Of a stretch of 64,000 bases of DNA, positions 1 to 64,000 are shown one piece after another. How positions within the stretch are numbered: position 1 is the stretch's first letter; every line of letters starts with the position of its first letter. Both the position numbers and the translations under genes were made by a program. The stretch lies in IMG/VR virus record IMGVR_UViG_3300048074_000065; one strand, 5' to 3'. This DNA is from a virus. Below the pieces are notes generated by a model. The model was not told the origin of the DNA. It saw only the letters and a program-made list of their open reading frames with translations, and did no database searches.

Positions 1-77
1 TGCGAGCCAACGGTGGACACGCGAATGCCACTGAGATCAGGACGGCGGTATTCACGCAACACTTGGTCATCGTTCAT
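1..77 (-). CDS. hypothetical protein, first 25 codons only (gene continues past the left edge)
   Basis: ATG at 77-75 is preceded by a GAGGAGAG RBS, with an AATCTAA motif in the SD-ATG spacer. The frame stays open to position 1. Confidence 0.5.
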   Translation of the reverse strand, partial: MNDDQVLREYRRPDLSGIRVSTVGS

Positions 78-113
78 TTAGATTCTCTCCTCTAGATGAT
101 TTAGATTCCACGA

Positions 114-440
114 TTAGATTCCGGTTTTCGACTGTCGCCATGCCGCCAGCGCCCGCTGACCGCGCCGGTTGAGGTAGCCCTCCAGGGCGATCATACGCTG
201 TGCCTGGTCATCGCTGATCAGGACGGGCACGGGGGTCTCGACGGACTGGGCCAGGACCTTGCGCCCCGCGTCGGTGATGACGTAGACTGGGATGCCGTAG
301 CGCTCCTCGACCTGCGTGATTAGACTCAGGCGGCGAAGTAGGTCGGCGGTCGAGTAGGGAACGATGCCCCAGTAGCCTTCCGGGACGTTGGCGATGTGCT
401 CCAGGTAGGTGCGGCTGCGATTGCTCAGGGGGCGAGTCAT
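114..440 (-). CDS. hypothetical protein (108 aa)
   Basis: ORF track. GGAGG RBS and ATGA overlap with the upstream gene. The TAA stop is supplied by a TTAGATT motif. Confidence 0.65.
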   Translation of the reverse strand: MTRPLSNRSRTYLEHIANVPEGYWGIVPYSTADLLRRLSLITQVEERYGIPVYVITDAGRKVLAQSVETPVPVLISDDQAQRMIALEGYLNRRGQRALAAWRQSKTGI

Positions 441-1066
441 TGCGCCTCCGGGATACGGTCCAGTAGGTCACGGATTTCTTGCAGGAAGGGCGGATACACG
501 AACTCAGGATGTGTCCGATTGACCACCGCCAATGTGTCACAGGCGGTGCTGAGATAGCTGACCAACTCGGCATAGGTCGGGACGTTCTTCTTCGCGCGCC
601 ATGCCGCCAGATCAGCCTGGCCACGGGCATTCAATTCGCCTTCGTGCTTCACCATGAGCGCCGCGAGTCCATCGGGGATCACCGGCTCGCTGGTCTTCAC
701 GTCGAGGGCAGGCACGCCCTGGGACGCCGCAAGCGCCTGCATGACCGACTGTTCGTCCCCATTCAGCTCGGCGACCGCGAACTCGACGGTCAGACCGGGC
801 GCGGCTTCGTAGGTGGGGTCGGCGCGGAACAGGGGGGTAACTTGCTCGTCCGAGGCATTCCATACCACCAGGTCCTCCGTGCTCGCAGGCGGGCCAGCGT
901 AGCGGTGAGGCGTGCCCAATCCGGCATGGCGTGCCGCGCTATCGGCTTCATCGCGCTCGGCCTCGAACCCGGCCACCCAGTAGGTATTGATGTACTGCAC
1001 ATGGTCGAACTCTTCTTGGCGGCTAGCATACCAACCCGCCCCTGCCCACTTAAAGTTTTCGTGCAT
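437..1066 (-). CDS. hypothetical protein (209 aa)
   Basis: ORF track with a GGAGGAGAG RBS. It shares a C-terminal EGxLNxRGQxxLAAWRxxK motif with the downstream 108-aa protein. Confidence 0.65.
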   Translation of the reverse strand: MHENFKWAGAGWYASRQEEFDHVQYINTYWVAGFEAERDEADSAARHAGLGTPHRYAGPPASTEDLVVWNASDEQVTPLFRADPTYEAAPGLTVEFAVAELNGDEQSVMQALAASQGVPALDVKTSEPVIPDGLAALMVKHEGELNARGQADLAAWRAKKNVPTYAELVSYLSTACDTLAVVNRTHPEFVYPPFLQEIRDLLDRIPEAQ

Positions 1067-1090
1067 GGTGACTCTCTCCTCCGATTAGAT

Positions 1091-1474
1091 TTACGATTTA
1101 GATTCTAGCTGGTCGGGATGCTGGCGGTAATACGCCTGCTCGATCAGTGTCTCCACCACTTCGATCTGCGTGGTGCCGGTGGCCATGCGTTCGATCATGG
1201 CCTGGATGCGGGGCTGCAACTTGTGCAGCACGGGGCGGCGCTTGACGTAGGTCCACGCATCCAGCGGCGCGACGGTCTGCATGGCGATTTCCAGGGTCTC
1301 GGCGTCGTCGAAGTAGTGCCGGTAGCTGGTCGCGTCCGGCGAGGGGTGGATTTCCAGGACCCAGCGCTGGAGGGTCTGGTTGAAGGCAACTTCGTAGACC
1401 GCCCCCTGCTTCGTGACCTGGAAATTGCTTTCCCGGCGTTTGCTGACATTGGCATTCGTGCCCGGTCGAGTCAT
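1091..1474 (-). CDS. hypothetical protein (127 aa)
   Basis: ORF track with an AAGGAGG RBS. Confidence 0.65.
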   Translation of the reverse strand: MTRPGTNANVSKRRESNFQVTKQGAVYEVAFNQTLQRWVLEIHPSPDATSYRHYFDDAETLEIAMQTVAPLDAWTYVKRRPVLHKLQPRIQAMIERMATGTTQIEVVETLIEQAYYRQHPDQLESKS

Positions 1475-1531
1475 GGTGAGCGTCCTCCTTGGGAGGGGCG
1501 ACGTGCGCCGCCCCGTGGCGAGTAGATGAGC

Positions 1532-1960
1532 TTAGAATGAGGGTCCGTAGACCCAGTGGCGCAGATCGGCCAGGTCGCGCATGGCCTGTTCGGTCTCGGC
1601 GAAGGTGTCGTAGTGCTCCTTATCGTCTGCGCCAAGCCCCTGGGTACCCCAGTCCATGTACCAGCACTGGAGTTCGAAGTCATACCAGACGGAATAATAG
1701 CGGTCGCCCGTCCGGTAGTACAGGGTCGGGCCACCGGCCTTCAACTGCTGGAGCTTCTTGGAGACGACTGGACGCTCGTAGCTCTTGAGGGTGACTTGAT
1801 AGACGCCCCAGCGCTGGGGTATCCCGGCGTTGTCCCGGTCCTCATCGACCCGCAAAAACTTGACCGTGGCGTCCCCTTGACGCTCCATCTCCCAGGCTCG
1901 CCGCAGGGCGTCCGTGGGTTTAAAGTTGATGGTACAGGCTTCATAGGTGGTGCGGTTCAT
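1532..1960 (-). CDS. hypothetical protein (142 aa; internal start of the 222-aa track ORF)
   Basis: ATG at 1960 follows a GAGGAGAG RBS. Promoter 1991-2019 lies inside the longer ORF version, which argues for this shorter start. Confidence 0.6.
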   Translation of the reverse strand: MNRTTYEACTINFKPTDALRRAWEMERQGDATVKFLRVDEDRDNAGIPQRWGVYQVTLKSYERPVVSKKLQQLKAGGPTLYYRTGDRYYSVWYDFELQCWYMDWGTQGLGADDKEHYDTFAETEQAMRDLADLRHWVYGPSF

Positions 1961-1990
1961 CAGATTCTCTCCTCGATTAGATTCCATTCT

Positions 1991-2019
1991 AGTATATACG
2001 ATTAGGAGGCGTCCGTCAA
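1991..2019 (-). promoter_or_regulatory. sigma70-type promoter, TTGACG-17-TATACT
   Basis: Read on the minus strand: -35 at 2019-2014 and -10 at 1996-1991. It shares the 12-mer ATCGTATATACT with the promoters at 6231 and 8086. A TTAGATT copy sits at the predicted +1. Confidence 0.6.
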
Positions 2020-2651
2020 TGAGTTCCTGATTTAGATTCAGGGCGGGGCTGATCGACCAGCGGCAGCCGGACACGCTTCCGGCCTTTGGGGTCGGCGAAC
2101 AGGTCGATCCGTCCGCTGGCGTAGAGGTCCAGCCACAGGGCAGCGGTCGCGCCGTCGTGCTGATACCAGTCCAGGGGCGTCCCCCGGTCGGCGTCGCCAT
2201 GCCGCCACGTGTCGTGGTCTTTGAGGACTTCCCGAAACAGATCGTCGGGGGTCAGCGGCGGGGTCGGTTCGGCGCAGCCCGGAAGGGTCAAGCGGACGGT
2301 GGTATTACCGTGAATACACTCGACTTTCCCGGCTTTTTCCAGGCGGGCGATGCTGGGATCGAGCTTCAGGGGCGCGATGCGGGTTTCGCCGTGCCGGTCG
2401 CACAGGGTCACGAGCTGAGAAAACGCGCGTTCATCGGCGATCCGATGGGCCAGGGCCAGGGCTTCGACGCCCGCTTTGCACATGCAGTAGCGGTTCCCGA
2501 TTTTCCCGGTATCCAGGCAGGTCTTGCAATGGGCCAGGCTGGTCTGGGGAATATGCTCGACCGGCTGATAGGTGCTCAGATCGGCTTTTATCGGCGTGCC
2601 GGAAAACAGGGGGGTATCTTCACCCGTGGTAAACAGACTGAGTTGTTCCAT
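2016..2651 (-). CDS. hypothetical protein (211 aa)
   Basis: ORF track with a GGAG RBS. Cys-containing N-terminal half (CKTCLDTGKIGNRYCMC). Confidence 0.6.
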   Translation of the reverse strand: MEQLSLFTTGEDTPLFSGTPIKADLSTYQPVEHIPQTSLAHCKTCLDTGKIGNRYCMCKAGVEALALAHRIADERAFSQLVTLCDRHGETRIAPLKLDPSIARLEKAGKVECIHGNTTVRLTLPGCAEPTPPLTPDDLFREVLKDHDTWRHGDADRGTPLDWYQHDGATAALWLDLYASGRIDLFADPKGRKRVRLPLVDQPRPESKSGTH

Positions 2652-2652
2652 G

Positions 2653-3321
2653 TCAATCTCCAGCTAAAGTATAAGAGGGCATCGACCAGAAAAAGCTGGT
2701 CAGATCGCCGCAGCGGGCTTCACGTAGCCGGGCCGCGCCGTCACTGTCGGCGGCGCTCATGAATTTAGAGTCTGACCGTTGGAGCAGCCGACGGTAGAGC
2801 GGGCGGCGTTTATCGCGATTTAGATTCATGGTGTCCCAAACAGAATTTAGATTCGGGCTGGTCAGTTTGGAAATTAGATTGCGTTCTTTACGGCTCAAGA
2901 ATTTAGATTGCCCATCGGCGATCTGAAGGGCCAGCGCCCGCTCACGGGTCAGGCTGGCGTCAAACCGTTGGCCGTAGTGGAGATCATAGTGGAGGGCGGT
3001 CAGGCGGTCGCGCCAGTCGGTGATCGTGGGGCGGTGCAGCAGGATGATCGGGCGATCCGTCTGGAGGTCAGGCGACCATTGACCGCCATGCCAGCCGATA
3101 AAATCACCGTACTGTGATTTTGGATCGGGCAGCGTGCCGGGAATCACACACACTTCTGAATCAGAACGCCGCCGCACCAGTTCGATCAGCCGATGCGCCA
3201 CCAACCAGATCAGGCGGTCAGGCCGCACGGGCAGATCGGCTACCGGGATAACCCCGGTGTCGGCGGTGCGCTGGTGAACGGTGCGCAGCGCGTGCCAGGT
3301 GGTGAACGGTTGGGTTTCCAT
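2653..3321 (-). CDS. hypothetical protein (222 aa) whose coding sequence carries the periodic TTAGATT sub-array
   Basis: ATG at 3321 lies 2 nt after the upstream stop. The alternative GTG at 3366 has no RBS. Confidence 0.55.
   Translation of the reverse strand: METQPFTTWHALRTVHQRTADTGVIPVADLPVRPDRLIWLVAHRLIELVRRRSDSEVCVIPGTLPDPKSQYGDFIGWHGGQWSPDLQTDRPIILLHRPTITDWRDRLTALHYDLHYGQRFDASLTRERALALQIADGQSKFLSRKERNLISKLTSPNLNSVWDTMNLNRDKRRPLYRRLLQRSDSKFMSAADSDGAARLREARCGDLTSFFWSMPSYTLAGD
2765..2909 (-). repeat. iteron-like sub-array: GAATTTAGATTC-type sites at about 27-29 bp spacing
   Basis: Exact copies at 2819, 2847, 2874 and 2903. There is a one-mismatch copy (TTAGAGT) at 2765 and a degenerate TAGA-core site near 2794. 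The unit GAATTTAGATTC is near-palindromic. Confidence 0.7.
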
Positions 3322-3323
3322 GC

Positions 3324-3557
3324 CTAAAACATCCTCGCAGCGGGGCGGGAACGGGCGATCGTCCACCGTTCCCAGGCGCGGGCTTTAAAGACCTGGCAAT
3401 TGAGCAGCGTGTGGCGCGCGTCAAAACTTTCGTGCGCGGCAAAGACGGTGCCGGGTTCATAGCCGGGCGGAACTAAGACACCCCAGCCGGGCCAGGGGTT
3501 AGATTGCGCACTGCGCAGCGCGCGATAGGTGGCTTCATACATCAAACGGCGGTTCAT
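3324..3557 (-). CDS. hypothetical protein (77 aa)
   Basis: ATG at 3557 follows a GAGGAGAGAG RBS. Confidence 0.55.
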   Translation of the reverse strand: MNRRLMYEATYRALRSAQSNPWPGWGVLVPPGYEPGTVFAAHESFDARHTLLNCQVFKARAWERWTIARSRPAARMF

Positions 3558-3668
3558 GGTTGGATTCTCTCTCCTCAATATGTGGATTCATCCACGTTTG
3601 GATTCAACCCTTGCCGGGAGTCCGCCAACGCTCCAGGGCTGGCGGACTCTTGCGCACCGGTTGAACGG

Positions 3669-4355
3669 TTAGCGCAGAATCATATTCATGGTGGCGGTAG
3701 CTTGCCCGGCCTGATAGCCGTGGGCCGTGAAAAACGTTTCCAGATCGGCCAACATCGCCGCCGTAATGGCGTCGCGGCGGGCTTCCAGGGCCGTGGTGAT
3801 TTCCGCTTTCACTTCATCGATATAGGGGCGCAGATAGGACGCGAAACATTTGTACTTGCGCAGATAGCCGGACAGATCGCCTGCCATGCCGTCCGGGTGA
3901 TTCTGGAGCAGCGGATCATGGTTGGCCAACCAATGGCGGGGGAGTTCGCCGTCGGAGTCCAGGACGCCCCAATTGACATGATCTTTGAAAATGTCCGGGT
4001 TGGGCGGGGTGACGCCTGATTTAGATTCCCACCAGCCCGACCAGCCTAGCCAATACAGGGCGTTCGCGACATAGTGCATCGCCCCTTCTATATCCCACAG
4101 GTGCCATTTCAGCAGCGGGATAATGTCCGGGTGATAACGCTGAATGGTATCCACGCACTGCCCTGCCATGACACATCGACTGCTGGCGGCGCGTTTACCC
4201 TCGTAGATTTCACCGGTAATCGAAACGTCGGGCCGTCGATTCAGGCCGCCTAGGGTGACGTGGATCACGTGCAGCTCTCCCCCGCTGTATTTCAGGACAG
4301 GAGAATCGGCGAAATACTTGGAAATCGTGACCTGGAGTTTATTTTCGTTGTACAT
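3669..4355 (-). CDS. hypothetical protein (228 aa)
   Basis: ORF track with a GAGGAGAG RBS. Confidence 0.65.
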   Translation of the reverse strand: MYNENKLQVTISKYFADSPVLKYSGGELHVIHVTLGGLNRRPDVSITGEIYEGKRAASSRCVMAGQCVDTIQRYHPDIIPLLKWHLWDIEGAMHYVANALYWLGWSGWWESKSGVTPPNPDIFKDHVNWGVLDSDGELPRHWLANHDPLLQNHPDGMAGDLSGYLRKYKCFASYLRPYIDEVKAEITTALEARRDAITAAMLADLETFFTAHGYQAGQATATMNMILR

Positions 4356-4397
4356 GGTTTTTCTCTCCTCAGAGAATTAGATTCAGGGCGATTAGAT

Positions 4398-4670
4398 TTA
4401 GATTTGGACGGTGCGAAAACTGATCAGCACGTCGGGCGACTCGCCGTCGTGGTACTGATAGGACAGAGTCTCAGCGGCAAAATAGGTCACGAGGTCCAGG
4501 AGCGCGCGGTTGATGCGCAAGATGTCACGCCAATACGCGGTTTGGTCCGGATAACGGCGGATCAAGGCATACGCGAGTCGGATGTTGGCGCGGTAGTCAC
4601 GTTGATCACGCCGATACTGCATGAGGTCCGCTAACCGCTTATGATCGTTCGGGAGTTTGGTCGGTGACAT
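4398..4670 (-). CDS. hypothetical protein (90 aa)
   Basis: ORF track. The start context is AGAGGAGAATCTAAATCATG, so the motif lies in the SD-ATG spacer. A second motif copy supplies the stop. Confidence 0.6.
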   Translation of the reverse strand: MSPTKLPNDHKRLADLMQYRRDQRDYRANIRLAYALIRRYPDQTAYWRDILRINRALLDLVTYFAAETLSYQYHDGESPDVLISFRTVQI

Positions 4671-4722
4671 GATTTAGATTCTCCTCTTGAGAAATTAGAT
4701 TCTCAGATTTTAGATTGCGGAA

Positions 4723-5157
4723 TTAGATTGTACAGGACGGATATTTGATCTCGATCCACGCTTGCAGATGTTCCCAGCCTTGTTTGGCGGTTTCGGTTTG
4801 TTCGTAGTTCTGGAAACGCCCATAGGCCGGGCGGGGGTAGTACAGCTCGCGGGTCCGGCTGGTATCCTTCAGACGTCGGGCCAAGTGCTTATAGACGGCG
4901 GTCAGATATTCCGCTTGGCGTGATTGCGGGATAGTCTCCAGGGCCAGCCGGAAAGTAGACTCGACATCCTGTACAGCGGTATTCATGATCGAATCGTCGT
5001 GTTGTTGCCAGGTGTGCGCGTGTCCCAAATAGCAATAGCCGCACCGTGCATCAAAACCCCAGCCGGAATGAGTCGGCATAATGTCCCAGCCCTTGTATAG
5101 ATCGTCGTGAGGCTGGCGGTTAACGTCCCATCGTTGATTGTGCTGCTGGCGAAACAT
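4723..5157 (-). CDS. hypothetical protein (144 aa)
   Basis: ORF track with an AGAGGAG RBS. The stop is supplied by a TTAGATT motif. Confidence 0.65.
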   Translation of the reverse strand: MFRQQHNQRWDVNRQPHDDLYKGWDIMPTHSGWGFDARCGYCYLGHAHTWQQHDDSIMNTAVQDVESTFRLALETIPQSRQAEYLTAVYKHLARRLKDTSRTRELYYPRPAYGRFQNYEQTETAKQGWEHLQAWIEIKYPSCTI

Positions 5158-5175
5158 GGTAGTTTTCTCCTCTTG

Positions 5176-5382
5176 TTAACTCACGAGTCCAGCGGACAAT
5201 AGACGGTTGAACAGGGTTTCTCCGCTGGCATAGTGGACGGCCAGCGCATTGACGTAGTACACAAGGGCGATTAAGTCGCCATGTTGGGCAGCCTGTCGGC
5301 TGGCGGATTCCAGGGTCTCACAGGTGATGCGCCATTGATGCGCGCGATAGGTCAAGATCATTCGAACTAGTTTCGCTTTCAT
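5176..5382 (-). CDS. hypothetical protein (68 aa)
   Basis: ORF track with an AAGAGGAG RBS. Confidence 0.55.
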   Translation of the reverse strand: MKAKLVRMILTYRAHQWRITCETLESASRQAAQHGDLIALVYYVNALAVHYASGETLFNRLLSAGLVS

Positions 5383-5413
5383 GGTTGGATACTCCTCTTG
5401 GATAACTTGTCAC

Positions 5414-5460
5414 CTGACAGGGTAGGGGAAGTGTCCTAGACTTCCCTTACCTGATGTCAG
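5414..5460 (-). other. long intergenic stem-loop
   Basis: GGTAGGGGAAGT (5421-5432) pairs with ACTTCCCTTACC (5440-5451) with one G-U pair. An outer pairing joins CTGACA to TGTCAG. No U-tract follows on the transcribed strand. Confidence 0.55.
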
Positions 5461-5468
5461 CGGACAAA

Positions 5469-5666
5469 TCAGGCGGCGCGTAAGGTGACAATCTGGCCGC
5501 CGATAAATAGCGCGATGGCCAGCGATGAGCCGATAAGCAATTGCGAGCCGTCCGCAAACTCGTACAGCCGGTAGTGTGCACAGCTGTTCGGAAATTTCAC
5601 GCGGCGCACCGTGCATTTTTCGTGCGACAATTGGCGGATGAAAGACTTGAGTTCTTGGCGTGTCAT
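5469..5666 (-). CDS. hypothetical protein (65 aa), hydrophobic C-terminus
   Basis: ATG at 5666 follows an AAGAGGAG RBS. It is an internal start of the 83-aa track ORF. Confidence 0.55.
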   Translation of the reverse strand: MTRQELKSFIRQLSHEKCTVRRVKFPNSCAHYRLYEFADGSQLLIGSSLAIALFIGGQIVTLRAA

Positions 5667-5707
5667 GGTTGGATACTCCTCTTGTCTAAGGTCGGCTGAT
5701 AGGGGGA

Positions 5708-5977
5708 TTAGAGACCCCACACGCGAGTCATCTCAAAATCGGCATTGGCGTTCGGCGTACCCCACACACACTGCTGAGCGGTGATAGCGTTCGCGCGTTG
5801 CCATTCCGCATATTGAGCGGTATTGGCGAAAATGCCGACTAAGGTGGTCGCGATTTCATCTTCGCCCATGGTCACGAGATTACAGACTTCAATGTCGTTG
5901 TCGGCGTTGTAATGGACCTGATAGCGCTTGATTTCCGGCGCTTGGCTGTTCTGAGGCTTGCGGTTAAAGAATTTCAT
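5708..5977 (-). CDS. hypothetical protein (89 aa)
   Basis: ORF track with an AAGAGGAG RBS. Confidence 0.6.
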   Translation of the reverse strand: MKFFNRKPQNSQAPEIKRYQVHYNADNDIEVCNLVTMGEDEIATTLVGIFANTAQYAEWQRANAITAQQCVWGTPNANADFEMTRVWGL

Positions 5978-6005
5978 GATTGTGCTCCTCTTGGCTGATA
6001 AGGAC

Positions 6006-6167
6006 TTAGGAATGCTTGTTGATGATAAGTTCGCGCACTACTGAGCCTGCCCACTGTTCGAACGTCACATTTTCACGTTGGTTCTTGAGTTCGGCCATTT
6101 TCACAATGAAGGGCAGGGCGATAAAGAAGAGGGCGAAAGCGATAGTGTTGTAAGCGTTGAGTTCCAT
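6006..6167 (-). CDS. small membrane protein (53 aa)
   Basis: ATG at 6167 follows a purine-rich leader. One hydrophobic helix (AFALFFIALPFIV). The longer ORF version would include the promoter. Confidence 0.5.
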   Translation of the reverse strand: MELNAYNTIAFALFFIALPFIVKMAELKNQRENVTFEQWAGSVVRELIINKHS

Positions 6168-6230
6168 TTTCTTTCTCTCTCTTCTGTGGTAAACTTTCGG
6201 TAGTTCGTTCTGTTCTCTACTGATAGATAC

Positions 6231-6259
6231 AGTATATACGATAAGCGATAGCATGTCAA
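6231..6259 (-). promoter_or_regulatory. consensus sigma70-type promoter, TTGACA-17-TATACT, for the leftward operon
   Basis: Minus strand: -35 at 6259-6254 and -10 at 6236-6231. It lies about 65 nt upstream of the first leftward ATG. Confidence 0.7.
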
Positions 6260-6553
6260 GCGGAAAATAGGGGAAAATTCAAAACTCATTGGAAATAGGC
6301 GATTATTCATAAAACGTTCACAATTCAGGGGACAATCCACGCCTAGGACGTGACAGGCGATAGGGTATAAGACAAGAGGTGACACGATGGGCAGCACAGG
6401 ACACGACACACACGAGGGCGATAGCACGCCACAGGAGACGCTACACGACGCTGCGCAGCCGGTTGTGAGCGGTGCGAGCATGGCCAGCGCGCAGCCGGGC
6501 GATAGCGCGATAGGGGCGAACGTGCGGGAACAATACGGCGGAAATCGCGATAG
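6245..6553 (+). repeat. cluster of six (G)GCGATAG sites, with a seventh at 7056
   Basis: GCGATAG starts at 6245, 6357, 6418, 6499, 6507 and 6547. Two copies lie upstream of the terS-like ATG and four lie in its first 170 nt. Confidence 0.75.
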
Positions 6554-7073
6554 TGAACAAATGACGATTAATGAGCCAACTCAATTAAAAACACGATTAC
6601 ATGATCGCGTGTGGCTGCCTGCCCTTCTCTCTGCCCTTGCCGAATATCCCTCGCTCACTCGTGCCTGCGCGGCTGCCGGCGTCACTCGTGAGCATGTGTC
6701 ACACTTGCGTGCTAAGGACCCTGAATTTTACGCGCTCACTGAGGCGGCTAAGCACGCGGGAATGGAGCTGTTAGAAGACATTGCCGTTGATCGTGTCGTA
6801 GAAGGCATTTCTAGGCCTATCTACAATAAGGGGCAAGTAGTCGGCGAGTATCGCGATTACAGCGAACGTCTACACATAGAGCTGTTGCGCGCGAATAACG
6901 CCAAGTATCGCCAGGCGTCGCAGGGGGGAAACGGGGGAAACGTGAGCTATAATTTAGCAATCCACTTTTCTCCAGCGCCCGCCCATCTTGCGCCCAGCGC
7001 TGGCCAGCCCACGCCACACGATGATGTCATAGACGGCGACGTTGTAGCACAGGACGGCGATAGCGTAGAGTAG
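6387..7073 (+). CDS. terminase small subunit-like HTH protein (putative)
   Basis: AAGAGGTGA RBS. The segment LTRACAAAGVTREHVSHLR...LLEDIAVDRVVEGISRPIYNKGQVVGEYRDYSERLHIELLRANNAKYR resembles the HTH plus YSDxLLxxLLK pattern I associate with small terminases. It lies upstream of HNH and TerL. Confidence 0.45.
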   Translation: MGSTGHDTHEGDSTPQETLHDAAQPVVSGASMASAQPGDSAIGANVREQYGGNRDSEQMTINEPTQLKTRLHDRVWLPALLSALAEYPSLTRACAAAGVTREHVSHLRAKDPEFYALTEAAKHAGMELLEDIAVDRVVEGISRPIYNKGQVVGEYRDYSERLHIELLRANNAKYRQASQGGNGGNVSYNLAIHFSPAPAHLAPSAGQPTPHDDVIDGDVVAQDGDSVE

Positions 7074-7102
7074 CACAGGGCAGGGCATAGACGGCCATTG
7101 AG

Positions 7103-7133
7103 GCGCCCATCACAGACGATGGGCGCTATTGTT
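7103..7133 (+). terminator. candidate intrinsic terminator
   Basis: A 9-bp stem pairs GCGCCCATC with GATGGGCGC around a 6-nt loop, followed by TATTGTTG. Confidence 0.45.
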
Positions 7134-7322
7134 GCACAGTGTGTGCATAATGTTGCGAATTGAGGGGAGAATAGCGTATGTAAATAGAAAATTTAATACG
7201 CTATCCGATTCGTGTACACTGTGGGTTGTGCTTCGCGCCCGACACCGGCACCCGGCAGGACTTTGATACACCGGGGTACGCGAGGGGTGGTTGGTGGCTT
7301 TGTTTCGCATTCGAGCCTTCCC

Positions 7323-7350
7323 TTGTCTTTCCCGTGTTTTCTGCTACAAT
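7323..7350 (+). promoter_or_regulatory. candidate promoter, TTGTCT-16-TACAAT
   Basis: It lies 74 nt upstream of the HNH start. A 7-bp hairpin (7371-7398) sits in the leader. Confidence 0.35.
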
Positions 7351-7423
7351 TGTTCTATCCGCAATACGAAACCCCCGCGTGCTATGAACACCGGGGGTAT
7401 GATGAGCCTGACGGGAGGCCCAT

Positions 7424-7918
7424 GTGACCAAGCGTACCAGAAATCCTCGCAACGAACAAGACCCAACGTCGATTGAAAAACCTGCCTGGATGAAAGCGGA
7501 CCCTGCCCGTTTGAAGCGCTCCATCGTCCGTGTGCGAACGAGCAGCGCAGGCTGGATGGACAAGGCCGATCAGCGCCACAGGGAAACGAAAAAGAAGTTC
7601 CTCAAGAAGTGGCTGATAGAAAATCCAGGCAAGAAGAAAGCGTATGGCCACAATCGCCGTGCCCGCGAGATGTCTGCCCCCGGTTCCTTCACCGCTGCCG
7701 ACCTCGCGGTCCAGCGCCGTGCCCAAACCGACCGCCGGGGCGTGCTCCGCTGCTGGTGGTGTTCCGAGCCGCTGGGTGACGACCAGACGGTGGACCACCG
7801 CATCCCGCTGGCGAAGGGCGGGTCGAACAATCCCGACAACCTCGTGCTGGCGCATCTGCATTGCAATTGCAGCAAGGGCGCGAAGCTACCCTGGGAGTTC
7901 AATGGGCGGCTGATCTAG
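7424..7918 (+). CDS. HNH endonuclease (packaging-associated type)
   Basis: GTG start after a GGGAGG RBS. HNH core: CWWCSEPLGDDQTVDHRIPLAKGGSNNPDNLVLAHLHCNCSKG. Confidence 0.85.
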   Translation: MTKRTRNPRNEQDPTSIEKPAWMKADPARLKRSIVRVRTSSAGWMDKADQRHRETKKKFLKKWLIENPGKKKAYGHNRRAREMSAPGSFTAADLAVQRRAQTDRRGVLRCWWCSEPLGDDQTVDHRIPLAKGGSNNPDNLVLAHLHCNCSKGAKLPWEFNGRLI

Positions 7919-8085
7919 CGCTTCCCTCAACCATTGGGGAGGGAGATTCACCTGTTCATCCCAGCGATGAGCGTCTCAATGGTCCCAAAATCTCACGGGA
8001 AGTGATAATTGTGGACAGGAACACCCTGGATGTCAATCTTAATTAAGCAATCGCCCCGAATCCGCCGCCATCTCGCAACTGGCCC

Positions 8086-8114
8086 TTGCCTTCCTTCGCC
8101 ATATCGTATATACT
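8086..8114 (+). promoter_or_regulatory. sigma70-type promoter, TTGCCT-17-TATACT
   Basis: It carries the same ATCGTATATACT block as the promoters at 1991 and 6231. It lies 110 nt upstream of the 8224 gene. Confidence 0.6.
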
Positions 8115-8223
8115 ACTCCTAGAGGTCGCGCTCAAACTGCTGGAGGTGTCCGTCCCCCCCCCATCCCGCCGAAAGCCGCGCGGCCTCGGTCCCCGTGAGT
8201 CGAGTGAGAGGAGAGCGTATCTC

Positions 8224-8436
8224 ATGACTAATCCCTATTGGTATCTGCCGCGTTCTGAGGTCACCTGCGCCGCCTGCGGTCAGCGCCTCTGGCTGCCCAC
8301 CCTGACGGTCGCGGTGCTGCTGACCCCCGACTCTATTGTGTCGGACGACTACCCCGTGCGTCCACCGACCGTCTACCATTTCTGTTCAGAGACGTGTTGT
8401 CAGCAGTGGCAAGAGGAGCATGAGTCCCATGAATGA
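8224..8436 (+). CDS. small zinc-ribbon protein (70 aa), TRASH/MYM-like FCSxxC motif
   Basis: GAGAGGAGAG RBS. Motifs CAAC ... HFCSETCCQQW. Confidence 0.6.
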   Translation: MTNPYWYLPRSEVTCAACGQRLWLPTLTVAVLLTPDSIVSDDYPVRPPTVYHFCSETCCQQWQEEHESHE

Positions 8437-8659
8437 CGAACTGAAGCAGTTTATCACCCTCGTGGAATGCCAGCAGTGTGGCAAACCCCTGCCGTGGATT
8501 GAACCCGCCTATATGCAGACCCGCGTTCAGGTCTACTGCCCCGACTGTGGTCACTATTTCGAGATGAACGCGACACCCATCAACCACTACTTCTGTTCCT
8601 CCACCTGCCACCAGACGTGGCTGGACGCGCAGACGGCGACGACCGAGGGGGCGGAATGA
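8429..8659 (+). CDS. small zinc-ribbon protein (76 aa), paralog of the preceding gene
   Basis: AAGAGGAG lies 10 nt upstream. Motifs CQQC, CPDC and YFCSSTCHQTW. Confidence 0.6.
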   Translation: MNDELKQFITLVECQQCGKPLPWIEPAYMQTRVQVYCPDCGHYFEMNATPINHYFCSSTCHQTWLDAQTATTEGAE

Positions 8660-8949
8660 CCCGCGTCTTCGAGTTGCTGCCCCCCGACCCCGGCTCGACC
8701 GTGGACCTGACCAATTGGCGTCTCCTCGAATTTGAGGTCGATGCCGAGCAGCGGGCGACGTTGGTGAACCGTCAGGTGATTGATCGTCGCTACCGCGCGG
8801 CGCTGGTGCGCGCCGTTGCCCCCTTGAGCACGCGCGAGGACGCCCGACGCTGGCTCTTGGAGGCATGGGACCGCGTGGTGCATTCCGATGATGTGGACGC
8901 CCTCAAAGCGCTGGCCTGGCTGCTGAAGCATGTGGAGGAGATGGAATGA
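8656..8949 (+). CDS. hypothetical protein (97 aa)
   Basis: ATGA overlaps at both ends. Confidence 0.55.
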   Translation: MTRVFELLPPDPGSTVDLTNWRLLEFEVDAEQRATLVNRQVIDRRYRAALVRAVAPLSTREDARRWLLEAWDRVVHSDDVDALKALAWLLKHVEEME

Positions 8950-9638
8950 TCACCCCCACCCCTTTTCAGCAGACCGTGCTCGACTCGCCCGCCCGCCTGA
9001 AACTGGTGCGCGGCGCTCCCCGGATTGGGAAGACGATGCTGGCGGCGCTCGTGGCGTTTGACCAGGCCATGCTGGGCCACGAGGTTTTGTACCTCTCCCC
9101 CTTCCGCCCGGCGATGGAGCATTTCGCCCGCTACGCGCTGACGATGGCGGAGATCGAGGGCTGGCGGCTCCAGGTGGCGAATAACCGGATCACCATCGGG
9201 GAGTTTATCGTGGCAGACTTCCTGTCTGAACCTCGCCGCCAACGCGGGTATCGACCGGACCTGCTCATTCTGGATCAGGTCGATCAGACGCCCATCCATG
9301 CCTGGGAAGGCTACATGGCCGAACGGCAGGCGTTGGCGAAGTCCACGCTGCTGATCTACGATCCGCGTCCTGAACCCCAGCCCGTGGACGCGCCGCTCGA
9401 TGGCTGCGAATGGGTCTATCTGCGGTCGCTATTGGGGAAAGATTACACGGATTGGGCGATCTTCGATGCGTCTCCCCTGCTGCCGGGTGGCTATATCAAT
9501 CCCTGCGCGCCCGAACGGTCGAACTTTCTGATTCCTTCCGCGTTACGTCGCCCCTTCAGTTATCGTGAACAGGTCTTGGGAGAGTTCCCCGCTCGTTGGA
9601 TGCAGGACTATTATAAAGAGGACGATCATGCTGACTAA
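8946..9638 (+). CDS. P-loop ATPase resembling the N-terminal ATPase domain of a large terminase (TerL paralog, no recognisable nuclease domain)
   Basis: Walker A GAPRIGKT and Walker B DLLILDQ. The order PFQQTVL...VLYLSP...LLILD parallels TerL at 11404 (GRRGGKT, VLYISP, LLIFDE). Confidence 0.55.
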   Translation: MITPTPFQQTVLDSPARLKLVRGAPRIGKTMLAALVAFDQAMLGHEVLYLSPFRPAMEHFARYALTMAEIEGWRLQVANNRITIGEFIVADFLSEPRRQRGYRPDLLILDQVDQTPIHAWEGYMAERQALAKSTLLIYDPRPEPQPVDAPLDGCEWVYLRSLLGKDYTDWAIFDASPLLPGGYINPCAPERSNFLIPSALRRPFSYREQVLGEFPARWMQDYYKEDDHAD

Positions 9639-9894
9639 CGTCTACGCCCACCTCTCCTTCGCCTGGTCGTCCTGGACCTACCGCCGCGAGGTCGCCTACT
9701 GGCGGCGCGTCGAGTTGCGCGCGGTCGCCCTCAACCCGACGGTCAAACTCTCTTACGTGGCTCGTGCCTGCGATGGTACGCCCCAGGCGGTTTTCTGGAC
9801 GGGACAAGGGTATCTGACCGTTCAACGGCAACTCCTGGATTTCAGCCAGCAGTTCAAGCAGCATGTGGCGTTAGTCGTCGTGGGGAGGCGGTGA
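9628..9894 (+). CDS. hypothetical protein (88 aa)
   Basis: AAAGAGGA RBS with ATG at 9628. Confidence 0.45.
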   Translation: MLTNVYAHLSFAWSSWTYRREVAYWRRVELRAVALNPTVKLSYVARACDGTPQAVFWTGQGYLTVQRQLLDFSQQFKQHVALVVVGRR

Positions 9895-9898
9895 AAGG

Positions 9899-10552
9899 AT
9901 GACTGCCTATCTCTGCGATGTTCGCCAGTCCGTCATGGAGTTTATGCCCACCGAACCCGTTGACCTTATCTTTACCGATCCACCCTATGCGCGCAAGCAC
10001 CTCGAGCTGTATGGTTGGGTCGCCGAGTTTGGCAAGCGCGTGTTGCGACCTGGGGGCTTTGTCCTGGCCATGGGCGGCGGGTTGTTCACCGATGAAATTC
10101 TGCGGCTGATGGGTCAACATCTTCAGCATTACTTTACGTTCCATGTGGCCCTGACGGATAGCACCTCAACCAAGGTGTTTCCGCACGGTCGTCCCATGCC
10201 CATTATTTCGCGGTTGAAACCCATTTACGCCTTTACCAACGGGGAGGGCTATCCACGCACGGTCGTCTATGACCCGTTTGCCGGGGATGGCAACGATAAG
10301 CGCTTTCACCATTGGGGTCAGGACCTCAAAAGCGCGCGATACTACATCGACTGTTTTTCCAGTCCGGGTGATCTGGTCTGCGATCCGTTCATCGGCGGGG
10401 GAACCACGGCCGTAGTCTGCGAAGCATTGGGTCGGGAATGGATCGGCTTCGACCAAGACCCCCAGGCGGTGGAAACCACCAACGCACGGGCACGGAATCC
10501 ACTCTATGCCGCCTCTATTGATGGACAGTTGGCGCTGGAGTTTTCACGATGA
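9899..10552 (+). CDS. DNA methyltransferase, beta-class N6A/N4C (motif IV before motif I)
   Basis: Motif IV IFTDPPY. Motif I DLVCDPFIGGGTTAVV. Confidence 0.8.
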   Translation: MTAYLCDVRQSVMEFMPTEPVDLIFTDPPYARKHLELYGWVAEFGKRVLRPGGFVLAMGGGLFTDEILRLMGQHLQHYFTFHVALTDSTSTKVFPHGRPMPIISRLKPIYAFTNGEGYPRTVVYDPFAGDGNDKRFHHWGQDLKSARYYIDCFSSPGDLVCDPFIGGGTTAVVCEALGREWIGFDQDPQAVETTNARARNPLYAASIDGQLALEFSR

Positions 10553-11346
10553 ATCTGGATACCGTGACCTGTTGCGACTGGCGCGACTTGTTGGCGACGT
10601 TGGAGCCGGGCAGCGTGGACTTGCTGCTGACGGATATGCCCTACGGAAAAACTCAGGTTGAATGGGATAATCCGCCGGACCTGGCGGTGTGGTGGCAGTT
10701 GGTCCACCCCCTTATGCGTTCGGGCGGAGCCGTGGTCTGCACCGCTACTCAGCCCTTTACTAGCCAACTCGTGGTCAGTGGCCTGGATTGGTTTCGGTAC
10801 GAATGGATATGGCGCAAATCCAACTCGGTCGGGCATCTCAATGCCCATATCATGCCCCTGCAGCAGCATGAGAGCATCCTCGTGTTTGGAGAAAAGACAC
10901 CCGATTATTATCCACAATTGCGGGATCGAGTTCCGCATGGACGGACTAAAAATGGAACGCAGGGGGCGGCTTATGGGACCTTTCATCAGGAAGGAGTTCG
11001 CACGATAGAGTACGAGCAGGGTTACCCCTCCAGTGTGGTCGATTTCAATACATGCTATCATGACCGTGAGGCCGGGTTACACCCTACCCAGAAGCCCTTG
11101 GCGTTGTTTGAATACCTGATTCGCACCTATACCCTTCCCGATGATCTGGTAGTCGATCCCTTTTGTGGATCGGGAACTACCGCGCTGGCTGCCCGGAATC
11201 TGGGGCGGTTCTGGATTTGCGGTGACTTAGACCGGCATTATGTAGATGTCAGCCTGGATCGATTACGAATGCCCTTTGAAGCCTGCCGCGTTCCACCCGC
11301 AAGCGCTCCTCTTGAGGACCTACCCATGTTCGCGCGACCCTCATAA
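10549..11346 (+). CDS. DNA methyltransferase, beta-class, with an atypical DMPY catalytic motif
   Basis: LLLTDMPYG, HPTQKPLALFEYLI and DLVVDPFCGSGTTALAA. ATGA overlap with the preceding methyltransferase. Confidence 0.75.
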   Translation: MNLDTVTCCDWRDLLATLEPGSVDLLLTDMPYGKTQVEWDNPPDLAVWWQLVHPLMRSGGAVVCTATQPFTSQLVVSGLDWFRYEWIWRKSNSVGHLNAHIMPLQQHESILVFGEKTPDYYPQLRDRVPHGRTKNGTQGAAYGTFHQEGVRTIEYEQGYPSSVVDFNTCYHDREAGLHPTQKPLALFEYLIRTYTLPDDLVVDPFCGSGTTALAARNLGRFWICGDLDRHYVDVSLDRLRMPFEACRVPPASAPLEDLPMFARPS

Positions 11347-11348
11347 CA

Positions 11349-11377
11349 TTGACGCCGCCTCAACGCTGTGTTAAGAT
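11349..11377 (+). promoter_or_regulatory. sigma70-type promoter, TTGACG-17-TAAGAT, directly upstream of terL
   Basis: Exact 17-nt spacer. The -10 element abuts the 11378 hairpin. Confidence 0.55.
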
Positions 11378-11403
11378 GTCCTCAATACCCTTGAGGACTT
11401 TTT
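11378..11403 (+). terminator. intrinsic terminator hairpin that also contains the terL RBS
   Basis: GTCCTCAA-TACCC-TTGAGGAC followed by TTTTT, then ATG. The GAGGA of the right arm is the only SD-like sequence for terL. Confidence 0.6.
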
Positions 11404-12837
11404 ATGCCCCGTCGCCCCATACCTAAATCCCCTTCCACTGCGCCTTCTGACCGCACGGCTCGTGTGGTCACCTTGGATATGTATCTTCCAGGTGTCATCC
11501 ACCATCCCAAGCAGTTGGCGTTTCTTATCTCGCGTGCTCGTTATAAGGTGCTGCGCGCTGGTCGTCGTGGGGGCAAAACGGTCGCGTCAGCGACGGAAGC
11601 GGTGTTGGAGTTCCTGGGCCTGCAACTGGACGCCGATGGGTCCTATCGAGTAGTCAAAGATGGCGGACGAGTGCTGTACATTTCCCCCACCGCCAAACAG
11701 GTGCGCCGCTTCTGGTATGAGGTCAAAGCCGCGCTCAAGCCCATGCTTGAGGCCAATATCTATTACCTCAACGAGACGCAACATCTCATCGAAGTGCCCG
11801 GCACGCGCTTCTGTATCCAGGCCATGACGGGCTGGAACCCCAGCAGTTTGCGTGGGGATAATGCCGACCTCCTGATCTTCGACGAGTACCAACTCATGGA
11901 CGAGACGGTCTGGGAGAAGGTCGGCGCTCCGATGCTGATGGACACGCGCGGGCGCGCCATCTTCATCTACACTCCGCCCAGCCTGCATTCCGAAGAACGC
12001 TCTAACGCCAACGATCCTCGTCACGCCGCCAAGCTGTACAAAAAGGCGGCGGAAGATACGACCGGGGAATGGGCGACCTTCCACTTCTCGTCGCAAGAAA
12101 ACCCATATCTACCGCCGGGCGCAGTCGATGACATGTCGAAGGTCATGACCCGCCTGGCCTACGAGCAGGAAATCCTGGCGCTGGACCGCGATGAAGCCCC
12201 AGGCGCGTTCTGGAACCACGCCCTGATTGACGCGGGGCGGGTCGATCATATGCCTGAACTGTCCCGGCTGGTGATTGGTGTCGATCCGCCGGGCGGCATC
12301 GCGGAATGCGGGATTGTGGTGGTGGGCAAGGGCATCGATGGCCATTATTACATCGTGGGTGACTTTAGCCTGCAAGGATCGCCGGGCGAATGGGCGGGGG
12401 CGGTCATTCACGCCTATCGGGAGTTTGCCGCCGACCGGGTGGTCGCCGAAAAGAACTTCGGGGGCGAGATGGTCGAGCACACCATTCGCACGGCCAAGGG
12501 CGGTCGCGACATCCCGGTGCAGGTGGTGACCGCCTACCGGGGCAAGGCGCTGCGGGCCGAACCGGTGGCGTCGTTGTACGAACGCGGGCTGGTGCATCAC
12601 GTGGGGTCCTATCCGTACCTGGAAGACCAGATGTGCACCTGGGAAGCCGATGCGAAGAACCAGAAATCTCCCGACCGGTTGGACGCCATGGTGCATGGTG
12701 TGTCCTACCTGCTCAACACCAGCAGTAAGTCCCTGCGCCGCGTTAAAGTCCAGGGATTGTATGCCTCCCAACAATTGAGGTATACTAAAGGTCAGCGATC
12801 ACCTAGAGTCCGGGGTCATGAAACCCCCCAGGAGTAA
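11404..12837 (+). CDS. terL: terminase large subunit
   Basis: 477 aa. Walker A GRRGGKT and Walker B LLIFDEYQ. C-terminal nuclease-like region (VIGVDPPGG...). The portal gene lies downstream. Confidence 0.85.
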   Translation: MPRRPIPKSPSTAPSDRTARVVTLDMYLPGVIHHPKQLAFLISRARYKVLRAGRRGGKTVASATEAVLEFLGLQLDADGSYRVVKDGGRVLYISPTAKQVRRFWYEVKAALKPMLEANIYYLNETQHLIEVPGTRFCIQAMTGWNPSSLRGDNADLLIFDEYQLMDETVWEKVGAPMLMDTRGRAIFIYTPPSLHSEERSNANDPRHAAKLYKKAAEDTTGEWATFHFSSQENPYLPPGAVDDMSKVMTRLAYEQEILALDRDEAPGAFWNHALIDAGRVDHMPELSRLVIGVDPPGGIAECGIVVVGKGIDGHYYIVGDFSLQGSPGEWAGAVIHAYREFAADRVVAEKNFGGEMVEHTIRTAKGGRDIPVQVVTAYRGKALRAEPVASLYERGLVHHVGSYPYLEDQMCTWEADAKNQKSPDRLDAMVHGVSYLLNTSSKSLRRVKVQGLYASQQLRYTKGQRSPRVRGHETPQE

Positions 12838-12839
12838 CG

Positions 12840-13382
12840 ATGGACCCCTTGATGTGGAAGTTCCGCCATTATTACAACAGTTCACCCAAGTATCCCGTGC
12901 AGCGCGTCACCAGTCTCACAACCTTCGCCGTGACCTCGACCGCCCCGGTCAACAGCACCGGCATTTACGCCGCCAACGACTGTCTGCTGGGCCTGCTGGC
13001 GCTCAACGTGCGCTCGGCCAAGGGCATGGGCTTTATCAGCGGGGTCAAGATCACCGACGCCCGCAACCTCAAGATTGCCATCGACTTTTGGGTCTTCGAC
13101 CGCCCCCCGACCACGCTGGGCGTGGATAACGCCGCCTGGACGCCCGTCATTGCTGACCTGGACGCCCTGGCCCTGCCCGACAAGATTGCCGTGGCCGCCG
13201 CCGACTACCGCACGCCGACCGGCACGACCATCGCCCTGGCAGGCTTGAGTCTGTCCGGCTCAACGTTGATTAACTTCGAAGCGATGGAGTGGCTGTTCAT
13301 CCAGCCCGTCATCAACGCCGGGACCCCCACCTATACGGCGACGACCGACCTGAAGTTCGAGTTCGGACTGTACGTGGCCTAA
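12840..13382 (+). CDS. hypothetical protein (180 aa) between TerL and portal
   Basis: ORF track with a CAGGAG RBS. No motif recognised. Confidence 0.6.
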   Translation: MDPLMWKFRHYYNSSPKYPVQRVTSLTTFAVTSTAPVNSTGIYAANDCLLGLLALNVRSAKGMGFISGVKITDARNLKIAIDFWVFDRPPTTLGVDNAAWTPVIADLDALALPDKIAVAAADYRTPTGTTIALAGLSLSGSTLINFEAMEWLFIQPVINAGTPTYTATTDLKFEFGLYVA

Positions 13383-13383
13383 G

Positions 13384-15111
13384 ATGGGCAAACCTGCGGT
13401 CTATACCCCGATCACGCGCGACCAGCGCCAGAAGTTGGTGCTGGCCTACATGCGCAAAGGCTACGAAAGCGCCTCCGACATTCGCAAGGAGATGCTGTCG
13501 CAGGGCATCATCAGTGCCGACTCGGAGCGTCCCTACGCCCTGACCACCATTGCGACCGACATGCGCGAGCTGCGCGGCTATGCCGACACGGCCTCCGAGA
13601 TGATTGGTCGCGAGGTGTCGGTCGTCCCCTTGTGGAAACTGCGCGTGGCCAAGTCGGTAGATGCCACCCAGACTGATTACCAGTTCTGGGACCGCCTGCG
13701 CCGGGGTAAGGCCGAAGGCTTTTCGTTCGGCGGACTGTTCCGCAAACGTCTGACCTCCACCCTGGCCAGCTACATCTGGCGCGGTGGGGTAGCGGCCACG
13801 CTCTCGGAAGACGCCAAGGGCGACGCCCGCAACATTCGGTACACCAACAAGGAACTGGAACGCTTCCTCAAGGACTACCGCAAACTGCTGCTGCAAGTGA
13901 CCGACGACTCGATGTCGCTGGGCGACCAGTTCGTGGCGGTCAATCCCGATGCCAGCCTGTCGGTGATTTCTCCCCAACTGGTCGAAAAAGAATGGAACCC
14001 GGTCGATTATCGCGACACCATCAAGGTCACCGTCACCACCCGCATGGAGAAGTACGAGATCAAAGAAGAATATGACGCTTCGTGGCGCACCGTGACGGTG
14101 CGGTCGCTGGCGGGGCGCGGTCCCGACACCTTCTCTGAGTCGTTCGACAACCTGATTGGCCGCATCCCGGTGGTTCACTTCCCCAATGACCGAGGCGGAA
14201 ACGAAATCTACGGGCATCCCATTGACGAAGCCTTGTTCGAGGTCTACAGCCACTACGATACCTTAATGCTCAAGGGCCTGGACGGCGGCGAGCTGATGGG
14301 CAATCCGCTGCCGGTGGTCGAAGGCGCGGAGAATCCCGACCAAATCTTGTCGGCCAATGCGCCGATAGACGGTGATGAGGACTACACTGACGTAGATGGT
14401 AATGAAGCCGAGCGCGCGATCTTCAACTTCGACACCCGCACCCTGATGGTGCTGGGCAAGGGTGCGGGCTTCAAGTTCGCGTCACCGCCAGTGGGTTTCA
14501 CCGCCGACATCATCTCGCTGCTCGGCACGCTGTTCCTGCTGATGCTGGAGCACGTCGGGCTGCCCGAAGCGGTGTGGGGCGCAGCTATCCAGGGCAGTCG
14601 GGCCAGTGCCGATACCCAGATGCCGCCTTTCTGGCAGTTCATCGAAGCCCGCCGCCTCGCTTTTGAAGGCGATGGCAACGGCGAGCATCCCCAGGACGGG
14701 CTGCGCGAGTTGATCGACGTGTGGCTGCGCACCCGCAAACTCACCGATCCGCGCATCGTGGTCGGCCCGGTGGACATCGACTGGCCGTACCTGGACCGCG
14801 TGGACTGGGAAGTGGCGCTGCATTGGACGCAGTTCCTCGCCTCGAACGGCATGATGGACGCCGTATCGGCCCTGCGCCAGAGCGGGTTGGTCAAAAACCC
14901 GACCTTCACCTACGAAAAGGCGCAGCAGGAGTTAAAGGAACGCCAGCGCCAGGAGCAGGCTCAGGCTGAAAAGCAAGCCCAGGTCGATCTGGAGAACCAG
15001 GCCAATCTGGAAAAGGCGCGCCAGGCGGGCAAAAACGTCAACCAGCAGGGCGGCGGGCAGTTCAAACAACTGGCGCTGCCCGAAGTACAGGCGGAGTCCA
15101 CTGCGACATAA
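13384..15111 (+). CDS. portal protein (putative)
   Basis: 575 aa, lying just downstream of TerL. Charged Q/E/K-rich C-terminal tail. Called from size and position only. Confidence 0.6.
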   Translation: MGKPAVYTPITRDQRQKLVLAYMRKGYESASDIRKEMLSQGIISADSERPYALTTIATDMRELRGYADTASEMIGREVSVVPLWKLRVAKSVDATQTDYQFWDRLRRGKAEGFSFGGLFRKRLTSTLASYIWRGGVAATLSEDAKGDARNIRYTNKELERFLKDYRKLLLQVTDDSMSLGDQFVAVNPDASLSVISPQLVEKEWNPVDYRDTIKVTVTTRMEKYEIKEEYDASWRTVTVRSLAGRGPDTFSESFDNLIGRIPVVHFPNDRGGNEIYGHPIDEALFEVYSHYDTLMLKGLDGGELMGNPLPVVEGAENPDQILSANAPIDGDEDYTDVDGNEAERAIFNFDTRTLMVLGKGAGFKFASPPVGFTADIISLLGTLFLLMLEHVGLPEAVWGAAIQGSRASADTQMPPFWQFIEARRLAFEGDGNGEHPQDGLRELIDVWLRTRKLTDPRIVVGPVDIDWPYLDRVDWEVALHWTQFLASNGMMDAVSALRQSGLVKNPTFTYEKAQQELKERQRQEQAQAEKQAQVDLENQANLEKARQAGKNVNQQGGGQFKQLALPEVQAESTAT

Positions 15112-15113
15112 CC

Positions 15114-15142
15114 TTGCATATAATCCCTGTGTATGCTATACT
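15114..15142 (+). promoter_or_regulatory. sigma70-type promoter, TTGCAT-17-TATACT, at the entry of the glycosylation island
   Basis: Exact 17-nt spacer. It begins 3 nt after the portal stop. Confidence 0.6.
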
Positions 15143-15171
15143 GATTCACAACTGGTCAAAAGAGGACCCTC

Positions 15172-15414
15172 ATGAACGACAAAGACACCCAGTCTCTACT
15201 CGCTGTCTTGGACCGCATCGCCCTCGCGTTGGAAAAGATGTCTAACACGCCCGTGTTCGTGAACGTCCCTGGCGAATGGGCACAAGAACAAATCCAACGT
15301 ATGGCGGACTCTTATCCTACGCCCCATTCGACGATTGTTTTTGTCTCTCCGGATCAGGAAAAACTCTCGCAGATCATTCACCAAGAAGTCGCAAACATTC
15401 TCAAGGCGCTGTAA
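15172..15414 (+). CDS. hypothetical protein (80 aa)
   Basis: ORF track with an AAGAGGA RBS. Confidence 0.55.
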   Translation: MNDKDTQSLLAVLDRIALALEKMSNTPVFVNVPGEWAQEQIQRMADSYPTPHSTIVFVSPDQEKLSQIIHQEVANILKAL

Positions 15415-15415
15415 C

Positions 15416-16183
15416 ATGAAATTCGCGTTGGGCTTTCAATTCCTGAATGAAGCGTCCTGGCTGCGTCTGCACCTGCCTGTGATCCTGCAATCCAGCAGAA
15501 TTGACGGTGTAGTGGCCGTGGACGGCGGCAGCACCGACAATAGCCGCATCGTCATCCTGGGTTTATGCGCGAAACACAAGATCGAAGTTCATCTGTTTAC
15601 TCGTGCCTGGGATTGGGACTTCTCCAAGCAGCAGAACTTCGTGGTAGAACGCTGCGAAGAACTGGGCTACGACGCCTATTTCAAGTGGGACCCGGACGAG
15701 TTGCTGTGGCCGCGTCACATCGACGCCATCGCGGGCCTGCTGCGCGAGTACAAGGTGGTCATCACCCCGCGCTACAACTTCAGCGAAGACCGCCAGCACT
15801 TCTGCCCCTACCTGTGTCCCGACAAACAACTGCGCTTCGTCCAGTTGAACCAGGGCTTTCGCTGGCATGGCAACCTGCACGCCGGGACGAATGCCTACCA
15901 ACTGTGGCGCGAAGACCCCAACAACACGTCGCCCCGCGCGGTGCGCGACATCATCTTCGTGCCGCACATGCCCATCTACCACTATGAGGGCATCAAGCCG
16001 CTGGCGGAACGCGCACTCAAGTGGCTGAATTATGAGCGGGTGGCGGACGGACTGCCAGCGGTGACGGAACTGCCGCCGGACCATCCGGTGCCCCAGTACC
16101 CGCTGCGTGCGACCATTCCGTTCATGGACCCGCAACCGCTCGACCCCGCCGTGATTGGGCTACATGCCCCGTATGGAGAGTGA
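15416..16183 (+). CDS. GT-A/GT2-like glycosyltransferase (putative)
   Basis: ATG at 15416. Motif VAVDGGSTDNS and a DxD-like WDPDE. Confidence 0.5.
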   Translation: MKFALGFQFLNEASWLRLHLPVILQSSRIDGVVAVDGGSTDNSRIVILGLCAKHKIEVHLFTRAWDWDFSKQQNFVVERCEELGYDAYFKWDPDELLWPRHIDAIAGLLREYKVVITPRYNFSEDRQHFCPYLCPDKQLRFVQLNQGFRWHGNLHAGTNAYQLWREDPNNTSPRAVRDIIFVPHMPIYHYEGIKPLAERALKWLNYERVADGLPAVTELPPDHPVPQYPLRATIPFMDPQPLDPAVIGLHAPYGE

Positions 16184-16186
16184 GAG

Positions 16187-16462
16187 ATGAAGATCAGTGA
16201 TATTCAGAGTCCCCGTAGCACCTACGAACTCGATCTGGCCAAGTTGATCGGGAGTCCGATCATTGAAGTGACGGGTTACCTATCAATGGAGTTTGGAGAC
16301 CCCGTGTTTAAACTTTGCCATATTTACTTCGCTGACGGCACGCACGTGAACGTGGAGGGCGAGCACGATATGCCCTATCTAACGGATAGCGGGATTCACA
16401 GTCCGGCTAATTATAATAGCGAGTTGATGCAGCAACTCTACGACGAAAAGAACGAGGAATAG
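16187..16462 (+). CDS. hypothetical protein (91 aa)
   Basis: ORF track with a GAGTGAGAG RBS. Confidence 0.5.
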   Translation: MKISDIQSPRSTYELDLAKLIGSPIIEVTGYLSMEFGDPVFKLCHIYFADGTHVNVEGEHDMPYLTDSGIHSPANYNSELMQQLYDEKNEE

Positions 16463-16463
16463 C

Positions 16464-16571
16464 ATGTCTGCCTTCCTGTTCCGCTTCTGGCGCTTCGGCG
16501 TGACCCGCGCGTACTTCTATCTGCTCGGCACCTGGAAACATCTGATTTGGAGACTGTGGTGGAAACAATGA
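16464..16571 (+). CDS. 35-aa aromatic/hydrophobic peptide (not in the ORF track)
   Basis: Sequence MSAFLFRFWRFGVTRAYFYLLGTWKHLIWRLWWKQ. ATGA overlap with the next gene. Confidence 0.35.
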   Translation: MSAFLFRFWRFGVTRAYFYLLGTWKHLIWRLWWKQ

Positions 16572-16801
16572 GCACCGATGAACGATATACGCTGGAAGGC
16601 GTTTTGGGGCGTTTGCAACAAGAGAAAGAATGGGCTGATCAAGCGTATTCCCTGCTGAAACTCATTTCGGGTTCGGAATGGGCCAACTCGGAGTTTAATC
16701 CTACCGTAATCCAAGCGGCGCGATCTATAGCTGATATTGTGGCCTATCTCGATCTCAAAATCTTCGAGTTCGAGCGCGCGATTCTGGAGGATAAAAAATG
16801 A
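16568..16801 (+). CDS. hypothetical protein (77 aa)
   Basis: ATG at 16568. ATGA overlap with the dehydrogenase gene. Confidence 0.5.
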   Translation: MSTDERYTLEGVLGRLQQEKEWADQAYSLLKLISGSEWANSEFNPTVIQAARSIADIVAYLDLKIFEFERAILEDKK

Positions 16802-18132
16802 CGACTCTCTCGGTCGTAGGACTCGGTAAACTCGGTTCCCCCCTGCTGGCGGTGCTCGCCAACGCAGGCTTCTCCGTGATTGGCGTGGATACGGATGAGG
16901 CGAAGGTCGCAGCGATCAACGCGGGGAAAGCGCCGGTCGAAGAGACGGACTTGCAGGAGTGGCTGGATGGGCTAAAGGGCACGCATTACTATAAGCCTAA
17001 ATTCTCGGCCACCACCGACTTGCGCCAAGCCGTGCTGGACTCCGACACGACGTTCGTCATCGTACCCACGCCCAGCGGGCTGGACGGTGGCTTCGTGCTG
17101 GATTACCTGCTGCCGGTGATGACGGAGATCGGTCACGCCTTGCGCGATGCCGAACATTATCACGTGGTTGTGATTACCAGCACGGTGATGCCCGGACAAA
17201 CCGCCGAGTGTGGAGCGGTCCTGGAAAGTATCAGCGGCAAGAAGTTGGGCGACCATTTCGGGTTGGTGTATTCCCCGACCTTTATAGCCCTAGGTAGTGT
17301 CATCAGAAATCTCACCCAGCCATACTATGCGGTCATCGGAACGGATGATGGGCGAGCCGAGTTTGCGGTCGGTGACATCTATAACAAGATCATCGTGAAT
17401 GGCGCGTCAGTCAATCGGGCCTCACAGATCAATGTCGAAGTCGCCAAGATCGCGCAGAATGCGTTTCTGGCCATGAAGATGGCGTTTGCCAACGACTTGG
17501 GACGGTTGTGCGAGTATCTGCCCGGCGCGAACGCTGATGTGGTCCTGGGACTGCTGGGGCAAGACCTCCGCATTGGCGCTCTCAATCTCACAGCGGGCAC
17601 GGCGGTGGGCGGGCCATGTCTGCCACGGGACTCGCGGGCGCTGGAGCAGGTTTACCAGCGGGCAGGCGTTCCAAAGACAGCGTGCTTATCCTTACGGGAG
17701 TTGGTAGACATCATGAACGACGCGACGACGGAACATCTATGGCGTATCGTGGAGAAGGAAGCGGGCGACGAGGGCGTGGTCGGCGTGCTGGGGTTAGCGT
17801 ACAAGCCCGGTACCTCGGTCTGCGAAGAGTCTGCCAGCCTGGACCTGATAGACCACCTGCTGATGAACCCTCACCGCCGCGTGGTGGTCTACGACCCGCT
17901 GGCGATGGATGAGGCGCGCAAGGAACTGGGGTGCGCGGTCGAGTATGCGGATAGCCCAGAGGATTGCGTGGCTAAGTCGGATGTCGTGGTGCTGATGTTC
18001 CCCGATGCCGAGCTAGTTCCCGTGAATGCCTACACGCGCGAGAAAACCCTCGTGGACCCCTGGCGTGCGGCGCAACCGCCTCTGACCGAATCGGTGTTGT
18101 TCAAGTACATTCCGCTGGGGGTGGGGCAATGA
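16798..18132 (+). CDS. nucleotide-sugar 6-dehydrogenase, closest by eye to GDP-mannose 6-dehydrogenase (AlgD-like)
   Basis: N-terminal GLGKLG Rossmann motif. Blocks TTDLRQAVLDSDTTFVIVPTPS and HVVVITSTVMPG. The catalytic block GGPCLPRDSRAL matches my memory of AlgD (GGSCLPKDVRAL). Confidence 0.75.
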   Translation: MTTLSVVGLGKLGSPLLAVLANAGFSVIGVDTDEAKVAAINAGKAPVEETDLQEWLDGLKGTHYYKPKFSATTDLRQAVLDSDTTFVIVPTPSGLDGGFVLDYLLPVMTEIGHALRDAEHYHVVVITSTVMPGQTAECGAVLESISGKKLGDHFGLVYSPTFIALGSVIRNLTQPYYAVIGTDDGRAEFAVGDIYNKIIVNGASVNRASQINVEVAKIAQNAFLAMKMAFANDLGRLCEYLPGANADVVLGLLGQDLRIGALNLTAGTAVGGPCLPRDSRALEQVYQRAGVPKTACLSLRELVDIMNDATTEHLWRIVEKEAGDEGVVGVLGLAYKPGTSVCEESASLDLIDHLLMNPHRRVVVYDPLAMDEARKELGCAVEYADSPEDCVAKSDVVVLMFPDAELVPVNAYTREKTLVDPWRAAQPPLTESVLFKYIPLGVGQ

Positions 18133-18527
18133 GCAACCATTATGTGTATATGGACGGCGAACCCTTCAGCGGTGCAGTCCTGGAACCTCCTACCCTGACC
18201 GCCGAATATATAGCGGGAGAGGATATTCGGGCGGGGGACATCGTGGGGCGGTATCCGCATCGTCGCGATCTCAAGGTATGGCGTATGCACAACCCCACCC
18301 GCACCGAGCGACTGTTGAAATTCCTGCGACGCGGAGGTCCGTTGCAATTCGCGGGCATTGCACAGCATGACGTAGAAAAGAACGAACAACTCACCGTCAT
18401 TGTCAAAACGGGCACCCTGACTATGGCGGTCAAGAAGTCGATCTATGCCCAACCGGGCATTGACGAACGCACGCCCATCGGCTATGTGGATGAAAACGGC
18501 CATGTCATCATAGGGAAGAAGCCATGA
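18129..18527 (+). CDS. hypothetical protein (132 aa), possibly a DUF2190-like beta fold
   Basis: ATGA overlap. The pattern AGEDIRAGDIVG...FAGIAQHDVEKNEQLTVIVKTG loosely resembles the decoration protein at 31055. Confidence 0.5.
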   Translation: MSNHYVYMDGEPFSGAVLEPPTLTAEYIAGEDIRAGDIVGRYPHRRDLKVWRMHNPTRTERLLKFLRRGGPLQFAGIAQHDVEKNEQLTVIVKTGTLTMAVKKSIYAQPGIDERTPIGYVDENGHVIIGKKP

Positions 18528-19495
18528 TGCGAGCACTGGTCACAGGCGCAGGCGGGTTCATCGGCAGCCACTTGGTCGAGTACCTGAAGGCCAAGGGCTA
18601 CTGGGTACGCGGCGTCGATAAGAAGTACCCGGAGTTCTCTGACTCTGCCGCCGACGAGTTCCTGCTGCTAGACCTTACCTACCCCTTGGCGGCCACCGAA
18701 GCGCTGGCGGGCGGGTTCGATGAAGTCTACGCGCTGGCGGCGGAGATGGGCGGCATGGGCTATATCAGTCAGCAGGGAGCGTACATCCTGCACCAGAACG
18801 CGCTCATCAACCTCAATACGATTGAGGCGGCGCGGCACGCCAAAGTCGGTCGTTACCTGTACACGTCGAGCGCGTGCGTGTATCCAGGCTTCAAACAGAC
18901 GACCCTGGACGCCGCCCCCCTCAAGGAGAGCGATGCGCTTCCGGCATGGCCCGACACCGAGTATGGCTGGGAGAAGTTGTACGCCGAGACGGTGGCGTTG
19001 GCCTATGCGCGGCAGTATGGCATGACGGTGCGCATCCCGCGTTTCCATAATTGCATGGGGCCTAAAGGGGCGTGGATAGGCGGGCGTGAGAAAGCGCCTG
19101 CCGCCTTGTGCCGTAAGATAGCGACGGCCAAACTAGAGGGGCAGAACCCCGTCAAGATCGAGGTCTGGGGTGACGGCACGGCCACGCGCTCCTTTATATA
19201 TATAGACGACTGCCTGGAAGGCGTCTACCGCCTCATGCACAGCCACTACCCTGCTCCGCTCAACATCGGCAGCGACCGCGCCATCTCGATCAACGAGCTG
19301 GCGTATGCGATTGCACGGATTGCAGGCGTGGGCATCGAGCTGGTCCATGTGGAGGGGCCGGTGGGCGTGCAGGGGCGTAACTCGGACAATACACTGGCGA
19401 AAGCGGTGCTGGACTGGGAACCGCAACGCTCGCTGGATGGCGGGCTGGAATTGACGTACAAGTGGATAGAGGAGCAGGTGAAGGCGACCCTATGA
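18524..19495 (+). CDS. extended SDR NAD-dependent epimerase, GDP-mannose 3,5-epimerase-like
   Basis: TGAGGFIGSH and YGWEKLYAE (YxxxK). RIPRFHNCMGPKGAWIGGREKAPAALCRK matches the GME block RFHNIYGPFGTWKGGREKAPAAFCRK. Confidence 0.7.
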   Translation: MMRALVTGAGGFIGSHLVEYLKAKGYWVRGVDKKYPEFSDSAADEFLLLDLTYPLAATEALAGGFDEVYALAAEMGGMGYISQQGAYILHQNALINLNTIEAARHAKVGRYLYTSSACVYPGFKQTTLDAAPLKESDALPAWPDTEYGWEKLYAETVALAYARQYGMTVRIPRFHNCMGPKGAWIGGREKAPAALCRKIATAKLEGQNPVKIEVWGDGTATRSFIYIDDCLEGVYRLMHSHYPAPLNIGSDRAISINELAYAIARIAGVGIELVHVEGPVGVQGRNSDNTLAKAVLDWEPQRSLDGGLELTYKWIEEQVKATL

Positions 19496-20082
19496 CGACC
19501 TGTGCGATAGATGTAGGCGCGCATCGCGGCGAAGTGATGCTGCCCTATGCGTTCGCCCACCCCGCCACCCCGGTGTACGCTTTCGAGCCGGACCCGCGCG
19601 CCTGGCGGTTCGTGTATGGTGCGGCACCCAACTACCATCTCATCCCGGCAGCCGTGGGGGATGTCGAGGGCTGGGCATGGCTCTATCTGAATCGGGTGCC
19701 GGGCTGCTCGTCGCTGCACCGTCTGGACCTGGACGGGCTGACGCGCTGGCCGGAGGGCTTCAACTTCGCGGAGGTCGGGCGGGTGCTGACCCAGGTGCTA
19801 CGGCTGGACACGTTCATGGCGCAGGTGGGCATTGACCGCGTGGCACTGCTCAAACTGGACGCGCAAGCGCATGGATTGCACGTGCTGCGCGGGTTGGGCG
19901 ACCGGCTCGAAAGTGTGGAACGTATCACGATTGAGGTCAACGTGTCGGAGGCGCACACCTATCAGGACGAGTATGGCCCGCGCGACGTCTGCGAGCTGCT
20001 GGAACCAGCGGGCTTCAAGATGACAGACTATGATAGCCAAACGGCGGGCTACGAGGAGAACTGGACCTTTGAACGCCTCTGA
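19492..20082 (+). CDS. FkbM-family SAM-dependent methyltransferase
   Basis: Motifs IDVGAHRGE...YAFEPDPRAW...LLKLDAQAH. ATGA overlap. Confidence 0.65.
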   Translation: MTTCAIDVGAHRGEVMLPYAFAHPATPVYAFEPDPRAWRFVYGAAPNYHLIPAAVGDVEGWAWLYLNRVPGCSSLHRLDLDGLTRWPEGFNFAEVGRVLTQVLRLDTFMAQVGIDRVALLKLDAQAHGLHVLRGLGDRLESVERITIEVNVSEAHTYQDEYGPRDVCELLEPAGFKMTDYDSQTAGYEENWTFERL

Positions 20083-20110
20083 TTCGGTATATGTTCTTAT
20101 CTACAGTCGG

Positions 20111-20335
20111 GTGTTCAGCAAATATGAGATCGAAACAACTCCTTGTGGTGTTTTCACCGAACACCAGCTGGCGGTTCAAGCTATTCCATTGAAAATTGTT
20201 TCATGGGAATGCACAGTTGTTGGCCATATATCAATGGACATAGCTAGGGATGTGAATGGAAATCTATGGACCATAATGGACTGTCAGAAAAATCTTTATT
20301 ACATCCCGCCCTATTATCAAGCGGAGGGTGAATGA
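20111..20335 (+). CDS. hypothetical small protein in an AT-rich insert (start uncertain)
   Basis: Open frame from the track ORF 20030-20335. GTG at 20111 is the first start after the upstream stop, and no clear RBS is present. Confidence 0.3.
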   Translation: MFSKYEIETTPCGVFTEHQLAVQAIPLKIVSWECTVVGHISMDIARDVNGNLWTIMDCQKNLYYIPPYYQAEGE

Positions 20336-21270
20336 AGCGCGTCTACATCCACGCCGACCCTGGCGGAACGTATCTCGGCAATGGCGGCTTCATCTGCCTC
20401 TCCGAACTGGGCACGCGCCTGGAGGGGATGGGCTATTCCGTCGCCTTCTTCGACCCCACCGACAGCCTGACGATGGGGCGTTGGGCGTGGACGGGCTACT
20501 GTGCGCCCGCGCTGACCAGTTGGGAGAGCGTGTGCCATCAGCCGGACGAGAACTACGTGGTGATCACGACATGGCTGTACTCGTGGCTCAACGACTTGAA
20601 TAGACACCCACAACTCTTTTCACACCTACGGTACTGGTGTTCCGGAGAAACGCTCCGCGAGGACTCCCGCTATGATCCCACGCGCGTATGGTTGCGAGAG
20701 CATTGCCCCACCATTGCGATTAACAACCCCACCTTAGCCCCCTGGTATGAGGATTTGGGGCTTGACGCCAAGTGGATGTGGACTAACTGGGTGCGCTCGT
20801 TGTTTCACGCCAACCCGAAAGAACGCATTCCCGGTCGTATCGGCGTGCAGCCCGACAATCACAGTTATCAGATGTTGGTGGCACGGTTGAGTGAGGCGTT
20901 TGGCATGGACAACGTACTGGTCTGTTCTGGCAGCCAGGCTGAAGTGGCGACCAAGATGCGCACGTGCGACCGTTACCTCTTTTGGAACGATTTGTGGCCG
21001 CTGGTGTGTGGCAGTGGGGAGAGTTTCGGCCTGAGTCTCTTTGAGGCGATGGCCAGCGGGTGTCTGTGCATCACCCGTGCCCACTGCGGCAATCTGATGA
21101 CCGAGGACGTGGTGAATCGCCATCAGGACTTGGATGAGGCGATCTACCGGCTGAAATATATCCAGGACTACGGAGATGTTTACCGGAAGCAGCAGCAACT
21201 CTTCGTTGAGCAGGAGTATCGCTGGGACGGTGCGCGGGAGCTGGCAGTGAGGGAATACATCGATGGGTGA
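20332..21270 (+). CDS. GT-B (GT4-like) glycosyltransferase
   Basis: EX7E motif in GSGESFGLSLFEAMASGCLCI. Confidence 0.65.
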   Translation: MKRVYIHADPGGTYLGNGGFICLSELGTRLEGMGYSVAFFDPTDSLTMGRWAWTGYCAPALTSWESVCHQPDENYVVITTWLYSWLNDLNRHPQLFSHLRYWCSGETLREDSRYDPTRVWLREHCPTIAINNPTLAPWYEDLGLDAKWMWTNWVRSLFHANPKERIPGRIGVQPDNHSYQMLVARLSEAFGMDNVLVCSGSQAEVATKMRTCDRYLFWNDLWPLVCGSGESFGLSLFEAMASGCLCITRAHCGNLMTEDVVNRHQDLDEAIYRLKYIQDYGDVYRKQQQLFVEQEYRWDGARELAVREYIDG

Positions 21271-22081
21271 GCCGAAGCGGTGTACGAGGTGCGGAACAGA
21301 ATATCCAGCGACAACTGAGTATTTTTATCGACGCGCGGGTGTGGCGGACGGTCTTAAAAGTCATTGCAAGAATTGTGAACGCGAACAAAGCCGTCAATAT
21401 CGCGTTGAGCACGTAGAAGAAAGGCGTGAATGCCTACGTCAATATCGCGCTGCACATGCAGAGGAATTGCGCGAATCCTACCGACACTATCATGCCGAGC
21501 ACGCGAGTGAAAGAAATGAAGCCAGCCGTATTTATAAACTAGAACACCCAGAAGAAATGCATGAATATAGTAGGCGCTACTATGCTGAACACGCTGAAGA
21601 ACGAGGTGAATATGCTCACCGTTACTATGCTGAACATGTAGAAGAACGAGGTGAGTACGCCCGTCGTTACCGTGCCCAACATCCAGATAAAATGCAAGAC
21701 TCCGAACGCCGACGCCGTGCCCGCGAGGCATCCCTTCCTTTTAATTTTTCAACATTCGCGGCAGATCGTGCATTAGAATACTTTCATGGCTGTTGTGCTG
21801 TTTGTGGAAAACCGTTGCGCGATTTATTCGGGGATATTAAACCCCATTTTGATCATTGGATACCGCTCAGCGATCCACGTGAGAATAATCCTGGCACGGT
21901 GACAACCAATATGGTCGGGCTATGCAACAAGTGCAATATGTCTAAGCACGATCACGATCCTATCGACTGGCTTAACATGAAATTTGACCAGCGAAAAGCA
22001 AAGCGGATCATCCAGCGCGTTGAAACCTATTTTGACTGGGTGCGCAGGCAAGATGCTGAAGAAGACAAGGCGGACCAATGA
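21263..22081 (+). CDS. HNH endonuclease with an N-terminal zinc ribbon and seven 15-aa repeats
   Basis: CTRCGTEYPATTEYFY...CKNC. HNH core HFDHWIPLSD...NMVGLCNKCNMSKHD. Lower GC than the flanking genes. Confidence 0.75.
   Translation: MGEPKRCTRCGTEYPATTEYFYRRAGVADGLKSHCKNCEREQSRQYRVEHVEERRECLRQYRAAHAEELRESYRHYHAEHASERNEASRIYKLEHPEEMHEYSRRYYAEHAEERGEYAHRYYAEHVEERGEYARRYRAQHPDKMQDSERRRRAREASLPFNFSTFAADRALEYFHGCCAVCGKPLRDLFGDIKPHFDHWIPLSDPRENNPGTVTTNMVGLCNKCNMSKHDHDPIDWLNMKFDQRKAKRIIQRVETYFDWVRRQDAEEDKADQ
21395..21709 (+). repeat. seven tandem 45-bp (15-aa) repeats, xY(R/Y)AEHxEERxEYxR
   Basis: The best pair is YYAEHAEERGEYAHR and YYAEHVEERGEYARR. Five more degenerate units precede and follow it. 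Confidence 0.8.
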
Positions 22082-23043
22082 GTGAATCTATCATAATCTT
22101 TTCTTCACTTGAAAACTTAAATAGCCAAGGAGACGCCCCGTATAATGGCGGTTATAAACTTCAAAGTATTTGGTGTAAGTTATTGATTAGTAGGGGCCAC
22201 ACCGCCTACCGGATGACCCTGGACGGTCGAGTCATCCCCTGGATGGTCGAACCCGCTCCGGCGATTTCCTACGTCGATGCGGTTCAGATGGTCGAGTCCG
22301 GTCAGCCCGTCAAGGTAGTCACCACCTGGATGGCGGCGACGTTGGCGCTGCAACTTACGCCTCATCCTTGGTTCTATGATGCTGAGATCGCCCACAGCAG
22401 TTCGGGCGCGCACTTCGACGCCCTGAAGCGTTGGATGCCCCAGTTCGGAGGCGTGGCGACCCATGCTCGTCACCAGGCCGCTTGGTATCTGTGCCAATTC
22501 CAGAAGTCTATCCCGATTATTCAGGAGTGGTCCGATACCGACTACTGGTATCCCATTCCTGAGCAGCGTGTGGAGAACAGAGTGGGGTTCATGGTCGAGG
22601 GTCCGCACACGATGGGCCACATCGACATTATGCGGCGCATGTGTCAGGAAAAGGAACTGCCCGTCGAGTTTTACCACGTCCAGGGGTCTGAGCGCGACGT
22701 GATCGACCAACTCCGCTCATGCGATGTATTCCTGGGTATGAACCCCGGCAAACACCCGCTGTGGCTGGAGGGTTGCCCCCGTTCGCAGCAGGAGGCGCTG
22801 CACGCAGGCTGTGTGCTGATCGCGGGCAACGTGTTGGGCAACCTGGAATTTCTGATGGACGGCTACACCGGCTACCTCGTGCCACGTCTCAACCCGCAAG
22901 CGATGGGTGAGCGCCTGATCTGGGCACTCCAGCATCGGCAGCAGATGGAAATCGTGCGCGCACGCGGGACGGACTTCGTGCAGAAGCAGTTCGCGCCAAC
23001 CGAGAGTAAGTATCAGCAGGTGAAGGAGTGGTTGGGACTATGA
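22078..23043 (+). CDS. GT-B (GT4-like) glycosyltransferase
   Basis: EGCPRSQQEALHAGCVLIAG (EX7E) and the motif MDGYTGYLV. Confidence 0.6.
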   Translation: MSESIIIFSSLENLNSQGDAPYNGGYKLQSIWCKLLISRGHTAYRMTLDGRVIPWMVEPAPAISYVDAVQMVESGQPVKVVTTWMAATLALQLTPHPWFYDAEIAHSSSGAHFDALKRWMPQFGGVATHARHQAAWYLCQFQKSIPIIQEWSDTDYWYPIPEQRVENRVGFMVEGPHTMGHIDIMRRMCQEKELPVEFYHVQGSERDVIDQLRSCDVFLGMNPGKHPLWLEGCPRSQQEALHAGCVLIAGNVLGNLEFLMDGYTGYLVPRLNPQAMGERLIWALQHRQQMEIVRARGTDFVQKQFAPTESKYQQVKEWLGL

Positions 23044-23288
23044 CGACTAAAGCCCCTCAGATGCAGCGCGCGACCAAACACGAGAACCTGAAGCTCTGGT
23101 CGCTGGCACTGACCTACTATCAGGCGATGCGTGACGGCATCGGCCACCAGGACCGTGACGCGACCGTTGCGGCGATTGCGAAGTTGCAGATGGTGATTGA
23201 GCAGGGAGTAGACCTTAATGGACCGCGACGCACTCGAACTAGCGATGGGACCCGGCGCGAAAGCGTTCATCCATCCGACCGAGATTGA
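23040..23288 (+). CDS. hypothetical small protein (3' end overlaps the next gene)
   Basis: ATGA overlap with the upstream glycosyltransferase. The last 70 nt overlap the 23218 gene out of frame, so the true end is unclear. Confidence 0.3.
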   Translation: MTTKAPQMQRATKHENLKLWSLALTYYQAMRDGIGHQDRDATVAAIAKLQMVIEQGVDLNGPRRTRTSDGTRRESVHPSDRD

Positions 23289-23820
23289 CCCCTTCTGCCA
23301 CTGGTGTACCGGCGCGCAGGTGGCCGTCGAAATCGGCGCGGGCTTCGGGGCAAGCGCGGTTCTGCTGCTCATGCACACGCGCGGCACGGTCCACAGCATC
23401 GACTCCTTCGCGGGCGACAGTGAGGGCACGTGGCGCTCCGATCCCGGCCAGGTGCGCATCTACGTCGAACACGCGGCTCAGGTATTGAAGCTGGATGCGT
23501 CGCGATGGGTGCTGCATTGCGGTACATCGCACTACATTGCCATTATCGCCGCGCAACACGGGCTGGCGTGCGACTTCCTATACGTCGATGGCAGTCATGC
23601 TTATGAGCAGGTGGCACAGGACGTCGAGGACTGGTTGCCGATGCTGCAACGGGGCGGGTTGCTGGTGCTGCATGACTCGCGGCGGGTCGAGGGCACGCCT
23701 GCCGGGGTGTATAATCAGGGCTGGGAAGGGCCGACCCAGGTGGCGTTAAACCTGCTGAACGATGAGCGGGTGACGTTGATTGACGAATGCTGGAGCATGA
23801 CCGCATGGAGGAAACTATGA
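23218..23820 (+). CDS. class I SAM-dependent methyltransferase (O-methyltransferase-like)
   Basis: Motif I VEIGAGFGASAVLL and the block LYVDGSHAYEQVAQDVEDWLPMLQRGGLLVLHD. Confidence 0.65.
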   Translation: MDRDALELAMGPGAKAFIHPTEIDPFCHWCTGAQVAVEIGAGFGASAVLLLMHTRGTVHSIDSFAGDSEGTWRSDPGQVRIYVEHAAQVLKLDASRWVLHCGTSHYIAIIAAQHGLACDFLYVDGSHAYEQVAQDVEDWLPMLQRGGLLVLHDSRRVEGTPAGVYNQGWEGPTQVALNLLNDERVTLIDECWSMTAWRKL

Positions 23821-24215
23821 GCGACCGACCGATGAAACTGGAAGTCTTTTCCTATGGGGAACATATTGACCTGGGAGAAGGACATCTGGCCACGTGGTGG
23901 GGTTGGCAGGTCAAGAATGGGGTGGCGGGTATCGGCGATTGCGCGTATGTCGTCACCACTGAGGACTATCAGGAACTCCGCGACCTCTTCCTGGACTACC
24001 AGCAGGCCGCGCTGCAACCCGATCCGGATGACAAGCTGGACGCGATCTATGCCGAGTTCATTGCGCTGATCCAGAAGGCTATCGCGCCAGGCGTTCGGAA
24101 AGACCGGCGTAACCGCTCCTGGTACATGCGCACCTGGCGGCGGGTCAGCGAACCTGTGATCTATCGTCTGCGGGGCATCTGGCACGTGCTGCGCGGTGGA
24201 GGGTGGGATGGCTAA
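23817..24215 (+). CDS. hypothetical protein (132 aa)
   Basis: ATGA overlap at the start. Confidence 0.5.
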   Translation: MSDRPMKLEVFSYGEHIDLGEGHLATWWGWQVKNGVAGIGDCAYVVTTEDYQELRDLFLDYQQAALQPDPDDKLDAIYAEFIALIQKAIAPGVRKDRRNRSWYMRTWRRVSEPVIYRLRGIWHVLRGGGWDG

Positions 24216-25068
24216 ACTCATCACCCTGGTGTTCAACGTCCACAACTCAGCGGAGACGCTGGAAGGCGTGCTGACCTCGTGGTTATCCACGCTATCGGGC
24301 GATCATCAATACGAAGTGGTCGTGACCTACGATGCCTGCACCGACAATTCGGTGTCCGTGGGCAACCGCACACTGAATCATCATTACGGACTCGGTAATT
24401 TTATCTATTCCGAGTTCGAGACGCCTGATATTTTCGAGATCGACGCCAACAATCTGGCCTGGCGGGCAGCTCTATATCAGGACCTTATTGTCTTCATCCA
24501 GGATGACTGCACTCAGTACACACCGAACTGGGACCGCATCCTCGTCCAGTCGCAGCAATGGGCCGACCATCCCGGCGCGACGGCGCTGCTGGCCGGGGGC
24601 TACTTCGGTGCCGACGGCGATACGTACTACCGCGTGGAGACCAACCGTCCGCACAAGGGCGTGCATTTCGGCAAGCACAATATTCCCGATGGGAAGTATC
24701 CGCTGGCACTCTACAGCGTGGACTTCGTGACACGCCCCTTTGCCATCTCCACGCCCCTGCTGCGAGCGCTGGGTGGGTTGGGCGGACCCGGCTACGAGAA
24801 GTTCTGCTGGGATGACACCGACCTGTCGGTGAAACTCTTGCGGAAGGGCTACACCAACCTCTATCTGCCGCTCGACATCGTGAACACCAGCCCGCACACC
24901 GGCAGCGACGTGATGCGCCAGTCGTTCGAGCACAACCACGAGACGTTCCGCGCCGCGCACCGTGAGTGGCTGAGTTGGCGACCGTGCAATGCGTTCAAGC
25001 CGCTGTGCCCCATTGTCGAGCGCGACGGGGAGTTGAAGATCGCACAATACTGGAGCGAGGTGGGATGA
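24208..25068 (+). CDS. GT2-family glycosyltransferase
   Basis: VVVTYDACTDNS and a DxD in FIQDDC. Confidence 0.6.
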   Translation: MAKLITLVFNVHNSAETLEGVLTSWLSTLSGDHQYEVVVTYDACTDNSVSVGNRTLNHHYGLGNFIYSEFETPDIFEIDANNLAWRAALYQDLIVFIQDDCTQYTPNWDRILVQSQQWADHPGATALLAGGYFGADGDTYYRVETNRPHKGVHFGKHNIPDGKYPLALYSVDFVTRPFAISTPLLRALGGLGGPGYEKFCWDDTDLSVKLLRKGYTNLYLPLDIVNTSPHTGSDVMRQSFEHNHETFRAAHREWLSWRPCNAFKPLCPIVERDGELKIAQYWSEVG

Positions 25069-25817
25069 ATAACCTGAGCATCTTCACCACCTGCAAGCCG
25101 ATGGTCGGGCTGGACGCCATCCATCAGGAGAATGCCATTCGGTCGTGGCTGCGTCTCAAGCCCCGCCCCCGGATTATCCTGGTGGGAAACGATGACGGAG
25201 TCATGGAACTCTGCGAACGATACCAGTTAACCTGGGCACCGTCGGTTGAGAAGACTGAATACGGCAAACCCGATGTGGCGGGTGTCTTCCAAGCGGGATG
25301 GAACTGGCGTGGGGACATTAACCCCATCATGGCGTATGTCAATGCTGACATCCTACTCTATCAGGATTTTGTAGATACCCTGGAAGCTATCACTGAGAAG
25401 CATTTTCGTTTTATCGTTTGCGGGCAACGCCTCAATCTGGATGTACCGCTTCGCGCGCATGATCATCAATTGGAGGCGCTGAGGGCGCAGGCGGTGGATC
25501 GGGGGGAATATCTCAAACCTACCGGCACCGATTACTTCGCCTTTTATCCCGGTCGGATGTTTAACTATATTCCATCCGGGCTTGGCATTGGGCATCTGGC
25601 GTGGGACAATTTTATCCCATGGTCTATGGTGGCTTATTACAATGCCATCTTCATCGACGCTACCCGCACGATTGTCGCCGTCCACCAGAATCACCCTGAG
25701 CCGAACTTCGACGGCCATCCCGGCGCGGCGCAGAACCATCGCATCGTCAAGTCCATCGTACCGCCCGAACTACACGCGACGTGTGGCTTGCAACTGCCGC
25801 AAGCCCTGAAATGGTGA
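25065..25817 (+). CDS. putative glycosyltransferase-like enzyme, paralog of the 28616 gene
   Basis: It shares IFT(T)C, SW(L/R)RL, YVN(A/T)DI(L/I)L, GQR(L/Y)(N/D)LD, G(T/I)DYFA, WDN(F/W) and HQNH with the 28616-29341 protein. Confidence 0.4.
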   Translation: MNNLSIFTTCKPMVGLDAIHQENAIRSWLRLKPRPRIILVGNDDGVMELCERYQLTWAPSVEKTEYGKPDVAGVFQAGWNWRGDINPIMAYVNADILLYQDFVDTLEAITEKHFRFIVCGQRLNLDVPLRAHDHQLEALRAQAVDRGEYLKPTGTDYFAFYPGRMFNYIPSGLGIGHLAWDNFIPWSMVAYYNAIFIDATRTIVAVHQNHPEPNFDGHPGAAQNHRIVKSIVPPELHATCGLQLPQALKW

Positions 25818-25830
25818 GGTGAGAACTAAA

Positions 25831-26103
25831 ATGAAACTCTATCAATTCGTTTGGAGCGACCATCATTTTGTTGTTGTCGCGCGAACCCAAAAGATGGCCG
25901 TTAAATTGGCAATGTCGTGGATTCAGGGATTCATCGCAGGAAAACAAGCGGCGGGTCTCGACTTGAAATGGCATGAAATAACCGTGAAAAGTGTACTCAA
26001 AGAATGGCTAAATGGAAAAGGCTTTCTGGGAGTATACTCTGTTGAAAATCCTGCCGTTATCGAATACCCTACTACGTGGTTGTTGGGGTCTCACCATGAA
26101 TGA
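25831..26103 (+). CDS. hypothetical protein (90 aa), AT-richer
   Basis: GAGGTGAG RBS with ATG at 25831. Confidence 0.45.
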   Translation: MKLYQFVWSDHHFVVVARTQKMAVKLAMSWIQGFIAGKQAAGLDLKWHEITVKSVLKEWLNGKGFLGVYSVENPAVIEYPTTWLLGSHHE

Positions 26104-26779
26104 CATCGTGAGTATAGTCCTACCCAGCATGAACCGTCCCGACCGTCTGGTCCACTGCGTCCAGCGCATCCTGGAGACGACCCCCTACCGTCCGCTGGAA
26201 CTCATCGTGGTGATCGACGTGGATACCGAGAGTCGCGACCGTGTGCTGGCGCTCAACGCCTCGCCCGTGATCGTGCTGTTCAACGAGACCCGTAAGGGGG
26301 CGGTAGCCTGCTGGAACCAGGGTCTCAAAGCAGCCAACGGTGATATCCTGTGCTTCTTCAACGATGACTGTGAGCCGGAGTCGGGGTGGCTGGAAGCAGC
26401 GTTGAAGGCGCATCGGGAGCAGTTGGGCGGGTATGGACTCGTCGGTTTCTCGGATGGATACCAAGACGGCAATATCTTATCCGTTCAATATTTATTCGAT
26501 AGAGAATTCTGCATTGACTATCTCGGAGGAGTAATGGCCTATCCAGTATACGAGTTCGCGTGGAATGATACAGAGAGTAATGAGCGTGCTAAGTTGTCGG
26601 GCCATTTCTTTTGGTGTAAAGACGCGGTTGTGCAGCATAGGCATTGGTCAAGAGACGGCGGGAAGATGGATAAGATGAATGAGGAAAATATGAAGATGCA
26701 AGGAAGGGATGGTTATATTTACTACGCAAGGGAGAAACAGGGATTTCCTGACAACTTCATTCCTGTGATTCGGCGATGA
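26096..26779 (+). CDS. GT2-family glycosyltransferase with a compositionally foreign C-terminal third
   Basis: SIVLPSMNRPDRL and FFNDDCEPE. GC content drops sharply from about 26460. Confidence 0.6.
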   Translation: MNDIVSIVLPSMNRPDRLVHCVQRILETTPYRPLELIVVIDVDTESRDRVLALNASPVIVLFNETRKGAVACWNQGLKAANGDILCFFNDDCEPESGWLEAALKAHREQLGGYGLVGFSDGYQDGNILSVQYLFDREFCIDYLGGVMAYPVYEFAWNDTESNERAKLSGHFFWCKDAVVQHRHWSRDGGKMDKMNEENMKMQGRDGYIYYAREKQGFPDNFIPVIRR

Positions 26780-26821
26780 ATACAACTATCTATTATGGTA
26801 TAATTAAGTTTGACAATATAT

Positions 26822-26850
26822 ACCCCGGCAACGCTCTAACGTTCCGGGGT
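26822..26850 (+). other. GC-rich hairpin between the GT2 and HNH genes
   Basis: ACCCCGG pairs with CCGGGGT, with an inner pairing of AACG to CGTT. No T-tract follows. Confidence 0.4.
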
Positions 26851-26876
26851 GCGAGACTGTCTGTAAGGAGACGTCT

Positions 26877-27455
26877 GTGGATGATTATACCCCTACCAAA
26901 CGCTGTAGCAAATGCCACTGCGATTTTCCCGCCACTGATGAGTTCTTTTCTAAAGGGAAAAGATACAAGGATGGTTTGCGCGGACAATGCAAAACATGCC
27001 GTGCGGAATATAATCACGAATACAGGGTAAAAAATATCGAAAGAATAATTAACAGGGATCGTGATTACAGAGACAAGAATCGAGAATTAACCAGAGAGAG
27101 GGGAAGGGCGCATTATTATCGTCACCAGGAAGAAGTCAGAAGAAAAATGAACGCTCGTAGAAAAACTGAACATTACAGGATAATGAGAACGGCTGAAGCG
27201 CATCGTCGGAGAGCTAGAAAGCTGAATGCCACGGGGGTGCATTCTCGTGCTGATATATCCCTGATTTACCAACAGCAAAAGGGAAAATGTTGGTGGTGTG
27301 GCAAAAAATTAAACGAAACATATCATGTAGATCATCGCATTCCACTATCTAGAGGAGGAACTAATTGGCCAGACAATCTTGTGTTGACGTGTCCGCATTG
27401 CAATCTGAGCAAGAATAACAAAATGCCTCACGAATGGAATGGGAGGTTACTGTGA
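26877..27455 (+). CDS. HNH endonuclease, paralog of the 7424 and 21263 genes
   Basis: GTG start. CSKCHCDFPATDEFF...CKTC. Core CWWCGKKLNETYHVDHRIPLSRGGTNWPDNLVLTCPHCNLSKNN. AT-rich gene. Confidence 0.8.
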   Translation: MDDYTPTKRCSKCHCDFPATDEFFSKGKRYKDGLRGQCKTCRAEYNHEYRVKNIERIINRDRDYRDKNRELTRERGRAHYYRHQEEVRRKMNARRKTEHYRIMRTAEAHRRRARKLNATGVHSRADISLIYQQQKGKCWWCGKKLNETYHVDHRIPLSRGGTNWPDNLVLTCPHCNLSKNNKMPHEWNGRLL

Positions 27456-28156
27456 TGCGCGGTCAACTCTGTAGTGGAATGCTGGTCGATCTGGACGACG
27501 CCACCGCGCGCTATGGCGGCTCGTGGCAGGGCTACGCGGACGACTTGCTCCAGGCGTATGACCAGGGCGCGATCTGGGACTTCTGGACGCACGTCCAGGC
27601 CCTCGCTGAGCCGGTCGTGCTGGATGTCGGCGCGAATACCGGGAGCTTCTGTCTGCTGGCGAAGTTTCATCCGGGGATGCGCGTGTGGGCATTCGAGCCG
27701 AACTACGAAGTCCGCCAGGTGCTCGAACACAACGTCGCGCTGAATGAACTGGAGACGCGCGTCAAGGTGCTGCCCTACGCGGCACTGGATTACGTGGGCA
27801 GTGCGCTGTTGACCGTGCCCAACGACGATACGCTGTCGGGGCTGTCGTTTATCGACATACGACCTGCCAATCATATCTGTACGGTGAAAGAAGTGATGGT
27901 GCTTACCCTGGATGTGGTCACCTGTTCAGAGGGTATTACACACGTCGATGCCATCAAGATCGACGTGGAAGGCCGCGAGGAAGCGGTGCTGCGGGGTGGG
28001 GCAGAGATGATCCGGCGTGACCATCCCTTCCTATTCACTGAAGCGACCAATGTACAAAAACAACGCTCCCTGTTAGAATCCTGGGGATATACCGTGAACG
28101 CAGGACCACACGACATTCAATCGGTCTATGAAGCAAAAGGAAACTACTATGGCTAA
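27455..28156 (+). CDS. FkbM-family SAM-dependent methyltransferase
   Basis: VLDVGANTGSFCLLA, WAFEPN and IKIDVEGREEAVL. GGGAGG RBS and a TGATG overlap. Confidence 0.65.
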   Translation: MRGQLCSGMLVDLDDATARYGGSWQGYADDLLQAYDQGAIWDFWTHVQALAEPVVLDVGANTGSFCLLAKFHPGMRVWAFEPNYEVRQVLEHNVALNELETRVKVLPYAALDYVGSALLTVPNDDTLSGLSFIDIRPANHICTVKEVMVLTLDVVTCSEGITHVDAIKIDVEGREEAVLRGGAEMIRRDHPFLFTEATNVQKQRSLLESWGYTVNAGPHDIQSVYEAKGNYYG

Positions 28157-28616
28157 GACAAAACGAGGCGTTCGGAAACCTCAAAGCACGATTGGGCGCG
28201 CGATTGATCTGGAAACCATCGTGCCCCAGCCCATCTCCATCGAGATCATCTACGACGAGAAAGAGTGGGGCAGCACCAAGGCCCGCCGCAAAGCCGAACA
28301 GCGCTCGCTGCGCACGGGAGAGCCGGAAGTTTTGCAGACCGTGCCCGTCGCCCGCAAGGTGCCCGTGCTGCTCATCACCCACCCCGCCACCTGGCAAGCC
28401 GAACACCGCTTCGTGCTGGCCCAAGCGCTGCGGGATATTCTTAAGGAACATCGGGTCAGCGGTGAACTGTACTTCGAAGTCGGCGAGACGGACGACCTGA
28501 TCGAAGGGACCATTGACTTCTGCATCAAGTTCCTGGCGACCTACGGCATGGACGCCGAACGAGCGGTGCGCGAAGTGCCGTGCGTGAACCCGGCTGACCC
28601 GCGCGCCATCTGGTAA
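28149..28616 (+). CDS. hypothetical protein (155 aa)
   Basis: ATG at 28149. Operon context only. Confidence 0.5.
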   Translation: MAKTKRGVRKPQSTIGRAIDLETIVPQPISIEIIYDEKEWGSTKARRKAEQRSLRTGEPEVLQTVPVARKVPVLLITHPATWQAEHRFVLAQALRDILKEHRVSGELYFEVGETDDLIEGTIDFCIKFLATYGMDAERAVREVPCVNPADPRAIW

Positions 28617-29341
28617 TGGACCTGCTCACGATCTTTACCTGCCCGACCCAGTTAGGGTCGCGGCTGACCATCGAGGCGAATGCCCAGCGGTCCTGGCGGC
28701 GGTTGATCCCGTCGCCCTGCGTCCGCTGGGTCCAGGCGTCCACCGTGGCCAAGGACGAGTTTGGCACGCCGCTGGTCAACAGTGTCTTGGCGCAGGGGGA
28801 GGCGCTGGCGTATACCGAGGTAGTCGCCTACGTCAATACCGACATTATTCTGCTGCAAAACTGGCTGCGAGCACTCAAGACCGTGCTCCAGCGCTTCGAT
28901 GGCCCGTTCCTGATGGTCGGTCAGCGCTACGACCTGGACCTGAGCACCAAACTGGCGTTCGAACGGGGCTGGCAAGCCAAGTTCGAACGCCAGGTGCGCC
29001 AGTCGGGGGTGCTGCACCAGGACGCGGGCATCGATTACTTCGCATATCGAAAGGGCATGTGGGGCGACCTGCCGCCCTTCTCCCTGGGGCGCTGGTCCTG
29101 GGATAACTGGCTGGTATGGCGGGCGTTGAACCTGGGCGTGCCCGTCATTGATGCGACGGCTGTAGCGACCGCCATCCACCAGAACCACGACGGGTGTCAC
29201 CGGGGCGTATATGCAGAGGTGCAGCGTGAGCGGAACGCGGCGTTGGTTGGTAGTACGGGCGGACGCCTATGCCGCCTTCGCGATGCCACTCACGTGCTGA
29301 CGGAACGCTACAAAGTCGTGTCAAAAGTTGTCGTTCATTAA
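28616..29341 (+). CDS. putative glycosyltransferase-like enzyme, paralog of the 25065 gene
   Basis: See the shared motif list under 25065-25817. Confidence 0.4.
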   Translation: MDLLTIFTCPTQLGSRLTIEANAQRSWRRLIPSPCVRWVQASTVAKDEFGTPLVNSVLAQGEALAYTEVVAYVNTDIILLQNWLRALKTVLQRFDGPFLMVGQRYDLDLSTKLAFERGWQAKFERQVRQSGVLHQDAGIDYFAYRKGMWGDLPPFSLGRWSWDNWLVWRALNLGVPVIDATAVATAIHQNHDGCHRGVYAEVQRERNAALVGSTGGRLCRLRDATHVLTERYKVVSKVVVH

Positions 29342-29391
29342 CGGAACCTTCGCGTACCATTGTTTGTTTGCTATCGTTGCGATATACAGCA

Positions 29392-29420
29392 TTGACATAC
29401 CATTGGTGAAGCGCTAAGAT
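29392..29420 (+). promoter_or_regulatory. consensus sigma70-type promoter, TTGACA-17-TAAGAT
   Basis: Exact -35 element and 17-nt spacer. The predicted +1 is near 29427. Confidence 0.65.
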
Positions 29421-29426
29421 GAAAGT

Positions 29427-29624
29427 GGGAACTATGGATCGTGAACTTGATCCAGAGCAGTTGATGGAACTGCGACGTGCGGTGATCATGCTGCTGCGAG
29501 TGTTGGACAAGGTGCTGGGGTTACCCCAAACCATCCCGCCCAAAGAAGAACGACACCCACGAAAGTAACCTAGCCCCCGGTTAACCTGCGGCTGAAGGGT
29601 CCGACGACCTTCAGCCGTTTTTTG
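29427..29624 (+). ncRNA. short (~197 nt) promoter-to-terminator transcript; contains a 44-codon ORF (29434-29568)
   Basis: Bounded by promoter 29392-29420 and terminator 29590-29624. The ORF MDRELDPEQLMELRRAVIMLLRVLDKVLGLPQTIPPKEERHPRK would have only about 7 nt of leader. Confidence 0.3.
29590..29624 (+). terminator. strong intrinsic terminator immediately upstream of the head genes
   Basis: GGCTGAAGG(GT)-CCGACG-(A)CCTTCAGCC followed by GTTTTTTGTG. It ends about 20 nt before the 29644 ATG. Confidence 0.75.
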
Positions 29625-29643
29625 TGTTGAGGAGGGATGGCCT

Positions 29644-31041
29644 ATGCCGTTCATGGTGGTGAAGAAAGAAAACGAGTGGTGCGTCTACACCCAGGATGCC
29701 GATGGCAAGCCGACCGGTGAGGAACACGGATGTCACGACTCGGAGAGCGGCGCGCAGGAGCAGATGAAGGCGCTGTATGCCAACGTGCCGGAAGCGCGCG
29801 AAGCGGTCGAGGAAGCCACTCAGGAAACACCTCGCCTCATTCTGCGCGAGTTCAGCATCACCGATCTGCGTGCGAAAGAGCCGGACATTCCGACGGCTCC
29901 GGGCATCGACCTGGCGGCACTCACCAAAGGCGACGCCGAGCCGTATTTCATCACCCTGGCGGTCGGTGAAATCGGACGGGTCTCGTCCAATGGGCTGGAT
30001 TATGACGAGACGCTGGTCAAGGGCATCGTCGAACAAATCAACACCAAACATCCCGGCGGTATCATGGGGCACATCAAGCCCGAAGAGCGGTCCACCGCGT
30101 TCCCTCCGCCCGAAGTGTACTGGATTGGGGCCAAGATGGTAGGCGAAACGGCCTACGCCAAAGCCTACGTCCCGCCCGGCAAAGCCAAAGACTATGTGTG
30201 GCGGCAGAAAGCCATCATGGGCAAAGTGGCCACCAGCATCTTTGGACCGTTCACTGCGCAGATGAAGTCGGACGAAAAGAAATCCTGGAAGGCGCAGGGG
30301 TTCGAGTTGGAGTCGCTGGACCTTGCCCCTTGGGAGCGCGCAGCCTTACGGTTAACCGGCACGTTCCACGTGACCAGTCAAATGGAAGCGGGGATCGTAC
30401 CTGAATTTACTTCGACATCCTGGGACTTGCTTACGGGTGTGCCCGTCACCCAGGACATAGCTCAGGAGGTCACTATGCCTGACAAAGCGGCAGTGCTGGC
30501 CGAGTTGACGGCGGACGAGCTTCAAACCGTCCCCGCCTTCGCCGCATTGCGCGAGACGATTGTCGCCGGGGTGACGCAGGAACAGGAATCCCGCGTTGCC
30601 GAACTGACTCAGCAGATCGCGGGCAAGGATGCGCGCATTGCTGAACTAGAGGCCGATAACACGGTCAAAACCCAACTGGTCGCGGAATTTCAGCGGGGCA
30701 AGTTTGACGCCGATCTGAAAGCGCACATCGCTGAACTCACCGCCTGGAATACCAACGGCAAGCCGGAAGCGACCGAGAAGTTGAACGCGCTGCGGGCCGC
30801 CATCTACACCCTGGCCCAGTCCAAACTGGGGGGCGTGGTGATGGAGATGGAGCAGGCCAAACCGCAACTGGAAGAGCTGATGACGGGCGACCTGAAGGTC
30901 CTGGTCGAAATGACGCGCGACAACCTCGCCGGTCCCGCCATTCGGATCGGGGGGGTGGGGCGCGAAGGCGTACAGAAACCCGTGGAACCCACCGAGGAAG
31001 ATTCCAAGAAGGCTGTTCAGTCCTTTGGGCTGACGGCATAG
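29644..31041 (+). CDS. prohead protease/scaffolding fusion protein (putative)
   Basis: GAGGAGGG RBS. N-terminal globular part (…SSNGLDYDETL…GGIMGHIKPEE…) and C-terminal coiled coil (…VAELTQQIAGKDARIAELEADN…). It precedes the decoration and capsid genes. Confidence 0.45.
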   Translation: MPFMVVKKENEWCVYTQDADGKPTGEEHGCHDSESGAQEQMKALYANVPEAREAVEEATQETPRLILREFSITDLRAKEPDIPTAPGIDLAALTKGDAEPYFITLAVGEIGRVSSNGLDYDETLVKGIVEQINTKHPGGIMGHIKPEERSTAFPPPEVYWIGAKMVGETAYAKAYVPPGKAKDYVWRQKAIMGKVATSIFGPFTAQMKSDEKKSWKAQGFELESLDLAPWERAALRLTGTFHVTSQMEAGIVPEFTSTSWDLLTGVPVTQDIAQEVTMPDKAAVLAELTADELQTVPAFAALRETIVAGVTQEQESRVAELTQQIAGKDARIAELEADNTVKTQLVAEFQRGKFDADLKAHIAELTAWNTNGKPEATEKLNALRAAIYTLAQSKLGGVVMEMEQAKPQLEELMTGDLKVLVEMTRDNLAGPAIRIGGVGREGVQKPVEPTEEDSKKAVQSFGLTA

Positions 31042-31054
31042 GTAGGAGGACACT

Positions 31055-31483
31055 ATGGGAAGCATTACGGTTACCAGCAAAGATGTCTGCTACCTGGATG
31101 CGCCGTATCACCCGCCGATGAACGTCATTGCGGGCGCGGCCATGACAGTGGGCTACGCGGTCTATCTGGACTCCAGTGGCTACGCCCAGCACGCTGACGC
31201 GGACTTGTCGGCGGTTGGGGCGCGGGTCATTGGCATTTTGGTCGCCTCGAAAGATGGCGAAACGTCGGTTACCTCTGGCGACCGATGTTCGATTGCGGTC
31301 TGGGGTCGCGTCTCTGGCTACGCCAGCATGACCCCCGGCGCTCCGGTGTACATTTCGAAAACGGTTGGACGCCTGGATCAAACGGCCCCGACCGGCGGCG
31401 CGTATCCCAATGCGATTGGGCGCGCGGAGTCGGCGACGACCATCTTCATCAACTGGAACGCCACCGACGCCACCAGCGTCTAA
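31055..31483 (+). CDS. head decoration/cement protein, DUF2190-like (putative)
   Basis: 142 aa, between the scaffold and the major capsid gene. Pattern AGAAMTVGYAVYLD...VIGILV...GDRCSIAVWGRV. Confidence 0.5.
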   Translation: MGSITVTSKDVCYLDAPYHPPMNVIAGAAMTVGYAVYLDSSGYAQHADADLSAVGARVIGILVASKDGETSVTSGDRCSIAVWGRVSGYASMTPGAPVYISKTVGRLDQTAPTGGAYPNAIGRAESATTIFINWNATDATSV

Positions 31484-31495
31484 CAGGAGGACGAT

Positions 31496-32632
31496 ATGGG
31501 AACAACTCTGGGTTATGAATCCATTCTGAATCTCGCCCTCCCGACGGGTGTAGATGGAACGAGACTGGCGCAGTGGGAACTGGCGACCGGTGAAACCTTC
31601 CAGCAGTTCACGCAGCGCTTGGCGACGGCCCTGGCCGCCGTCAATGCGGAGTTCGAGCGCGACTGGGGCCACCTGTTCTTCACGACCGAAGAGCAGATGA
31701 TGGAATACCGCAACGGCGGGACCCCGGCGGCCTCGGCGGAAGTGACCGACATCGACGTGGTAGACCCCACGCACGAGACAACCATCGGCCACCAGATCGC
31801 CCTGCCGGTCTATCAGGAAATGATCGGCGGCACGGATCGCTGGTTCATGGATGCCCGCACGGTGCAGTTGACCACCGACATCGGGGGGAAGATCGACAAC
31901 TTGCGGAAACGCTTCGAAACCGATCTGCTCAACCGGGCGTTCAAAACGACCGAAAGCGCCGTCGGCACGTCGGGCTACAACGTGCCCTGGGTGTACTCGA
32001 CCACCGGCACGGTGGACTATGTGCCCCCGGCCTATAACGGCGAAACGTTTGCCAGCACCCACTCGCACTTCCTGGGCGTAGACAGCAATAGCTACACCTT
32101 TGCTGACATGCTGAACCAGATGGCGGAAACCATCCAGGAACACGGCCACGATGGCACGTACTTCGCGATTGTGTCGCGCACAGACATCAGCAGCTACCGC
32201 GATCTGGCGGACTTCATCCGTCCCCAGGATCAAATGATCACGCACATCGACCGCGCCAGCGAAACCAGCGGGCCGAACTACTATACGACCAACCAACTGC
32301 CCAAGGGCGTCATCGGCGGTTTCTCCAGCGACTATGGCGAAATCCAGCTCTACGCGACGGCGCGCGTACCCACCGGCCACGCCTTCCTGACCAAGAGCTA
32401 CGGGCAGCAGTCTCCCAAGAACCCGTTTGCCGTCCGGATTCGTTCGGCGGCGCGCGGCGGCAAGGGCTTCGGCTGCTACATCGCAGCGGTCACCGGGGAC
32501 AGCACCATCAGCCCCATCAAGCTCATCCGTATGGAGTTTGAGTACGGGTTGGGCCTGGGTGCGGATCGCACCAATGGCGTTTCGGCCTATCGCGTAGCAG
32601 GCGGAACTTACGCTGATCCTACGATCTCGTAA
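31496..32632 (+). CDS. major capsid protein (putative)
   Basis: 378 aa with a CAGGAGGA RBS. Positioned after the scaffold and decoration genes and followed by a hairpin. Confidence 0.6.
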   Translation: MGTTLGYESILNLALPTGVDGTRLAQWELATGETFQQFTQRLATALAAVNAEFERDWGHLFFTTEEQMMEYRNGGTPAASAEVTDIDVVDPTHETTIGHQIALPVYQEMIGGTDRWFMDARTVQLTTDIGGKIDNLRKRFETDLLNRAFKTTESAVGTSGYNVPWVYSTTGTVDYVPPAYNGETFASTHSHFLGVDSNSYTFADMLNQMAETIQEHGHDGTYFAIVSRTDISSYRDLADFIRPQDQMITHIDRASETSGPNYYTTNQLPKGVIGGFSSDYGEIQLYATARVPTGHAFLTKSYGQQSPKNPFAVRIRSAARGGKGFGCYIAAVTGDSTISPIKLIRMEFEYGLGLGADRTNGVSAYRVAGGTYADPTIS

Positions 32633-32634
32633 TC

Positions 32635-32655
32635 AGAGGGGCCTGGTGCCCCTCT
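32635..32655 (+). terminator. hairpin after the capsid gene (weak terminator candidate)
   Basis: AGAGGGGC-CTGGT-GCCCCTCT. The downstream sequence CTTCACC is only weakly T-rich. Confidence 0.35.
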
Positions 32656-32672
32656 CTTCACCGAGGGACTGA

Positions 32673-33689
32673 ATGATCGAGAGTCGCGGTTTTAACTACC
32701 TCCACTTCCGCAAATGGGCCTGCGATGGCTACAGTTATTACGCCATGTCGCAGATCAAAGCGCTGGCTCAGGTCGGTGCCAAGGTGTATCCCGGACTGCT
32801 CATGGAATTGGATGAGACGCCGGGCTGGTATAACTACCTGCGCGGGTTGGATATGACCCGCCTGAATGTGGTGCTTGCTCCCCCGCATGACCTGAAAGCC
32901 ATGCCGGGTCGGGTCTTCTCCAGCACCATGTACGAAAGCACCCGCATCCCCGACGACTGGGCGACCCATGTCAACACCAAAGCCGAACGCCTGATCGTCC
33001 CGTGTCAATGGTGTGCGGACGTATTTCGCGATAACGGCGTAACGACCCCTATTCACATCATTCCGGGGGGCGTCGATCCGGTGGAGTTTCCCGCCACGGG
33101 CATCCCCCTCCCGACCAACCGCCCTTACACCTTTCTGGCGTTTGGGGACCGGGGCAGCCGTAAGGGGCAGGACCTCGTGTGGGAAGCCTTTTACAACGTG
33201 TTCGGGGATAACCCGGACGTGCGCCTGATTGTCAAGACCCGGCAGGGTGGCCTCCCCTGGCTCTCGACGGCCAAGGGCGACCGGCGGGTGACCATCTGGC
33301 GCGAGGACGTGCCCCACATGGCGGACGTGTATGCGCATGTGGACTGCGTGGTCAATCCAACCAAAGGCGAAGGCTGGGGGCTGTTTCCACGGGAGGCGGC
33401 CTGCACCGGGAAACCGGTCATCTGCACCGCGTTTGGCGGAACCCTGGACGGCATCGAACACTGGGGCATTCCCATCGTCAATTATAAGATGGTCCCAGCG
33501 GCCATCCTGGGCGGCGGTGAGTGGGCCATGCCCGATGTCGAAGAAGTCGGCACGCACATGCGCTGGTGTTACGACCACCGCGAGGAAGCATGGCAGAAGG
33601 GTCAGCAAGCGGCGGTGTGGCTGCGTGAGCACCAGACCTGGCAGCATTCGGCCCAGCAGTTGATGACCTTGATTGAGGAGTGGGGCTAA
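32673..33689 (+). CDS. GT-B (GT4-like) glycosyltransferase directly downstream of the capsid gene
   Basis: EX7E in KGEGWGLFPREAACTGKPVI and the block FLAFGDRGSRKGQDLV. Confidence 0.65.
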   Translation: MIESRGFNYLHFRKWACDGYSYYAMSQIKALAQVGAKVYPGLLMELDETPGWYNYLRGLDMTRLNVVLAPPHDLKAMPGRVFSSTMYESTRIPDDWATHVNTKAERLIVPCQWCADVFRDNGVTTPIHIIPGGVDPVEFPATGIPLPTNRPYTFLAFGDRGSRKGQDLVWEAFYNVFGDNPDVRLIVKTRQGGLPWLSTAKGDRRVTIWREDVPHMADVYAHVDCVVNPTKGEGWGLFPREAACTGKPVICTAFGGTLDGIEHWGIPIVNYKMVPAAILGGGEWAMPDVEEVGTHMRWCYDHREEAWQKGQQAAVWLREHQTWQHSAQQLMTLIEEWG

Positions 33690-34027
33690 TGGCACTCAGC
33701 GATGCGGATCGGCGTTACGTCCAATACATGACGGGCATCGGCATCACCGAAGCGGTGTTCACCAACACCCAGTTGGATGAATGGTATACCGAAGCGGGGG
33801 ATGACAAAAAGGCCCTGATCCTGACGGTCTGGTATGCCCTGCTGGCCGATGCCTCACGGCTGTACGATTACCGCCTGGCGCAGTCGGCGGAAAGCAAGTC
33901 GCAGATTTACAAGAATATCAAGGACCAAATTTCGATCTGGGAGCAGAAGGCAAACCAGGCGCAGCAAGTCCGACTGGTGGGGATGCGTGGCATTCCCCCG
34001 ATAGACCGGGAGTCACCGAGTTCCTGA
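33689..34027 (+). CDS. head-tail connector/adaptor (putative)
   Basis: 112 aa, the first of four small overlapping ORFs between the head and tail-tube genes. Called from position only. Confidence 0.4.
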   Translation: MALSDADRRYVQYMTGIGITEAVFTNTQLDEWYTEAGDDKKALILTVWYALLADASRLYDYRLAQSAESKSQIYKNIKDQISIWEQKANQAQQVRLVGMRGIPPIDRESPSS

Positions 34028-34416
34028 TGGGTCTCAATGCGTGGTTGGGCGTCAGTGGCATTCTGGAAACAACTATCGACGACAACGATAAGGCGTATGA
34101 CACCGCGCGCCGCATTGCCGAGCAGCCGACGACCATCACGCGCAAGCGCTTGGGGGTGGCCAACGCCGATTTGGTCGTGCGGATTGAAGCCCTGACCCCG
34201 CGCACCGACATCTCCAGCCCGGCGGGCAACCTGGGGCAGAAGCAGGACATGCTGATCCTGGGTTATCGGGGACATCCCACGATTTCGAATACCGTGCTGT
34301 ATCGCGGCGACCGGTTCTTCCACGCCGGGCAGATGTACGTGGTGGTCGATGTCTGGGACAACATCCCCGGACGGTTGCTGGCGGTCGCCGAAGCCAGTGG
34401 GGAGCAGCGGTCATGA
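34027..34416 (+). CDS. head-tail joining protein (putative)
   Basis: 129 aa with a TGATG overlap. Called from position only. Confidence 0.4.
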   Translation: MGLNAWLGVSGILETTIDDNDKAYDTARRIAEQPTTITRKRLGVANADLVVRIEALTPRTDISSPAGNLGQKQDMLILGYRGHPTISNTVLYRGDRFFHAGQMYVVVDVWDNIPGRLLAVAEASGEQRS

Positions 34417-34889
34417 GAGCGCCGGAACCCATCGGAGATGTCACGCTACGCAGTGTCGAAGCGGGCTTCGAGTGGCTGGTACCGCCCGAACAAGCCTTTG
34501 GCGAGCTGGCCGAGGCTTATCTGAACTACTTGCGGGAAGCGCTGAACGTGGTCATGCAGACGCGGGCGAACGACATCCTGGCCTGGATGAAGGACAACGC
34601 CCCCTGGCAGGACCAGACGGGCAACGCCCGGCGCACCCTGTTCACCCAGGTCATTCAGGGCTTGACGGATGTCACGATCCTGCTGTCGCACGGCATGTAC
34701 TATGGGTTTTGGTTGGAGGTCAAGTGGGCCGGACGCTACAGCATCATCAGCCCGGCGCTCGACCATTGGGCACCCATCATCATGCAGGACTTGCAGAAGC
34801 TCGTGCGCGGCGGTCAGTTCGCCCAGACGGCCATCAGCCGCACGTGGAATCCCGACACGCAAACGGCGTCGTATGAGGGCACCCCATGA
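34413..34889 (+). CDS. head-tail joining protein (putative)
   Basis: 158 aa with an ATGA overlap. Called from position only. Confidence 0.4.
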   Translation: MRAPEPIGDVTLRSVEAGFEWLVPPEQAFGELAEAYLNYLREALNVVMQTRANDILAWMKDNAPWQDQTGNARRTLFTQVIQGLTDVTILLSHGMYYGFWLEVKWAGRYSIISPALDHWAPIIMQDLQKLVRGGQFAQTAISRTWNPDTQTASYEGTP

Positions 34890-35353
34890 CTTTCATGGAT
34901 GACATCAAAGCGGTGCTGGTGGCCGATACCGGGGCGGGGGGTGTCGCGACCCTGTGTACGGGTGGCGTGTTCACCTATAAACAAACTGGTCGCAACGGGA
35001 TTACCCGTCTGATCGCCAATGCCCCGTTCGATGCGACTACGGGCTTACTGAAGCCCTGCTGCCTGGTCAAAGGCCGTGAGGAAGTGCCGGACGGCGCGAT
35101 AGATGACGACCAGACCCAGGACGTAAGTTACCGGCAGGTGGTCGAGTTGTGGTTTTACGATGACGGGGATAACGATTACACCGCCATCGAGAGTGCCCGA
35201 AGTCGTGCCAAAGTGTTGCTGCACGGCAAGATGATCGGGAGTAGCAAGTTCATCCCGCACTGGGCGGGCAACATCCTGACCCAGCAGCGTGACGAAGCGT
35301 TAGAGAATGCCCTAATGATCCGGTCGGACTTCGCGATCCGGGCGATAGGATAG
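34886..35353 (+). CDS. tail terminator/completion protein (putative)
   Basis: 155 aa with an ATGA overlap. It immediately precedes the tail-tube gene. Confidence 0.4.
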   Translation: MTFMDDIKAVLVADTGAGGVATLCTGGVFTYKQTGRNGITRLIANAPFDATTGLLKPCCLVKGREEVPDGAIDDDQTQDVSYRQVVELWFYDDGDNDYTAIESARSRAKVLLHGKMIGSSKFIPHWAGNILTQQRDEALENALMIRSDFAIRAIG

Positions 35354-35362
35354 GAGAAGACA

Positions 35363-35896
35363 ATGGCAATTACGCAAAGTTTCATGTACGGCCTGTCGGA
35401 CGCCAAGATCGCCGTCTGGAATGCCGCCCAGAGTTATGGGACGGCGCTGGACGTGGAGTCCGTGAAGGTCTTCGGGGTCGAACTGGACATGGAGAGCGGC
35501 GAACTGGAAGGCGATGACATCATCACCGACAGCCACTCCAAAATCCAGGCGGCCAACATCACGCTGGGCTTCGGTCTCAAAGACAACGACGTCCTGGCCA
35601 TCCTGACCGGCGTTACCAACACGGTCAGCACCAACACCGAAAGCATGATCTTCGGGCGGGATAACATGCCCTACTTCGCCATCTGCGGGCGGGTCGATAA
35701 GACCACGGGCGGCGGCGATATGTGGCTGTTCATTCCCAAAGTCAAGCTCATGTCGGGCTTGAACTTCTCGATGGCCAAGGGCGCGTACATCGAAGAGAAC
35801 GTGTCGGCGCGTGCCCATTATGAATCGACCGTCTACGGCGTGATGAAGCTCATCCACCACGCGACGGCGACGGCTGTTACCATCCCACCCACGTAG
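35363..35896 (+). CDS. major tail (tube) protein (putative)
   Basis: 177 aa with a GGAGAAG RBS. It lies upstream of the chaperone pair and the tape measure. Confidence 0.55.
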   Translation: MAITQSFMYGLSDAKIAVWNAAQSYGTALDVESVKVFGVELDMESGELEGDDIITDSHSKIQAANITLGFGLKDNDVLAILTGVTNTVSTNTESMIFGRDNMPYFAICGRVDKTTGGGDMWLFIPKVKLMSGLNFSMAKGAYIEENVSARAHYESTVYGVMKLIHHATATAVTIPPT

Positions 35897-35913
35897 TCTA
35901 GAAGAGGGTTGCA

Positions 35914-36450
35914 ATGGTTGACCAGTTAGCATTGACACCGCCCAGCGAATGGCGGAAAGAATCGGAGGGGGTGCTGTATCGGCTCCCCTCCGGTCGAGTG
36001 GCGCGGTTGAGAGGCGTCCAGTTTGACTTCTTCGTGATGACCGGCAAGATCATGGACAGTTTGACGCCCATTATCGCCGACATCATGGAGGGCAAGAAGG
36101 ATGTCGAGGCCATGCTGCCTGACAAAATCGCGGACCTGCAACAGTACATCAATATCCTCAACTCGGTGTGCCGCTGCGCGTTCGTGGAACCGCAAATCGT
36201 GGACCCGCCCGTCTCAGACAGCCAGATCAGCATCAACGATGTGCTGTTCGAGGACAAGGAGTTCGTCTACCACCTGCTGGGGATCGCGACACGCGACTTG
36301 GAACGCTTTCGTCGCCAACAAGAAAGCACTCTGGACGGTGTGGTGTCTCCAGAAGGACACCTACCAGCCAGCGAGCCACCTGCTGAACCTGCGGGCGTGG
36401 GCGACAGCGAAGACGGGGCTGGACGGGTGGTGGACAGCCTTCCAGTTTGA
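35914..36450 (+). CDS. tail assembly chaperone (gpG-like)
   Basis: 178 aa, directly upstream of the tape measure and overlapped by a second open frame. Confidence 0.55.
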   Translation: MVDQLALTPPSEWRKESEGVLYRLPSGRVARLRGVQFDFFVMTGKIMDSLTPIIADIMEGKKDVEAMLPDKIADLQQYINILNSVCRCAFVEPQIVDPPVSDSQISINDVLFEDKEFVYHLLGIATRDLERFRRQQESTLDGVVSPEGHLPASEPPAEPAGVGDSEDGAGRVVDSLPV

Positions 36451-36613
36451 TCGCGCGGTCTCCTGGTTTGGGCGGCACGTCGAAGGGCTGTTGAACGAGA
36501 CTGACGATAAAGGACACTACAAACACACCTTGGCCGAGGTGTTGGGCGACGAGCCGGACAAGCAAGAGGCCCTGGACTGGCTCACTGGGATGTTTGGAGT
36601 AATCCGCACATGA
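36101..36613 (+). CDS. tail assembly chaperone frameshift extension (gpT-like; only the 3' part, from about 36300, is likely translated)
   Basis: The frame is offset by +1 (or -2) from 35914-36450. The plausible sequence ...LLNLRAWATAKTGLDGWW...DWLTGMFGVIRT ends in an ATGA overlap with the tape measure. Confidence 0.4.
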   Translation: MSRPCCLTKSRTCNSTSISSTRCAAARSWNRKSWTRPSQTARSASTMCCSRTRSSSTTCWGSRHATWNAFVANKKALWTVWCLQKDTYQPASHLLNLRAWATAKTGLDGWWTAFQFDRAVSWFGRHVEGLLNETDDKGHYKHTLAEVLGDEPDKQEALDWLTGMFGVIRT

Positions 36614-39600
36614 GTGTGTTCGACCAGATGGGCTGGTCTTCCAAGGGAGCCGAGGGTACGGGCAACTCGGTCGGCAATGCGCAAGGACGTATCACGATTG
36701 ATACGTCCAGTTTTGCAGCGGCTCGTTCCGCCATCCTGAAGGAAAGCAAGGCGCTCTCGGATGCGGTGCGCAAGAATCTGGGCGACGTGTCCAAAGCCGC
36801 CGCCCAGATGGCTAAAGTTGATCTCGAAAACCTCAAACAAGCCAACAAAATCGCTCTGCTGGATTACCGCGAAACGCTCAAGGCGCGTGCCCAAGAAGCC
36901 CGTGCGGCCAATAAGCAGGAAACCGAAGACCGCCGCGCCCAAATCCGTGAGATTGAAGCCGCCCTGAAACACCAGGCGGCGATTGAACGCGATGCGCTGC
37001 GTGCCCACGCCCTGGAATTATCCGCCGCCACCAAAGCCGAACAGGCGACCCGTCAGGCCCAAGTCCGGGAAATCGAAGCGGCGCTTAAGCATCAGGCCAC
37101 GATAGAAAAAGATGCCCTCAAAGCCCAGCAGCGGGAACAGCAGACCCAGATCAAAGCCCAAACTGAAGCAACCCGTGCGCGGGTGCGTGCCGCCGAGCAG
37201 GAACTCAAGTCTCGCCAACGCGCCGCGACCGAAGCCTTGAAGATCGAAAAGCAACTGGCAGAAGAACGGGCGGCAGTATGGGACCGTCGCATGACCGCCG
37301 TCGGCGCAGCGGCCACGGCGACCGTCGGTCTCGGTCTCACCACCGCGCAGGACATCAAGGTGCTCCGCGCGCAGTTCAAGTTGTTCTACGGCGACCAGCG
37401 CAAGTCGAATGCCGAGATGGAACGGCTGCGCGACCTGGCAGAAAAGCTCAACCAGCCGTTTCTGGAAGTGCTGCGCAACGCCACCGAGCTGATCCCCGCC
37501 GTCAAGGGTACGACCGCCGAACTGTCCCAAGCGACCATTATCTCGCAGAAGTTGGCGACTCTGTTGCCTGAAATGGCCAACCGGGCGGGCTTTGCTCTGC
37601 GCGAGTTCAGTGTCGGGCAGTATATGTCGCTGACCCGCGTCTTCAACCTCAACCGCGAGAAGCTGAAAGAAATCCTGGACTTGGCCAACGGGGATGTCAA
37701 GATCGCCTTTGACCTGTTGGACGAGTACCTGGGCCAACTCGGCGTCACCACCGAGCGGTTGGCTGAAGTCGGACGTGAGACGAATGCGTTCAAGACTCTG
37801 AAGTCGGAACTGCAAGAGACGCTGGCGACCGGCTTCATGCCCATGCGCGACGCCCTGTCCGACATCACCTGGGGTCTGAACGACATGCTGCGCACCGTGC
37901 GCGAGCTGCACCCCGACCTGCTGAAACTGGCGGCGACGTTGACCGCGATTGTAGCGGTGTCGCAGTCGGGACGGGTGGTGGGCAACCTGCCCATGATCGG
38001 TAAGTTCGCGGGTAGTTTAGGATTGCCCAAGGTCAGCGCGGGCACGCTGGGACGCGCAGGCGTCTATGGCGGAGCGATTGCGGGTGGGGCACTCCTGGGG
38101 ACCGAGATCGTTAAGTCCAGTGGCATCGACCCCAACTATTCGCTGCGCAAGGCCGGGGAGACACTGGCGCAAATCTTGTTTCTGTTGGCCAAAGCGGTCG
38201 GGGAAGTGGTCAAAGGACTGGCGTCCATCATCGACTGGGTAACCGATGGGTTGAGTAAAGCCGGTCAGCAACTTATTGATGCGCTCGGCAAAATTGTTTA
38301 CGACATTGCGAAAATCCTGTCTAAATATGGACTGGCGGCCACTCCTGAACCTCGGAAGGGCAAAGCCACCCCGTCGCTGTTGACTCCGGTCGATGCCAAC
38401 GTGCCCTTTACGCAGGGCTACCTAGGCAAGTCGGTCACCGAAACCACGGCGGAATATCAGAAGCGCATCGGGGCGTATTACGAGACGCAGTGGAAGAAGG
38501 TCGAGGATAGCAGCAAGTCCTGGTCGGAAAAGATGGCAGATGACATCGACAAGGGCTTGATTGCGTTGGGCGAAGCGGTGGGTATCATTAAGCCCGCCAA
38601 GTCTACCTTAACACATGGCGGGTTGCAGGCGGGACGCACCCTCGGCGGGGCGACGGGAACCTTGACCATGACGGACGAACTGCTGGACGAGTGGCAGAAG
38701 TTCCAGCAGGATTTGTTCGACATCGCGGTCGAGTACAACCAGAAGATCACCGACCTGACGCTGGAGCATAACAGCGAGTTGGCCGACCTCAATCAGAAGT
38801 TGGGCGACGATCTAGTGCAGGCGGCAGCCGACGAACAAGAACGTTACCTGGAAGCGCTGCAAAAGGCACGCGACAGCGAAGCGGAAATCCGCCTGGACCT
38901 GGCCGATAAACTGGCGGAAGATGACGCCGACTTGGCTGACAAGCTCCTGGAAATCAATGACGATTACCAGAAGGCGGACGAAAAGGCGGTTAAGGATCAC
39001 CTGAAGGCGCTGAAAGACATCCAGGAAGAAGGGCGACTGGCGATCTTATCCGCCGCCGCTCGGCTGGATGGCGTGGCCGTGTGGGAAGCCATGCAGCGTA
39101 TGCAGAAGCAGTTGAAGGACGAGCAGGACTCCTTCCAGGATGAACGCAAAGAACGCCAGAAGAAACTCGACGACCAACTCGCCGATGAACTCAAGGCGCA
39201 CGACAAGAGTGCCTTGCAGGATCAGCAAGCCGCCGATAAGAAGATTACGAAGCTCTGGGAGCAGTACCGCAAGGAAGAGGCGGCGGCGGTGACCGATTAC
39301 AACCAGAAGTTGGCGGATTTGCGCAAGAACTTCACTGACCAGCAGACCGAGTACGGCAAGCAGTACACCCAGCGCCTTAACCAACTGATTGCGCAAGGCG
39401 CTTCTGAAAAGCAGCAGGCGGAAGACAATTTTACGGACACCTTCAATGCCATCGAAGAAGAAGCGGGGTTACACGAAGCGGATTTGCTCAAAATCCACCA
39501 GGAAGGCAACACCGCTATCGAAACGCAATTGACCACATGGTACGAGGGCATGAAAGCCAAGTTTGCGGGCGTAGTCGCCCCCACGGCGGCAGCCATCGCA

Positions 39601-39894
39601 GGCGGCGTGACCAAGACCTATCAGGGGGGCGGGCGGCTGGCGGTCTCTGGAATATTTAAGGGTGAACGCGGTGAAACCATGCTGCGCCAGGACACCACCC
39701 GGCAGATCAGCCGCATGTTGGGCGACAACTGGACGCCCAGTTCGCTGACAGCGGCACTGGCGGGCGGCAGTAAGGGCGGGAGGGGACCGGTCGGTCCGAT
39801 TGCCATCAACATCTATGGCGAAACGCGGCGCAGCGATGCGGAGATTGAGAACTTGGTCCGGCGTGAGCTGGTGACAGTCTTTGAGGGGTTGTAG
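36610..39894 (+). CDS. tape measure protein
   Basis: 1094 aa, coiled-coil rich with internal duplications (REIEAALKHQA.IE.DAL twice). Canonical position. Confidence 0.8.
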   Translation: MSVFDQMGWSSKGAEGTGNSVGNAQGRITIDTSSFAAARSAILKESKALSDAVRKNLGDVSKAAAQMAKVDLENLKQANKIALLDYRETLKARAQEARAANKQETEDRRAQIREIEAALKHQAAIERDALRAHALELSAATKAEQATRQAQVREIEAALKHQATIEKDALKAQQREQQTQIKAQTEATRARVRAAEQELKSRQRAATEALKIEKQLAEERAAVWDRRMTAVGAAATATVGLGLTTAQDIKVLRAQFKLFYGDQRKSNAEMERLRDLAEKLNQPFLEVLRNATELIPAVKGTTAELSQATIISQKLATLLPEMANRAGFALREFSVGQYMSLTRVFNLNREKLKEILDLANGDVKIAFDLLDEYLGQLGVTTERLAEVGRETNAFKTLKSELQETLATGFMPMRDALSDITWGLNDMLRTVRELHPDLLKLAATLTAIVAVSQSGRVVGNLPMIGKFAGSLGLPKVSAGTLGRAGVYGGAIAGGALLGTEIVKSSGIDPNYSLRKAGETLAQILFLLAKAVGEVVKGLASIIDWVTDGLSKAGQQLIDALGKIVYDIAKILSKYGLAATPEPRKGKATPSLLTPVDANVPFTQGYLGKSVTETTAEYQKRIGAYYETQWKKVEDSSKSWSEKMADDIDKGLIALGEAVGIIKPAKSTLTHGGLQAGRTLGGATGTLTMTDELLDEWQKFQQDLFDIAVEYNQKITDLTLEHNSELADLNQKLGDDLVQAAADEQERYLEALQKARDSEAEIRLDLADKLAEDDADLADKLLEINDDYQKADEKAVKDHLKALKDIQEEGRLAILSAAARLDGVAVWEAMQRMQKQLKDEQDSFQDERKERQKKLDDQLADELKAHDKSALQDQQAADKKITKLWEQYRKEEAAAVTDYNQKLADLRKNFTDQQTEYGKQYTQRLNQLIAQGASEKQQAEDNFTDTFNAIEEEAGLHEADLLKIHQEGNTAIETQLTTWYEGMKAKFAGVVAPTAAAIAGGVTKTYQGGGRLAVSGIFKGERGETMLRQDTTRQISRMLGDNWTPSSLTAALAGGSKGGRGPVGPIAINIYGETRRSDAEIENLVRRELVTVFEGL

Positions 39895-40284
39895 ATGAGC
39901 AGTTACCAGATCGTCGATGGCTACAACAACGCGGGCACGCTGGCGACCTTCAGCCCGCAACCGGCTTCGCCCGGCATTCTCTACCCGCGCCGTGACATCG
40001 CCGTGAGTGGGCATGAGTACGTCAACGGGCAGCCCTATACCTTCTGGCAGTACAAGGGCATCATCCCCGCCAGCCAGTACGATGCCCTGCTGACATTGTT
40101 CGGGTTGAGCAACACGGTCGTCTCCAACGAGGTGACGGTCAAGACCATGACGGACCCGGATCGCACCACCTGGGCCAACTACAACGCTATCATCGTGCTG
40201 CCGGTGAATGGGCAGGACGTGACCTACGAACGGGGCTTCTGGCGAGACGCGAAGTTCAAAGTCAAACTGGTGGCGGCGCTATGA
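39895..40284 (+). CDS. distal tail protein (putative)
   Basis: 129 aa, immediately after the tape measure. Confidence 0.4.
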   Translation: MSSYQIVDGYNNAGTLATFSPQPASPGILYPRRDIAVSGHEYVNGQPYTFWQYKGIIPASQYDALLTLFGLSNTVVSNEVTVKTMTDPDRTTWANYNAIIVLPVNGQDVTYERGFWRDAKFKVKLVAAL

Positions 40285-43118
40285 CGGTGACCTGGCGTGA
40301 TAAACCCTATTATTACGACGGATACATGGCCGTCCTGAACCCCGCGACGGTGCTGGCCGCGCAGGTGGACTATACCAACACGAATGGCAGCGGCAAACTG
40401 TCGGGCACGAGTATCTGGCAGTACGTCTTCTTCGATACGGTCACCGTTGGCGATACCTCGGCCACGGGCGTCGAAGCGGGCATGATGCTGACCATCGGCA
40501 GCAGCGCGGGTGCAGATGATCTGGGACGCTGCCGGGTGCGCGGCGTGACGACCGTCAACGTCAGCGGTACGGACTACACGGTGTTGATGGTCTGGGCCAG
40601 TCCCAACAAAGCGGACGGCGGGCTGTACATCTACAACACGACCATTTACCTGACCGTGCTGAATGATTTCCGAGTGTGGATGAAGGCCCCCTACTACATC
40701 GGCGCATCGGGCTACTTCGACGGCACCATCGGTCCTGTCCCCGCCACCTGGAAACCTGCGCCTAAAGCGAACGCGGGACCGGGCTATGCGGGCTTCGTGG
40801 ATGCCACTACCGGGCTGGCGACCGTCTCCTTCAGCGGGGCGGACAGTTATGCGACGGCGCGGGATGCGGTGCTGGGGGCGTGGGGGGCGGACATTGCCCC
40901 GACGGGCACCATCACCTCGTCGTCTGAGAACGGTACGAACTACGATCATCTGGTGGTCGATGGCAACAACACGACCTACTGGGAAGCGGCGACTGACCAG
41001 AATGAGTGGCTTAAATTTGTGTTTCCGGCAGCCAAGAAGATTAAGAAGTTTTCGATGACTTGCACGGGACTGTATGCTCCCCAGCAATTCAGGATTCGTC
41101 TCAACGCCCTGGGGTCCGGTGGCGAACTGATAGCCTATTATTACTCGACCGCCTGGGGAACGAATGAAACCCGCACCTTTTATATCGACTATGATTATCC
41201 CGATGGGGGAGTGACCACCTACTATTTGGATGTCCAAACCTCGGATGGCGGCGGGGCCTATCCCGTGCGCATCAAGGAAGTCAAGTTCTACGAAGAAGAT
41301 CGCACGACCGCTTACACGTGGTCCGTCGATGCCACGGTGACGATCACGGTCGGTTCGACCACCACCGAAGCCATTACCGCCACCTTCCCACCGGGCTGGC
41401 ACTTTGTCAAACTCACGGTGACGGATACCTTGAGCAGCACCGGGGTGGTGCGCGTGCCCGTATTTTGCAGTTATGCGCCGAACCTACCAGACCAGATTAC
41501 CAGCTACTCCAAGCTCTCGACCGCTGGAGCGACGTTCTTTGCGACCAACAACTCGGTGGGGTTCGGCCCTGAAAAGGCTTTCGATGGGTTGTACTCCAGC
41601 GCGAGCCACTGCTGGTTCACCTTATCTACCAACCCGCGCACCATCACGGGCTACATCGGGGCGACTTTGGCGACCTCGAAAACGGTGGGACGCTACACGG
41701 TGCGGTCGCCGCTGACCTACAACCGGTCTCCGAAGAACTGGACGTTCGAGTATCAGGTCGGGAGTACCTGGACGGTGGCCGATACACAGACTAATCAGGT
41801 CTATACCGCCGACTATCAGGAGAAGGTCTTTACGCTGACGACGCCGGTTACCGGGACCTCGTTCCGGCTCAACGTGACCCTCAACGGGGGCAACGCCGAT
41901 TACCTAGGCGTCTCTGAGTTCGAACTGCACGAACCGGTCTACACCGCGCGTCCGGCGCACGCCGACCTGATGACCGATGTCGAAGTGACCAATCAGGTGC
42001 TCAGTCTGGGTGGGCAAAAACTGTCGGTCATCATCCACGATGACCTGTCCGTGACGGACTACCCGGATGGCACGCTCGTGATGTACTGGGAGGACGAGTA
42101 TTACGGCGGCGTCAAGGGCAGCCTGACGACGGCGGGTCCGACCGGGCGCGAGCACGTCAAATTCATCGGGTGGATCGACACGGAACCGACCGAGATTGTG
42201 GCCGAGTCGTTCGACACTCGCACCAGCACGACTTTCGACTGCGTGGACGTGGGCGGACGCCTGGCGCAGCTCCCGGCCTTTTCGCTGATGTTCGAGCGGG
42301 TCACGACCACGCCGGGCTATCTGTATGAGCTGTACGGCGCGAACCTGGACCGCTGCATCTACGTGATGCTGCATTACATGTCCACCGCTTGCGAAGTGGC
42401 GGACTTCTACGGCACGCAGCTGGGCGATACCTGGGGCGTCAGCATCCTGGCCATGCAAAGCGGCACGCTGTTTTCGTCCATCGATGAACGGGCGCAAGCC
42501 ATTGCCTACCGCTTCACGTGCGACAAACTAGGACGGCTGCGACTCATCGAAGACCCGATGCTCAAGGGCACGACCGATCATGGGACCTCGGTTACCCTGG
42601 CCTTGACCGAAGCCGACTATTCGTCCTTGACCTTCACGCACACCCGCCCCAGCCGTTACCACTGGTTGTGGGGCAGTAGCATCGACACCTACCTGCTCGA
42701 AGTCAAAACCGACGTGTCGTTCTTTATCTCGACCTACTTCTGCGTGGTACCGGGCGAAACGCCAGGACAGGGAGCATCGTCGGAGGATCATGGCGAGCAG
42801 TTGGGCACCCAGTTCGAGCTGAACTGGCGCGAAGGGCACCGTTATGCCGCTCGGTTGAATGCCAACGACTCGAACCTGGAGATGGTCCTGTGCCATGCCG
42901 GGGATTACGGGCTGGACCCGGCGCAGATGATCTGGGTGAGTGTCACGTTGACCGCCGATCACGCCCCCGTGCGCGGGCGGACCTTTGCGGCCAAGCCCGC
43001 CTTGTTGTACGAAATGCGGATCGTGCATGATCACGCCGCCAAAACCAAAACCGTGTCGCTGACGATGGAGTTGGAAGTGTACGGCACGTCGGCAGTGACC
43101 TATACGCCTCCGGCCTAA
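40281..43118 (+). CDS. large tail tip/baseplate protein with two discoidin (F5/8 type C, CBM32-like) segments
   Basis: 945 aa. VVDGNNTTYWEAATDQNEWLKFVF and KAFDGLYSSASHCWFTL...KNWTFEY resemble discoidin-domain signatures. Confidence 0.55.
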   Translation: MTVTWRDKPYYYDGYMAVLNPATVLAAQVDYTNTNGSGKLSGTSIWQYVFFDTVTVGDTSATGVEAGMMLTIGSSAGADDLGRCRVRGVTTVNVSGTDYTVLMVWASPNKADGGLYIYNTTIYLTVLNDFRVWMKAPYYIGASGYFDGTIGPVPATWKPAPKANAGPGYAGFVDATTGLATVSFSGADSYATARDAVLGAWGADIAPTGTITSSSENGTNYDHLVVDGNNTTYWEAATDQNEWLKFVFPAAKKIKKFSMTCTGLYAPQQFRIRLNALGSGGELIAYYYSTAWGTNETRTFYIDYDYPDGGVTTYYLDVQTSDGGGAYPVRIKEVKFYEEDRTTAYTWSVDATVTITVGSTTTEAITATFPPGWHFVKLTVTDTLSSTGVVRVPVFCSYAPNLPDQITSYSKLSTAGATFFATNNSVGFGPEKAFDGLYSSASHCWFTLSTNPRTITGYIGATLATSKTVGRYTVRSPLTYNRSPKNWTFEYQVGSTWTVADTQTNQVYTADYQEKVFTLTTPVTGTSFRLNVTLNGGNADYLGVSEFELHEPVYTARPAHADLMTDVEVTNQVLSLGGQKLSVIIHDDLSVTDYPDGTLVMYWEDEYYGGVKGSLTTAGPTGREHVKFIGWIDTEPTEIVAESFDTRTSTTFDCVDVGGRLAQLPAFSLMFERVTTTPGYLYELYGANLDRCIYVMLHYMSTACEVADFYGTQLGDTWGVSILAMQSGTLFSSIDERAQAIAYRFTCDKLGRLRLIEDPMLKGTTDHGTSVTLALTEADYSSLTFTHTRPSRYHWLWGSSIDTYLLEVKTDVSFFISTYFCVVPGETPGQGASSEDHGEQLGTQFELNWREGHRYAARLNANDSNLEMVLCHAGDYGLDPAQMIWVSVTLTADHAPVRGRTFAAKPALLYEMRIVHDHAAKTKTVSLTMELEVYGTSAVTYTPPA

Positions 43119-43120
43119 CC

Positions 43121-43414
43121 ATGATTACACGTGATGAAGTGCGCAGCTTGATCCGGGATAAACTGGCCCATGCCAAGTTTATGAACTACATCCCCGCCGT
43201 CATGGGGCGCTTCGATGGGGGAAGCACTTACACCTTTACGGTACCCGGTGGACGGGGGTATACTTATGTCAGGATCATCCAGAGTGGCAGCCCGATTACG
43301 CTGACGAAAGCGCTCAACCGGGCGGGCATTGCCAACACGGGCGATCTCCCGATCTGGTTGGACTATGACGCCGATGGACGGCTGATCATTATCTCCGCGA
43401 GGTTTACCGGCTGA
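43121..43414 (+). CDS. small protein (97 aa) with an LAxTG-like IANTG motif 23 residues from its C-terminus
   Basis: ...KALNRAGIANTGDLPIWLDYDADGRLIIISARFTG*. Its stop overlaps the sortase start (TGATG). Confidence 0.5.
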   Translation: MITRDEVRSLIRDKLAHAKFMNYIPAVMGRFDGGSTYTFTVPGGRGYTYVRIIQSGSPITLTKALNRAGIANTGDLPIWLDYDADGRLIIISARFTG

Positions 43415-43911
43415 TGAAACGTGGACTGTTCCTGATTTTACTACTGCTCACCCTGGGAGGGACTGCCCCCGCGTCCAGTACCGAACAGCCGTTGGGTATG
43501 CTGCTGATTCCGTCGATTCAATTGACGCAGCCCATCTATGAACGGATGGAAACCAACGGCGTGTTGGACTTGAACACGCTGGGGACGCGCGTGGCCCATT
43601 ATGGGGGGACGGGCTGGTTGAACACGGGCTACAGTCCCATCATTTTGGTCGGGCATCTAGCGCTCTTGGAAAAGCGACCGGGAGCCTTCTATCGGCTCTC
43701 CGAAGTTAACGTCGGGACGCGGATCATTGTATCTGATACCAGTGAGAGCGCCTGGTTCCGGGTCACTTCCTCCTATGTCACCGATCCGTCGGACGCCGAC
43801 GTGCTGCGATTACAGCCCGTAGCGGCGGGCACCGAGCGTATCGTCCTGATTGCCTGCGAGGGCGCTGACGGAGAACGGCGGCGCATTGTCATAGCGGAAA
43901 GGTCGAACTAA
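43414..43911 (+). CDS. sortase-family transpeptidase (class E/F-like) with an N-terminal signal/anchor
   Basis: MKRGLFLILLLLTLGG anchor. LLIPSIQL...ILVGH (His), IVLIAC (Cys) and ERRRIVIAE (Arg), in the order and spacing of sortase catalytic motifs. Confidence 0.6.
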   Translation: MKRGLFLILLLLTLGGTAPASSTEQPLGMLLIPSIQLTQPIYERMETNGVLDLNTLGTRVAHYGGTGWLNTGYSPIILVGHLALLEKRPGAFYRLSEVNVGTRIIVSDTSESAWFRVTSSYVTDPSDADVLRLQPVAAGTERIVLIACEGADGERRRIVIAERSN

Positions 43912-43912
43912 T

Positions 43913-44854
43913 ATGGGACCTGGATTTACAGTGTCGAAAGCGCCGAACATGGGCGTGCCGGGGATGGGGAGCGGGGGAGAACTTAATATCTCTTGCCCTG
44001 CCATTACCCCGACTGTCGGACCAACCGAATTATTGACCAATCCCGGCTTCGAGACAGCGGGCGCGGGAAGTCCAGATGTTTTTGCGCAGTGGTCCGAAAC
44101 CGTCGCGGGGGCATCCACGATCAACGACGAAACGACCGTCATTCACGGCGGTAGCCATGCCTGCCGGATGGATATTGACGGGTCCAATAGCAATGCCCAA
44201 ATAACCGCTGGGGTTTTGACGACTCACAAATGGTATCAATATTCCTTGTGGGCGAAAGCAGCGAGCGGCACGCCTACTCTCAGCATGGGCGTCTCGATTG
44301 CTAATTATCTCTGCACGTTGAGTACCACCTACCAGCAATTCATGACGACCCAGCGCGCGCCGAATGCCAATCTGAGCATCTTTCGATCCACCGCAACCAG
44401 CAACTCACTCTATATTGATGATACCTCATGTCAAGAAATTGCGTTCGCGACGATGCACGCCAAGTTGGGCCAACGACTGATCAGGCCGGGAACGTATACC
44501 TGTCATCCGACAGTGGCGGCGGGAACCTGCGCGGGGATGCTGATCTCCTATCTGAATGACAGTAATTTCGTGATGGCTTTGATTTATAACGGCCTGGCGA
44601 CCGTCTATGTATCGCTTTTGTCCTGCGCGGCGGGCACCTACACCGCCAAGATCGCCTATAGCACCATCTCCTACACCGCCGCTGCTGAACTCAAGGTGGT
44701 GATCAACGCCTCCAATTATTCCCTATTCTACAAGGGCATCCAAATCGGCACGACCCAGGCCATTGACGATAGCGGCATGGGGCTGGAAGTGCATGGTTGG
44801 ACCACCTACGCTGCTAATTCTGTAGGGCAGGTGACAACCGGTCCCGGTACCTGA
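43913..44854 (+). CDS. tail fibre/receptor-binding protein with a CBM4/9-like jelly-roll (putative)
   Basis: LLTNPGFETAG...WSE...GGSHACRM...YQYSLWAKA is typical of CBM_4_9-type modules. Gly-rich N-terminus MGPGF...GMGSGG. Confidence 0.45.
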   Translation: MGPGFTVSKAPNMGVPGMGSGGELNISCPAITPTVGPTELLTNPGFETAGAGSPDVFAQWSETVAGASTINDETTVIHGGSHACRMDIDGSNSNAQITAGVLTTHKWYQYSLWAKAASGTPTLSMGVSIANYLCTLSTTYQQFMTTQRAPNANLSIFRSTATSNSLYIDDTSCQEIAFATMHAKLGQRLIRPGTYTCHPTVAAGTCAGMLISYLNDSNFVMALIYNGLATVYVSLLSCAAGTYTAKIAYSTISYTAAAELKVVINASNYSLFYKGIQIGTTQAIDDSGMGLEVHGWTTYAANSVGQVTTGPGT

Positions 44855-44860
44855 ACGTTC

Positions 44861-45742
44861 TTGGCAGGGTTCACCGGAACGGTGGCCGACTTCCTGGCCC
44901 TGCCTGCTGACGGTGATGATTTTACCCTGGTGTATTTGCCGGATACGCAGATGTACCCCTTGCACCTGACAGCCTACATGGCGGATCAAATCAACTGGAT
45001 CGTCGCACAGCAAGCGGCGCTGAATATCCAATTTGTGATGCACGAGGGGGATATGGTGGACAGCGTCACCTGGGAACAATTGGACTTTGCCCAGGCAGCG
45101 ATGGCCCCCTTGCAAACGGCGCATGTCCCGACCCTGATCGCGCCGGGCAATCATGATTATCTAGGGGCGTACACGCTGCGCGATTTGACCAATTGGAAGA
45201 GTCGCTTTCCGGCGACGTGGTACACCGATCAGGCGTGGTTCGCCGGGGGTTTTTACAATAACGAACACTCCAACGTCTATTGTACTCGGACGATTGGCAG
45301 TCGAAATTATATCTTTATCGCCCTGGAATATTACCCGCGCGCTGAGGTCTTGACGTGGCTGGCGGGCGTGCTGGACGCTCATCCGTCGCACGCGGCGATC
45401 CTGGTAACCCATGCCTACATGCGGGCGGCGAATGATATGATGGTCGAAGGTTCGGGGATACGTGAAGTCGTTGCACAGCACGGCACGCCATTGCTGATAG
45501 GCAGTGGGCATTTTATCGTGGTGCCATCCGATCCGGTGGGAGATCGCATGGATTGGCTCGGCAGCGGTCAGCGCCTTATCCAATTTATCATCAACTACCA
45601 AGATATGCCGAACGATGGTGAGGGCTATTTAAGGATCATCAAGGTCAAGCCCAGCGTCAAGGCGATGCTGCACCAGACCTACAGTCCCACCCTGGACACC
45701 TATAACACGGGCGCGGAGTATGAGTTTGTGAGTGCGTGGTAA
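44861..45742 (+). CDS. calcineurin-like metallophosphoesterase
   Basis: Motifs YLPDTQ, HEGDMVD, APGNHDY and LVTHAYM. TTG start with no clear RBS, so the start is uncertain. Confidence 0.6.
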   Translation: MAGFTGTVADFLALPADGDDFTLVYLPDTQMYPLHLTAYMADQINWIVAQQAALNIQFVMHEGDMVDSVTWEQLDFAQAAMAPLQTAHVPTLIAPGNHDYLGAYTLRDLTNWKSRFPATWYTDQAWFAGGFYNNEHSNVYCTRTIGSRNYIFIALEYYPRAEVLTWLAGVLDAHPSHAAILVTHAYMRAANDMMVEGSGIREVVAQHGTPLLIGSGHFIVVPSDPVGDRMDWLGSGQRLIQFIINYQDMPNDGEGYLRIIKVKPSVKAMLHQTYSPTLDTYNTGAEYEFVSAW

Positions 45743-45746
45743 GCCT

Positions 45747-45775
45747 TGCGCATAATATAGGAATAGTTTATACTG
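45747..45775 (+). promoter_or_regulatory. sigma70-type promoter, TTGCGC-17-TATACT, ahead of the lysis-type cassette
   Basis: Exact 17-nt spacer. It lies in the 141-nt gap before the 45884 gene. Confidence 0.5.
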
Positions 45776-45883
45776 GATTGAGGTGGATCGGCACGGAGCA
45801 AGCAAACTCCCAGCCGCACGAGGCGCGACCAGGAGTCACGGGTAGTATAACCTACAATGGGCCTCTATGACAGGGGTTAGTGT

Positions 45884-46570
45884 ATGGACTTAGCCAAAGC
45901 AATTCAAGAGGACGGCGGCTGGATAGCTTTAGCTGTCATTCTGACGTTGTTGTTCTTAGTGTTACTGGTGTGGGCGATGGTCAAGCTAATCACCACGCGC
46001 GATAAATCCGCCGACGCCGTGACTATCCAGGCCGAATCCAACGCCGATATAGTCCGGGCGCTGGTGGAGCCATTCGCCCAATTCGTGACACAACTTCAAT
46101 CTGTGAGCCAAACCCAAATCACGATCAGCAAAAGTCAGCAGGTGCTCGGCGAACAGATGCAAACCCTCGCCAACTGCCTGATTGATCATGAGGCGCAATC
46201 GAAGGCGGACCGTGAATCAAATGTCCTGTTGGTTCAACAAACGAAGACCACAGTGGAGGCCAACGCAAAGTTAATTGCGGCGGTACCAGGGCAGGTGAAA
46301 GCAAGTATGGCCGAAGATTTCGAGCGCATCAACAAACAGTATGATGACGTGAAAGACGTTATCAAAACGCAGGCGGATAACCTCGTCGCCATTGATGGCA
46401 AGATTACCTTGCTCATCAACCGTCTGGACGAAGTGCCGCCCCAAACCGCCGCCGTGTTGCGCGGTGACTTGAGCGAACTCAAGGCGCTGGTGATGGGATT
46501 AGCCGCCAAACTGGAACGAGTACCGCCCCAGCCGCCCGCCGTAGTAGAGGAGAAGCCCGCCGATGAGTGA
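45884..46570 (+). CDS. membrane-anchored coiled-coil protein (holin/lysis accessory candidate)
   Basis: A single N-terminal TM segment (WIALAVILTLLFLVLLVWAMV) is followed by a long helical region. Confidence 0.4.
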   Translation: MDLAKAIQEDGGWIALAVILTLLFLVLLVWAMVKLITTRDKSADAVTIQAESNADIVRALVEPFAQFVTQLQSVSQTQITISKSQQVLGEQMQTLANCLIDHEAQSKADRESNVLLVQQTKTTVEANAKLIAAVPGQVKASMAEDFERINKQYDDVKDVIKTQADNLVAIDGKITLLINRLDEVPPQTAAVLRGDLSELKALVMGLAAKLERVPPQPPAVVEEKPADE

Positions 46571-47081
46571 CCAACTGGTAAGTATCGCCCCCTGGATCGC
46601 CTTTGCCGTGCTCGCCCTGCTGATCTGGCTGTGGCGGCGTTATGGCTCCGCTACCGAAATCAGCGCCCTGGTCGAGTCGGTCGTGCCTGATGAGTTTGAC
46701 GACGTGGCAGAATACCTCGTCTCCCTGGCAGTGTCAGTGGTGGACCAGCGCATCAAAGCCTACGAAGCCCTGACCAACGCCGAGCGGTTGGCGCTTGCGA
46801 AAAAATACGCCGCCGCCTTGCTGGATTATTCCGGTCGTAATCTGTCCGATGTGGCAATGGAAGCCCTCATTGAGGAGGAGTTGTGGCTACGGCATCAGGT
46901 GACGGACGAACCGGTGAGAGAAGTCAACATTGCCGACACGCCGCCCAAACCTGCCGAGGGTTGGCAAGCCGTGACGACCTCGGCCTATGTACCGCCGGAG
47001 ATGACAACCCCTGAGTGGGCACCTGGCGACGGACCTAACAAGGAAGTCTCAGCCGAGATACTGGCGGAGTTGAAGCCTTGA
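46563..47081 (+). CDS. membrane-anchored protein (holin/lysis accessory candidate)
   Basis: A single N-terminal TM segment (IAPWIAFAVLALLIWLW). ATGA overlap. Confidence 0.4.
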   Translation: MSDQLVSIAPWIAFAVLALLIWLWRRYGSATEISALVESVVPDEFDDVAEYLVSLAVSVVDQRIKAYEALTNAERLALAKKYAAALLDYSGRNLSDVAMEALIEEELWLRHQVTDEPVREVNIADTPPKPAEGWQAVTTSAYVPPEMTTPEWAPGDGPNKEVSAEILAELKP

Positions 47082-47148
47082 CAGCCCGCCGCTACCGTCG
47101 CAACCCGCACACCTGGATATTCTGGCGCTGTATGCTGCGAGGCCGCCG

Positions 47149-48432
47149 ATGAAACGTATCCTCTCTTTCGCTCTCATCTTCGTGGCGCTGTGGCTCTCTG
47201 CTCCCGTGCTGCGCTCCGCCGGGCAGGGTGCGCCGACACCCACGCCCGCCAAAGTCCCGTACATCATGCTCTATGAGGATGGGACGTGGGGATATATCAC
47301 GCCAACACCGGAAGGACCGACCGCCACGCCGACGGAAATCTTTGCGACTCCCAACGTGACTGCAGTACCCAGTTGGACGCCTGGGCCAACTGCCACGCCG
47401 CTGCCACTGTGTGGGGGCCTGACGACCGCCGACACCCTCAATGGACGCGACACCCCGCGGGGTAACGTGATCGTCCAATTCGAGAAGGGTACCGCGGTAG
47501 GCATTTCGGTCGGCCAATGGTACAACCATCTCGGCACCTGGGAACTGTGGTACAAGGCCACGGCTAACGGCAAGTCGGTTTGGTTGCTGTCGGATTACGT
47601 CGCGCTGAGTCCGGGCGCGGTGTGCGACTTCCCCGCCAAGCCGGTGACGACTAGCCTCCTGGGCCTGCACCTGCTACCGGGAGCCAGTGGGGCGGTCGTT
47701 GACCGTGCGTTGCCTGAACTGGGCAACCTCAAGGGCATTGATGGCAATGAGCCACTTTTACAGGCCGCGAAATCACAGCGGCCTGATCTTTTACTGGTCT
47801 ATCGCAACCTGTTCAACGCTTACGGCCAGCGCGATTATCCGCTGTCCTGGGGGCAGGGAGACGCGCGGGCGGTCGCTGATAGCTGGTGGGCCGCACAGTA
47901 CCACGTCTGGGAGACGCGCGGGCTATTGGGGCTGGTCGATTACTTTGAGGTCATCAATGAGGCGGGCTATCCCGGATCAGCGTGGGATAACGCGTTCTGG
48001 TTGCGAACTCTCGACAATGCCAAGTCTGCCGGGCTGTGCTTGGCGATCTACTCGGAGAGTTATGGTACACCAGAGATTACAGCCTATCAATTCCGCACGC
48101 CCGTGCTTGACCGTTTGCTGTCCGAAGAATGCCGCCCTGGAAAGCATCACATTATCGCGCTGCACATCTATGAGGGCGTGGCGGGCGGGGATTGGAAGTT
48201 CGGACGATGGAAACTCTTTCTCCAGGCGCTTGGGCCGAAGTACAACGCGCTGCGCTGGTATGTCAGCGAGTACGGATATTCCAAAGGCACCGGGGCGGTC
48301 GATTGCGCAGCGTTTCGGGCGGATTGGACGCAGGCAGAAAAAGCGTTCGCCCAGGCGGGCGACATCCTGGGCGTGGCAATCTTCGCGGTGGGTGGGCAGG
48401 GACAGTGGTCAGATTTCAGCTCGTGCTTCTAA
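47149..48432 (+). CDS. secreted clan GH-A-like glycoside hydrolase with an SH3-like domain (endolysin/depolymerase candidate)
   Basis: Signal peptide MKRILSFALIFVALWLSAPVLRSA and Pro/Thr linkers. FEVINE (acid/base NE) and YVSEYGY (nucleophile E) are in the spacing expected for a TIM barrel. Confidence 0.5.
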   Translation: MKRILSFALIFVALWLSAPVLRSAGQGAPTPTPAKVPYIMLYEDGTWGYITPTPEGPTATPTEIFATPNVTAVPSWTPGPTATPLPLCGGLTTADTLNGRDTPRGNVIVQFEKGTAVGISVGQWYNHLGTWELWYKATANGKSVWLLSDYVALSPGAVCDFPAKPVTTSLLGLHLLPGASGAVVDRALPELGNLKGIDGNEPLLQAAKSQRPDLLLVYRNLFNAYGQRDYPLSWGQGDARAVADSWWAAQYHVWETRGLLGLVDYFEVINEAGYPGSAWDNAFWLRTLDNAKSAGLCLAIYSESYGTPEITAYQFRTPVLDRLLSEECRPGKHHIIALHIYEGVAGGDWKFGRWKLFLQALGPKYNALRWYVSEYGYSKGTGAVDCAAFRADWTQAEKAFAQAGDILGVAIFAVGGQGQWSDFSSCF

Positions 48433-48803
48433 TAGAAGTGCGTTGGCGTTTTGCATTCCTGTAGCCCGTTGTATAGAGCATCAAGCTCTTCAAGACGCAC
48501 AGGACTGATCGCCTTATCTGAAGCCTTGTCCCAGATCGCGGCAAGATCATAGATCAGACTGTCAATGAGATTGACGGCATGTTGATGCTTACCAAATCGG
48601 CAGTCTGAGTCCGGTCCCAAATGATCGCACTCTAGCAATTCGGTGCGATAGCGATCCCACGAATGCAGGCGCGCGGGTGATATGAGCGCCAAGTGCCCCG
48701 CCTCCGTGAATACTTTAATATCATACATCAGATCATTGAACCAATGCACGATATTTTGATGCGTCATGCGGTCATGATGCGTTGGTGCTATTCGTGATTG
48801 CAT
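48429..48803 (-). CDS. hypothetical protein (124 aa)
   Basis: ORF track with a GAGGAA RBS. It is convergent with the hydrolase gene, with a 4-nt overlap. Confidence 0.55.
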   Translation of the reverse strand: MQSRIAPTHHDRMTHQNIVHWFNDLMYDIKVFTEAGHLALISPARLHSWDRYRTELLECDHLGPDSDCRFGKHQHAVNLIDSLIYDLAAIWDKASDKAISPVRLEELDALYNGLQECKTPTHFY

Positions 48804-48817
48804 ATCCTATTCCTCGC

Positions 48818-49102
48818 TTAGACTTCGCGCCAAATACCACGTTCTAGGTATCCGTGCCAACTTTCCCCCTCATTACTATAGCGAACCAAGATAGACGGAG
48901 ATACTGTAATGGTTCCATCTTCGTGTTCAACAACGGTATGATTGATCAGGTTGGCAATTCCACAGCGCGGACAAAACGCCATCCAGTAGCCGAGCGTTGG
49001 ATCAAACCAATAATCGAGCCGCTGAAGATTCAGGGGCAACGGATGAGGGGTGTCCTCATCTGGTTCTGATGGGTATACGCGCCGTCCATATTGTGATTCC
49101 AT
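48818..49102 (-). CDS. hypothetical small Cys-containing protein (94 aa)
   Basis: GAGAGGAA RBS. Motifs CPRCG...VSPSI...WHGYLERGIW. Confidence 0.55.
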   Translation of the reverse strand: MESQYGRRVYPSEPDEDTPHPLPLNLQRLDYWFDPTLGYWMAFCPRCGIANLINHTVVEHEDGTITVSPSILVRYSNEGESWHGYLERGIWREV

Positions 49103-49181
49103 TTCCTCTCATCCTCTCTCTATGCCGCTGGGGATATGGCCGAACGCCAGCCTACAGGGTAAGCTGGCGGCTGGCGGCGTA

Positions 49182-49514
49182 CTAGTCAGTCTTGGCGATC
49201 TCCCGCTGATTCTGTTGTGCCATTATCTCGTTCATTGCTTTCTCGTAGCGTCCAATAGCGACCTCGCTGATCGGCCACAACTGCGGCAACTGGCTATCGT
49301 TCGCCAGGATGTCAGTGGATCGAGTCATCCAGTCCGAAACAACGCTTGAAAAAGCGTTCTCAGGACTGATGCCAAATTGCAGCAGAACCTCAAAGCGGAC
49401 ACACAACAGATGAAGCGTTGTCCGCGATTCTGCTGGCATGTTGCGAAACAGTAGATCGGTTCGGCTCTGTAACTGTCTTTGCAGTTCTTCGCGCACCTTA
49501 TCGTTTTCGTTCAT
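49182..49514 (-). CDS. hypothetical protein (110 aa)
   Basis: ATG at 49514 follows GGAGAGGAGAGGAG. Confidence 0.55.
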   Translation of the reverse strand: MNENDKVREELQRQLQSRTDLLFRNMPAESRTTLHLLCVRFEVLLQFGISPENAFSSVVSDWMTRSTDILANDSQLPQLWPISEVAIGRYEKAMNEIMAQQNQREIAKTD

Positions 49515-49549
49515 CGTCCTCACTCCTCTCCTCTCCGCCGCGCGGGCGG

Positions 49550-49672
49550 TTAGCCGCCCCACTTCTGGCGGCATTCGTCAATCAGTCGTGTAAAATCGCG
49601 GTGCATTGCCATGATGTCCTCAGTGAGTGCGTTCTTGTCAGCCCGCCGTCGCTTGGGGGTCGAATTATACAT
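49550..49672 (-). CDS. 40-aa basic protein (not in the ORF track)
   Basis: Sequence MYNSTPKRRRADKNALTEDIMAMHRDFTRLIDECRQKWGG. GGAGGGG RBS and an ATGA overlap with the upstream gene. Confidence 0.4.
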   Translation of the reverse strand: MYNSTPKRRRADKNALTEDIMAMHRDFTRLIDECRQKWGG

Positions 49673-50130
49673 CACCCCTCCTTATTCAACTTCAATTCGG
49701 CGGTGAGGCGGTTATGATCCTCCCACAGTCGGGCGCGCGCCCGTTGGTACTCGCTAGTGAGTTCGCGATCCGCCGCGACCGTTTCGTCAAATGACTGTGC
49801 CAGCCGCATCGCGTTTTCTTCTCCGAACACCGCTAAGGGGTACATGACTAAAAAAATCTTGTCGGCGTCCGCGTCAAGGTGCCGGACAAGAGAGGGGCCG
49901 TGCTGGGTATTGGCGATCCTCCAGCCCTCAGGGATTTCGAGCTTTTTCACACTGGTCACCGCGATTTCCTCCTGCTGTTCGATATAGGCCGCGCGTAAGG
50001 TTTCGACTATCGGGGTCAAGAGTCGATGAGCGGCCAGGGCGCGCGCTTGACGGGGCGTGATCGTGCCGTCCTGTTCGGCGCGGGAATAGATTTCAAGTGT
50101 TTCCTCAGACAAGCGGCGGAAACTCGGCAT
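49672..50130 (-). CDS. hypothetical protein (152 aa)
   Basis: ORF track with a CAGGAGGA RBS. Confidence 0.6.
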   Translation of the reverse strand: MPSFRRLSEETLEIYSRAEQDGTITPRQARALAAHRLLTPIVETLRAAYIEQQEEIAVTSVKKLEIPEGWRIANTQHGPSLVRHLDADADKIFLVMYPLAVFGEENAMRLAQSFDETVAADRELTSEYQRARARLWEDHNRLTAELKLNKEG

Positions 50131-50133
50131 AGG

Positions 50134-50304
50134 TTAATCCTCCTGAAACGACTTGATCCATTCGGCCAGCCAGCACCGGGCTTCATCTTTGGTGAAGCCG
50201 AATTGATCCATGAGGTAGGGTACAGCCCCCAGCATATTCGTCACGCCGGAGTCGCGTAGAACCTCAAGGTACTCAAACACTGCCCCGCGTTGGTTCTCGT
50301 CCAT
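50134..50304 (-). CDS. 56-aa protein (not in the ORF track)
   Basis: Sequence MDENQRGAVFEYLEVLRDSGVTNMLGAVPYLMDQFGFTKDEARCWLAEWIKSFQED. CAGGAGGAA RBS. Confidence 0.45.
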   Translation of the reverse strand: MDENQRGAVFEYLEVLRDSGVTNMLGAVPYLMDQFGFTKDEARCWLAEWIKSFQED

Positions 50305-50320
50305 AGATTCCTCCTGATAG

Positions 50321-50337
50321 GGTAGGATTATCCTACC
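50321..50337. promoter_or_regulatory. 17-bp perfect palindrome GGTAGGAT-T-ATCCTACC (operator candidate)
   Basis: It lies 17 nt upstream of the 50304 start. A one-mismatch TTAGATT-type site (GATTTAGCTTC) is located 10 nt away. Confidence 0.4.
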
Positions 50338-50357
50338 GTTCGACTTGATTTAGCTTC

Positions 50358-50394
50358 ATTTAATAAAGCCCCGATACTTCAATCTTATCGGGGG
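50358..50394 (-). terminator. intrinsic terminator (minus strand)
   Basis: A 9-bp stem pairs GCCCCGATA with TATCGGGGC, followed on the minus strand by TTTATTAAAT. It starts right after the 50395 stop. Confidence 0.6.
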
Positions 50395-50808
50395 CTATAT
50401 TGGATAAGTTCCGTATTCATGTATCTGCAATTTCCATAGTCGGGATTTGATCGGCACTTGATTCAGAGGAATGCCATCAAATTCCGGCCATTGATCTGCG
50501 ATAAACATTGCACAATACTCATCATAAGGGTGATACTGTTCTACATCCTCTGAAACATAGCCAGGAACATCGACCCAGTACAGCCCATCATATATGCAAC
50601 CAAAACGGGGCTTGCCGTCTTTCATGGGCCACCACTGGGGGATACCGTCATGCTTGATAAGTGACCAGCGGTGCAACAATTCGCCCGGCAACGGAGTCCT
50701 GTCAGGGTTCATGAAACAAATCTTTTCATGACGCTTGATGGTTGGACGGGTTAATGACCGCCTGCCACAAAAGTCGCAGATATAGACTGTCGTTTTCTGA
50801 TTGTGCAT
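50395..50808 (-). CDS. hypothetical protein with an N-terminal CxxC...HxxxC zinc-finger-like motif (137 aa)
   Basis: ORF track with a GAGGGAGAG RBS. AT-richer than its neighbours. Confidence 0.55.
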   Translation of the reverse strand: MHNQKTTVYICDFCGRRSLTRPTIKRHEKICFMNPDRTPLPGELLHRWSLIKHDGIPQWWPMKDGKPRFGCIYDGLYWVDVPGYVSEDVEQYHPYDEYCAMFIADQWPEFDGIPLNQVPIKSRLWKLQIHEYGTYPI

Positions 50809-50880
50809 CTCTCCCTCAATCTTTCGTTTTTACTCGCGAATCATCGGGTACTTATTTGGCTATTTTCGAAACAATTGAAA

Positions 50881-51552
50881 TCAACGGTTCTTAACACTTT
50901 GCAAGAAACATTCCCCGATGTACTTGGTATACACAGGCAAAATCGCCTGAGCCAGCCCGCCCTGGTCCATCCACGCGCACCCCATTTCGCGCCGTGCATA
51001 ATCGACGCCTGAGAAGTGTCCCACCGGTTGCAGATAATCCCCCTCCTGCACGGGCCGTCCCATCTTGATCGGCGCGGGATAACTGGGACTGAACAGAAAC
51101 GGTACATCGAAACTACATTCAAACAGGCGAGGCTTGTGGATATGTACCCCAAACATCGGCCCATTCAGGAGCACGGGATTGATCAATGGCGACCCTGGCA
51201 CATTCTCGATCACGTAGGGCTTGCCGATTTCGACCAACAGCCGACGAAGCGGTGCGATCAAGTCCGGGTATTGCTTGCCCGCTTTGCGCCATTGTTTCGT
51301 ACTCTTACTGTATTCCTGGCAGGGCGGGCTAACATGGATAAGATCGTACTCTTTACCATGCGCCGCTAGATACTCAAAGACATCCCCCAGGATGAAGGAT
51401 AGCGGGTAGCGTGGCTGTGGTACGATGTCCATGCCTGTAACAACCAACCCCGCGAGATGGTAGCCCCACCCCGCGCCGCCTTGTGCGCAACAACCATCGA
51501 AACAGGTTAACTCGCTCATGTTGTTATCAATTCTAGTTATACCGTGCATCAC
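50881..51552 (-). CDS. compact DNA (cytosine-5) methyltransferase
   Basis: Motif I FDGCCAQGGAGWGY, motif IV SPPCQEYS and motif VI VIENVPG. The start may instead be the ATG at 51519. Confidence 0.75.
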   Translation of the reverse strand: MMHGITRIDNNMSELTCFDGCCAQGGAGWGYHLAGLVVTGMDIVPQPRYPLSFILGDVFEYLAAHGKEYDLIHVSPPCQEYSKSTKQWRKAGKQYPDLIAPLRRLLVEIGKPYVIENVPGSPLINPVLLNGPMFGVHIHKPRLFECSFDVPFLFSPSYPAPIKMGRPVQEGDYLQPVGHFSGVDYARREMGCAWMDQGGLAQAILPVYTKYIGECFLQSVKNR

Positions 51553-51655
51553 TTCTCAGTCGCTACAATCTTCACTTTCCGCTAATGCTCCCGATCACTT
51601 TCGGCTGAGTAGGGGGCTACCGGAAGCCCCGGTTTGCAGTCGATAACTCATATCG

Positions 51656-52276
51656 TCACAAAGTCGCCTTATTCCCTCGTGTTTTCCCGTGCCACTTGAC
51701 GACCTCGAACGACAGCGCCCACACGTCGGGCGAGTCAGCCCAGCGCGTGCCGGGCTTCGTGTTGATTGAGTCCCACAACAGACGATACCACGTCACAGGG
51801 TTACAGGTGCATGGTTTGTCCGGCCCATCATACCAGCCCGTAGGATACAGCGCGTCGCAGTGTGGGCATTCGCGGTTATCCTCGTCAGCGAGCCATCCCT
51901 CCGCCCGCGCGTCGTCTTCGGAGATGTCCTGCACCCGTTCGCGCCGGATGCTCAGGAGTCGGATGCGCAGGGGTCGCCAGAACGATGCATCTCCCAACGG
52001 ATTTTCCAAGACCCATAGGGGACCACTGTGGGGATGATTCCCCCACAATACCCCCGGTTTACCACATCCGGGCTGCACGGCGTAGGTGCTGCCGACTTGC
52101 CACTTAGCACGCCACTTCCCATTGACGCCGAAACAGACAGATTCAATGCCGTTGGGATAACAAACCATCTCAACTCCGTCGGTTTGCACGCCGTCGGGTT
52201 CCGGCTTGCCCACGCGCCGCGTTTGGGTCTTGCGGCCCTCAACTATGTCCGTGATACTTTCAGGTTGGAAGATCAT
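51656..52276 (-). CDS. ASCH-domain-like protein
   Basis: The N-terminus MIFQPESITDIVEGRKTQTRR is typical of ASCH proteins. AGGAGG RBS and ATGA overlap. Confidence 0.5.
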   Translation of the reverse strand: MIFQPESITDIVEGRKTQTRRVGKPEPDGVQTDGVEMVCYPNGIESVCFGVNGKWRAKWQVGSTYAVQPGCGKPGVLWGNHPHSGPLWVLENPLGDASFWRPLRIRLLSIRRERVQDISEDDARAEGWLADEDNRECPHCDALYPTGWYDGPDKPCTCNPVTWYRLLWDSINTKPGTRWADSPDVWALSFEVVKWHGKTRGNKATL

Positions 52277-52587
52277 TCGGCCTCCTTCGGCGTATCCCAC
52301 GCGCGCACTGTTCGTACAGGGCAATCCGGAAGATGTGCAATCGCGCCCCTTGAAGATGATCTGCCGCAGTGTCTACAACGATCAATCCCATCGCGCCACC
52401 CGAATGGCTCTGCCATCTCGCGTGCCACCGCCCGCGCCTGGTCCCGCTCATTCGTCAGCCGCACCACCTCCGCGCGCAGCATGGCGATCTCCTCGGCGGC
52501 GTGGGTCTTGGCGGCCTCCGCAGCCTTGGCGGGCGTCGAGTGGATGTCCCATAGACTGGCGCGGCGTTTCGTGGGCTTGTCGGTCAT
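52273..52587 (-). CDS. hypothetical protein (104 aa)
   Basis: ATGA overlaps at both ends. C-terminal CRHCG...HLPDC. Confidence 0.5.
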   Translation of the reverse strand: MTDKPTKRRASLWDIHSTPAKAAEAAKTHAAEEIAMLRAEVVRLTNERDQARAVAREMAEPFGWRDGIDRCRHCGRSSSRGAIAHLPDCPVRTVRAWDTPKEAE

Positions 52588-52829
52588 TGGTCGCCACCTT
52601 TCTTCCATCCGGCGTTGTTTAGTAGCTGTCCCACGATCCAGCCTGCCGATGTAGGCCATACTTCGCGCTTGCCGAGAAACACGTCACTCTCAACCAGCCC
52701 GCGCGCCGTCAACGCCTTCAATGTATTCGGGCGTATGGTTGCTCCATGATCGCGTGTCGTGACCAGCACGAACAAGGCGTCTGCCATTTTGGGTGTCATG
52801 TAGTAGACGCCCTTGAGTAAGTTATCCAT
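52584..52829 (-). CDS. hypothetical protein (81 aa)
   Basis: ATG at 52829 follows GGAGGGGAG. Confidence 0.45.
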   Translation of the reverse strand: MDNLLKGVYYMTPKMADALFVLVTTRDHGATIRPNTLKALTARGLVESDVFLGKREVWPTSAGWIVGQLLNNAGWKKGGDQ

Positions 52830-53505
52830 CACTCCCCTCCCCGGCGGCGGGCTGGATGCCCACCGCTTTGACCCACGATGATAAATCTCCATGGGTCAGC
52901 AAATTACCGCCCAATGTTCCCTGGCTGAGAACAGGTCGCAACGACACGCTATCAATCACAATGATCGCATTTCCGCGTCCGGTGCAGTGCGCCAGTTCAT
53001 CTTCCAGTGCCGCGATCTGGTCTCCTAGTTGCGCGATGGTCGTCTGCGCCGTGGTCCGCTCGTTGCGTAGGCGCTCGATCTGCGCATCCTTCGCCCGCTG
53101 TTCCTCACCGAACTCGATCATCACCTTATCCAACTCATTGACCGATCCGTGCAACGGGAGCGCCTTGAGTACATCCGGCGCGACTTTCATGAGCGCCTTG
53201 GCCAACATCTGCTCATTATCGCGCGACTGCTGAAACTGGACGACACGCGCTTTCGCCATGTCGTCACGCATTCGGGACTGGGAGGTCAGGCGCTCGATCT
53301 TGGCGAGCAAATTACGGATGTCAGTCGGAGCGTTGGCGATAAACACGGCGTTCTCGCGGGACAATCGGCCCGCCACCATGTATTCATCATCGGCGGTATA
53401 AACTGTGTTGGTGTCCAGTTTCTCGCCGACAATCGTCGCGACCCATTCGCCCAAGGTGGTGTTATCCACCCGGTTCTTGATGGCTTGCAACTCTTCTGGT
53501 GTCAT
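52822..53505 (-). CDS. Ea22-like coiled-coil protein
   Basis: ENAVFIANAPTDIRNLLAKIERL matches the ead/Ea22-like signature (NAxFIAxAxxDIxxLL). Followed by a long coiled coil. Confidence 0.5.
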   Translation of the reverse strand: MTPEELQAIKNRVDNTTLGEWVATIVGEKLDTNTVYTADDEYMVAGRLSRENAVFIANAPTDIRNLLAKIERLTSQSRMRDDMAKARVVQFQQSRDNEQMLAKALMKVAPDVLKALPLHGSVNELDKVMIEFGEEQRAKDAQIERLRNERTTAQTTIAQLGDQIAALEDELAHCTGRGNAIIVIDSVSLRPVLSQGTLGGNLLTHGDLSSWVKAVGIQPAAGEGSDG

Positions 53506-53618
53506 CGTTTACCTCTCCAATACCTATCATACACATCGGGCGGCAGGACCCATTCAATCCAGCAGACCAGCACGCCGATGAACACGACAATCGTGGCCAA
53601 CGCTTCGAAGCAGTCCAT
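53502..53618 (-). CDS. 38-aa membrane peptide (not in the ORF track)
   Basis: Sequence MDCFEALATIVVFIGVLVCWIEWVLPPDVYDRYWRGKR. Overlapping start and stop with both neighbours. Confidence 0.4.
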   Translation of the reverse strand: MDCFEALATIVVFIGVLVCWIEWVLPPDVYDRYWRGKR

Positions 53619-53869
53619 CACAGCACCCGCGCGTGGATCAGGTAGTGCTCGACCAGCAGCTTGGCGGGCGTGTAACTCAGCGTCGGCGGCATCACGTAGA
53701 CGTTGCGGTGCATCCCCTCGTCCGACACCATCGCCACACTGCCCACCCAGGACTCAGTAGGCGTGCCCACGCCATCGCCAATCAGCACCGCCAGATAGTT
53801 CTTAATCCGCAGGGTACGGATGACCGTGCCCCAGATGGTCTCCTCTTTCCAGTCCAGGAGTTCAGGCAT
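53618..53869 (-). CDS. hypothetical protein (83 aa)
   Basis: ATG at 53869 follows a GGAGG RBS. Confidence 0.5.
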   Translation of the reverse strand: MPELLDWKEETIWGTVIRTLRIKNYLAVLIGDGVGTPTESWVGSVAMVSDEGMHRNVYVMPPTLSYTPAKLLVEHYLIHARVL

Positions 53870-54185
53870 CGACCGCCTCCAGCAGCTCATTCAACCGCTG
53901 TTGATACTGGCGGGTGATGGCGACCTCGGCGGGACTGAACACCCCACGGGCGTTGATGTCCTGCACCGCGAGCACCAGTTCGATATTTTCAGCCACCAGG
54001 CGTTCCAGGGCGTTACCCTGGCGACGTTGCGCGGCCTTCACCAGCAAGCGCTGCTGGCGGGCGTACAACACGTCTTTCCGCCGATCCTGGTGCGTCTGGA
54101 AGTCCTGCTCATCCGGGTGGTCCCAGTCTACATCCCAGACGCAGACCTGGCTCATCGGGTCGGGATAAATCTGTTTAAAGTTCAT
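53862..54185 (-). CDS. hypothetical protein (107 aa)
   Basis: ORF track with a TAGGAG RBS. Confidence 0.55.
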   Translation of the reverse strand: MNFKQIYPDPMSQVCVWDVDWDHPDEQDFQTHQDRRKDVLYARQQRLLVKAAQRRQGNALERLVAENIELVLAVQDINARGVFSPAEVAITRQYQQRLNELLEAVDA

Positions 54186-54592
54186 GCGATTGCTCCTAAC
54201 ATTTGGGCCTTGACATACGCGACGTAGCGCCCTTGCTCCAGCGCCATACGATACCGAAGCGGAAATGTCCAGTGTTCCCGCGTCACCAGGGCGCGGCAGG
54301 GCGGCAGCAACCGTTGGTCCGCCGCCGCCTGCAACTCATCGGCTATCTTCCCGATCTCCGTGCCCAGCTCCGCGACCGTCGTAATTTCAGGGAACGTCCG
54401 CAGCACCTTCGGCTTACCGGTGGCCAGTCGCCGTTTGGCATCGACCACCACCACCTGATGAGGCAGCACGAACACGTAGATCGGCGTGGCGTGCGTGCGT
54501 TTGCCGATCAGGTAACCGTGCTCCAGGCGGGTGCGTTCCCGGTTGAGTCCGATGAGCGCAGCTCTCAAGTAGGAGCGGAGTTCGGGAGACAT
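54182..54592 (-). CDS. hypothetical protein (136 aa)
   Basis: ORF track. Operon context only. Confidence 0.5.
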   Translation of the reverse strand: MSPELRSYLRAALIGLNRERTRLEHGYLIGKRTHATPIYVFVLPHQVVVVDAKRRLATGKPKVLRTFPEITTVAELGTEIGKIADELQAAADQRLLPPCRALVTREHWTFPLRYRMALEQGRYVAYVKAQMLGAIA

Positions 54593-54595
54593 AGG

Positions 54596-54838
54596 TTAGG
54601 CCACCCACGCAGGCTGGGTGACATCGGGCATCACGTCGAGCACGGCACCGTAGCAGTCGCACAGGCGTTGGTGAATGCCCCAGGTGGTCGAGAGGCTGTC
54701 GGGCAGGTCGATTTCGAACTGCACCCCGCCCCGATGCTGAAGCCAGGGCCATAACAGTAACTCAGCAAAGACTTCGTAATCGCAACAATCAAACACCCAC
54801 ACGCCCATCACGCTATGAACTTTTCCAATCATGATCAT
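54596..54838 (-). CDS. hypothetical protein (80 aa)
   Basis: ATG at 54838 follows GAAGGAGGGA. Confidence 0.5.
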   Translation of the reverse strand: MIMIGKVHSVMGVWVFDCCDYEVFAELLLWPWLQHRGGVQFEIDLPDSLSTTWGIHQRLCDCYGAVLDVMPDVTQPAWVA

Positions 54839-54851
54839 CCCTCCTTCTCGA

Positions 54852-55397
54852 TTAACGTTTGAACGGGATACCCAAAATCTCGCAAAGGTCGTATTCCACA
54901 TAGCGCCCTTTGGGAATGCTTTCGTAACGGGCACGATGGCGCGCGAACTCCGCTGCCGCCCGACCGATGCCCCAATCAGGGCCGCGCGTTTCCCCATTGA
55001 CGATGACCGTGTAATTGGACGGATCATGGGGGCGCTGACCATGTGATGCCGTGCTGACTTTGCGTTCTTGCTTCTTCGCTTTCGGCGGACGGACGGGCTG
55101 AATGGGTGCAGCAGGGGCGATGGGATGCTCATCGTAGAACAAGTCCATCACCTTGGCCAGCATCTCCCAGTAGTCCGGGAAGTTGTCCAGGTCTTGCAGT
55201 TCGTGGTCATCGTCGAGGGGTCCGGCGTTCTCCGACTCGGCGGCATATTGCCAGTCGGGGTCCACCGCCGGTTCAGGGAGATAGACCCACGGCATCCGGT
55301 CGTCATGGTCGGCAGGAAAGTAGGGGGTGCGGTCGTAGTCCACTGTATCGGTGCGTTCGTCCAACAGCGGCCAATCGGCGGGTGTCGTGGGCAACAT
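54852..55397 (-). CDS. hypothetical protein (181 aa), acidic N-terminal half
   Basis: ATG at 55397, which is 4 nt after the upstream stop. Confidence 0.5.
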   Translation of the reverse strand: MLPTTPADWPLLDERTDTVDYDRTPYFPADHDDRMPWVYLPEPAVDPDWQYAAESENAGPLDDDHELQDLDNFPDYWEMLAKVMDLFYDEHPIAPAAPIQPVRPPKAKKQERKVSTASHGQRPHDPSNYTVIVNGETRGPDWGIGRAAAEFARHRARYESIPKGRYVEYDLCEILGIPFKR

Positions 55398-55401
55398 AAG
55401 T

Positions 55402-55629
55402 TTATTCCCTATCCTCGTGAACGACGTTAAGCGGCTCCACGCCTTCGACCACGGTGCAGGGACGATGGGGCGTGTTTTCGACCTCGTGCGCTGGTGACGA
55501 TTGTGGTGCGTCTGGCAGGGTATGCCCGGCATTCAGCCAATCGGTCAGGTCCCAGACGGTCACCAGTAGCTCCAGGAGTTCGGAGTTGCTGACTTGAATG
55601 CGGTTGAGCAGAGCTTGTTGATCCATCAT
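55402..55629 (-). CDS. hypothetical protein (75 aa)
   Basis: GAGGGAA RBS. First gene after promoter 55654-55681. Confidence 0.5.
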   Translation of the reverse strand: MMDQQALLNRIQVSNSELLELLVTVWDLTDWLNAGHTLPDAPQSSPAHEVENTPHRPCTVVEGVEPLNVVHEDRE

Positions 55630-55653
55630 CTCATTCCCTCACTGTCACTATTC

Positions 55654-55681
55654 ATTATAGGCGCGTTTCTCTGAATGTCAA
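55654..55681 (-). promoter_or_regulatory. near-consensus sigma70-type promoter, TTGACA-16-TATAAT
   Basis: Minus strand: -35 at 55681-55676 and -10 at 55659-55654. Confidence 0.65.
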
Positions 55682-55686
55682 GCAAG

Positions 55687-56754
55687 TCACATAGTCATTT
55701 CCATCGGAAGCGATAGTTGTCGTTCGTCCGGTAGACCCAGGTGGGGAGTGGAGACCGTTTCACGCCAGGCGTGCATCACGTTGACGCACGAGCGTCGGAA
55801 GGCTTCATAACATCCATCCTCGCCGATAAAACCATCGGTCTCACTCAGTTTGGGCCACCAACGCACGCGCCCGACTCCGGTATTCGCCCAGTACTGGGCA
55901 TAGTCAAACGCCATTTTCTGGATATAGTTGCAATCGACACTCCAGACGTTCAACACGCGATAAAGTTCCATCTGTTTTTCGGGACTGCCACCCAGCAGGT
56001 GTACCGGCCAACCTTCAAACTCGTGCAGGGGCACGGTGGTTCCGGCGAACTTGGTAGGGATGCTGTAACCGAGTCGCACGGGTTTGCCGCCAACGTTGCG
56101 CGGCAACTGCTGAATACCGCCATGCACTTTAGGAATGATCACCACCGTCTGTACATATCGCGCCGCCTCTTCGGCCCAGGACAATACCTCGTCTAATTGT
56201 TCGGGACGTTCCCAGTCCAGCACTGTGGCCAACTGGGGGTGTTGTTCAGCCAACGCGGTCATATAGCGCTCCCGGTTGGGAGTTTTCCAATTCTGATCGG
56301 CGAAGTAAGGACGAAACCCCGTCCCGTTCGGTAACTGTGCCCCATAAAGCATCCCGGCATCAATGGCAACCCGCGCCGCGCGCGGGTTGCCATCAGCGCA
56401 GTAGATGACTTCTAAATTCCCGACATTGGGGCGGCGCATTCTCTGCTTCAATGATTTCCGCCAGCACAGTAACATTCGTCCGTTGTTCGTCCATTCCGCC
56501 TTTTCGACATGAAACCCACGCCGGGTATACCAAGCATTGGCGGGCAAATCAGCGGGGCACTTCGCGAACAGGGAGGTAGCGCCTTTGACAGACTCTAAGC
56601 GTCTCAGCATTAATGCCCCTGCTCCTGGTCGCGTGCTGATGATCTCGCGTATGGTAAGTTGTCCATCGCGGCGGAGATGCCAATGACACATGCCGCCCCC
56701 CACGAGCATCAACTCTCCTTTTTGCGAACTGTCATGCAGTGTCTCGAAGATCAT
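55687..56754 (-). CDS. fusion protein: N-terminal GNAT-like acetyltransferase fold plus a C-terminal TGT/DpdA-like (transglycosylase superfamily) domain
   Basis: GNAT signs: TRPGAGALML and WYTRRGFHV. TGT-like signs: IPKVHGG (compare GIVQGG) and PVHLLGGSPEKQMELYRVLNVWSVDCNYIQKMA (compare RYLMGVGxPxDL..GxDMFDCVxPTRxAR). Confidence 0.4.
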   Translation of the reverse strand: MIFETLHDSSQKGELMLVGGGMCHWHLRRDGQLTIREIISTRPGAGALMLRRLESVKGATSLFAKCPADLPANAWYTRRGFHVEKAEWTNNGRMLLCWRKSLKQRMRRPNVGNLEVIYCADGNPRAARVAIDAGMLYGAQLPNGTGFRPYFADQNWKTPNRERYMTALAEQHPQLATVLDWERPEQLDEVLSWAEEAARYVQTVVIIPKVHGGIQQLPRNVGGKPVRLGYSIPTKFAGTTVPLHEFEGWPVHLLGGSPEKQMELYRVLNVWSVDCNYIQKMAFDYAQYWANTGVGRVRWWPKLSETDGFIGEDGCYEAFRRSCVNVMHAWRETVSTPHLGLPDERQLSLPMEMTM

Positions 56755-56984
56755 TGTTTACTCCACTCCTTGCCTCTCCCGTTCATATGCCAATCGCCGA
56801 CCTCGGCCAGCCACTCCTGGACGATAGGCCAGCCGCGTGACACGTCGTAGTTGCCCACGAAAAACGCGGCGGCGTAGAGTTCGTGGTACAGGGTGCGCTC
56901 CAACACGGGACCGTGGGCAGTGAGGCGCAGGAACAGGGCTTGCACGTCGGGTTTCGAGATGGGACCGGTCCATTGCGCAGTCAT
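56751..56984 (-). CDS. hypothetical protein (77 aa)
   Basis: ATGA overlaps at both ends. Confidence 0.5.
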   Translation of the reverse strand: MTAQWTGPISKPDVQALFLRLTAHGPVLERTLYHELYAAAFFVGNYDVSRGWPIVQEWLAEVGDWHMNGRGKEWSKQ

Positions 56985-57355
56985 GCGTTCTCGGTCTCCG
57001 CTTCTAAGACTGCGCGGACATTACGCCCCACGATCAGGTAGAACCACTGCCCTACCGGTGCGCCGACCTCGACCAGCAGGTCCCCGATCACTTGTTTGGT
57101 AGCAGGGGCCAATACCCACCAGCCCCACACGGGATGATCGTACCCTTCGGGCTTGTACTGATTGGTCGCGCAAATCACCGTCTTGGATTTGCAGTCGGGA
57201 TGAAACTCACCAGGGAAATCGGGTGTGTCGAGCAGGGCCACGATGTAGTAGGGTCCGAACTGTTCCCACCCTGCCGGGAGTTCGGTGTGCAGGGCGTATT
57301 CTTCGCCGGGGCGAAACGCCAGGATGTTGTCGGCTTCTTTCGTTTGGTCAGTCAT
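56981..57355 (-). CDS. hypothetical protein (124 aa)
   Basis: ORF track with a GGAGAC RBS. Confidence 0.55.
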   Translation of the reverse strand: MTDQTKEADNILAFRPGEEYALHTELPAGWEQFGPYYIVALLDTPDFPGEFHPDCKSKTVICATNQYKPEGYDHPVWGWWVLAPATKQVIGDLLVEVGAPVGQWFYLIVGRNVRAVLEAETENA

Positions 57356-57720
57356 TTCGTCTCCACATGATCGGCTTGGTGTTGCGCGAACTCAATGGTC
57401 ATCTTGCCAGTGGCTACGCCCGTCCCATCGCAGCACGGGCAACTGTCCTCGATGTTTTCGTAGACCTCATCGTCCCAGCCAGTCATGACCAGTCCGCTGC
57501 CATCACAGAGTGGGCAATCATCCCCGTCGGCAAAATAGAAACGTCCGTTCATGGCAAACCCTACCGGGATCGATACGCCTCTAATCTCGGTTTCAACGGC
57601 CAAAATGATGGCGCGTTCTTCGGTCTCCTCCGTAGCGTCCAAACGGGCGTCCAGCAAGGACATACGCTCAGTGCCTCCTGAGCCATTCGTGACGCAGAAT
57701 ATCTTGGAGTCGTGTCCCAT
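57352..57720 (-). CDS. small protein with two DnaJ CR-type CxxCxGxG zinc motifs
   Basis: CPLCDGSG and CPCCDGTG. ATG at 57720 follows GAAGAGGA. Confidence 0.5.
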   Translation of the reverse strand: MGHDSKIFCVTNGSGGTERMSLLDARLDATEETEERAIILAVETEIRGVSIPVGFAMNGRFYFADGDDCPLCDGSGLVMTGWDDEVYENIEDSCPCCDGTGVATGKMTIEFAQHQADHVETK

Positions 57721-57721
57721 C

Positions 57722-57991
57722 TCAGTCCTCTTCCACTTTCTTGCGCGTTTCGAGCGCATAGTCGTCGTCGTCTGTGAGAATCACGCCTGTAACGCGCGCC
57801 ACATGCGAGGCCGTGCCATCCCGTATTATCTGGCGAGCCAGCAGGCACAGTTCGCGTAATCGGTTCGCCGCCCAGGTATCCGTCTGTTCATCCGGGTTGC
57901 CCAGCGACAAGATCGCGCTGAGAAGGACGGACTCATTGTGCGCTTTCTTCATGCCTAAATCTGCCAGGTCGGCGGAACGTCGGGTGGTCAT
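57722..57991 (-). CDS. hypothetical protein (89 aa)
   Basis: ORF track with an AAGGGGTGA RBS. Confidence 0.5.
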   Translation of the reverse strand: MTTRRSADLADLGMKKAHNESVLLSAILSLGNPDEQTDTWAANRLRELCLLARQIIRDGTASHVARVTGVILTDDDDYALETRKKVEED

Positions 57992-58599
57992 GCGGTCACC
58001 CCTTCGAATAACTCATGCTGAACCATCTGCGCATCCCACTGCGCCAGGACTTGCCTGGACGGCTTGTCCAGGGTCGCGTAGGTCAGCGGGCTGCCGATGT
58101 TCAAGCGGAACGTCAGCCAGATAACGGGAAATTGCGCGCTCGACTCGACCCAGGTATGCCCTTCCATCTTAAAGTCCACGCGCTTATCCATCAGGATGAT
58201 CTCCGCCCCATAGCGCCGCATGAGCACCTGGGCCTGCGCCGCGCCAATCATCTCCAATGGGACCAGCAGGGCGAAGGGAAGTTCTAACTCGTAGCAGCGG
58301 GCTAACCAGAGATACTTGACGGAATAGGGGGGATTCGTGACCAGGGCCTCGGCTTCGAAGGGTTGGCAGTCGAAGAAGTTATCCCCCGTCAGCAGGTCAC
58401 TGCCCGCCACGCTGAACCCCTGCGCTTTGAGCGCGCGGACCAGATGTCCTTCCCCGGCGGCGGGTTCCCAGATCGTCCAGGACGGTTTCAGGTAGGGCAG
58501 CAAGGGTTGCAGAGCATAGGGCGGCGTTTGGCAACGGTCGTAGCCATTGGAGACTTTCACATCCCCTTTACTCTGTCGCTTTGGCTTGGGGGCGTTCAT
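57988..58599 (-). CDS. DNA N6-adenine methyltransferase (small, motif I before NPPY)
   Basis: IWEPAAGEGHLVRAL (motif I) and LVTNPPYS (motif IV). Confidence 0.75.
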   Translation of the reverse strand: MNAPKPKRQSKGDVKVSNGYDRCQTPPYALQPLLPYLKPSWTIWEPAAGEGHLVRALKAQGFSVAGSDLLTGDNFFDCQPFEAEALVTNPPYSVKYLWLARCYELELPFALLVPLEMIGAAQAQVLMRRYGAEIILMDKRVDFKMEGHTWVESSAQFPVIWLTFRLNIGSPLTYATLDKPSRQVLAQWDAQMVQHELFEGVTA

Positions 58600-58871
58600 G
58601 CCTGCACCCGCTGGGCGATCACGCTGACCAGCGACAACCCCGGCAGCACGGTGACTTTCTGCTGCGCGTAGGTCTGCCCGTCCAGCGTCCAGTGGGCGGT
58701 ATTACGCATGACGGCGTGATAGCGGCGATGCTGCTGCCAGGGACGGGTATTCCACAGGGTCAGGGATAGGCGGTCGCCGGTCAGCGACCAGTCGGCGAGG
58801 GCGGGGCCAGGGTCGCGATAGGCGAGGCCGCGCAGCGAGCGAACAGCGGGACGGTCGAAAATGCGTTGCAT
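58596..58871 (-). CDS. hypothetical protein (91 aa)
   Basis: ATG at 58871 follows AGAGGAGAAG. Confidence 0.5.
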   Translation of the reverse strand: MQRIFDRPAVRSLRGLAYRDPGPALADWSLTGDRLSLTLWNTRPWQQHRRYHAVMRNTAHWTLDGQTYAQQKVTVLPGLSLVSVIAQRVQA

Positions 58872-58890
58872 TCCACACTTCTCCTCTAAA

Positions 58891-60327
58891 CTAATCCCGC
58901 CCATAGACCAGCGGGAGGTCTAACTCTTCATGGCTTTCAACGGCGGGCAGTTCGGTTTTGGGATCATGCGTAATCGACACCGTGGTGCGCCGCAGGTTGC
59001 CGACCAGCATCCGTTCCTTCATAAAGTAGGCCGGGATAGTGCCGGTGGGTCCGTTGCGGTGTTTGGCGACATCCAACTCGACCACGTTGGGTTGGGTCGT
59101 ATTTTCATCGTAATAATCATCGCGGTACAGCAAAATCACCACGTCGGCATCCTGCTCAATCGCGCCGCTCTCTTTGAGGTGGTGCAGCGAGGGGCGCTTA
59201 TCTTTCTGCCCTTCCACTTCCCGGTTGAGCTGCGCCGCCGCGATGACGGGGATGTGGAGTTCCTTGGCCAGCGCCTTGAGACCGCCCGAAATCAGCGCCA
59301 CTTCTTCGGCCCGACTGTTGCCGCGTCCATCCCCCGCCATGAGTTGCAGGTAATCGACCATCACGAAATCCAGGGGCTTCTGGTTGTCGTAGCGCTTGGC
59401 AATGGCGCGCAGGGCGGGCAGGGTCAGGGCCGGGGTTTCGTCGATGAGCAGCGACCAGGACTTTTTGAACACCATGGTCTGCGCATCCAGCAGGGCCTTT
59501 TCATCGGGCTTGACGCGCCCGGTGCGCTGCTGCTGGACGGTGACGCCCGTTTCGATGCACAACAAGCGCTGGACGCACTGCTTTTTGGGCATCTCCATCG
59601 ACAACAGCAGCCCGTGCTTCTTTTCCTCTTTGACCATGTGGGTGATCATCGACATGATCAGGGCTGACTTGCCCATGCCCGGACGCCCGGCCAGGACGAT
59701 GAAATCCGCCGGTTGAAACCCCCCCGTCAGGTTGTCCAGGTCGATGATGCCGGACTTCAACCCGCTGCACCCGTTGAGGATGGCCTGGTCCACGTCGTCG
59801 AGCACGTCGTCGGCAATATCCCCGATGCTCTGCGTGCCCTCGTTGGGGTTGCTGGTGACGGAGACGGTGGCCACGGCGGTTTCGCAGTCGGCGACCACCT
59901 CTTCGATGGGCTTGCTTTCGTCGTAGGCCAGTTGGGCGATGCGGCTGGCAGCATTCAAGAGACGGCGACGGGTGGCCTTGTTGTAGATGTTCATGCCATA
60001 GGTGAAGGCGGCGGACCGGTCCATGACGGAGAACAGGCCCTCCTGGGAGTTGATCAGGCGGGTCAGGTAGGGCCAGCCGCCCACTTCGTCCAGGCGTCCA
60101 TCGGCTTTGAGTTGTTCGCCCACGGTGGTGTAGGTGATTTTTTCACCCCGTCCGGCAATGCGCAGCGCCGCGTCGAATATCCAGCCATGCCGCGTGACGA
60201 AAAAGTCGTCGCTGGTGAGTTTGGCCGGGAGGGCGTACACATTGTCGGACTCCACGATCAGGGCTTCGAGCAGCCGTTCTTCGCTCTCCTGGGCGTGGAG
60301 CATGGGGATGGGAGTCGGCGTCGTCAT
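58891..60327 (-). CDS. dnaB: replicative DNA helicase DnaB
   Basis: 478 aa. Walker A GRPGMGKSALIM. Blocks DYLQLM and SRAEEV..ISGGLKALAKEL..PVIAAAQLNR. ATGA overlap with the upstream gene. Confidence 0.85.
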   Translation of the reverse strand: MTTPTPIPMLHAQESEERLLEALIVESDNVYALPAKLTSDDFFVTRHGWIFDAALRIAGRGEKITYTTVGEQLKADGRLDEVGGWPYLTRLINSQEGLFSVMDRSAAFTYGMNIYNKATRRRLLNAASRIAQLAYDESKPIEEVVADCETAVATVSVTSNPNEGTQSIGDIADDVLDDVDQAILNGCSGLKSGIIDLDNLTGGFQPADFIVLAGRPGMGKSALIMSMITHMVKEEKKHGLLLSMEMPKKQCVQRLLCIETGVTVQQQRTGRVKPDEKALLDAQTMVFKKSWSLLIDETPALTLPALRAIAKRYDNQKPLDFVMVDYLQLMAGDGRGNSRAEEVALISGGLKALAKELHIPVIAAAQLNREVEGQKDKRPSLHHLKESGAIEQDADVVILLYRDDYYDENTTQPNVVELDVAKHRNGPTGTIPAYFMKERMLVGNLRRTTVSITHDPKTELPAVESHEELDLPLVYGRD

Positions 60328-61277
60328 GCGATGTCCTTTTCTGCCGGGGCCATACAGCGCGGGCACGGCATCATCGAGTTGTAGTCTGGGTGACCATACG
60401 GGACGGCAGGCTTGACGTGACCGGCACCGCCACAGACGGGACAGTGCGCGTCGGGCTTACGGGCGGTGAAAACTGTCTGCTGATGCGCTTTCACCCAGGG
60501 GTAAAAATGTTTCACGAACGTCTCAAATCCCTGGGGAACATCGGCGGACTTGTATTGCTGCTTCCAGTCCTCGGCAAACTTCTTGAAATGCTCCAGTTGA
60601 ACCGGAACGTCGCAACCGTCAATAGTTCGACTGTTCCCGTTTTTGCCGATCACTACGTCCTTGCCAAGCGACCAGGACCAAATACGCCCTGCTTGGGCCG
60701 CCACCGCACTGGCGCTGGGAGTGCCTGGCTTCTGCCCAAAAATATGCTCTGAAATGGCATCAATCCAGGGGTTTGGCTTGCGTTGGCGTTTGGGCTTTTC
60801 AGCGGGCGACCCACACTGATCCTGCTTTTTAGGATCAGTAGAGAGAGTCTCAGTAAAGGTGCTGCCAACTTGGATAGAGAGTGATTCCAACTTGGTATCA
60901 CCCCCCTCCTGGGGTTCGGTGGTCACTTGGTCCAATTTCGAGTAGTCGATGCTATACCAATTTCGGCACCCGCCCTTAGCTTTGGGTTCCGCCACTTCCT
61001 TGCGCAAGAGCACGCCAGATTCTTCCAGTTCGGCAATAGTGCGCCGAATGGTTTGTACGGACCAGAACGGGAAGTTGTCTTTCTTCCAATCGGCGTAGCT
61101 TCCATACGTCCACCAATGCCCCTCAAAGAACTTGGTTTCATCGTGGGCCTTCTCAGCCAATTTGATCCAGAAATGAATCTGCTGGAGCAAGATGCTCGCG
61201 TTGAGACCGATCTTACAGGCCAGCGTTGGGCAGACTTGCAGGGGTTGTTCGTCAATTAGAAGTTTGTTGGTAGCCAT
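60324..61277 (-). CDS. replication initiator/replisome organizer (winged-helix N-domain, C-terminal zinc ribbon)
   Basis: WWTYGSYADWKKDNFPFWSVQTIRRTIAELEESGVLL resembles phage replisome-organizer N-domains. C-terminal CPVCGG...CPRC. It precedes dnaB. Confidence 0.5.
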   Translation of the reverse strand: MATNKLLIDEQPLQVCPTLACKIGLNASILLQQIHFWIKLAEKAHDETKFFEGHWWTYGSYADWKKDNFPFWSVQTIRRTIAELEESGVLLRKEVAEPKAKGGCRNWYSIDYSKLDQVTTEPQEGGDTKLESLSIQVGSTFTETLSTDPKKQDQCGSPAEKPKRQRKPNPWIDAISEHIFGQKPGTPSASAVAAQAGRIWSWSLGKDVVIGKNGNSRTIDGCDVPVQLEHFKKFAEDWKQQYKSADVPQGFETFVKHFYPWVKAHQQTVFTARKPDAHCPVCGGAGHVKPAVPYGHPDYNSMMPCPRCMAPAEKDIA

Positions 61278-61281
61278 CGTG

Positions 61282-61626
61282 TTACCTCTTAAAGACCGTG
61301 ACGGTCTTGATATGCTTGGCCTGGAGCGCCAAGTCAATCGTGCCCTTCGTGCCGCGCGACTCGCCGTCCCAGAACGCGACCACTTCCTGCGCCGCGTCCA
61401 CGATCTGGCGATTGCGGATCATGCCCGCCGACTTGCCGAAGCGGTCCCAGTCGGGCAGAAAGACGACGACAGATAACCCGCGTGCTTCAGCGTAACCCGC
61501 CGCGATGCTATCCACGCCCTGCGCACCGCCCGATATGATGATGGTCCCCGCTGGGAGCGCGTCGATGTACGCCATGATGCGCAGGTGGTCTGTCCAGGTG
61601 CGACTGCCGACAATCGCGATCTTCAT
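61282..61626 (-). CDS. SLOG/DUF2493-like protein
   Basis: 114 aa. The pattern KIAIVGSR...ISGGAQGVDSIAAGYAEARGL is typical of DprA/LOG-like SLOG domains. Confidence 0.5.
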   Translation of the reverse strand: MKIAIVGSRTWTDHLRIMAYIDALPAGTIIISGGAQGVDSIAAGYAEARGLSVVVFLPDWDRFGKSAGMIRNRQIVDAAQEVVAFWDGESRGTKGTIDLALQAKHIKTVTVFKR

Positions 61627-61847
61627 GCCCCCTCCCCCCGCTCGACCGTCTCCATCGCCCTCCGCCACGCGCCCCAGCTCGCCGGATCGTCGCCGCGCGA
61701 CTGAAGGACGAGGTACGCTTGGCAGACGGTGGTGTACAACTGGGCGTCCGTGAGATGCAGGTGCGCGACGCCCGCGCGGGTCAGGTCCTCGCGGATCGCG
61801 TGCAAGTCGTGGCTGATGTCGTGGAGGGTGTGGTAGATGGCGCTCAT
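61623..61847 (-). CDS. hypothetical protein (74 aa)
   Basis: GAGGA RBS and ATGA overlap. Confidence 0.5.
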   Translation of the reverse strand: MSAIYHTLHDISHDLHAIREDLTRAGVAHLHLTDAQLYTTVCQAYLVLQSRGDDPASWGAWRRAMETVERGEGA

Positions 61848-62032
61848 GGCTCAATCCTCATGGTTGCGAATGACTGGCGGCATGTTCCACATCGGAAAAG
61901 GCGCGATTTGTATACCACGCGCCCGAACTGGTCGAAAATGGTGACGGTATCCTCCGTTTTCAGAAGCCGCCGTTGACATTTAGGACAATGCTCAACCACC
62001 GCAATGGGCACTTCGGTATTGAGGTTGCTCAT
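61844..62032 (-). CDS. zinc-ribbon protein (62 aa)
   Basis: CPKC...CGTC with ATGA overlaps. Confidence 0.5.
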   Translation of the reverse strand: MSNLNTEVPIAVVEHCPKCQRRLLKTEDTVTIFDQFGRVVYKSRLFRCGTCRQSFATMRIEP

Positions 62033-62412
62033 GACTTTTCCTCCAGGACCGTGCGCTTGTGGACTTCGCAGCGCCGCGTATTCTGAACGATATACTTGGC
62101 CGTTGCGCCGCAGACGATGCACGGATTGCCGTCCATATCGGTGGGTCCACTCTTCGGGCTGCCGTCCAGGTTGATCGGCTCACCCTCCTCGTCCAGCCGC
62201 ACGAGGCTGCCCGACCACGTGAGTTCGTAGATGTCCTCGCGGTCGGGGTCGGCGATCTGCGCCAGCAGGTATTGCATGGTGCGCAGGGCGTCGCGGTGGT
62301 TCATCGTCACCCGCAGCAGCGCGGGCCAATGCCAGCCGGTGTCGTAGTATTCGCCGCCATTCACCTGGAACGAAAAGTCGCCGTCAGGGTACAGGTTCGG
62401 GTCGTGGTTCAT
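62029..62412 (-). CDS. hypothetical protein (127 aa) with a C-terminal Cys/His cluster
   Basis: ORF track with ATGA overlap. CIVCG...CEVH. Confidence 0.55.
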   Translation of the reverse strand: MNHDPNLYPDGDFSFQVNGGEYYDTGWHWPALLRVTMNHRDALRTMQYLLAQIADPDREDIYELTWSGSLVRLDEEGEPINLDGSPKSGPTDMDGNPCIVCGATAKYIVQNTRRCEVHKRTVLEEKS

Positions 62413-62636
62413 TCTGTTATGCTCACATTCGATGTCCCAGACATCCCAGCTTCGAGTTTGTGGAACGCCTCACTGGCTTTGTGTTCATCGGCAAATTCAA
62501 GGACGAGGAGTTCGTGAGGTCGGATGACAATCTCAAGCATCGTGAACTTCCCCGATTTCTCCCACGTGTGAGCTTGCGCGATCTGATCCGACGAGAGAAG
62601 ATAGGAGCGTCCTGTTTTGGCGTGGATGGTGATCAT
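62409..62636 (-). CDS. hypothetical protein (75 aa)
   Basis: ATG at 62636 follows GGGGAGGG. Confidence 0.5.
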   Translation of the reverse strand: MITIHAKTGRSYLLSSDQIAQAHTWEKSGKFTMLEIVIRPHELLVLEFADEHKASEAFHKLEAGMSGTSNVSITE

Positions 62637-62767
62637 AGACGCCCTCCCCATTTCCCATACTTCCCCGGACGACGCTTGGCCTTGACATCGGCCTCACTGC
62701 GTCGGCGGTCGCGTTCCTTCTTGTCCATCCAGAAGACGATGGTTACGGGTCTCAGATGTCCTATCAT
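62633..62767 (-). CDS. 44-aa basic protein
   Basis: ATG at 62767 follows GGAGGAGAG. ATGA overlap with the downstream gene. Confidence 0.4.
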   Translation of the reverse strand: MIGHLRPVTIVFWMDKKERDRRRSEADVKAKRRPGKYGKWGGRL

Positions 62768-62956
62768 GCTCTCCTCCAGGGAATAAAAAACGCCCACTGT
62801 TTTCTGTCGGCTGCGGGCACAGGTGTCGGGGGCTAACCGACAATGGTGCAACCGCCAGAGAACAATCGGCGTTCTTTCTTATCCTGTGCCCGTACACCAA
62901 ATACCTTCGAGTTTTGGTGCTCAACCGCTAGCCAGGCGGTTACTCGATGTAAGACT

Positions 62957-62985
62957 AGAATACTCTCTATTGGCGTTCCGGTCAA
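62957..62985 (-). promoter_or_regulatory. sigma70-type promoter, TTGACC-17-TATTCT
   Basis: Minus strand: -35 at 62985-62980 and -10 at 62962-62957. It lies in the 279-nt gap and would leave a leader of about 185 nt. Confidence 0.5.
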
Positions 62986-63046
62986 CCCCCAATCGCCCGT
63001 CCGTCGAAAACTGGTGCGATTTACGCCGGACGATTGGAGGAATCCG

Positions 63047-64000
63047 TCAACTATTGGTGGTTTTCAGTCGATCTTCAATCATCGGCCACAGTTTCGGCCC
63101 GATGTCCTGACCGTCCAGCCGGTTGAACAGCAGCGGTGCAATGTCCCGGTGGTTGGCCATCACCCAGATCGCGAACTCTTTGCGGGTGTCTTTGGGCGCT
63201 TCTCGATAGGCCAGGTCCACCGCATGACGAATGGCGTCATACTCGACGCGCACCTGGGCTTCCCAGATCGCCACCTGTTCTGCAAATTCTTCTGGCAACT
63301 CCGCCTTCATGTGGTCGAGTGTGTTCTCTCGGATGGCTTGCAAGACGGATTTCAGAGAGAGTCCGGTGATGAGACGGTGCAGCTCCAGGTAGCGGTCGCC
63401 TTTAATCTTCCATCGACTGCCGTCCGACATCTCAATGACCCAACCCTCATGTTCGCCGTCCAGGGTTCCTGCCGCTTCCAGGATGGCAGCAATGTTGTTG
63501 AAGGCGCAGACCTGGGGCGTGCCAAATCCGTACTTCCAGGCCAGCTCCGTGACGCCAGTATTGCGTCCCATCGGAAAGAACGGCAGATAGCGACCGTTGA
63601 AGCGGTTGCGCGCGGCCAGCAGCACGAGGTCTTCGAGGTCGCCGTAGTCCAGCACGACACGATTTTCTGGGTAGATGATCTCGAACAGCAGGGTCAGCGC
63701 CGGGTCCAGGTCGGACAGGTCCCAGCCTTTCAGGAACTCGGTGGCCCACAGCGCTTGCTCCCCGGTGAAACTGCCGCGCGTGGCGATGCGAAAGCCGGAG
63801 TCGGTGCGGTAGAGGATGCCGAGTGACCCATCCATTTTCTCGGTGCAGGTGTCAATGTGACCGGTGCCTTTCAGCCCGCGTTCGCCCCAGTTGAAGAACT
63901 TGTCGAAGGGGCGGGCGACGACTTCACCGGTCACGCGGTTGAGGATCAGCCCGCGCGACATGACTTCGAACGGTCGTTCCCAGGTGGCATCACGGTCATA
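63047..64000 (-). CDS. ATP-dependent RNA ligase (Rnl1-like), 5' end beyond the right edge
   Basis: Motif I EKMDGSL, motif III FEIIYPENRVVLDY, and motifs IV/V HEGWVIEMSDGSRWKIKGDRY. The frame stays open upstream of the listed Met to position 64000. Confidence 0.65.
   Translation of the reverse strand, partial: YDRDATWERPFEVMSRGLILNRVTGEVVARPFDKFFNWGERGLKGTGHIDTCTEKMDGSLGILYRTDSGFRIATRGSFTGEQALWATEFLKGWDLSDLDPALTLLFEIIYPENRVVLDYGDLEDLVLLAARNRFNGRYLPFFPMGRNTGVTELAWKYGFGTPQVCAFNNIAAILEAAGTLDGEHEGWVIEMSDGSRWKIKGDRYLELHRLITGLSLKSVLQAIRENTLDHMKAELPEEFAEQVAIWEAQVRVEYDAIRHAVDLAYREAPKDTRKEFAIWVMANHRDIAPLLFNRLDGQDIGPKLWPMIEDRLKTTNS

Follow-up and report, generated by a model that had tools for sequence, protein, structure and literature searches.

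Organization of the operon

The left end of the window, by which we mean the whole 64-kb stretch of DNA analysed here, from an uncultivated phage, is occupied by a leftward operon of 16 called genes (1..6167, minus strand). The operon runs about 950 nt past the left edge of the window and ends in a GC-rich hairpin, for a total of 7 kb, and no Pfam or PHROG function was found for any of its genes. It has two sigma70-type promoters: P1 (TTGACA, 17 nt, TATACT; 6231..6259, minus strand), which is divergent from the small terminase gene and is kept in the relative L127, and the internal P2 (TTGACG, 17 nt, TATACT; 1991..2019, minus strand), assigned by consensus match. The sequence atcgtaTATACT is common to both. 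Ribosome-binding sites are unusually stereotyped and strong, with GAGGAGA at 8 of the 16 starts. The operon is driven by the host RNA polymerase and is presumably early, the timing that an earlier note on this DNA had assumed.

One heptamer marks the distal part of the operon

A scan of both strands of the window recovered 20 exact copies of TTAGATT, all of them on the plus strand between 78 and 4729 (starts at 78, 101, 114, 1085, 1098, 1977, 2032, 2820, 2847, 2874, 2903, 3499, 4021, 4377, 4392, 4398, 4674, 4695, 4710 and 4723). The earlier note had counted the same 20 and had seen no other by eye; indeed, the rest of the window holds none on either strand. Since the 9.5 kb that complete the phage genome (locus L001, absent from the window) also lack the word, all 20 copies in the genome of about 73.5 kb lie in a single 4.65-kb stretch. 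Dinucleotide-preserving shuffles of the whole window, counted on both strands, gave a mean of 2.59 copies and a maximum of 7 (n = 100; 0/100 reached 20). The chance level is about 0.1 copy per 4.7 kb per strand, in line with the "far fewer than one" predicted beforehand. Identical DNA was found in independent assemblies from several samples, and the sequence is therefore real.

Because the genes of this region lie on the minus strand, the word in the sense direction is AATCTAA (GAATCTAAATCGTGAATCTAATCG in duplex form). The strict co-orientation with transcription described earlier holds for 20/20 copies. The extended consensus is G-AATCTAA-W-T, with an information content of about 17-18 bits. 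A sense-strand scan of the region returned eight one-mismatch copies (320, 1532, 1960, 2765, 3560, 3598, 4203 and 4703; span 320..4709, minus strand), where the density elsewhere in the window would predict about 1.3. They include GGAGAGAATCTGATG at 1960 and, at 1532, an ATTCTAA that serves as a stop codon.

The exact word fills the distal 4.65 kb of the operon. The first four genes and the last gene have no copy, and the first four, which are presumably highly expressed, carry a different spacer, TATCCAACC.

Placement of the copies

The sites described here, in the order of transcription, are all on the minus strand. The operon's first occurrence of the word is a four-copy array (4723, 4710, 4695 and 4674; 4674..4729) that fills the spacer between the 144-aa and 90-aa genes, at the boundary between motif-free and motif-bearing genes. 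Its first copy provides a TAA stop, and its last (4674-4680) separates the Shine-Dalgarno sequence from the ATG (GAGGAGAATCTAAATCATG). This strongest array sits exactly where a transcriptional roadblock would sit, an observation that counts against recognition on the mRNA. A three-copy array (4398, 4392 and 4377; 4377..4404) follows between the 90-aa and 228-aa genes; the copies at 4398 and 4392 overlap by 1 nt, one copy is a stop codon, and the last lies 7 nt upstream of AGGAGAGA.

Single intragenic copies are found in the 228-aa gene (4021..4027; gene 3669-4355) and near the 5' end of the 77-aa gene (3499..3505; gene 3324-3557). The 222-aa gene (2653-3321) contains four copies spaced 29, 27 and 27 nt apart (2820..2909), with no ribosome-binding site or start codon nearby. 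The distance of this intragenic array from any start codon is a second observation against recognition on the mRNA.

Two copies flank P2 (1977..2038). One, at 2032-2038, lies 12 nt upstream of the -35 hexamer in the final codons of the 211-aa gene. The other, at 1977-1983, starts 8 nt after the -10 hexamer, at about +1/+2, and is followed by TCGAGGAGAG; it is the copy previously placed at the predicted +1. A pair 13 nt apart occupies the junction of the 127-aa and 209-aa genes (1085..1104; GAATCTAAATCGTAAATCTAATCGGAGGAGAG). The last three-copy array (78..120) comes after the 108-aa gene, its first copy being that gene's stop codon and its last (78-84) falling in the Shine-Dalgarno-to-ATG gap of the following gene (GGAGAGAATCTAAATG). 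Both spacer copies of this kind, and the three minus-strand ORFs whose stop is the word's TAA (ending at 114, 4398 and 4723), are as noted before.

Overall, 12/20 copies are non-coding although only 8.7% of the span is (binomial P = 1e-8), and a relative with 13 copies has 6/13 in the 5% that is non-coding (P = 2e-5). The eight intragenic copies compare with about 0.1 expected; they use two reading frames, in agreement with the earlier report of different frames. Among the ten gene starts inside the motif span, seven are preceded by a copy at no more than 60 nt (at four of them, no more than 20 nt), and the three without a copy are translationally coupled to the preceding gene. Most arrays either precede the Shine-Dalgarno sequence by 3-7 nt or occupy the gap that separates it from the AUG, and two placements recur: AATCTAA-TCG-AGGAGAG and GGAG(AG)-AATCTAAAT-ATG. 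Every copy is within the transcribed unit, none is upstream of P1, and the P2 copy is clear of the -35 and -10 hexamers. The start regions of the structural and replication modules have no such word.

Spacings between copies are 6, 13 (the commonest, 7 pairs), 15, 21, 23 and 27-29 nt, without DNA-helix phasing; such tight, non-helical spacing suits single-strand recognition. In predicted mRNA folds the word's median unpaired probability was 0.35, compared with 0.02 for all windows, but it was not clearly better than that of other AT-rich windows (P = 0.04 in this genome and 0.41 in the relative). No conserved hairpin was found around the word.

The word is kept around exchanged genes

A count on both strands, which the earlier note had proposed for the whole genome and for relatives, gave 13 and 10 copies in the related lineages L131 and L133, on the transcribed sense strand and between unrelated cargo genes. 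The spacer with the four-copy array is 93% identical over 58 nt to L131 3949-4006, which lies between non-homologous genes, and nucleotide homology to the relative begins exactly at the first copy of that array. At 4377..4404 the relative has two degenerate copies (AATCTGA and ACTCTAA), indicating turnover of individual copies. A 456-aa gene of the relative, whose product matches that of the 222-aa gene only over the N-terminal 60 aa (E = 0.003), carries a pair of words internally, some 500 nt from its start. At P2 the relative keeps the order TATACT, 7 nt, AATCTAATCGAGGAGAG. The pair at 1085..1104 has an orthologous pair in both L131 and L133, and, of the array at 78..120, L131 has orthologues of the first two copies while all three occur in L133.

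Between lineages, core positions are conserved at 82/90, compared with 168/243 for the neighbouring spacer (Fisher P = 1.5e-5). Four successive slots hold genes that are not homologous to those of the relative, between conserved spacers, and the relative's cargo includes LPD29 and DUF4942 domains. Hairpin spacers at 3558-3668 and 1475-1531 are slot boundaries too and are equally conserved, without the word. This retention of the word around swapped cargo, the motif-free first four and last genes, and the lack of any other genomic copy are what our analysis adds to the earlier note.

Because copies occupy non-coding spacers and two reading frames, and because they are conserved between non-homologous genes of relatives, the signal is at the nucleic-acid level, as had been concluded from the window sequence.

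A candidate reader of the word

The motif region encodes a 108-aa protein (114..440, minus strand) that is conserved in all three lineages and is predicted to be a winged-helix protein (AlphaFold model, mean pLDDT 84). The top Foldseek matches of the model were all winged-helix regulators (RosR, MarR, PadR, BlaI and AspA), at E values of 0.01 or worse and a TM of about 0.5. The protein is possibly the reader of the word. Its real target could instead be a palindrome, GTGGATgaATCCAC, in another spacer of the operon (window 3580-3597).

Interpretation and alternatives

Same-orientation copies are conserved in relatives that have different genes, and the word is therefore almost certainly a control signal. 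Most likely it is a multi-copy recognition site through which one trans-acting factor limits expression of the cargo part. The earlier note had offered an RNA element or a polar DNA signal. An RNA element and an orientation-dependent operator both remain plausible; partition, replication and injection sites fit poorly, as the word is confined to transcribed DNA, concentrated at ribosome-binding regions, irregular over 4.65 kb, and begins 1.4-2 kb inside the operon.

Tentatively, we lean slightly towards AATCTAA being a lineage-specific cis-regulatory word, recognized in the mRNA (the sense strand) of the distal cargo part, over its being an orientation-dependent, stoperator-like DNA roadblock. 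A factor specific for AAUCUAA in single-stranded RNA would bind the early mRNA; candidates are a translational repressor, an endoribonuclease specific for the word and a small RNA with a 7-nt seed. Occupancy or cleavage near the Shine-Dalgarno sequence or the AUG would keep ribosomes from initiating on each gene separately, with the intragenic arrays as extra sites of decay or occupancy. The cargo genes would thus be throttled, or shut off with a delay, while the four motif-free, promoter-proximal genes would escape. An RNA signal requires placement on the sense strand, and the 20/20 copies here, 13 in L131 and 10 in L133 fit this. Twenty perfect copies against only eight with one mismatch is the behaviour of an exact word, which also favours the mRNA reading. 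Against it, we identified neither an RNA-binding protein nor an RNase in the phage, and the operon's only predicted nucleic-acid-binding protein is of the winged-helix type, a fold that normally contacts DNA.

Co-orientation alone is no proof of an RNA signal, because orientation-dependent DNA roadblocks exist: the repressors of cluster A mycobacteriophages bind over 20 asymmetric sites of 13 bp each, located in short gaps between genes, the orientation of these stoperators is correlated with that of transcription, and repression is lost when a site is reversed (PMC9283540). With this direct precedent, a stoperator-like operator is a real possibility here, if a somewhat less probable one. A phage protein that binds as a monomer or head to tail, perhaps the conserved 108-aa protein encoded among the sites, would occupy the asymmetric duplex sites, block elongating host RNA polymerase in one orientation and block initiation at P2, where one copy lies at +1/+2. 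The largest array, at the boundary of motif-free and motif-bearing genes, would be the main barrier after four constitutive genes, with intragenic arrays as additional barriers, and the outcome would be negative feedback or early shut-off of the cargo, comparable to Aca control of anti-CRISPR operons. An information content of about 17-18 bits suits a DNA-binding protein in a 73-kb genome. However, no word is found at the main promoter P1, the distances of 6, 13 and 15 bp between copies are out of phase with the helix, and the sites are limited to one operon rather than spread over the genome. The nearest structural matches of the 108-aa protein (RosR, MarR and PadR) are dimers that bind palindromes, and a palindrome is available to it. 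We found no homologue of the cluster A repressors, and no integrase or other sign of lysogeny, in the phage.

Another explanation, which we consider improbable, is a translational enhancer or standby element without a dedicated factor. An unstructured AU-rich patch would maximize early cargo expression through S1 recruitment or pairing with 16S rRNA, as the strong ribosome-binding sites and the predicted accessibility of the word might suggest. The variant AAUCUAAUC has 8-nt complementarity to the universal 16S segment GAUUAGAU, which we take to be the '790 loop' (GGAUUAGAUACCC). This match occurs in only 4-5 of the 20 copies, however, and a 6-nt match to a 1.5-kb rRNA is the chance expectation; the invariant first A has no pairing partner in the segment, and a mechanism based on AU-richness would need no seven invariant positions. 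Eight copies are intragenic and distant from start codons, and the first four genes, for all their presumed high expression, use the other spacer.

It is just as doubtful that the words are recombination linkers or cassette-boundary remnants with no role in expression, mediating homologous or integron-like site-specific exchange of cargo among co-infecting relatives. The four slots of non-homologous genes, the onset of homology precisely at the opening copy of the four-copy array, and the LPD29 and DUF4942 domains, typical of mobile counter-defence proteins, would all agree with exchange. Nevertheless, the word-less boundaries at 3558-3668 and 1475-1531 show that any conserved regulatory spacer can act as a boundary, and the better conservation of the 7-nt cores than of the intervening sequence speaks for recognition of the word rather than for recent exchange. 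Linkers would explain neither the intragenic copies nor the strict exactness, and no recombinase is linked to the operon.

Finally, a polar DNA signal for a translocating machine (Chi-like protection at the first-entering end, packaging termination, an injection pause or replication iterons) is very unlikely: the words are exact, co-oriented and locally dense in coding and non-coding DNA like Chi or KOPS-type sites, and the operon adjoins the small terminase and HNH genes and so may be the end packaged last and injected first, but the 1.4-2 kb nearest that presumed end, including P1, has no copy, the copies cluster strongly at ribosome-binding regions, all Chi sequences known to us are G-rich, and iterons are regular within a few hundred bp whereas these copies are irregular over 4.65 kb.

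Comparison with known systems

The word falls in a class of co-oriented intergenic phage motifs that is known but mostly unexplained. Among the related systems are the RegA operators and RegB sites of T4, sequence words at or near the ribosome-binding sites of early mRNAs that bring about post-transcriptional shut-off of a whole temporal class. RegB recognizes GGAG, which belongs to the Shine-Dalgarno sequence itself, and the sites of RegA show loose conservation, whereas here one exact word occurs in many copies; we detected no homologue of RegA or RegB. The operon also resembles acr-aca operons, which combine a strong early promoter and rapidly exchanged cargo with a conserved gene for a small helix-turn-helix-type protein near the distal end. 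Instead of the one or two inverted repeats that form an Aca operator at the promoter, there are 20 co-oriented heptamers here, and the cargo has no known function.

Stoperators, as bound by L5 gp71 and the TipsytheTRex repressor, are likewise short, asymmetric, multi-copy and mostly in short intergenic spaces, with some sites overlapping stop or start codons, strict orientation to transcription and one site at a promoter (PMC9283540). They are 13 bp long and genome-wide, while the core here is 7 nt (about 10 with flanks) and occurs in tight, 13-nt-spaced arrays over 4.65 kb of one operon, 40% of copies being intragenic; nor does this phage show a related repressor, an integrase or evidence of lysogeny.

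The SAS/ESAS of cluster K mycobacteriophages and cluster EF Microbacterium phages and the 18-bp intergenic motif of cluster EC, the function of which is not known, are also asymmetric and in a single orientation. They occur only among non-structural genes, beside start codons, and are kept across diverged relatives upstream of unrelated genes while being absent from other phages (PMC3203893, PMC7302621). The SAS is 13 bp long, includes the Shine-Dalgarno sequence and occurs once per gene, 3-7 bp from the start and essentially never within a gene. In contrast, the word described here does not include the Shine-Dalgarno sequence but stands before or after it, forms arrays of 2-4 copies and is also found within genes.

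Twenty copies in one segment of one operon

An exact count on both strands of the window returned 20 copies of TTAGATT, all on the plus strand and all between positions 78 and 4729, with zero elsewhere on either strand. Dinucleotide-preserving shuffles of the window, in which G+C is 51-62%, held 2.59 copies on average and never more than 7, and 0 of 100 shuffles reached 20. No further copy was present in the remaining 9.5 kb of the genome, which lies outside the window and is supplied by the locus that completes this phage (L001); all 20 genome copies therefore fall within one 4.65 kb stretch, while the other ~69 kb contain none. The earlier note had described 20 co-oriented copies at 78-4729 and proposed either an RNA element or a polar DNA signal. 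Its count, coordinates, co-orientation and local placements were all correct on exact recount, and they hold for both strands of the whole ~73.5 kb genome: one strand, one segment and none elsewhere. As the genes beneath the motif are on the minus strand, the word in the sense orientation is AATCTAA.

The genome, traced from the window by an exact-protein match, was recovered as independent assemblies from several samples (73,521 and 73,614 bp); the source samples are JGI 3300049805, 3300035445 and 3300032396 and SRR35514193. The motif stretch sits in a leftward operon that spans 7.1 kb and has 16 small genes, for none of which was a Pfam or PHROG function found. Its promoter, P1 (window 6231-6259, minus strand), is a strong sigma70-type promoter (TTGACA, 17 nt, TATACT) divergent from the small terminase gene (window 6387-7073), and the operon ends past the left window edge at a GC-rich hairpin. 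An internal promoter of the same type, P2 (window 1991-2019, minus strand), has atcgtaTATACT in common with P1, and a third promoter of this type stands at the head of the replication module. Elsewhere the genome comprises a structural module, a second module that encodes DnaB and RNA ligase, and a RusA/exonuclease unit. No phage RNA polymerase, sigma factor, integrase or recognisable repressor was found in the genome, and it is reasonable to infer that this is an early operon transcribed by the host polymerase. Rfam detected no family in the operon, and tRNAs are absent.

The word is absent from the first four operon genes (1.4 kb) and from the last gene. The motif-free proximal genes use another repeated ribosome-binding cassette, CAAGAGGAGTATCCAACCATG, in three copies (window 5382-5403 and the 5664-5685 region; L001 5382-5403, 5666-5687 and 7490-7512). 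GAGGAGA occurs at 8 of the 16 operon starts, which are far more stereotyped than those of the other modules.

Anatomy and placement of the word

To define the consensus we pooled 37 distinct sites from three lineages (see below). The seven core positions were invariant; in the flanks, 28/37 sites have G at -1, 36/37 have A or T at +7 and 27/37 have T at +8, for a total of ~17-18 bits. Against 20 exact copies there are just 8 with one mismatch, which indicates that the signal acts as an exact word.

Non-coding DNA makes up 8.7% of the motif span and is touched by 12 of the 20 copies (binomial P 1e-8). Seven of the ten gene starts in the span have a copy within 60 nt upstream, and the other three are translationally coupled to the preceding gene. 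Two placements recur at these starts. In the first, AATCTAA-TCG-AGGAGAG, the word is immediately 5' of the Shine-Dalgarno sequence; in the second, GGAG(AG)-AATCTAAAT-ATG, it lies between the Shine-Dalgarno sequence and the start codon. The word is distinct from the Shine-Dalgarno sequence and found on either side of it. No comparable word was detected in the upstream regions of 55 structural-module and 40 replication-module genes. At P2 the word starts 8 nt past the -10 hexamer, i.e. at +1 or +2.

The remaining 8 copies are fully intragenic, against an expectation of ~0.1, as are 7 of 13 in a relative. They are translated in either of two frames, AAT CTA A.., in which CTA is a rare codon, or.AA TCT AA., and these two frames together with the copies in non-coding DNA rule out a peptide repeat. 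Many copies form arrays of two to four, the commonest start-to-start distance being 13 nt (7 pairs) and others 6, 15, 21, 23 and 27-29 nt. Neighbor spacings are irregular overall and range from 6 to 971 nt across the 4.65 kb.

Two other simple explanations were rejected. The copies are not promoters, since key -10 positions are missing from the sense word, copies lie 6-15 nt apart, canonical sigma70-type promoters already serve the operon, and the phage showed neither an RNA polymerase nor a sigma factor of its own. Nor do they mark hairpins: complementary flanks are present at some copies only and follow no consistent pattern.

Some further properties of the sequence were recorded. GAATC, a GANTC site, is contained in 12 of the 20 copies, and GANTC sites occur at 7.1 per kb across the first 4.8 kb (window 1-4800) versus 2.3 per kb elsewhere; the phage carries two adjacent PF01555 (N6/N4) methyltransferase genes at window 9899-11346. 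On the plus strand inside the four-copy array, a promoter-like antisense match (window 4687-4716; TTGAGA, 18 nt, TAGATT) has a -10 hexamer supplied by the reverse-complemented word. If an antisense RNA started at this position, it would bear UUAGAUU and could base-pair with all copies of the word.

The word is kept while the genes around it are exchanged

Two further lineages carry the operon. Lineage B, reached via the small terminase (52% identity), comprises three loci, L127, L128 and L131, of which L131 belongs to a 68,466-bp contig, and lineage C is one locus (L133) reached via a 209-aa protein. Counted there, the word again keeps a single orientation, with 13/13 copies in lineage B and 10/10 in lineage C on the sense strand of the corresponding operon; shuffles of L128 gave a mean of 0.84 copies. 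In the relatives the word begins only about 2 kb downstream of the conserved P1.

Homology between this genome and lineage B is restricted to the two ends of the operon, with 39-61% identity for the first genes and 27-65% for the last, while the middle genes are unrelated. The conserved operon proteins include products of 108, 209, 212, 89 and 68 aa. The middle genes of lineage B include LPD29 and DUF4942 proteins (L131 4522-9058). Both are domains known in polyvalent proteins of mobile elements, and this cargo suggests counter-defence functions for the variable part of the operon.

Conserved spacers bound four slots of exchanged cargo between this genome and lineage B. One of them, the four-copy array (window 4674-4729), is 93% identical over 58 nt; the three-copy array (window 4377-4404) and the P2 region are also conserved, as are two hairpin spacers that lack the word. 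When orthologous spacers were aligned, identity was seen at 82/90 core positions versus 168/243 other positions (Fisher P 1.5e-5). This excess points to selection on the word itself, even though individual copies have turned over between lineages. The word-free hairpin spacers show that it is not the sole kind of slot boundary, and we consider it improbable that the copies are simply recombination linkers.

Several features of these loci are noted here in their own right. AATCTGA is frequent in the relative as ordinary coding sequence (AAT CTG A). A 222-aa protein (window 2653-3321) and a 456-aa protein of lineage B (L131 6227-7597) share their N-terminal 60 residues alone (37% identity, E 0.003), and both genes have an internal word array 420-500 nt from the start; these arrays may mark a domain or fusion boundary. 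The spacer at window 3558-3668 (L001 7399-7509) is 79% identical over 103 nt between lineages, is flanked by unrelated genes and holds a GC-rich hairpin of 12 bp (window 3618-3649) in which changes are compensatory.

Searches for further relatives found no other carrier of the motif in IMG/VR, the metagenome collection, reference phages or bacterial genomes. Window 1-8000 had zero near-identity DNA matches among 50,697 reference phages, and an IMG/VR scan for three spaced copies returned only AT-rich tandem repeats in unrelated contigs. A metagenome scan for a pair plus Shine-Dalgarno (GAATCTAA, 6 nt, AATCTAA, 3-12 nt, AGGAG) gave 13 matches, 0 of them related. The small terminase and the 209-aa and 108-aa proteins, searched against 5.8 billion proteins, recovered the same three lineages only, and the 209-aa protein had no relative in IMG/VR. 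The closest large terminase among reference phages (query window 11404-12837) was that of Methanosarcina virus MetMV (47% identity over 80% of the protein), and a scan of bacterial genomes identified distant relatives of this terminase in Rhodospirillales and Dehalococcoidia genome bins, all without the word.

Other features of the genome

The structural module is unusually rich in sugar-modification genes (window about 16800-33700), among them a UDP-glucose dehydrogenase, an epimerase, several glycosyltransferases and several methyltransferases, and a sortase gene lies further along (window 43414-43911). This suggests that virion proteins are glycosylated or covalently anchored. Outside the window, within a 1.4 kb gene-free region (L001 14730-16132), a tRNA-like T-arm and acceptor end (GGTGTGAGTTCGAATCTCACCGTCTCCA) occurs at L001 15512-15586 on the minus strand. 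It matched the Rfam tmRNA model at E 2e-6 with just 24 bits, below the gathering score of 47, and ARAGORN called no tRNA or tmRNA there; the phage may encode a tmRNA-like or some other structured RNA at this site. Also outside the window, a near-threshold Rfam match to abiF RNA (34.7 bits versus a gathering score of 37) adjoins the RusA gene at L001 13122-13163, minus strand.

A candidate reader and a separate palindrome

A 108-aa product (window 114-440) is encoded in all three lineages, and the stop codon of its gene lies within a copy of the word. An earlier single-sequence structure prediction was uninformative (pLDDT 43). The AlphaFold model built from an 8-sequence alignment reached a mean pLDDT of 84, and its top Foldseek matches were all winged-helix transcription regulators (RosR, MarR, PadR, BlaI and AspA), at weak scores (E 0.01 or worse, TM about 0.5); sub-threshold sequence hints concur. 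The protein is plausibly DNA-binding, but it is no more than a candidate reader of the heptamer. Its structural relatives act as dimers on palindromes. A conserved palindrome, GTGGAT..ATCCAC, occurs in another operon spacer at window 3580-3597 (GTGGATgaATCCAC, also ACGTGGATGAATCCACAT; TGTGGAAccATCCACA in the relative), and it is possibly the operator for a dimeric regulator such as the predicted winged-helix protein.

What reads the word

The signal is real and clean, and the phage that carries it is uncultivated. Taken together, the data establish the word as a strongly selected, strand-specific cis-element that is tied to the transcribed cargo part of one host-transcribed operon, where its copies cluster on ribosome-binding regions and on the +1 of P2. 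We infer that it is a multi-copy recognition site for a single trans-acting factor, which would limit or shut off expression of the cargo part and spare the promoter-proximal genes.

Two readings of this factor are nearly equally likely, and both are tentative. The one that we prefer is that the word would be recognized in RNA, as a translational operator, a cleavage word or a small-RNA seed. This reading is favored because co-orientation is obligatory for an RNA signal, because zero copies lie outside the transcript or over promoter hexamers, because placement adjoins the Shine-Dalgarno sequence gene by gene, because the tight spacing is unphased to the helix, and because the word is exact and only 7 nt long. 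Predicted mRNA accessibility of the word is high, yet no higher than that of other AT-rich windows.

The other possibility is that the word is bound as DNA and acts as a transcriptional roadblock, by analogy with the stoperators of cluster A phages (PMC9283540). The predicted winged-helix fold of the 108-aa protein, the intragenic arrays and the position of the four-copy array at the boundary between motif-free and motif-bearing genes would all suit such a roadblock.

Further explanations are less likely. It is rather doubtful that an undescribed phage system is at work, in which a single sequence-specific factor that binds or cleaves RNA, or else a 7-nt small-RNA seed, governs an entire exchangeable island of counter-defence cargo, or in which the word is an integron-like cassette crossover site; if the island control were true, any gene entering a slot would automatically gain the regulation. 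A translational enhancer needing no factor is as improbable as recombination linkers. A polar signal for a DNA translocase, a nuclease, packaging or replication is very unlikely.

This is an unusually clean case: an exact 7-nt word has all 20 of its genome copies in one operon segment, is kept across lineages while the intervening genes are replaced, and has a sharp boundary between motif-free and motif-bearing genes within one and the same transcription unit. Should the reader act at the RNA level, the word would be a compact, portable module for joint switch-off of a gene set, and a marker for variable early or counter-defence gene islands in uncultivated phages. On the other hand, if the reader is a DNA roadblock, polarity control of the stoperator type would reach beyond temperate actinobacteriophages.

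Comparison with known systems

To our knowledge, co-oriented short conserved words among non-structural phage genes have been reported repeatedly, as stoperators, start-associated sequences and motifs of Microbacterium phages, and are mostly unexplained, stoperators being the only ones with a known mechanism. The word described here resembles stoperators in its many asymmetric copies along the direction of transcription (20/20, 13/13 and 10/10 in the three lineages).

The stoperators of cluster A are asymmetric, intergenic and orientation-dependent, and one is also found at a promoter (PMC9283540). In that system the protein on the site stops elongation in one orientation of the site. Where stoperators occupy short intergenic sites and early promoters, 12/20 copies here are in or touch non-coding DNA, one is at the +1/+2 of P2, none is at P1 and 8/20 are intragenic. 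Stoperators are spread genome-wide over both arms, unlike the copies here, which are confined to 4.65 kb of one operon. They are also read by an immunity repressor with HTH and stoperator domains in temperate phages; neither such a family (by Pfam and PHROGs) nor an integrase was found here, and the only candidate is the unrelated 108-aa predicted winged-helix protein.

Start-associated sequences of cluster K and EF phages are 13 bp long, contain the Shine-Dalgarno sequence, lie 3-7 bp from starts and have no assigned function (PMC3203893). Like them, the word is asymmetric, has one orientation, occurs among non-structural genes only and is kept across relatives upstream of unrelated genes. 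However, those sequences include AGGAG and occur once per gene, whereas the word is separate from the Shine-Dalgarno sequence and forms arrays of two to four; and they are virtually all start-associated, in contrast to the fully intragenic copies here (8/20) and in the relative (7/13). Cluster EC phages have an asymmetric 18-bp motif, and cluster EG phages have repeats that are conserved despite diverged genes (PMC7302621).

As with RegA and RegB, words lie at the ribosome-binding regions of what are probably early mRNAs; no homologue of either was found with Pfam or PHROGs for the operon proteins, or among precomputed Pfam hits for the rest of the genome. Replication iterons are regular direct repeats of ~17-22 bp that span a few hundred bp beside an initiator gene, whereas this word has a 7-nt core, irregular spacing and no initiator nearby. 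Polar words of the Chi/KOPS type are over-represented and strand-skewed throughout the host genome, where a host translocase reads them. The word differs from stoperators, start-associated sequences and the cluster EC and EG motifs in being exact at 7 nt, arranged in arrays and limited to one segment of one operon.

Follow-up and report, generated by a model that had tools for sequence, protein, structure and literature searches.

We found that the phage carries a 14.5-kb block of sugar-building genes between its portal gene (13384-15111) and its scaffold-like, cement and capsid genes (29644-32632). With a probability of roughly 55%, we read this block as a late-expressed, self-contained pathway for the cytoplasmic glycosylation of virion proteins, and the particle is most likely coated with a complex methylated glycan. 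All positions refer to the window, the whole 64-kb stretch of DNA that was analysed; the genes of the block and its borders, as well as the promoter-like element described below, lie on the plus strand. The phage genome measures about 73.6 kb. Since contigs of about this size recur in at least nine collection blocks and no integrase was detected, the element is a free phage genome. Its hosts are probably Chloroflexota bacteria.

A first-pass annotation had proposed a large island of sugar-activation, glycosyltransferase and methyltransferase genes within the head module, which gene content and position bear out. The left border is formed by the portal protein (phrog_104), which has tblastn matches to annotated portals at 1e-9 and homologues in relatives that carry PF05133. 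On the right, the block ends at a scaffold-like protein or protease-scaffold fusion (29644-31041); it belongs to phrog_3219, a family of unknown function, and is named from its gene position only, which is conserved: every relative has it ahead of cement and capsid. It is followed by a capsid cement or decoration protein (31055-31483; PF22758) and the major capsid protein (31496-32632; phrog_3990; 37 homologues).

Two enzymes of the block are assigned to sugar-nucleotide synthesis. The first, at 16798-18132, carries PF03721, PF00984 and PF03720 and scores 272.8 bits against TIGR03026 (cut-off, 189.8), which identifies it as an NDP-sugar 6-dehydrogenase of the UGDH/AlgD family. The first-pass annotation had called it AlgD-like; with PDB matches to 3gg2 at 1.6e-48 and to AlgD (1mfz) at 7.5e-45, UDP-glucose dehydrogenase (UGDH) and the GDP-mannose dehydrogenase AlgD are equally near, and either substrate may be used. 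The second, at 18524-19495, had been called GME-like. It matches plant GDP-mannose 3,5-epimerase (GME; PDB 8sg0 and 2c59) over its full length at 1e-86 and retains the catalytic motifs SSAC, YGxEK and GGREKAPAA; judging from these matches, it is a genuine GDP-mannose 3,5-epimerase. Between the two lies a 132-aa ORF (18129-18527) with no Pfam or PHROG match, which shares 33% identity with a relative's copy, compared with 65 to 86% for the neighbouring genes. The three methyltransferases were also correctly recognized at first pass. Two belong to the FkbM family, one at 19462-20082 (PF05050 at 3.3e-14; TIGR01444) and one, RfbT-like, at 27434-28156 (PF05050 at 1.3e-16; PF05575 at 1.3e-5; TIGR01444). 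The third (23218-23820) is a class I SAM methyltransferase of the Methyltransf_24 family and of the CmcI/TylF-like sugar O-methyltransferase type (PF13578 at 1.7e-16; PF04989 at 1e-3).

Pfam, motifs, homologues and structure prediction together confirmed the seven glycosyltransferases expected within the island and an eighth after the capsid gene. The GT-A/GT2-like protein at 15416-16183 matches PF00535 weakly and below the cut-off (0.0021, 18 bits); its DGGSTD and DPDE motifs are conserved in relatives L004 and L020, and a PDB profile search gave weak matches to SunS (0.005) and GmaR (0.05). Two paralogous GT-B enzymes follow. One, GT1/GT4-like (20332-21270), has a weak, below-cut-off match to PF00534 (2.5e-4, 21 bits) and a further homologue in L011; the other (22078-23043; GT1/GT4; PF00534 at 2.1e-9) has a 39% identical homologue in L022, a locus in an Anaerolineae metagenome-assembled genome (MAG). 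A divergent GT2 enzyme at 24196-25068, with DxDGS and QDDD motifs, was recognized from its homologues, which bear PF00535 and the JGI name GT2, and a second GT2 enzyme at 26012-26779 matches PF00535 at 7.5e-18 and likely starts at the ATG at 26096. The remaining two, at 25065-25817 and at 28616-29341 (the last cassette gene before the scaffold-like gene), are paralogues with 32% identity from a family in which none of 314 homologues of the latter carries a Pfam domain. This family is common on bacterial chromosomes, including those of Chloroflexota, and its member in L011 is fused to a sugar dehydrogenase. An AlphaFold2 (AF2) model built from alignment A1, which includes the 25065-25817 protein, reached a pLDDT of 93.9, and its Foldseek matches were the GT-A transferases WrtF (a fucosyltransferase), K4CP and SpsA; the family is thus predicted to have a GT-A fold. 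The eighth enzyme, a GT4 glycosyltransferase at 32673-33689 (PF13692, PF20706 and PF00534; phrog_2170; best family match at 4e-10), lies directly after the capsid gene, and the sole match in a PDB sequence search was a weak one (5e-4) to chlorovirus B736L. The enzyme classes of the island also build O-antigens and exopolysaccharides, which counts against virion proteins as the acceptor.

All island genes point the same way as the terminase-to-tail operon, many overlap by 4 bases, and no convincing terminators were found between them. The island enzymes and the structural genes have matching GC and GC3 values. Immediately 3' of the portal stop codon lies TTGCAT-17-TATACT (15114-15142), which is unique in the window. 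Its designation as the island's own consensus promoter was overstated: the hexamers match at 3/6 and 5/6 positions, and a consensus promoter scan did not report the element. It is better called promoter-like and may function as a promoter; an 87% identical relative has TTGTAA-17-TAGACT at the equivalent position. The first-pass inventory had also overlooked two HNH homing endonuclease genes, at 21263-22081 (PF01844; phrog_1035; GC 0.485) and at 26877-27455 (PF01844 at 3.5e-11; GC 0.43). The former is missing from L001/L004 and the latter from L001, and the relative at 83 to 87% identity has neither. Both are mobile insertions and stand outside the glycan pathway. About six small island ORFs are of low GC and not conserved; a 162-aa ORF at 28128-28616, which matches no family, has homologues in L001, L020 and L022.

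Comparison with relatives, which had been suggested as a check for presence of the block, revealed a variable portal-to-scaffold gap and a constant GT4 gene. The gap ranges from 0.3 to 15.4 kb: at most 0.3 kb in L023, 1.15 to 1.55 kb in L021, L024 and L026, 4.0 to 5.7 kb in L019, L010 and L009, and 14.5 to 15.4 kb in the largest. Depending on the relative, it holds a GT2 gene, a hexapeptide acyltransferase, a Methyltransf_11 or FkbM methyltransferase, or a dehydrogenase with an epimerase, and the glycosyl-, acetyl- and methyltransferases differ between relatives. L024 and L026 instead have a GT2-like gene, a sulfotransferase and a methyltransferase downstream of the GT4 gene. By these comparisons, the gap is a swappable cassette site. 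L022, with a capsid identity of only 47%, nevertheless has a syntenic large cassette; this, together with the GC and GC3 match to the structural genes, argues for long residence of the cassette in the lineage. The GT4 gene, on the other hand, lies directly 3' of the capsid gene in 10/10 relatives whose capsid protein is at least 42% identical and whose downstream DNA is present (L001/L002, L009, L010, L011, L019, L020, L021, L024, L025 and L026). GT4 divergence follows that of the capsid protein (capsid/GT4 identities of 83/92, 49/59, 46/46, 45/42, 46/42, 47/41, 43/33 and 42/29%), and the enzyme is inherited together with the capsid gene as a conserved core enzyme.

Two features of the head proteins were considered as marks of an acceptor. 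In 13/13 members whose capsid protein is at least 42% identical, the cement protein carries a Ser-rich C-terminal tail, which is absent from both relatives that lack GT4; this correlation involves two outgroup sequences only, with phylogeny as a confounder. The conserved capsid C-terminus NPTIS was rejected as an acceptor signature, since relatives without GT4 have it too.

The first-pass annotation had reported no exporter, priming enzyme or multi-TM protein in the window, and none was found there or in the next 7.3 kb. Altogether, 71.3 of 73.6 kb yielded no multi-pass membrane protein, flippase, polymerase or priming transferase, and no window ORF has more than one hydrophobic segment. The conclusion drawn from this, that the acceptor is probably cytoplasmic, was stronger than the observation allows. 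Soluble phage glycosyltransferases, the prophage enzyme TarP among them, can modify host wall polymers before their export by the host. Because such enzymes can act on host lipid-linked, host-exported polymers, the missing exporter is not decisive for the acceptor.

The pathway might accordingly remodel a host cell-envelope glycan, building or decorating a lipid-linked wall polysaccharide or exopolysaccharide that a host priming enzyme and exporter would finish, a possibility that we hold to be rather unlikely. The consequence would be receptor masking and hence superinfection exclusion, or the sparing of progeny from adsorption to debris. Such a role would fit the O-antigen and exopolysaccharide enzyme classes, weak NCBIfam matches of island enzymes to exopolysaccharide transferases, the resemblance of the second FkbM protein to RfbT, and the wide chromosomal distribution of the 28616 family. 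Probable prophages occur in the lineage, since L024 is embedded in a 273-kb Aggregatilineales contig, and similar GDP-sugar and glycosyltransferase gene clusters in cyanophage S-SCSM1 have been read in this way (PMC9602691). It is opposed by the lack of any priming transferase, flippase, polymerase, ABC transporter or Gtr-type membrane protein in the 71.3 kb, by the undetected integrase and by the placement of the genes within the late head operon rather than in a moron or lysogeny region. The linkage of GT4 to the capsid gene across deep divergence, and a cassette at the equivalent position in phage Corndog that is reported to act on virion proteins, also argue against it.

It is improbable that the target is a host or phage cytoplasmic protein, a small molecule or a free oligosaccharide, with the head-module site a tolerated insertion hotspot unrelated to the capsid. 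The gap is indeed insertion tolerant, because unrelated small ORFs and the HNH genes collect there, and the weak PDB matches of the 15416 protein, SunS and GmaR, are peptide- or protein-directed GT2 enzymes with non-virion targets. A hotspot, however, leaves unexplained the fixed adjacency of GT4 and capsid gene in all relatives with at least 42% capsid identity and readable downstream DNA, as well as the glycan-related nature of nearly all function-assignable genes at both flanking sites. Phage DNA, the other acceptor named at first pass, with sugars on modified bases for restriction evasion, is very improbable: DNA-hypermodifying phage glycosyltransferases are described as diverse (Pyle 2024, as cited in PMC12619734) and the phage invests in DNA modification with two N6/N4 DNA methylase genes (9899-11346), but the ORFs covered by a Pfam scan or by precomputed Pfam matches yielded no thymidylate-synthase-like hydroxymethylase, TET/JBP dioxygenase or DNA-base kinase, the genes lie in the head module and not beside replication genes, and a set of eight transferases and three sugar-type methyltransferases with a supply of GDP-L-galactose far exceeds what known DNA glycosylation systems use.

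Virion proteins are thus the best-supported acceptor once the relatives and the Corndog precedent are counted. We propose that the phage would make activated sugars from host GDP-mannose, with the epimerase yielding GDP-L-galactose or GDP-L-gulose and the 6-dehydrogenase a uronic acid; any sugars beyond the epimerase products are putative. The eight soluble glycosyltransferases would assemble an oligosaccharide directly on virion proteins as heads are built, presumably following late expression, and the three SAM methyltransferases would O-methylate its sugars. In the presumed order of steps, the GT4 beside the capsid gene would be the conserved core enzyme and may attach the first sugar, and the portal-to-scaffold genes would form an exchangeable cassette determining the glycan type. 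As candidate acceptor we favour the cement protein, with its exposed, Ser-rich C-terminal tail as the site.

Serotype-converting prophage modules of the Gtr or Oac type require multi-pass GtrA, GtrB and GtrC or a membrane acetyltransferase, lie beside the integrase and are expressed in lysogeny. The island shares with them phage-borne glycan-modifying genes and has none of these hallmarks. Chlorovirus PBCV-1 and Mimivirus attach an atypical methylated glycan to a structural protein, for which they encode sugar-nucleotide enzymes, several cytoplasmic glycosyltransferases and sugar methyltransferases of their own. The island phage resembles them in its autonomous, virus-encoded sugar supply, transferases and methyltransferases; these are, however, eukaryotic giant viruses with scattered or differently clustered genes and no sign of common ancestry with the island, whose scale, with 13 enzymes encoded by a phage of 73.6 kb, is larger in proportion. 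Cyanophage S-SCSM1 likewise encodes a GDP-mannose 3,5-epimerase and many glycosyltransferases, but it is a T4-like myovirus whose cluster lies outside the head module, with no capsid gene link described, and its authors favour host cell-wall or LPS modification (PMC9602691).

For mycobacteriophage Che8 and other F1 phages, citing papers describe glycans on the capsid and tail tube C-termini (Freeman et al. 2023) and phage-encoded soluble glycosyltransferases presumed to modify virion proteins within the cytoplasm. The Che8 acceptor is reported as proven, whereas ours is proposed, and the Che8 transferase genes are located towards the right end of the genome instead of in the head module. The head-module arrangement is not without precedent: it is seen in the cluster O mycobacteriophage Corndog, which has a methyltransferase and three glycosyltransferases between portal and prohead protease (portal gp34, Methyltransf_24 gp35, glycosyltransferases gp36-38, protease gp39, capsid gp41) and whose capsid and tail tube are glycosylated according to citing papers. 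Both phages thus place a PF13578 methyltransferase and soluble glycosyltransferases, co-oriented, between the portal and the protease or scaffold and capsid genes. The proteins share no detectable sequence homology with the Corndog enzymes, no Mycobacterium phage was matched in a tblastn search of GenBank phages with the core GT4, and the hosts differ in phylum (Actinomycetota versus probable Chloroflexota). Unlike that of Corndog, the cassette is hypervariable among relatives. The Corndog cassette comprises four genes in 2.75 kb, without sugar-nucleotide synthesis; ours spans 14.5 kb, with seven transferases, three methyltransferases, a dehydrogenase and a GDP-mannose 3,5-epimerase, besides the separate core GT4 after the capsid gene, and would represent a greatly enlarged version of Corndog's at the equivalent genomic position.

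The window covers most of a tailed-phage genome, 64 kb of about 73.6 kb. Its capsid protein recurs in at least nine collection blocks, on contigs of 73.5 to 73.7 kb with differing start points, and we therefore conclude that the phage has a free genome of ∼73.6 kb. Among GenBank phages, megablast with 22 kb of the window returned no DNA match, and tblastn returned no match to the capsid protein. The head genes, all on the plus strand, run from the large terminase subunit gene terL (11404-12837; PF17289 and PF03237) through a 180-aa ORF (12840-13382) and the portal gene (13384-15111) to a scaffold-like gene (29644-31041), the cement protein gene (31055-31483; PF22758), and the major capsid protein gene (31496-32632; phrog_3990). 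Directly 3' of the capsid gene, on the same strand, lies a GT4 glycosyltransferase gene (32673-33689), here called the core GT4, followed by connector genes, the tail tube gene, chaperones, and the tape measure gene. The product of the 180-aa ORF is Thr/Ser-rich, 92% conserved in a close relative, and without a family match; its AlphaFold2 model from a single sequence was unusable (pLDDT 37). Distant relatives lack this ORF, and their terminase gene abuts the portal gene. Two adjacent N6/N4 DNA methylase genes (PF01555; 9899-10552 and 10549-11346) are found just upstream of the terminase gene, the first matching only the C-terminal part of the profile, and a metallophosphoesterase gene (44861-45742) is located in the tail-distal region.

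A block of glycan enzymes had been proposed between the portal gene and the scaffold-like gene (15111-29644), and both family searches and homologues bore this out. In total, we count eight glycosyltransferases, including the core GT4, and three methyltransferases (two FkbM and one Methyltransf_24, all in the block), each with at most one hydrophobic segment. The first-pass annotation had listed seven glycosyltransferases in the block and one after the capsid gene; three of these are firm by Pfam (22078, 26012, and 32673), and the others are backed through homologues or motifs (24196, 20332, and 15416) or through their fold. Two further genes encode sugar-nucleotide enzymes. The first is an NDP-sugar 6-dehydrogenase (16798-18132), which scores above the cut-off of TIGR03026; UDP-glucose dehydrogenases and the GDP-mannose dehydrogenase AlgD resemble it equally well. 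The second (18524-19495) gives a full-length match to plant GDP-mannose 3,5-epimerases, reaching 1e-86 over residues 2 to 320 against PDB entries 8sg0 and 2c59. The catalytic motifs known from the Arabidopsis enzyme are SSAC with its Cys, YxxxK, and GGREK with its Lys. All three align in the phage protein (as SSACVYP, YGWEK, and GGREKAPAA), which, judged by its sequence, is a genuine GDP-mannose 3,5-epimerase.

The two glycosyltransferases backed by fold are paralogues (25065-25817 and 28616-29341) without a Pfam domain, and they belong to a family with 314 homologues that is common in Chloroflexota. Neither a single sequence nor the family profile gave a significant sequence match in the PDB; fold comparison alone succeeded. 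An AlphaFold2 model built from a 48-sequence alignment (pLDDT 93.9) matched GT-A transferases, both PDB entries and viral models; for WrtF, K4CP, and SpsA, the Foldseek probability was 1.00 and TM-scores were 0.5 to 0.55. The alignment shows three invariant Asp residues (D76, D140, and D163) and an NADI motif. The model thus combines a predicted Rossmann-like fold with an acidic DxD-type motif, as expected of a GT-A transferase. At one relative's locus (L011, 4278-6254), a 658-aa protein carries this domain fused to an NDP-sugar dehydrogenase, indicating a functional link between the two.

The organization around the capsid gene was compared among relatives. A capsid protein search gave 37 relatives, down to 40% identity, and gene context was read for six of them (L009, L010, L011, L019, L020, and L021) and for eight loci from GTDB genomes. 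The core GT4 gene was directly 3' of the capsid gene in 10 of 10 relatives whose capsid is at least 42% identical and for which the DNA further downstream was available. Compared with the window enzyme, identity drops from 92 to 29%, in parallel with that of the capsid (from 83 to 42%), and the gene is absent in two relatives at 30 to 32% capsid identity. The region between portal and scaffold genes is highly variable. The first-pass annotation had proposed comparing the presence of the block across relatives, and we found that the gap ranges from 0.3 to 15.4 kb with differing contents: at most 0.3 kb in L023, 1.15 to 1.55 kb in L021, L024, and L026, 4.0 to 5.7 kb in L019, L010, and L009, 14.5 kb in the window, and 15.4 kb in the closest relative (L001/L004; IMG/VR UViG 3300032396_000154). 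In most relatives, a conserved protein of ∼360 aa is encoded 3' of the portal gene (L005 10230-11303, L006 8671-9759, and L010 3873-4970, among others); it has no Pfam match and no detectable copy in the window phage or its close relative. Its family is the basal occupant of the gap; going by position, we would guess that it is a minor head protein of the Mu F/SPP1 gp7 kind. The rest of the gap is glycan-related and varies by relative, with GT2 enzymes, hexapeptide acyltransferases, Methyltransf_11, FkbM, and a dehydrogenase with an epimerase. Two relatives carry such genes after the capsid-GT4 pair and not before the scaffold gene (L026 12162-13686 and L024 12557-13342), namely, those for a sulfotransferase (PF03567), Methyltransf_11, and GT2-like proteins; from this context, part of the lineage may make sulfated glycans. 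One methyltransferase family is found at either flanking site, depending on the phage.

The closest relative, at 83 to 87% protein identity, has the same block in the same gene order. At 47% capsid identity, a locus in an Anaerolineae metagenome-assembled genome (MAG) (L022) still carries a large cassette with the gene order of the window, and in GC and GC3 the island enzymes match the structural genes. On these two grounds, we regard the large cassette as old in the lineage and reject recent horizontal acquisition of the whole island. Smaller pieces of the cassette differ. Overlooked in the initial gene list were two HNH endonuclease genes (21263-22081 and 26877-27455), paralogues of 29% identity that are inserted between glycosylation genes, have low GC (0.43 to 0.49), and are absent from the closest relative; another HNH gene, the third, maps to 7424-7918. 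Small low-GC ORFs occupy spaces between the conserved enzymes (15172-15414, 16187-16801, 20030-20335, 25819-26103, and 26776-27030), and the closest relative has different small ORFs in its block (L004 3144-3851, 6912-7811, and 10520-11259). Since these fillers are unrelated between two phages of 85% identity, filler genes turn over fast within the cassette. The element at 15114, previously called a consensus promoter, is promoter-like but not consensus, and a similar element is found at the same place in a relative. Another promoter-like sequence, TTGACA-17-TAAGAT (29392-29420), precedes the scaffold-like gene, within an intergenic gap of 303 bp that is the largest of the head module.

We think that this pathway acts in the cytoplasm late in infection and that the proteins it glycosylates are those of the virion. 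Donor sugars would come from the phage itself, namely, a uronic acid and either GDP-L-galactose or GDP-L-gulose; soluble transferases would build the glycan stepwise, and O-methylation would follow. Here we infer the acceptor, the timing of expression, and the sugar identities beyond the epimerase products. We favor virion proteins because the genes sit in the head operon, because the core GT4 is fixed beside the capsid gene, and because glycan genes cluster on either side of the scaffold, cement, and capsid genes; the precedent of mycobacteriophage Corndog and the lack of export and priming genes in 71.3 of 73.6 kb point the same way. The latter search covered priming transferases, flippases or ABC transporters, and polymerases. 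The earlier statement that exporter, primer, and multi-transmembrane proteins are missing held in a hydropathy scan of all window ORFs, none of which has two or more hydrophobic segments. In the 7.3 kb beyond the window, where an exporter might lie just outside, the only multi-segment candidate was a 313-aa protein (L015 4716-5657). It is encoded on the opposite strand among replication-side genes, ∼1.6 to 2.6 kb past the right end of the window, and has three to four N-terminal hydrophobic segments, a soluble C-terminal part, and no Pfam match. In size and topology, it does not resemble Wzx or Wzy.

The main rival explanation is remodelling of host-envelope glycans. Surface-polysaccharide clusters contain enzymes of the same classes, and soluble phage transferases can modify polymers that the host itself exports. 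Cyanophage S-SCSM1 likewise encodes a GDP-mannose 3,5-epimerase and many transferases, which were interpreted as serving host wall modification (PMC9602691). Serotype-conversion modules of the Gtr/Oac kind have GtrA, GtrB, and GtrC, or else a membrane O-acetyltransferase, beside an integrase; the window contains no multi-pass membrane ORF, and no integrase family was matched among the ORFs scanned. Glycosylation of DNA is unlikely, since no enzyme for hydroxymethylated or otherwise activated bases (dNMP hydroxymethylase or TET/JBP) was found among the ORFs that were run against Pfam or already had a Pfam match on record, in a genome with many unannotated small ORFs, and the island genes are not among the replication genes.

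If virion proteins are the acceptors, the cement protein is a candidate. A Ser-rich tail follows its last conserved strand; relatives have P[AST]S[SA] or SNS here, and the window has ATDATSV. All 13 members at or above 42% capsid identity have such a tail, and neither of two relatives without the core GT4 does; phylogeny confounds this pattern, which makes it weak evidence. The capsid C terminus, NPTIS, was rejected as an acceptor signature, as it is also kept in the two relatives that lack the core GT4 (L027 and L028). Tail tube C termini share a common T/A-rich ...IPP motif, which is uninformative. Extending the virion-protein reading to the whole lineage, we consider it possible, with a probability of roughly 0.4, that these phages carry a "virion serotype locus" in which a fixed, capsid-linked core glycosyltransferase is flanked by cassettes that phages exchange much as bacteria exchange O-antigen loci. 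Each phage would then show a different complex glycan on its capsid surface, perhaps on the cement protein's C-terminal tail; in the window, this glycan would include a uronic acid and methylated L-galactose or L-gulose.

Relatives turned up in three Anaerolineae MAGs and in Aggregatilineales, where the locus sits in the middle of a 273-kb contig. The host is thus likely a member of the Chloroflexota. A 945-aa tail protein (40281-43118) has F5/8 type C (discoidin) galactose-binding domains, which suggest a carbohydrate receptor on the host.

To our knowledge, the tailed phages with demonstrated virion glycosylation are a few actinobacteriophages, whose cassettes have two to four genes. If a virion serotype locus exists here, no larger self-sufficient pathway for protein glycosylation would be known from a tailed phage, and the locus would be evidence of diversifying selection on capsid-surface glycans in nature, in a setting without antibodies. 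The present case would extend virion glycosylation to another host phylum, add virus-encoded sugar-nucleotide synthesis, including that of GDP-L-galactose, and show a capsid glycan type that differs among relatives in a serotype-like manner. The core GT4, the cement protein tail, and the uncharacterized GT-A family offer testable targets, and the system is relevant to the interactions of phage particles with environmental surfaces, grazers, and host envelopes.

A self-contained pathway in a head module, initially described as unusual, has a precedent at the same position in Corndog. There, portal gp34 (PF04860) is followed by gp35 to gp38, a Methyltransf_24 methyltransferase and three glycosyltransferases, and then by prohead protease gp39 (PF04586) and the capsid gene. 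As in the window (15111-29644), the cassette lies within the head module, between the portal gene and the protease or scaffold and capsid genes. With Corndog and Che8, another mycobacteriophage with virion glycosylation, the window shares phage-encoded soluble glycosyltransferases, which in systems of this type may or may not be accompanied by a sugar methyltransferase. BLASTP of Corndog gp33 to gp41 against the window proteins found nothing below E = 0.04, and tblastn with the core GT4 matched Streptomyces, Rhodococcus, and Arthrobacter phages and no Mycobacterium phage. From these comparisons, the systems are analogous, not orthologous. In scale, the predicted capsid glycosylation resembles that of giant viruses. 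The window cassette differs from that of Corndog in being about five times larger, in including sugar-nucleotide synthesis, and in having a separate core transferase. What is new is how large and self-sufficient the pathway is and its probable host phylum, together with the fixed capsid-GT4 pair with its exchangeable cassettes and a widespread, uncharacterized family of predicted GT-A transferases.

Follow-up and report, generated by a model that had tools for sequence, protein, structure and literature searches.

The window, which is the whole 64,000-nucleotide stretch of DNA analysed here, contains a siphovirus-like genome encoding a terminase, head, major tail and tape-measure-sized proteins, and a DnaB helicase. 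It has no tRNAs and no PADLOC match to a defence system, and there is no integrase among the approximately 30 of its ORFs covered by a non-exhaustive scan. A sortase gene lies in the late tail operon, between the tail genes and the lysis genes, and the features of the region are as follows.

40281..43118, + strand: 945-residue tail-tip protein with F5/8 type C (discoidin) domains (Pfam PF00754/PF22633; phrog_17517, 'tail protein')
43121..43414, + strand: 97-residue small protein of the tail module, without a signal peptide (family of 90–99-residue proteins without a known domain)
43328..43342, + strand: IANTG, a candidate sorting-like motif at residues 70–74 of the small protein (conserved in aligned relatives)
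43414..43911, + strand: 165-residue sortase of an unclassified clade (Pfam, TIGRFAM, PDB alignment, AF2, Foldseek)
43414..43476, + strand: predicted Sec-type signal peptide of the sortase (MKR, hydrophobic core, TAPA↓SS; read by eye from the sequence)
43654..43656, + strand: codon of catalytic His81 (ILVGH; invariant in 28 homologues, aligned with the His of 8t28 and 2xwg)
43855..43857, + strand: codon of catalytic Cys148 (VLIAC; invariant in 28 homologues, aligned with the TC motif of solved sortases)
43882..43884, + strand: codon of Arg157, third of the catalytic residues, where the last strand begins (aligned with the conserved Arg of 8t28)
43913..44854, + strand: 313-residue fibre-like protein (N-terminal tag common to fibres of related phages)
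44861..45742, + strand: 293-residue calcineurin-like metallophosphoesterase (Pfam PF00149, 26.9 bits against a cutoff of 21.5)
45884..48432, + strand: putative lysis/envelope block (weak Holin_LLH match; N-terminal hydrophobic segments)

The three ORFs for the small protein, the sortase and the fibre were correctly placed in the earlier note, as was the translational coupling of the first two: the TGA stop codon of the 97-residue ORF overlaps the ATG start codon of the 165-residue ORF at 43414 (...GGCTGATGAAA). Gene spacing around 43414–43911 is tight, with no convincing flanking promoter or terminator. The metallophosphoesterase gene follows the fibre gene and precedes the lysis-like genes, and the block at 45884..48432 encodes a 228-residue membrane-anchored protein (coiled-coil-rich by eye), a 172-residue holin-like protein and a 427-residue protein with a Sec signal peptide. 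A TerL match to 'Methanosarcina virus MetMV' was considered as a clue to the host and rejected, since it is the only substantial match, the others being short, weak matches to a DNA-methylase region; the GC content is 58% against 42% in MetMV, and the host assignment of MetMV is itself computational only.

The product of 43414–43911 had been described as carrying sortase hallmarks in canonical order, and the profile searches bear this out far beyond chance, with a match to Pfam PF04203 (E = 1.2e-16; 61 bits against a cutoff of 26.6) and another to TIGR01076 (39.8 bits; cutoff 39.35). The best PDB sequence matches are sortases, and His81, Cys148 and Arg157 line up with their catalytic residues, in the order His, Cys (TLxTC-like), Arg when aligned to 8t28 and 2xwg. 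Structure prediction and a Foldseek comparison, suggested earlier as a check, agree. An AF2 model built from only two aligned sequences was unusable (pLDDT 46.6), and when the prediction was repeated with a 28-sequence alignment the pLDDT was 86.8 and all 50 of the top Foldseek matches in the PDB were sortases (TM 0.64–0.70, E about 1e-10), in agreement with the eight-stranded beta-barrel fold of that superfamily. Both His81 and Cys148 are invariant across 28 sortase homologues, and Arg157 is replaced by Leu in one phage-sortase subclade. The gene is under purifying selection (dN/dS against the related lineage L002 is 0.16) and forms a fixed part of the late tail operon in an uncultured clade of siphovirus-like phages. 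We conclude that 43414–43911 encodes a genuine, minimal sortase with its His/Cys/Arg set intact, a predicted Cys transpeptidase.

This sortase does not belong to a familiar class. The alignment by eye with class E that the earlier note offered cannot be sustained, and class E membership was rejected: with the corresponding model, NF033747 (LAxTG-specific), the score is 22.7 bits where 160 are required, and all the class models stay below their thresholds. The best class score comes from the class C (pilin) model NF033745, at 36 bits against 160; classes D (25.8 bits) and F (24.7 bits) have cutoffs of about 165, and the models for classes A, B and GN give no listing at E ≤ 0.1. When the class models were run on the nearest sortase relatives, every class failed. 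Two features of class C, a lid segment and a membrane anchor at the C-terminus, are both absent: the protein ends directly after the last barrel strand, and its catalytic domain begins about five residues past the signal peptide. On these comparisons the clade matches none of the described classes A–F or GN.

The supposition that there is no described phage system of this kind also stands. PHROGs has no family matching the sortase, there is no relative among the cultured phage genomes of INPHARED or in 50,697 deposited phage records, no structural match to the fold is present among the BFVD viral structures, and we found no description in the literature on viruses of an exported sortase in a phage tail operon. 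A search of the 185,579 species genomes of GTDB with the small protein and the sortase as queries gave no related sortase copy and no prophage relatives, and scans of metagenomes and viral contigs added only three loci (L022, L026 and L027). The phage lineages share between 28 and 75% identity in their sortases, and the clade appears to be old within these phages. Cellular sortase relatives have a long anchor and linker instead of the short signal peptide, and one of them (L028) is without a neighbouring substrate from which the motif of the clade could be read.

The signal or anchor helix reported at the start of the 165-residue ORF proves to be an N-terminal export signal conserved in every full-length lineage. 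All full-length homologues have a basic n-region, a hydrophobic core of 12–17 residues, a Pro/Gly break and an AxA-like site, and an n/h/c arrangement with a small −3 residue and an Ala at −1 recurs in L002, L011, L014, L015, L018, L023, L024, L027, P0174 and P0175; the remainder of the N-terminal segment diverges while these features stay. The AF2 model places a helix at residues 3–13, and by the −3/−1 rule, read by eye, the signal peptide is of the cleavable type. We infer that the sortase is exported via Sec, and the signal peptide is probably cut off. A signal peptide would be easily lost if the enzyme acted in the cytoplasm. To our knowledge the known sortases are tethered to the membrane, and a free, unanchored sortase is therefore atypical.

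The arrangement of a protein of about 95 residues followed by a sortase is present in 11 of 12 evaluable related phage lineages (the window, L002, L011, L014, L015, L017, L018, L023, L024, L027 and the P0183 contig), and the sortase is carried by this phage and at least ten related lineages. The position is always at the end of the conserved tail-tip genes and before variable fibre genes or lysis genes. The gene for the 945-residue tail-tip protein is the conserved immediate upstream neighbour of the pair at all related loci, with synteny in L002, L011, L012, L014, L015, L023 and L024. In most lineages the order is small protein, sortase, fibre, with overlapping stop and start codons. L017, L018 and the P0183 contig lack a fibre gene at this place, and small TM or holin-like genes stand next to the sortase instead; in L017 and L018 TM proteins homologous to those of the window's 45884..48432 block follow the sortase directly.

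The reading that we favour, tentatively and while holding it to be somewhat short of probable, is of an exported late enzyme that acts in the host envelope and for which the 97-residue protein is not an obligate substrate. The sortase would be made late in infection and exported by Sec, and with its signal peptide probably removed it would become a free enzyme outside the cytoplasmic membrane, where in its mature form it would cleave or transfer envelope proteins bearing its sorting motif. Candidate targets are host wall-anchored surface proteins or their precursors, and the outcome would be a stripped or remodelled surface of the infected cell around the time of lysis; the possible benefits are the removal of receptors that trap progeny, a block to superinfection, or the loosening of a proteinaceous wall layer. 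The 97-residue protein would be a tail-module component in a common operon, its synteny with the sortase inherited. A circumstantial link between the sortase and the envelope or lysis is provided by the holin-like and TM neighbours in L017, L018 and the P0183 contig, and by the exported 427-residue protein.

Several points sit uneasily with action in the envelope. A sortase strictly adjacent and coupled to a small protein whose TG is nearly invariant, and fibres that all start with Met-Gly, are just what one would expect of a cassette of enzyme, substrate and nucleophile; there are no prophage copies in the GTDB species genomes, and the free sortase that this reading needs would be atypical. 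A rival explanation, which adapts the model of the earlier note to the topology and is in our estimation unlikely, is that the sortase cuts the 97-residue protein between T73 and G74 and joins T73 to Gly2 of the fibre (after removal of the Met), covalently locking interchangeable fibres on a conserved adaptor. The N-terminal tag of the fibre would, on this explanation, already be docked beside the motif loop. The order of adaptor, sortase and fibre with overlapping codons in most lineages speaks for ligation, and no classical sortase substrate is encoded by the phage, which suits the envelope reading as well: a search of the window for motifs with a hydrophobic stretch behind them, in which basic residues were also counted, gave only weak matches or matches in non-coding frames.

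The small protein itself argues on both sides. It has no Pfam, PHROG, NCBIfam or PDB (profile search) match and its dN/dS against L002 is 0.17; 16 homologues were found, and 21 distinct sequences were aligned. As the earlier note had it, IANTG occupies residues 70–74, with 23 residues following. The form (I/V)(A/P/T)xTG is retained in 18 of the 21 sequences and the TG pair in 20, T73 and G74 each being present in 20 of 21. At position 70, 20 of the 21 have I or V; position 71 holds A in 16, P in two and T in two, and position 72 varies more than any other in the block. Two members read VPNTG. All of this would suit a sorting motif with a variable X. There are three matches to [LIV][AP]xTG in the about 19,500 residues of the window, so that a single occurrence is not special, and of the three only IANTG is conserved in relatives; the IAPTG at residue 205 of the 945-residue tail protein is not conserved and was treated as a chance match. 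The flanks on both sides of the motif are conserved as strongly as the motif, and its conservation pattern suggests that the block is flanked by strand-like segments. The tail (DLPIWLDYDADGRLIIISARFTG) is acidic and strand-like, in keeping with the earlier remark that it is not a typical hydrophobic and basic anchor. Five of its positions (L76, W79, G86, I90 and R94) are invariant, which is unlike a sorting tail that is discarded, and the 23 residues after the TG resemble structural strands and not a leaving peptide.

Several lineages also break the association of motif and enzyme. The small protein of L012/L013 keeps a VAETG, and the 14-kb contig on which the locus lies is devoid of a sortase; conversely, in L024 the sortase is present with its Arg intact and the small protein reads GAGDDNTL at the site, with no TG. 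In P0013 and L022 an insertion of three residues abolishes the −3 and −2 positions of the motif. The N-terminus of the small protein (MITRDEVRSLIRDKLAHAK) is hydrophilic and without a signal peptide, and likewise across the family. The proposal that the 97-residue protein is a sortase substrate is thus supported by the conserved motif, its variable X and the adjacency of the pair, and is opposed by the missing signal peptide, the conserved tail, and the lineages L012/L013 and L024.

The fibres likewise bear on ligation in both directions. The start MGPGF...GMGSGG of the 313-residue protein had been pointed out and is confirmed, and about 24 of its N-terminal residues (MGPGFTVSKAPNMGVPGMGSGG) form part of a short tag common to otherwise unrelated fibres of related phages (consensus MGxSLxVLGxPGLLGGG; present in L002, L014, L015, L024 and the second downstream gene of L011). 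Against its counterpart in L001 the N-terminus is conserved and the body is only 26% identical. The earlier description of the protein as CBM-like did not hold up, there being only a sub-threshold ConA-like match (E 0.016) and no PDB sequence match. All eight fibres located directly after a sortase begin with Met-Gly, compared with 7 of 90 background genes, and the fibre of the sortase-less lineage begins with Met-Ser; these starts favour ligation, but because the fibre N-termini are homologous the eight are not independent events. The three lineages in which no fibre gene comes after the sortase (L017, L018 and the P0183 contig) also speak against ligation. Neither the fibres nor the small protein have a signal peptide, whereas the sortase always has one, and ligation in the cytoplasm is therefore disfavoured topologically; with the sortase exported, the reaction could only take place on tails already assembled, at the time of lysis or later. 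A specific form of this explanation, likewise unlikely, is that outside the cytoplasm, once virions are assembled, the exported sortase welds interchangeable receptor-binding fibres, each tagged by a short N-terminal peptide that starts with Gly, to a conserved 97-residue adaptor that it cuts at (I/V)AxT↓G.

It is improbable, in our assessment, that the sortase is an accessory lysis factor, exported before holin action in the manner of a Sec-dependent endolysin and cutting peptide links in a protein layer of the wall (an S-layer, a sheath or wall-anchored proteins), thereby letting the endolysin complete lysis. The TM or holin-like genes adjoining the sortase in three lineages fit such a role, as do the co-exported 427-residue signal-peptide protein at the expected place of an endolysin and predicted expression from the late operon, but fibre genes intervene before the lysis-like genes in the window and in most relatives, the 427-residue protein has no recognisable lysin domain, and we know of no sortase that acts as a wall hydrolase. 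This explanation also overlaps with that of action in the envelope, and sequence alone cannot separate the two. A host-derived sortase carried as a lysogenic-conversion moron by a temperate phage, altering the surface of the lysogen by anchoring host adhesins or pili, is very improbable: sortase genes do occur in some deposited 'phage' records from Firmicutes, but these are short unannotated contigs unrelated to the clade, and the gene is without its own promoter or terminator and packed in a late tail operon, has no related copy in the GTDB species genomes, belongs to a clade long resident in these phages to judge from the divergence between lineages, and is accompanied by no integrase in the non-exhaustive scan.

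The phage sortase can be compared with several known systems. It resembles class C and E/D sortases (A. oris SrtC2, 8t28, and SrtC1, 2xwg; Streptomyces SrtE1, 5cuw; C. perfringens SrtD, 4d70) in its predicted fold (TM 0.64–0.70) and in the order of its elements, namely the IP-x-I strand, H-x-x-GT, GH, L-x-TC and Arg, but it is only 15–27% identical to them, its best class score is 36 bits against 160, it has neither a lid nor a C-terminal anchor, and it carries a short signal peptide of the cleavable type and not a signal anchor with a linker. Sortases paired with a single target are known, an example being the class GN 'marine' sortase TIGR03784 and its adjacent target (TIGRFAMs/NCBIfam descriptions). 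The phage module is similar in that a small sortase stands beside one particular conserved gene in many genomes; unlike those targets, the 97-residue neighbour has no signal peptide and no C-terminal hydrophobic and basic tail, and the TIGR03784 model does not match the window sortase.

For action in the envelope there is a possible parallel in T5 Llp and the Cor proteins of phi80 and N15, which are exported receptor-blocking lipoproteins encoded beside receptor-binding genes. They share with the sortase the property of an exported phage protein from the tail-fibre region, and the idea that a surface change may protect progeny or exclude superinfection, but the sortase is an enzyme without a lipobox and has no relation to them in sequence or fold, so that the analogy would be functional only. 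If fibres were ligated, the closest likeness would be the isopeptide cross-linking of the HK97 capsid, which also makes a covalent bond between virion proteins but is autocatalytic and cytoplasmic. We know of no dedicated ligase and no sortase chemistry in virions.

Sortases are considered cellular enzymes, used for the most part by Gram-positive bacteria in building their surface; the tail operon of a whole phage group conserves a distinct clade of them. Whatever its target, it would represent a new type of phage-encoded extracytoplasmic enzyme, and the mature protein, predicted to be soluble and very small at about 140 residues, may interest protein engineers. If host surface proteins are stripped, as the envelope reading proposes, the activity would be novel in kind, destroying receptors or helping lysis. 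Were the fibres instead to be ligated, it would be the first enzymatic covalent step in phage-tail assembly known to us, an enzyme-catalysed extracytoplasmic maturation of the tail and a natural form of "sortagging" through which receptor-binding proteins may be swapped.

The sortase gene has a phage setting and lies in a compact run of genes extending from the 945-aa tail protein (40281) to the 293-aa phosphoesterase (44861), with gaps of 0–6 bases between neighbors and no convincing promoter or terminator found near the sortase gene by pattern scan. The principal features are as follows.

11404–12837, + strand: large terminase
31496: major head protein
35363: major tail protein
36610: 1094-aa protein of tape-measure size
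40281: 945-aa tail protein with discoidin domains
43121–43414, + strand: small protein, 97-aa ORF
43414–43911, + strand: sortase, 165-aa ORF, its ATG overlapping the TGA of the 97-aa ORF
43913–44854, + strand: fibre, 313-aa ORF
44861–45742, + strand: 293-aa calcineurin-like metallophosphoesterase, between the fibre and the lysis-like genes
45884 and 46563: holin-like and membrane proteins
47149–48432, + strand: 427-aa protein with a clear Sec signal peptide and a Thr/Pro-rich linker

The three ORFs, the TGA/ATG overlap and the LAxTG-like IANTG motif of the small protein (residues 70–74, with 23 residues between it and the C-terminus) are all located where the earlier note had placed them, and the exact sortase sequence is also found in metagenomes, on contigs as long as 73.7 kb. 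The metallophosphoesterase is present in the window's lineage and absent from the related locus L002. The 427-aa protein, which has no match in Pfam, PHROG or PDB, keeps the same length in L002 and in a second related locus, L001, and is in the position expected of an endolysin. A leftward early block (55687–56754, 58891–60366 and 63047–63961, − strand) encodes a DUF6610 protein, also found in L001, a DnaB-type helicase and a T4-type RNA ligase; there is no integrase among the window ORFs scanned. The packaging and structural block also contains a sugar-nucleotide and glycosyltransferase set (16798–23043, 27434–28156 and 32673–33689, + strand) comprising a UDP-glucose/GDP-mannose dehydrogenase, an NAD epimerase/dehydratase, two GT1-family transferases, a methyltransferase and a GT4 that is directly 3′ of the major head gene and is kept in L001, L005 and L024; this set suggests modification of the virion or of host glycans.

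Several lines of evidence identify the 165-aa protein as a sortase. First, Pfam family PF04203 matches residues 31–162 with 61 bits, above its gathering score of 26.6, and TIGR01076 is barely above its threshold (39.8 vs 39.35). Second, the best PDB sequence matches are sortases, with the catalytic His (ILVGH81), Cys (LIAC148) and conserved Arg (R157) aligned. Third, an AlphaFold model built from 28 homologues (pLDDT 86.8, pTM 0.79; two sequences gave a pLDDT of only 46.6) has nothing but sortases, from classes A, C, D and E, among its best 50 Foldseek PDB matches (TM 0.64–0.70). Finally, no polar residue other than His81 and Cys148 is invariant among the 28 homologues, and dN/dS is 0.16 relative to a 75%-identical relative. 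The proposal of a sortase with His, Cys and Arg in order is thus borne out, but its assignment to class E is not, since the protein gets 22.7 bits with the class E model, where the cutoff is 160. No other sortase class model comes near its cutoff. HMMER, run exhaustively against 1.84 billion representatives, returned just 274 matches at E≤0.001, of which 12 reached E≤1e-10; the ten nearest likewise fail with every class model. One subclade of the phage sortases (proteins P0168–P0173, P0175, P0176 and P0179; loci L011, L014, L015, L017, L023 and L027) has Leu in place of the canonical Arg that follows the catalytic Cys (TC-x-[E/D]-R-G-x-T-W-L), and the conserved Arg three residues past the Cys is possibly a relocated catalytic residue.

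When the small protein and the sortase were used as separate queries and the contigs of the matches were read, the same gene order was found in eleven lineages (the window, L002, L011, L014, L015/16, L017, L018–20, L023, L024, L027 and the P0183 contig): a tape-measure-sized protein, a 125–141-aa protein, a 910–1153-aa discoidin tail protein, a 90–99-aa protein and the sortase. Identity between lineages is as low as ~46% for the small protein (lower still in L024) and ~28% for the sortase. The region 3′ of the sortase is variable, with unrelated fibres of 260–624 aa in some lineages and small membrane proteins resembling the start of a lysis block in L017, L018 and the P0183 contig. The L012/L013 lineage has a 778-aa fibre directly 3′ of the small protein and no sortase within its 14 kb; two more loci end at the small protein and were excluded from the scoring of sortase presence.

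All full-length homologues begin with 1–3 basic residues, a 12–17-residue hydrophobic core, a Pro/Gly break and a small-x-Ala site (e.g. APA|SS, VEA|AP, AHA|AP, VRA|DG, TGA|QE and VHA|TA), and the first barrel strand starts no more than about five residues beyond it. This conserved N-terminus argues for selection for export, and probably for signal cleavage as well. More distant relatives, including L028, for which a cellular gene context is shown, have instead an anchor of greater length, plus 50–100 residues of Thr/Pro-rich linker. In L017 (2573–3350) a 128-aa ORF with a signal peptide and an extra ~100-aa domain lies in another frame directly 5′ of a signal-less sortase domain, and may reflect a frameshifted fusion, a split gene or an assembly error.

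That the sortase is intact, that it is expressed late together with tail genes and that its export is conserved are all either established or strongly inferred. Action in the envelope is the simplest reading, and we favor it tentatively. No protein with a classical sorting signal is encoded by the phage in a scan of the window, and the exported enzyme would act in the infected cell's envelope on proteins already present. Free sortase could cleave the sorting signals of host surface-protein precursors, and already anchored proteins too where the anchor regenerates the motif, such that the cell surface would be stripped or remodelled shortly before or during lysis. Possible benefits are that progeny do not stick to debris, that superinfection is excluded, or that a protein layer of the wall is more easily dismantled. 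In other phages, T5 Llp and Cor are exported proteins that are encoded beside receptor-binding genes and act on the infected cell's surface, although they are binders rather than enzymes and have no sequence relation to the sortase.

It seems unlikely that the sortase covalently attaches fibres to the tail at IANTG, with the small protein as its substrate as the earlier note had proposed, notwithstanding several features that fit. T73 and G74, between which the cut was proposed, are each present in 20 of 21 distinct small-protein sequences, Ile or Val occupies position 70 in 20 of 21, position 71 is Ala (16), Pro (2) or Thr (2), position 72 varies more than any other in the motif block, and two family members have VPNTG. 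The pattern [LIV][AP]xTG occurs just three times in ~19,500 residues of the window, neither of the other two copies being close to a C-terminus and that of the 945-aa tail protein lacking conservation. All eight fibres directly 3′ of a sortase start with Met-Gly, compared with 7 of 90 genes overall, although these starts are not independent observations because the fibre N-termini are homologous; the fibre of the sortase-less lineage starts with Met-Ser. Six fibres from five lineages, with otherwise unrelated bodies, have in common an N-terminal tag of ~17 residues, MG-x-S-L-x-V-L-G-x-PG-L-L-GGG. Copies of the tag are located at window 43913–43985, L002 10500, L014 9154, L015 7640, L024 10495 and L011 12256. 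In the window fibre, Met-Gly recurs in frame at residue 13, and one annotation took this as the start.

Against such attachment, the small protein and every fibre lack the export signal that the sortase carries, and the enzyme and its proposed substrates are therefore made on opposite sides of the membrane. Moreover, L012/L013 retain VAETG without a sortase, L024 has a sortase with the Arg in place yet GAGDDNTL at the motif site, and P0013 (a homologous protein) and L022 have a three-residue insertion immediately before TG. Conservation also runs past the scissile bond (L76, W79, G86, I90 and R94 are invariant) into a tail that looks like two beta strands flanking a D-x-D-G-R turn, whereas in true sorting signals the determinants precede the cut and a generic tail, hydrophobic and basic, follows it. 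The pairing of small protein and sortase is real and intriguing, but an obligate enzyme–substrate relation at IANTG is not established and appears doubtful. A variant of the envelope reading in which the sortase purely assists lysis is improbable.

The window has no tRNAs, and none of 185,579 species genomes contains a related copy. Over 80% of its length the window TerL shares 47% identity with its counterpart in 'Methanosarcina virus MetMV', a metagenomic virus whose host was assigned in silico only (PMC7164591); beyond TerL the matches are short, weak and in a DNA-methylase region, and GC content is 58% in the window vs 42% in MetMV. A bacterial-type DnaB, Sec/SPase-I-type signals and ~58% GC would fit a host that is a high-GC bacterium with a sortase system, although this is a guess.

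The sortase has no PHROG match at E≤0.1, its model has none among BFVD viral structures at E≤0.001, and tblastn with it and two relatives found none in 50,697 phage records; full-text literature searches turned up no description of a phage-encoded sortase. A canonical class-C-like query does match 18 INPHARED 'phage' records (including H31–H45) from Listeria, Enterococcus, Staphylococcus and faecal viromes, but these have no relation to this clade and could well be host DNA; the listed ones all lack annotation, and most are short contigs. Novelty lies in the clade, in its minimal secreted form and in its fixed site in a phage tail operon, the enzyme family itself being known already. Sortase-catalysed covalent attachment of fibre to tail would, if true, be of very high interest.
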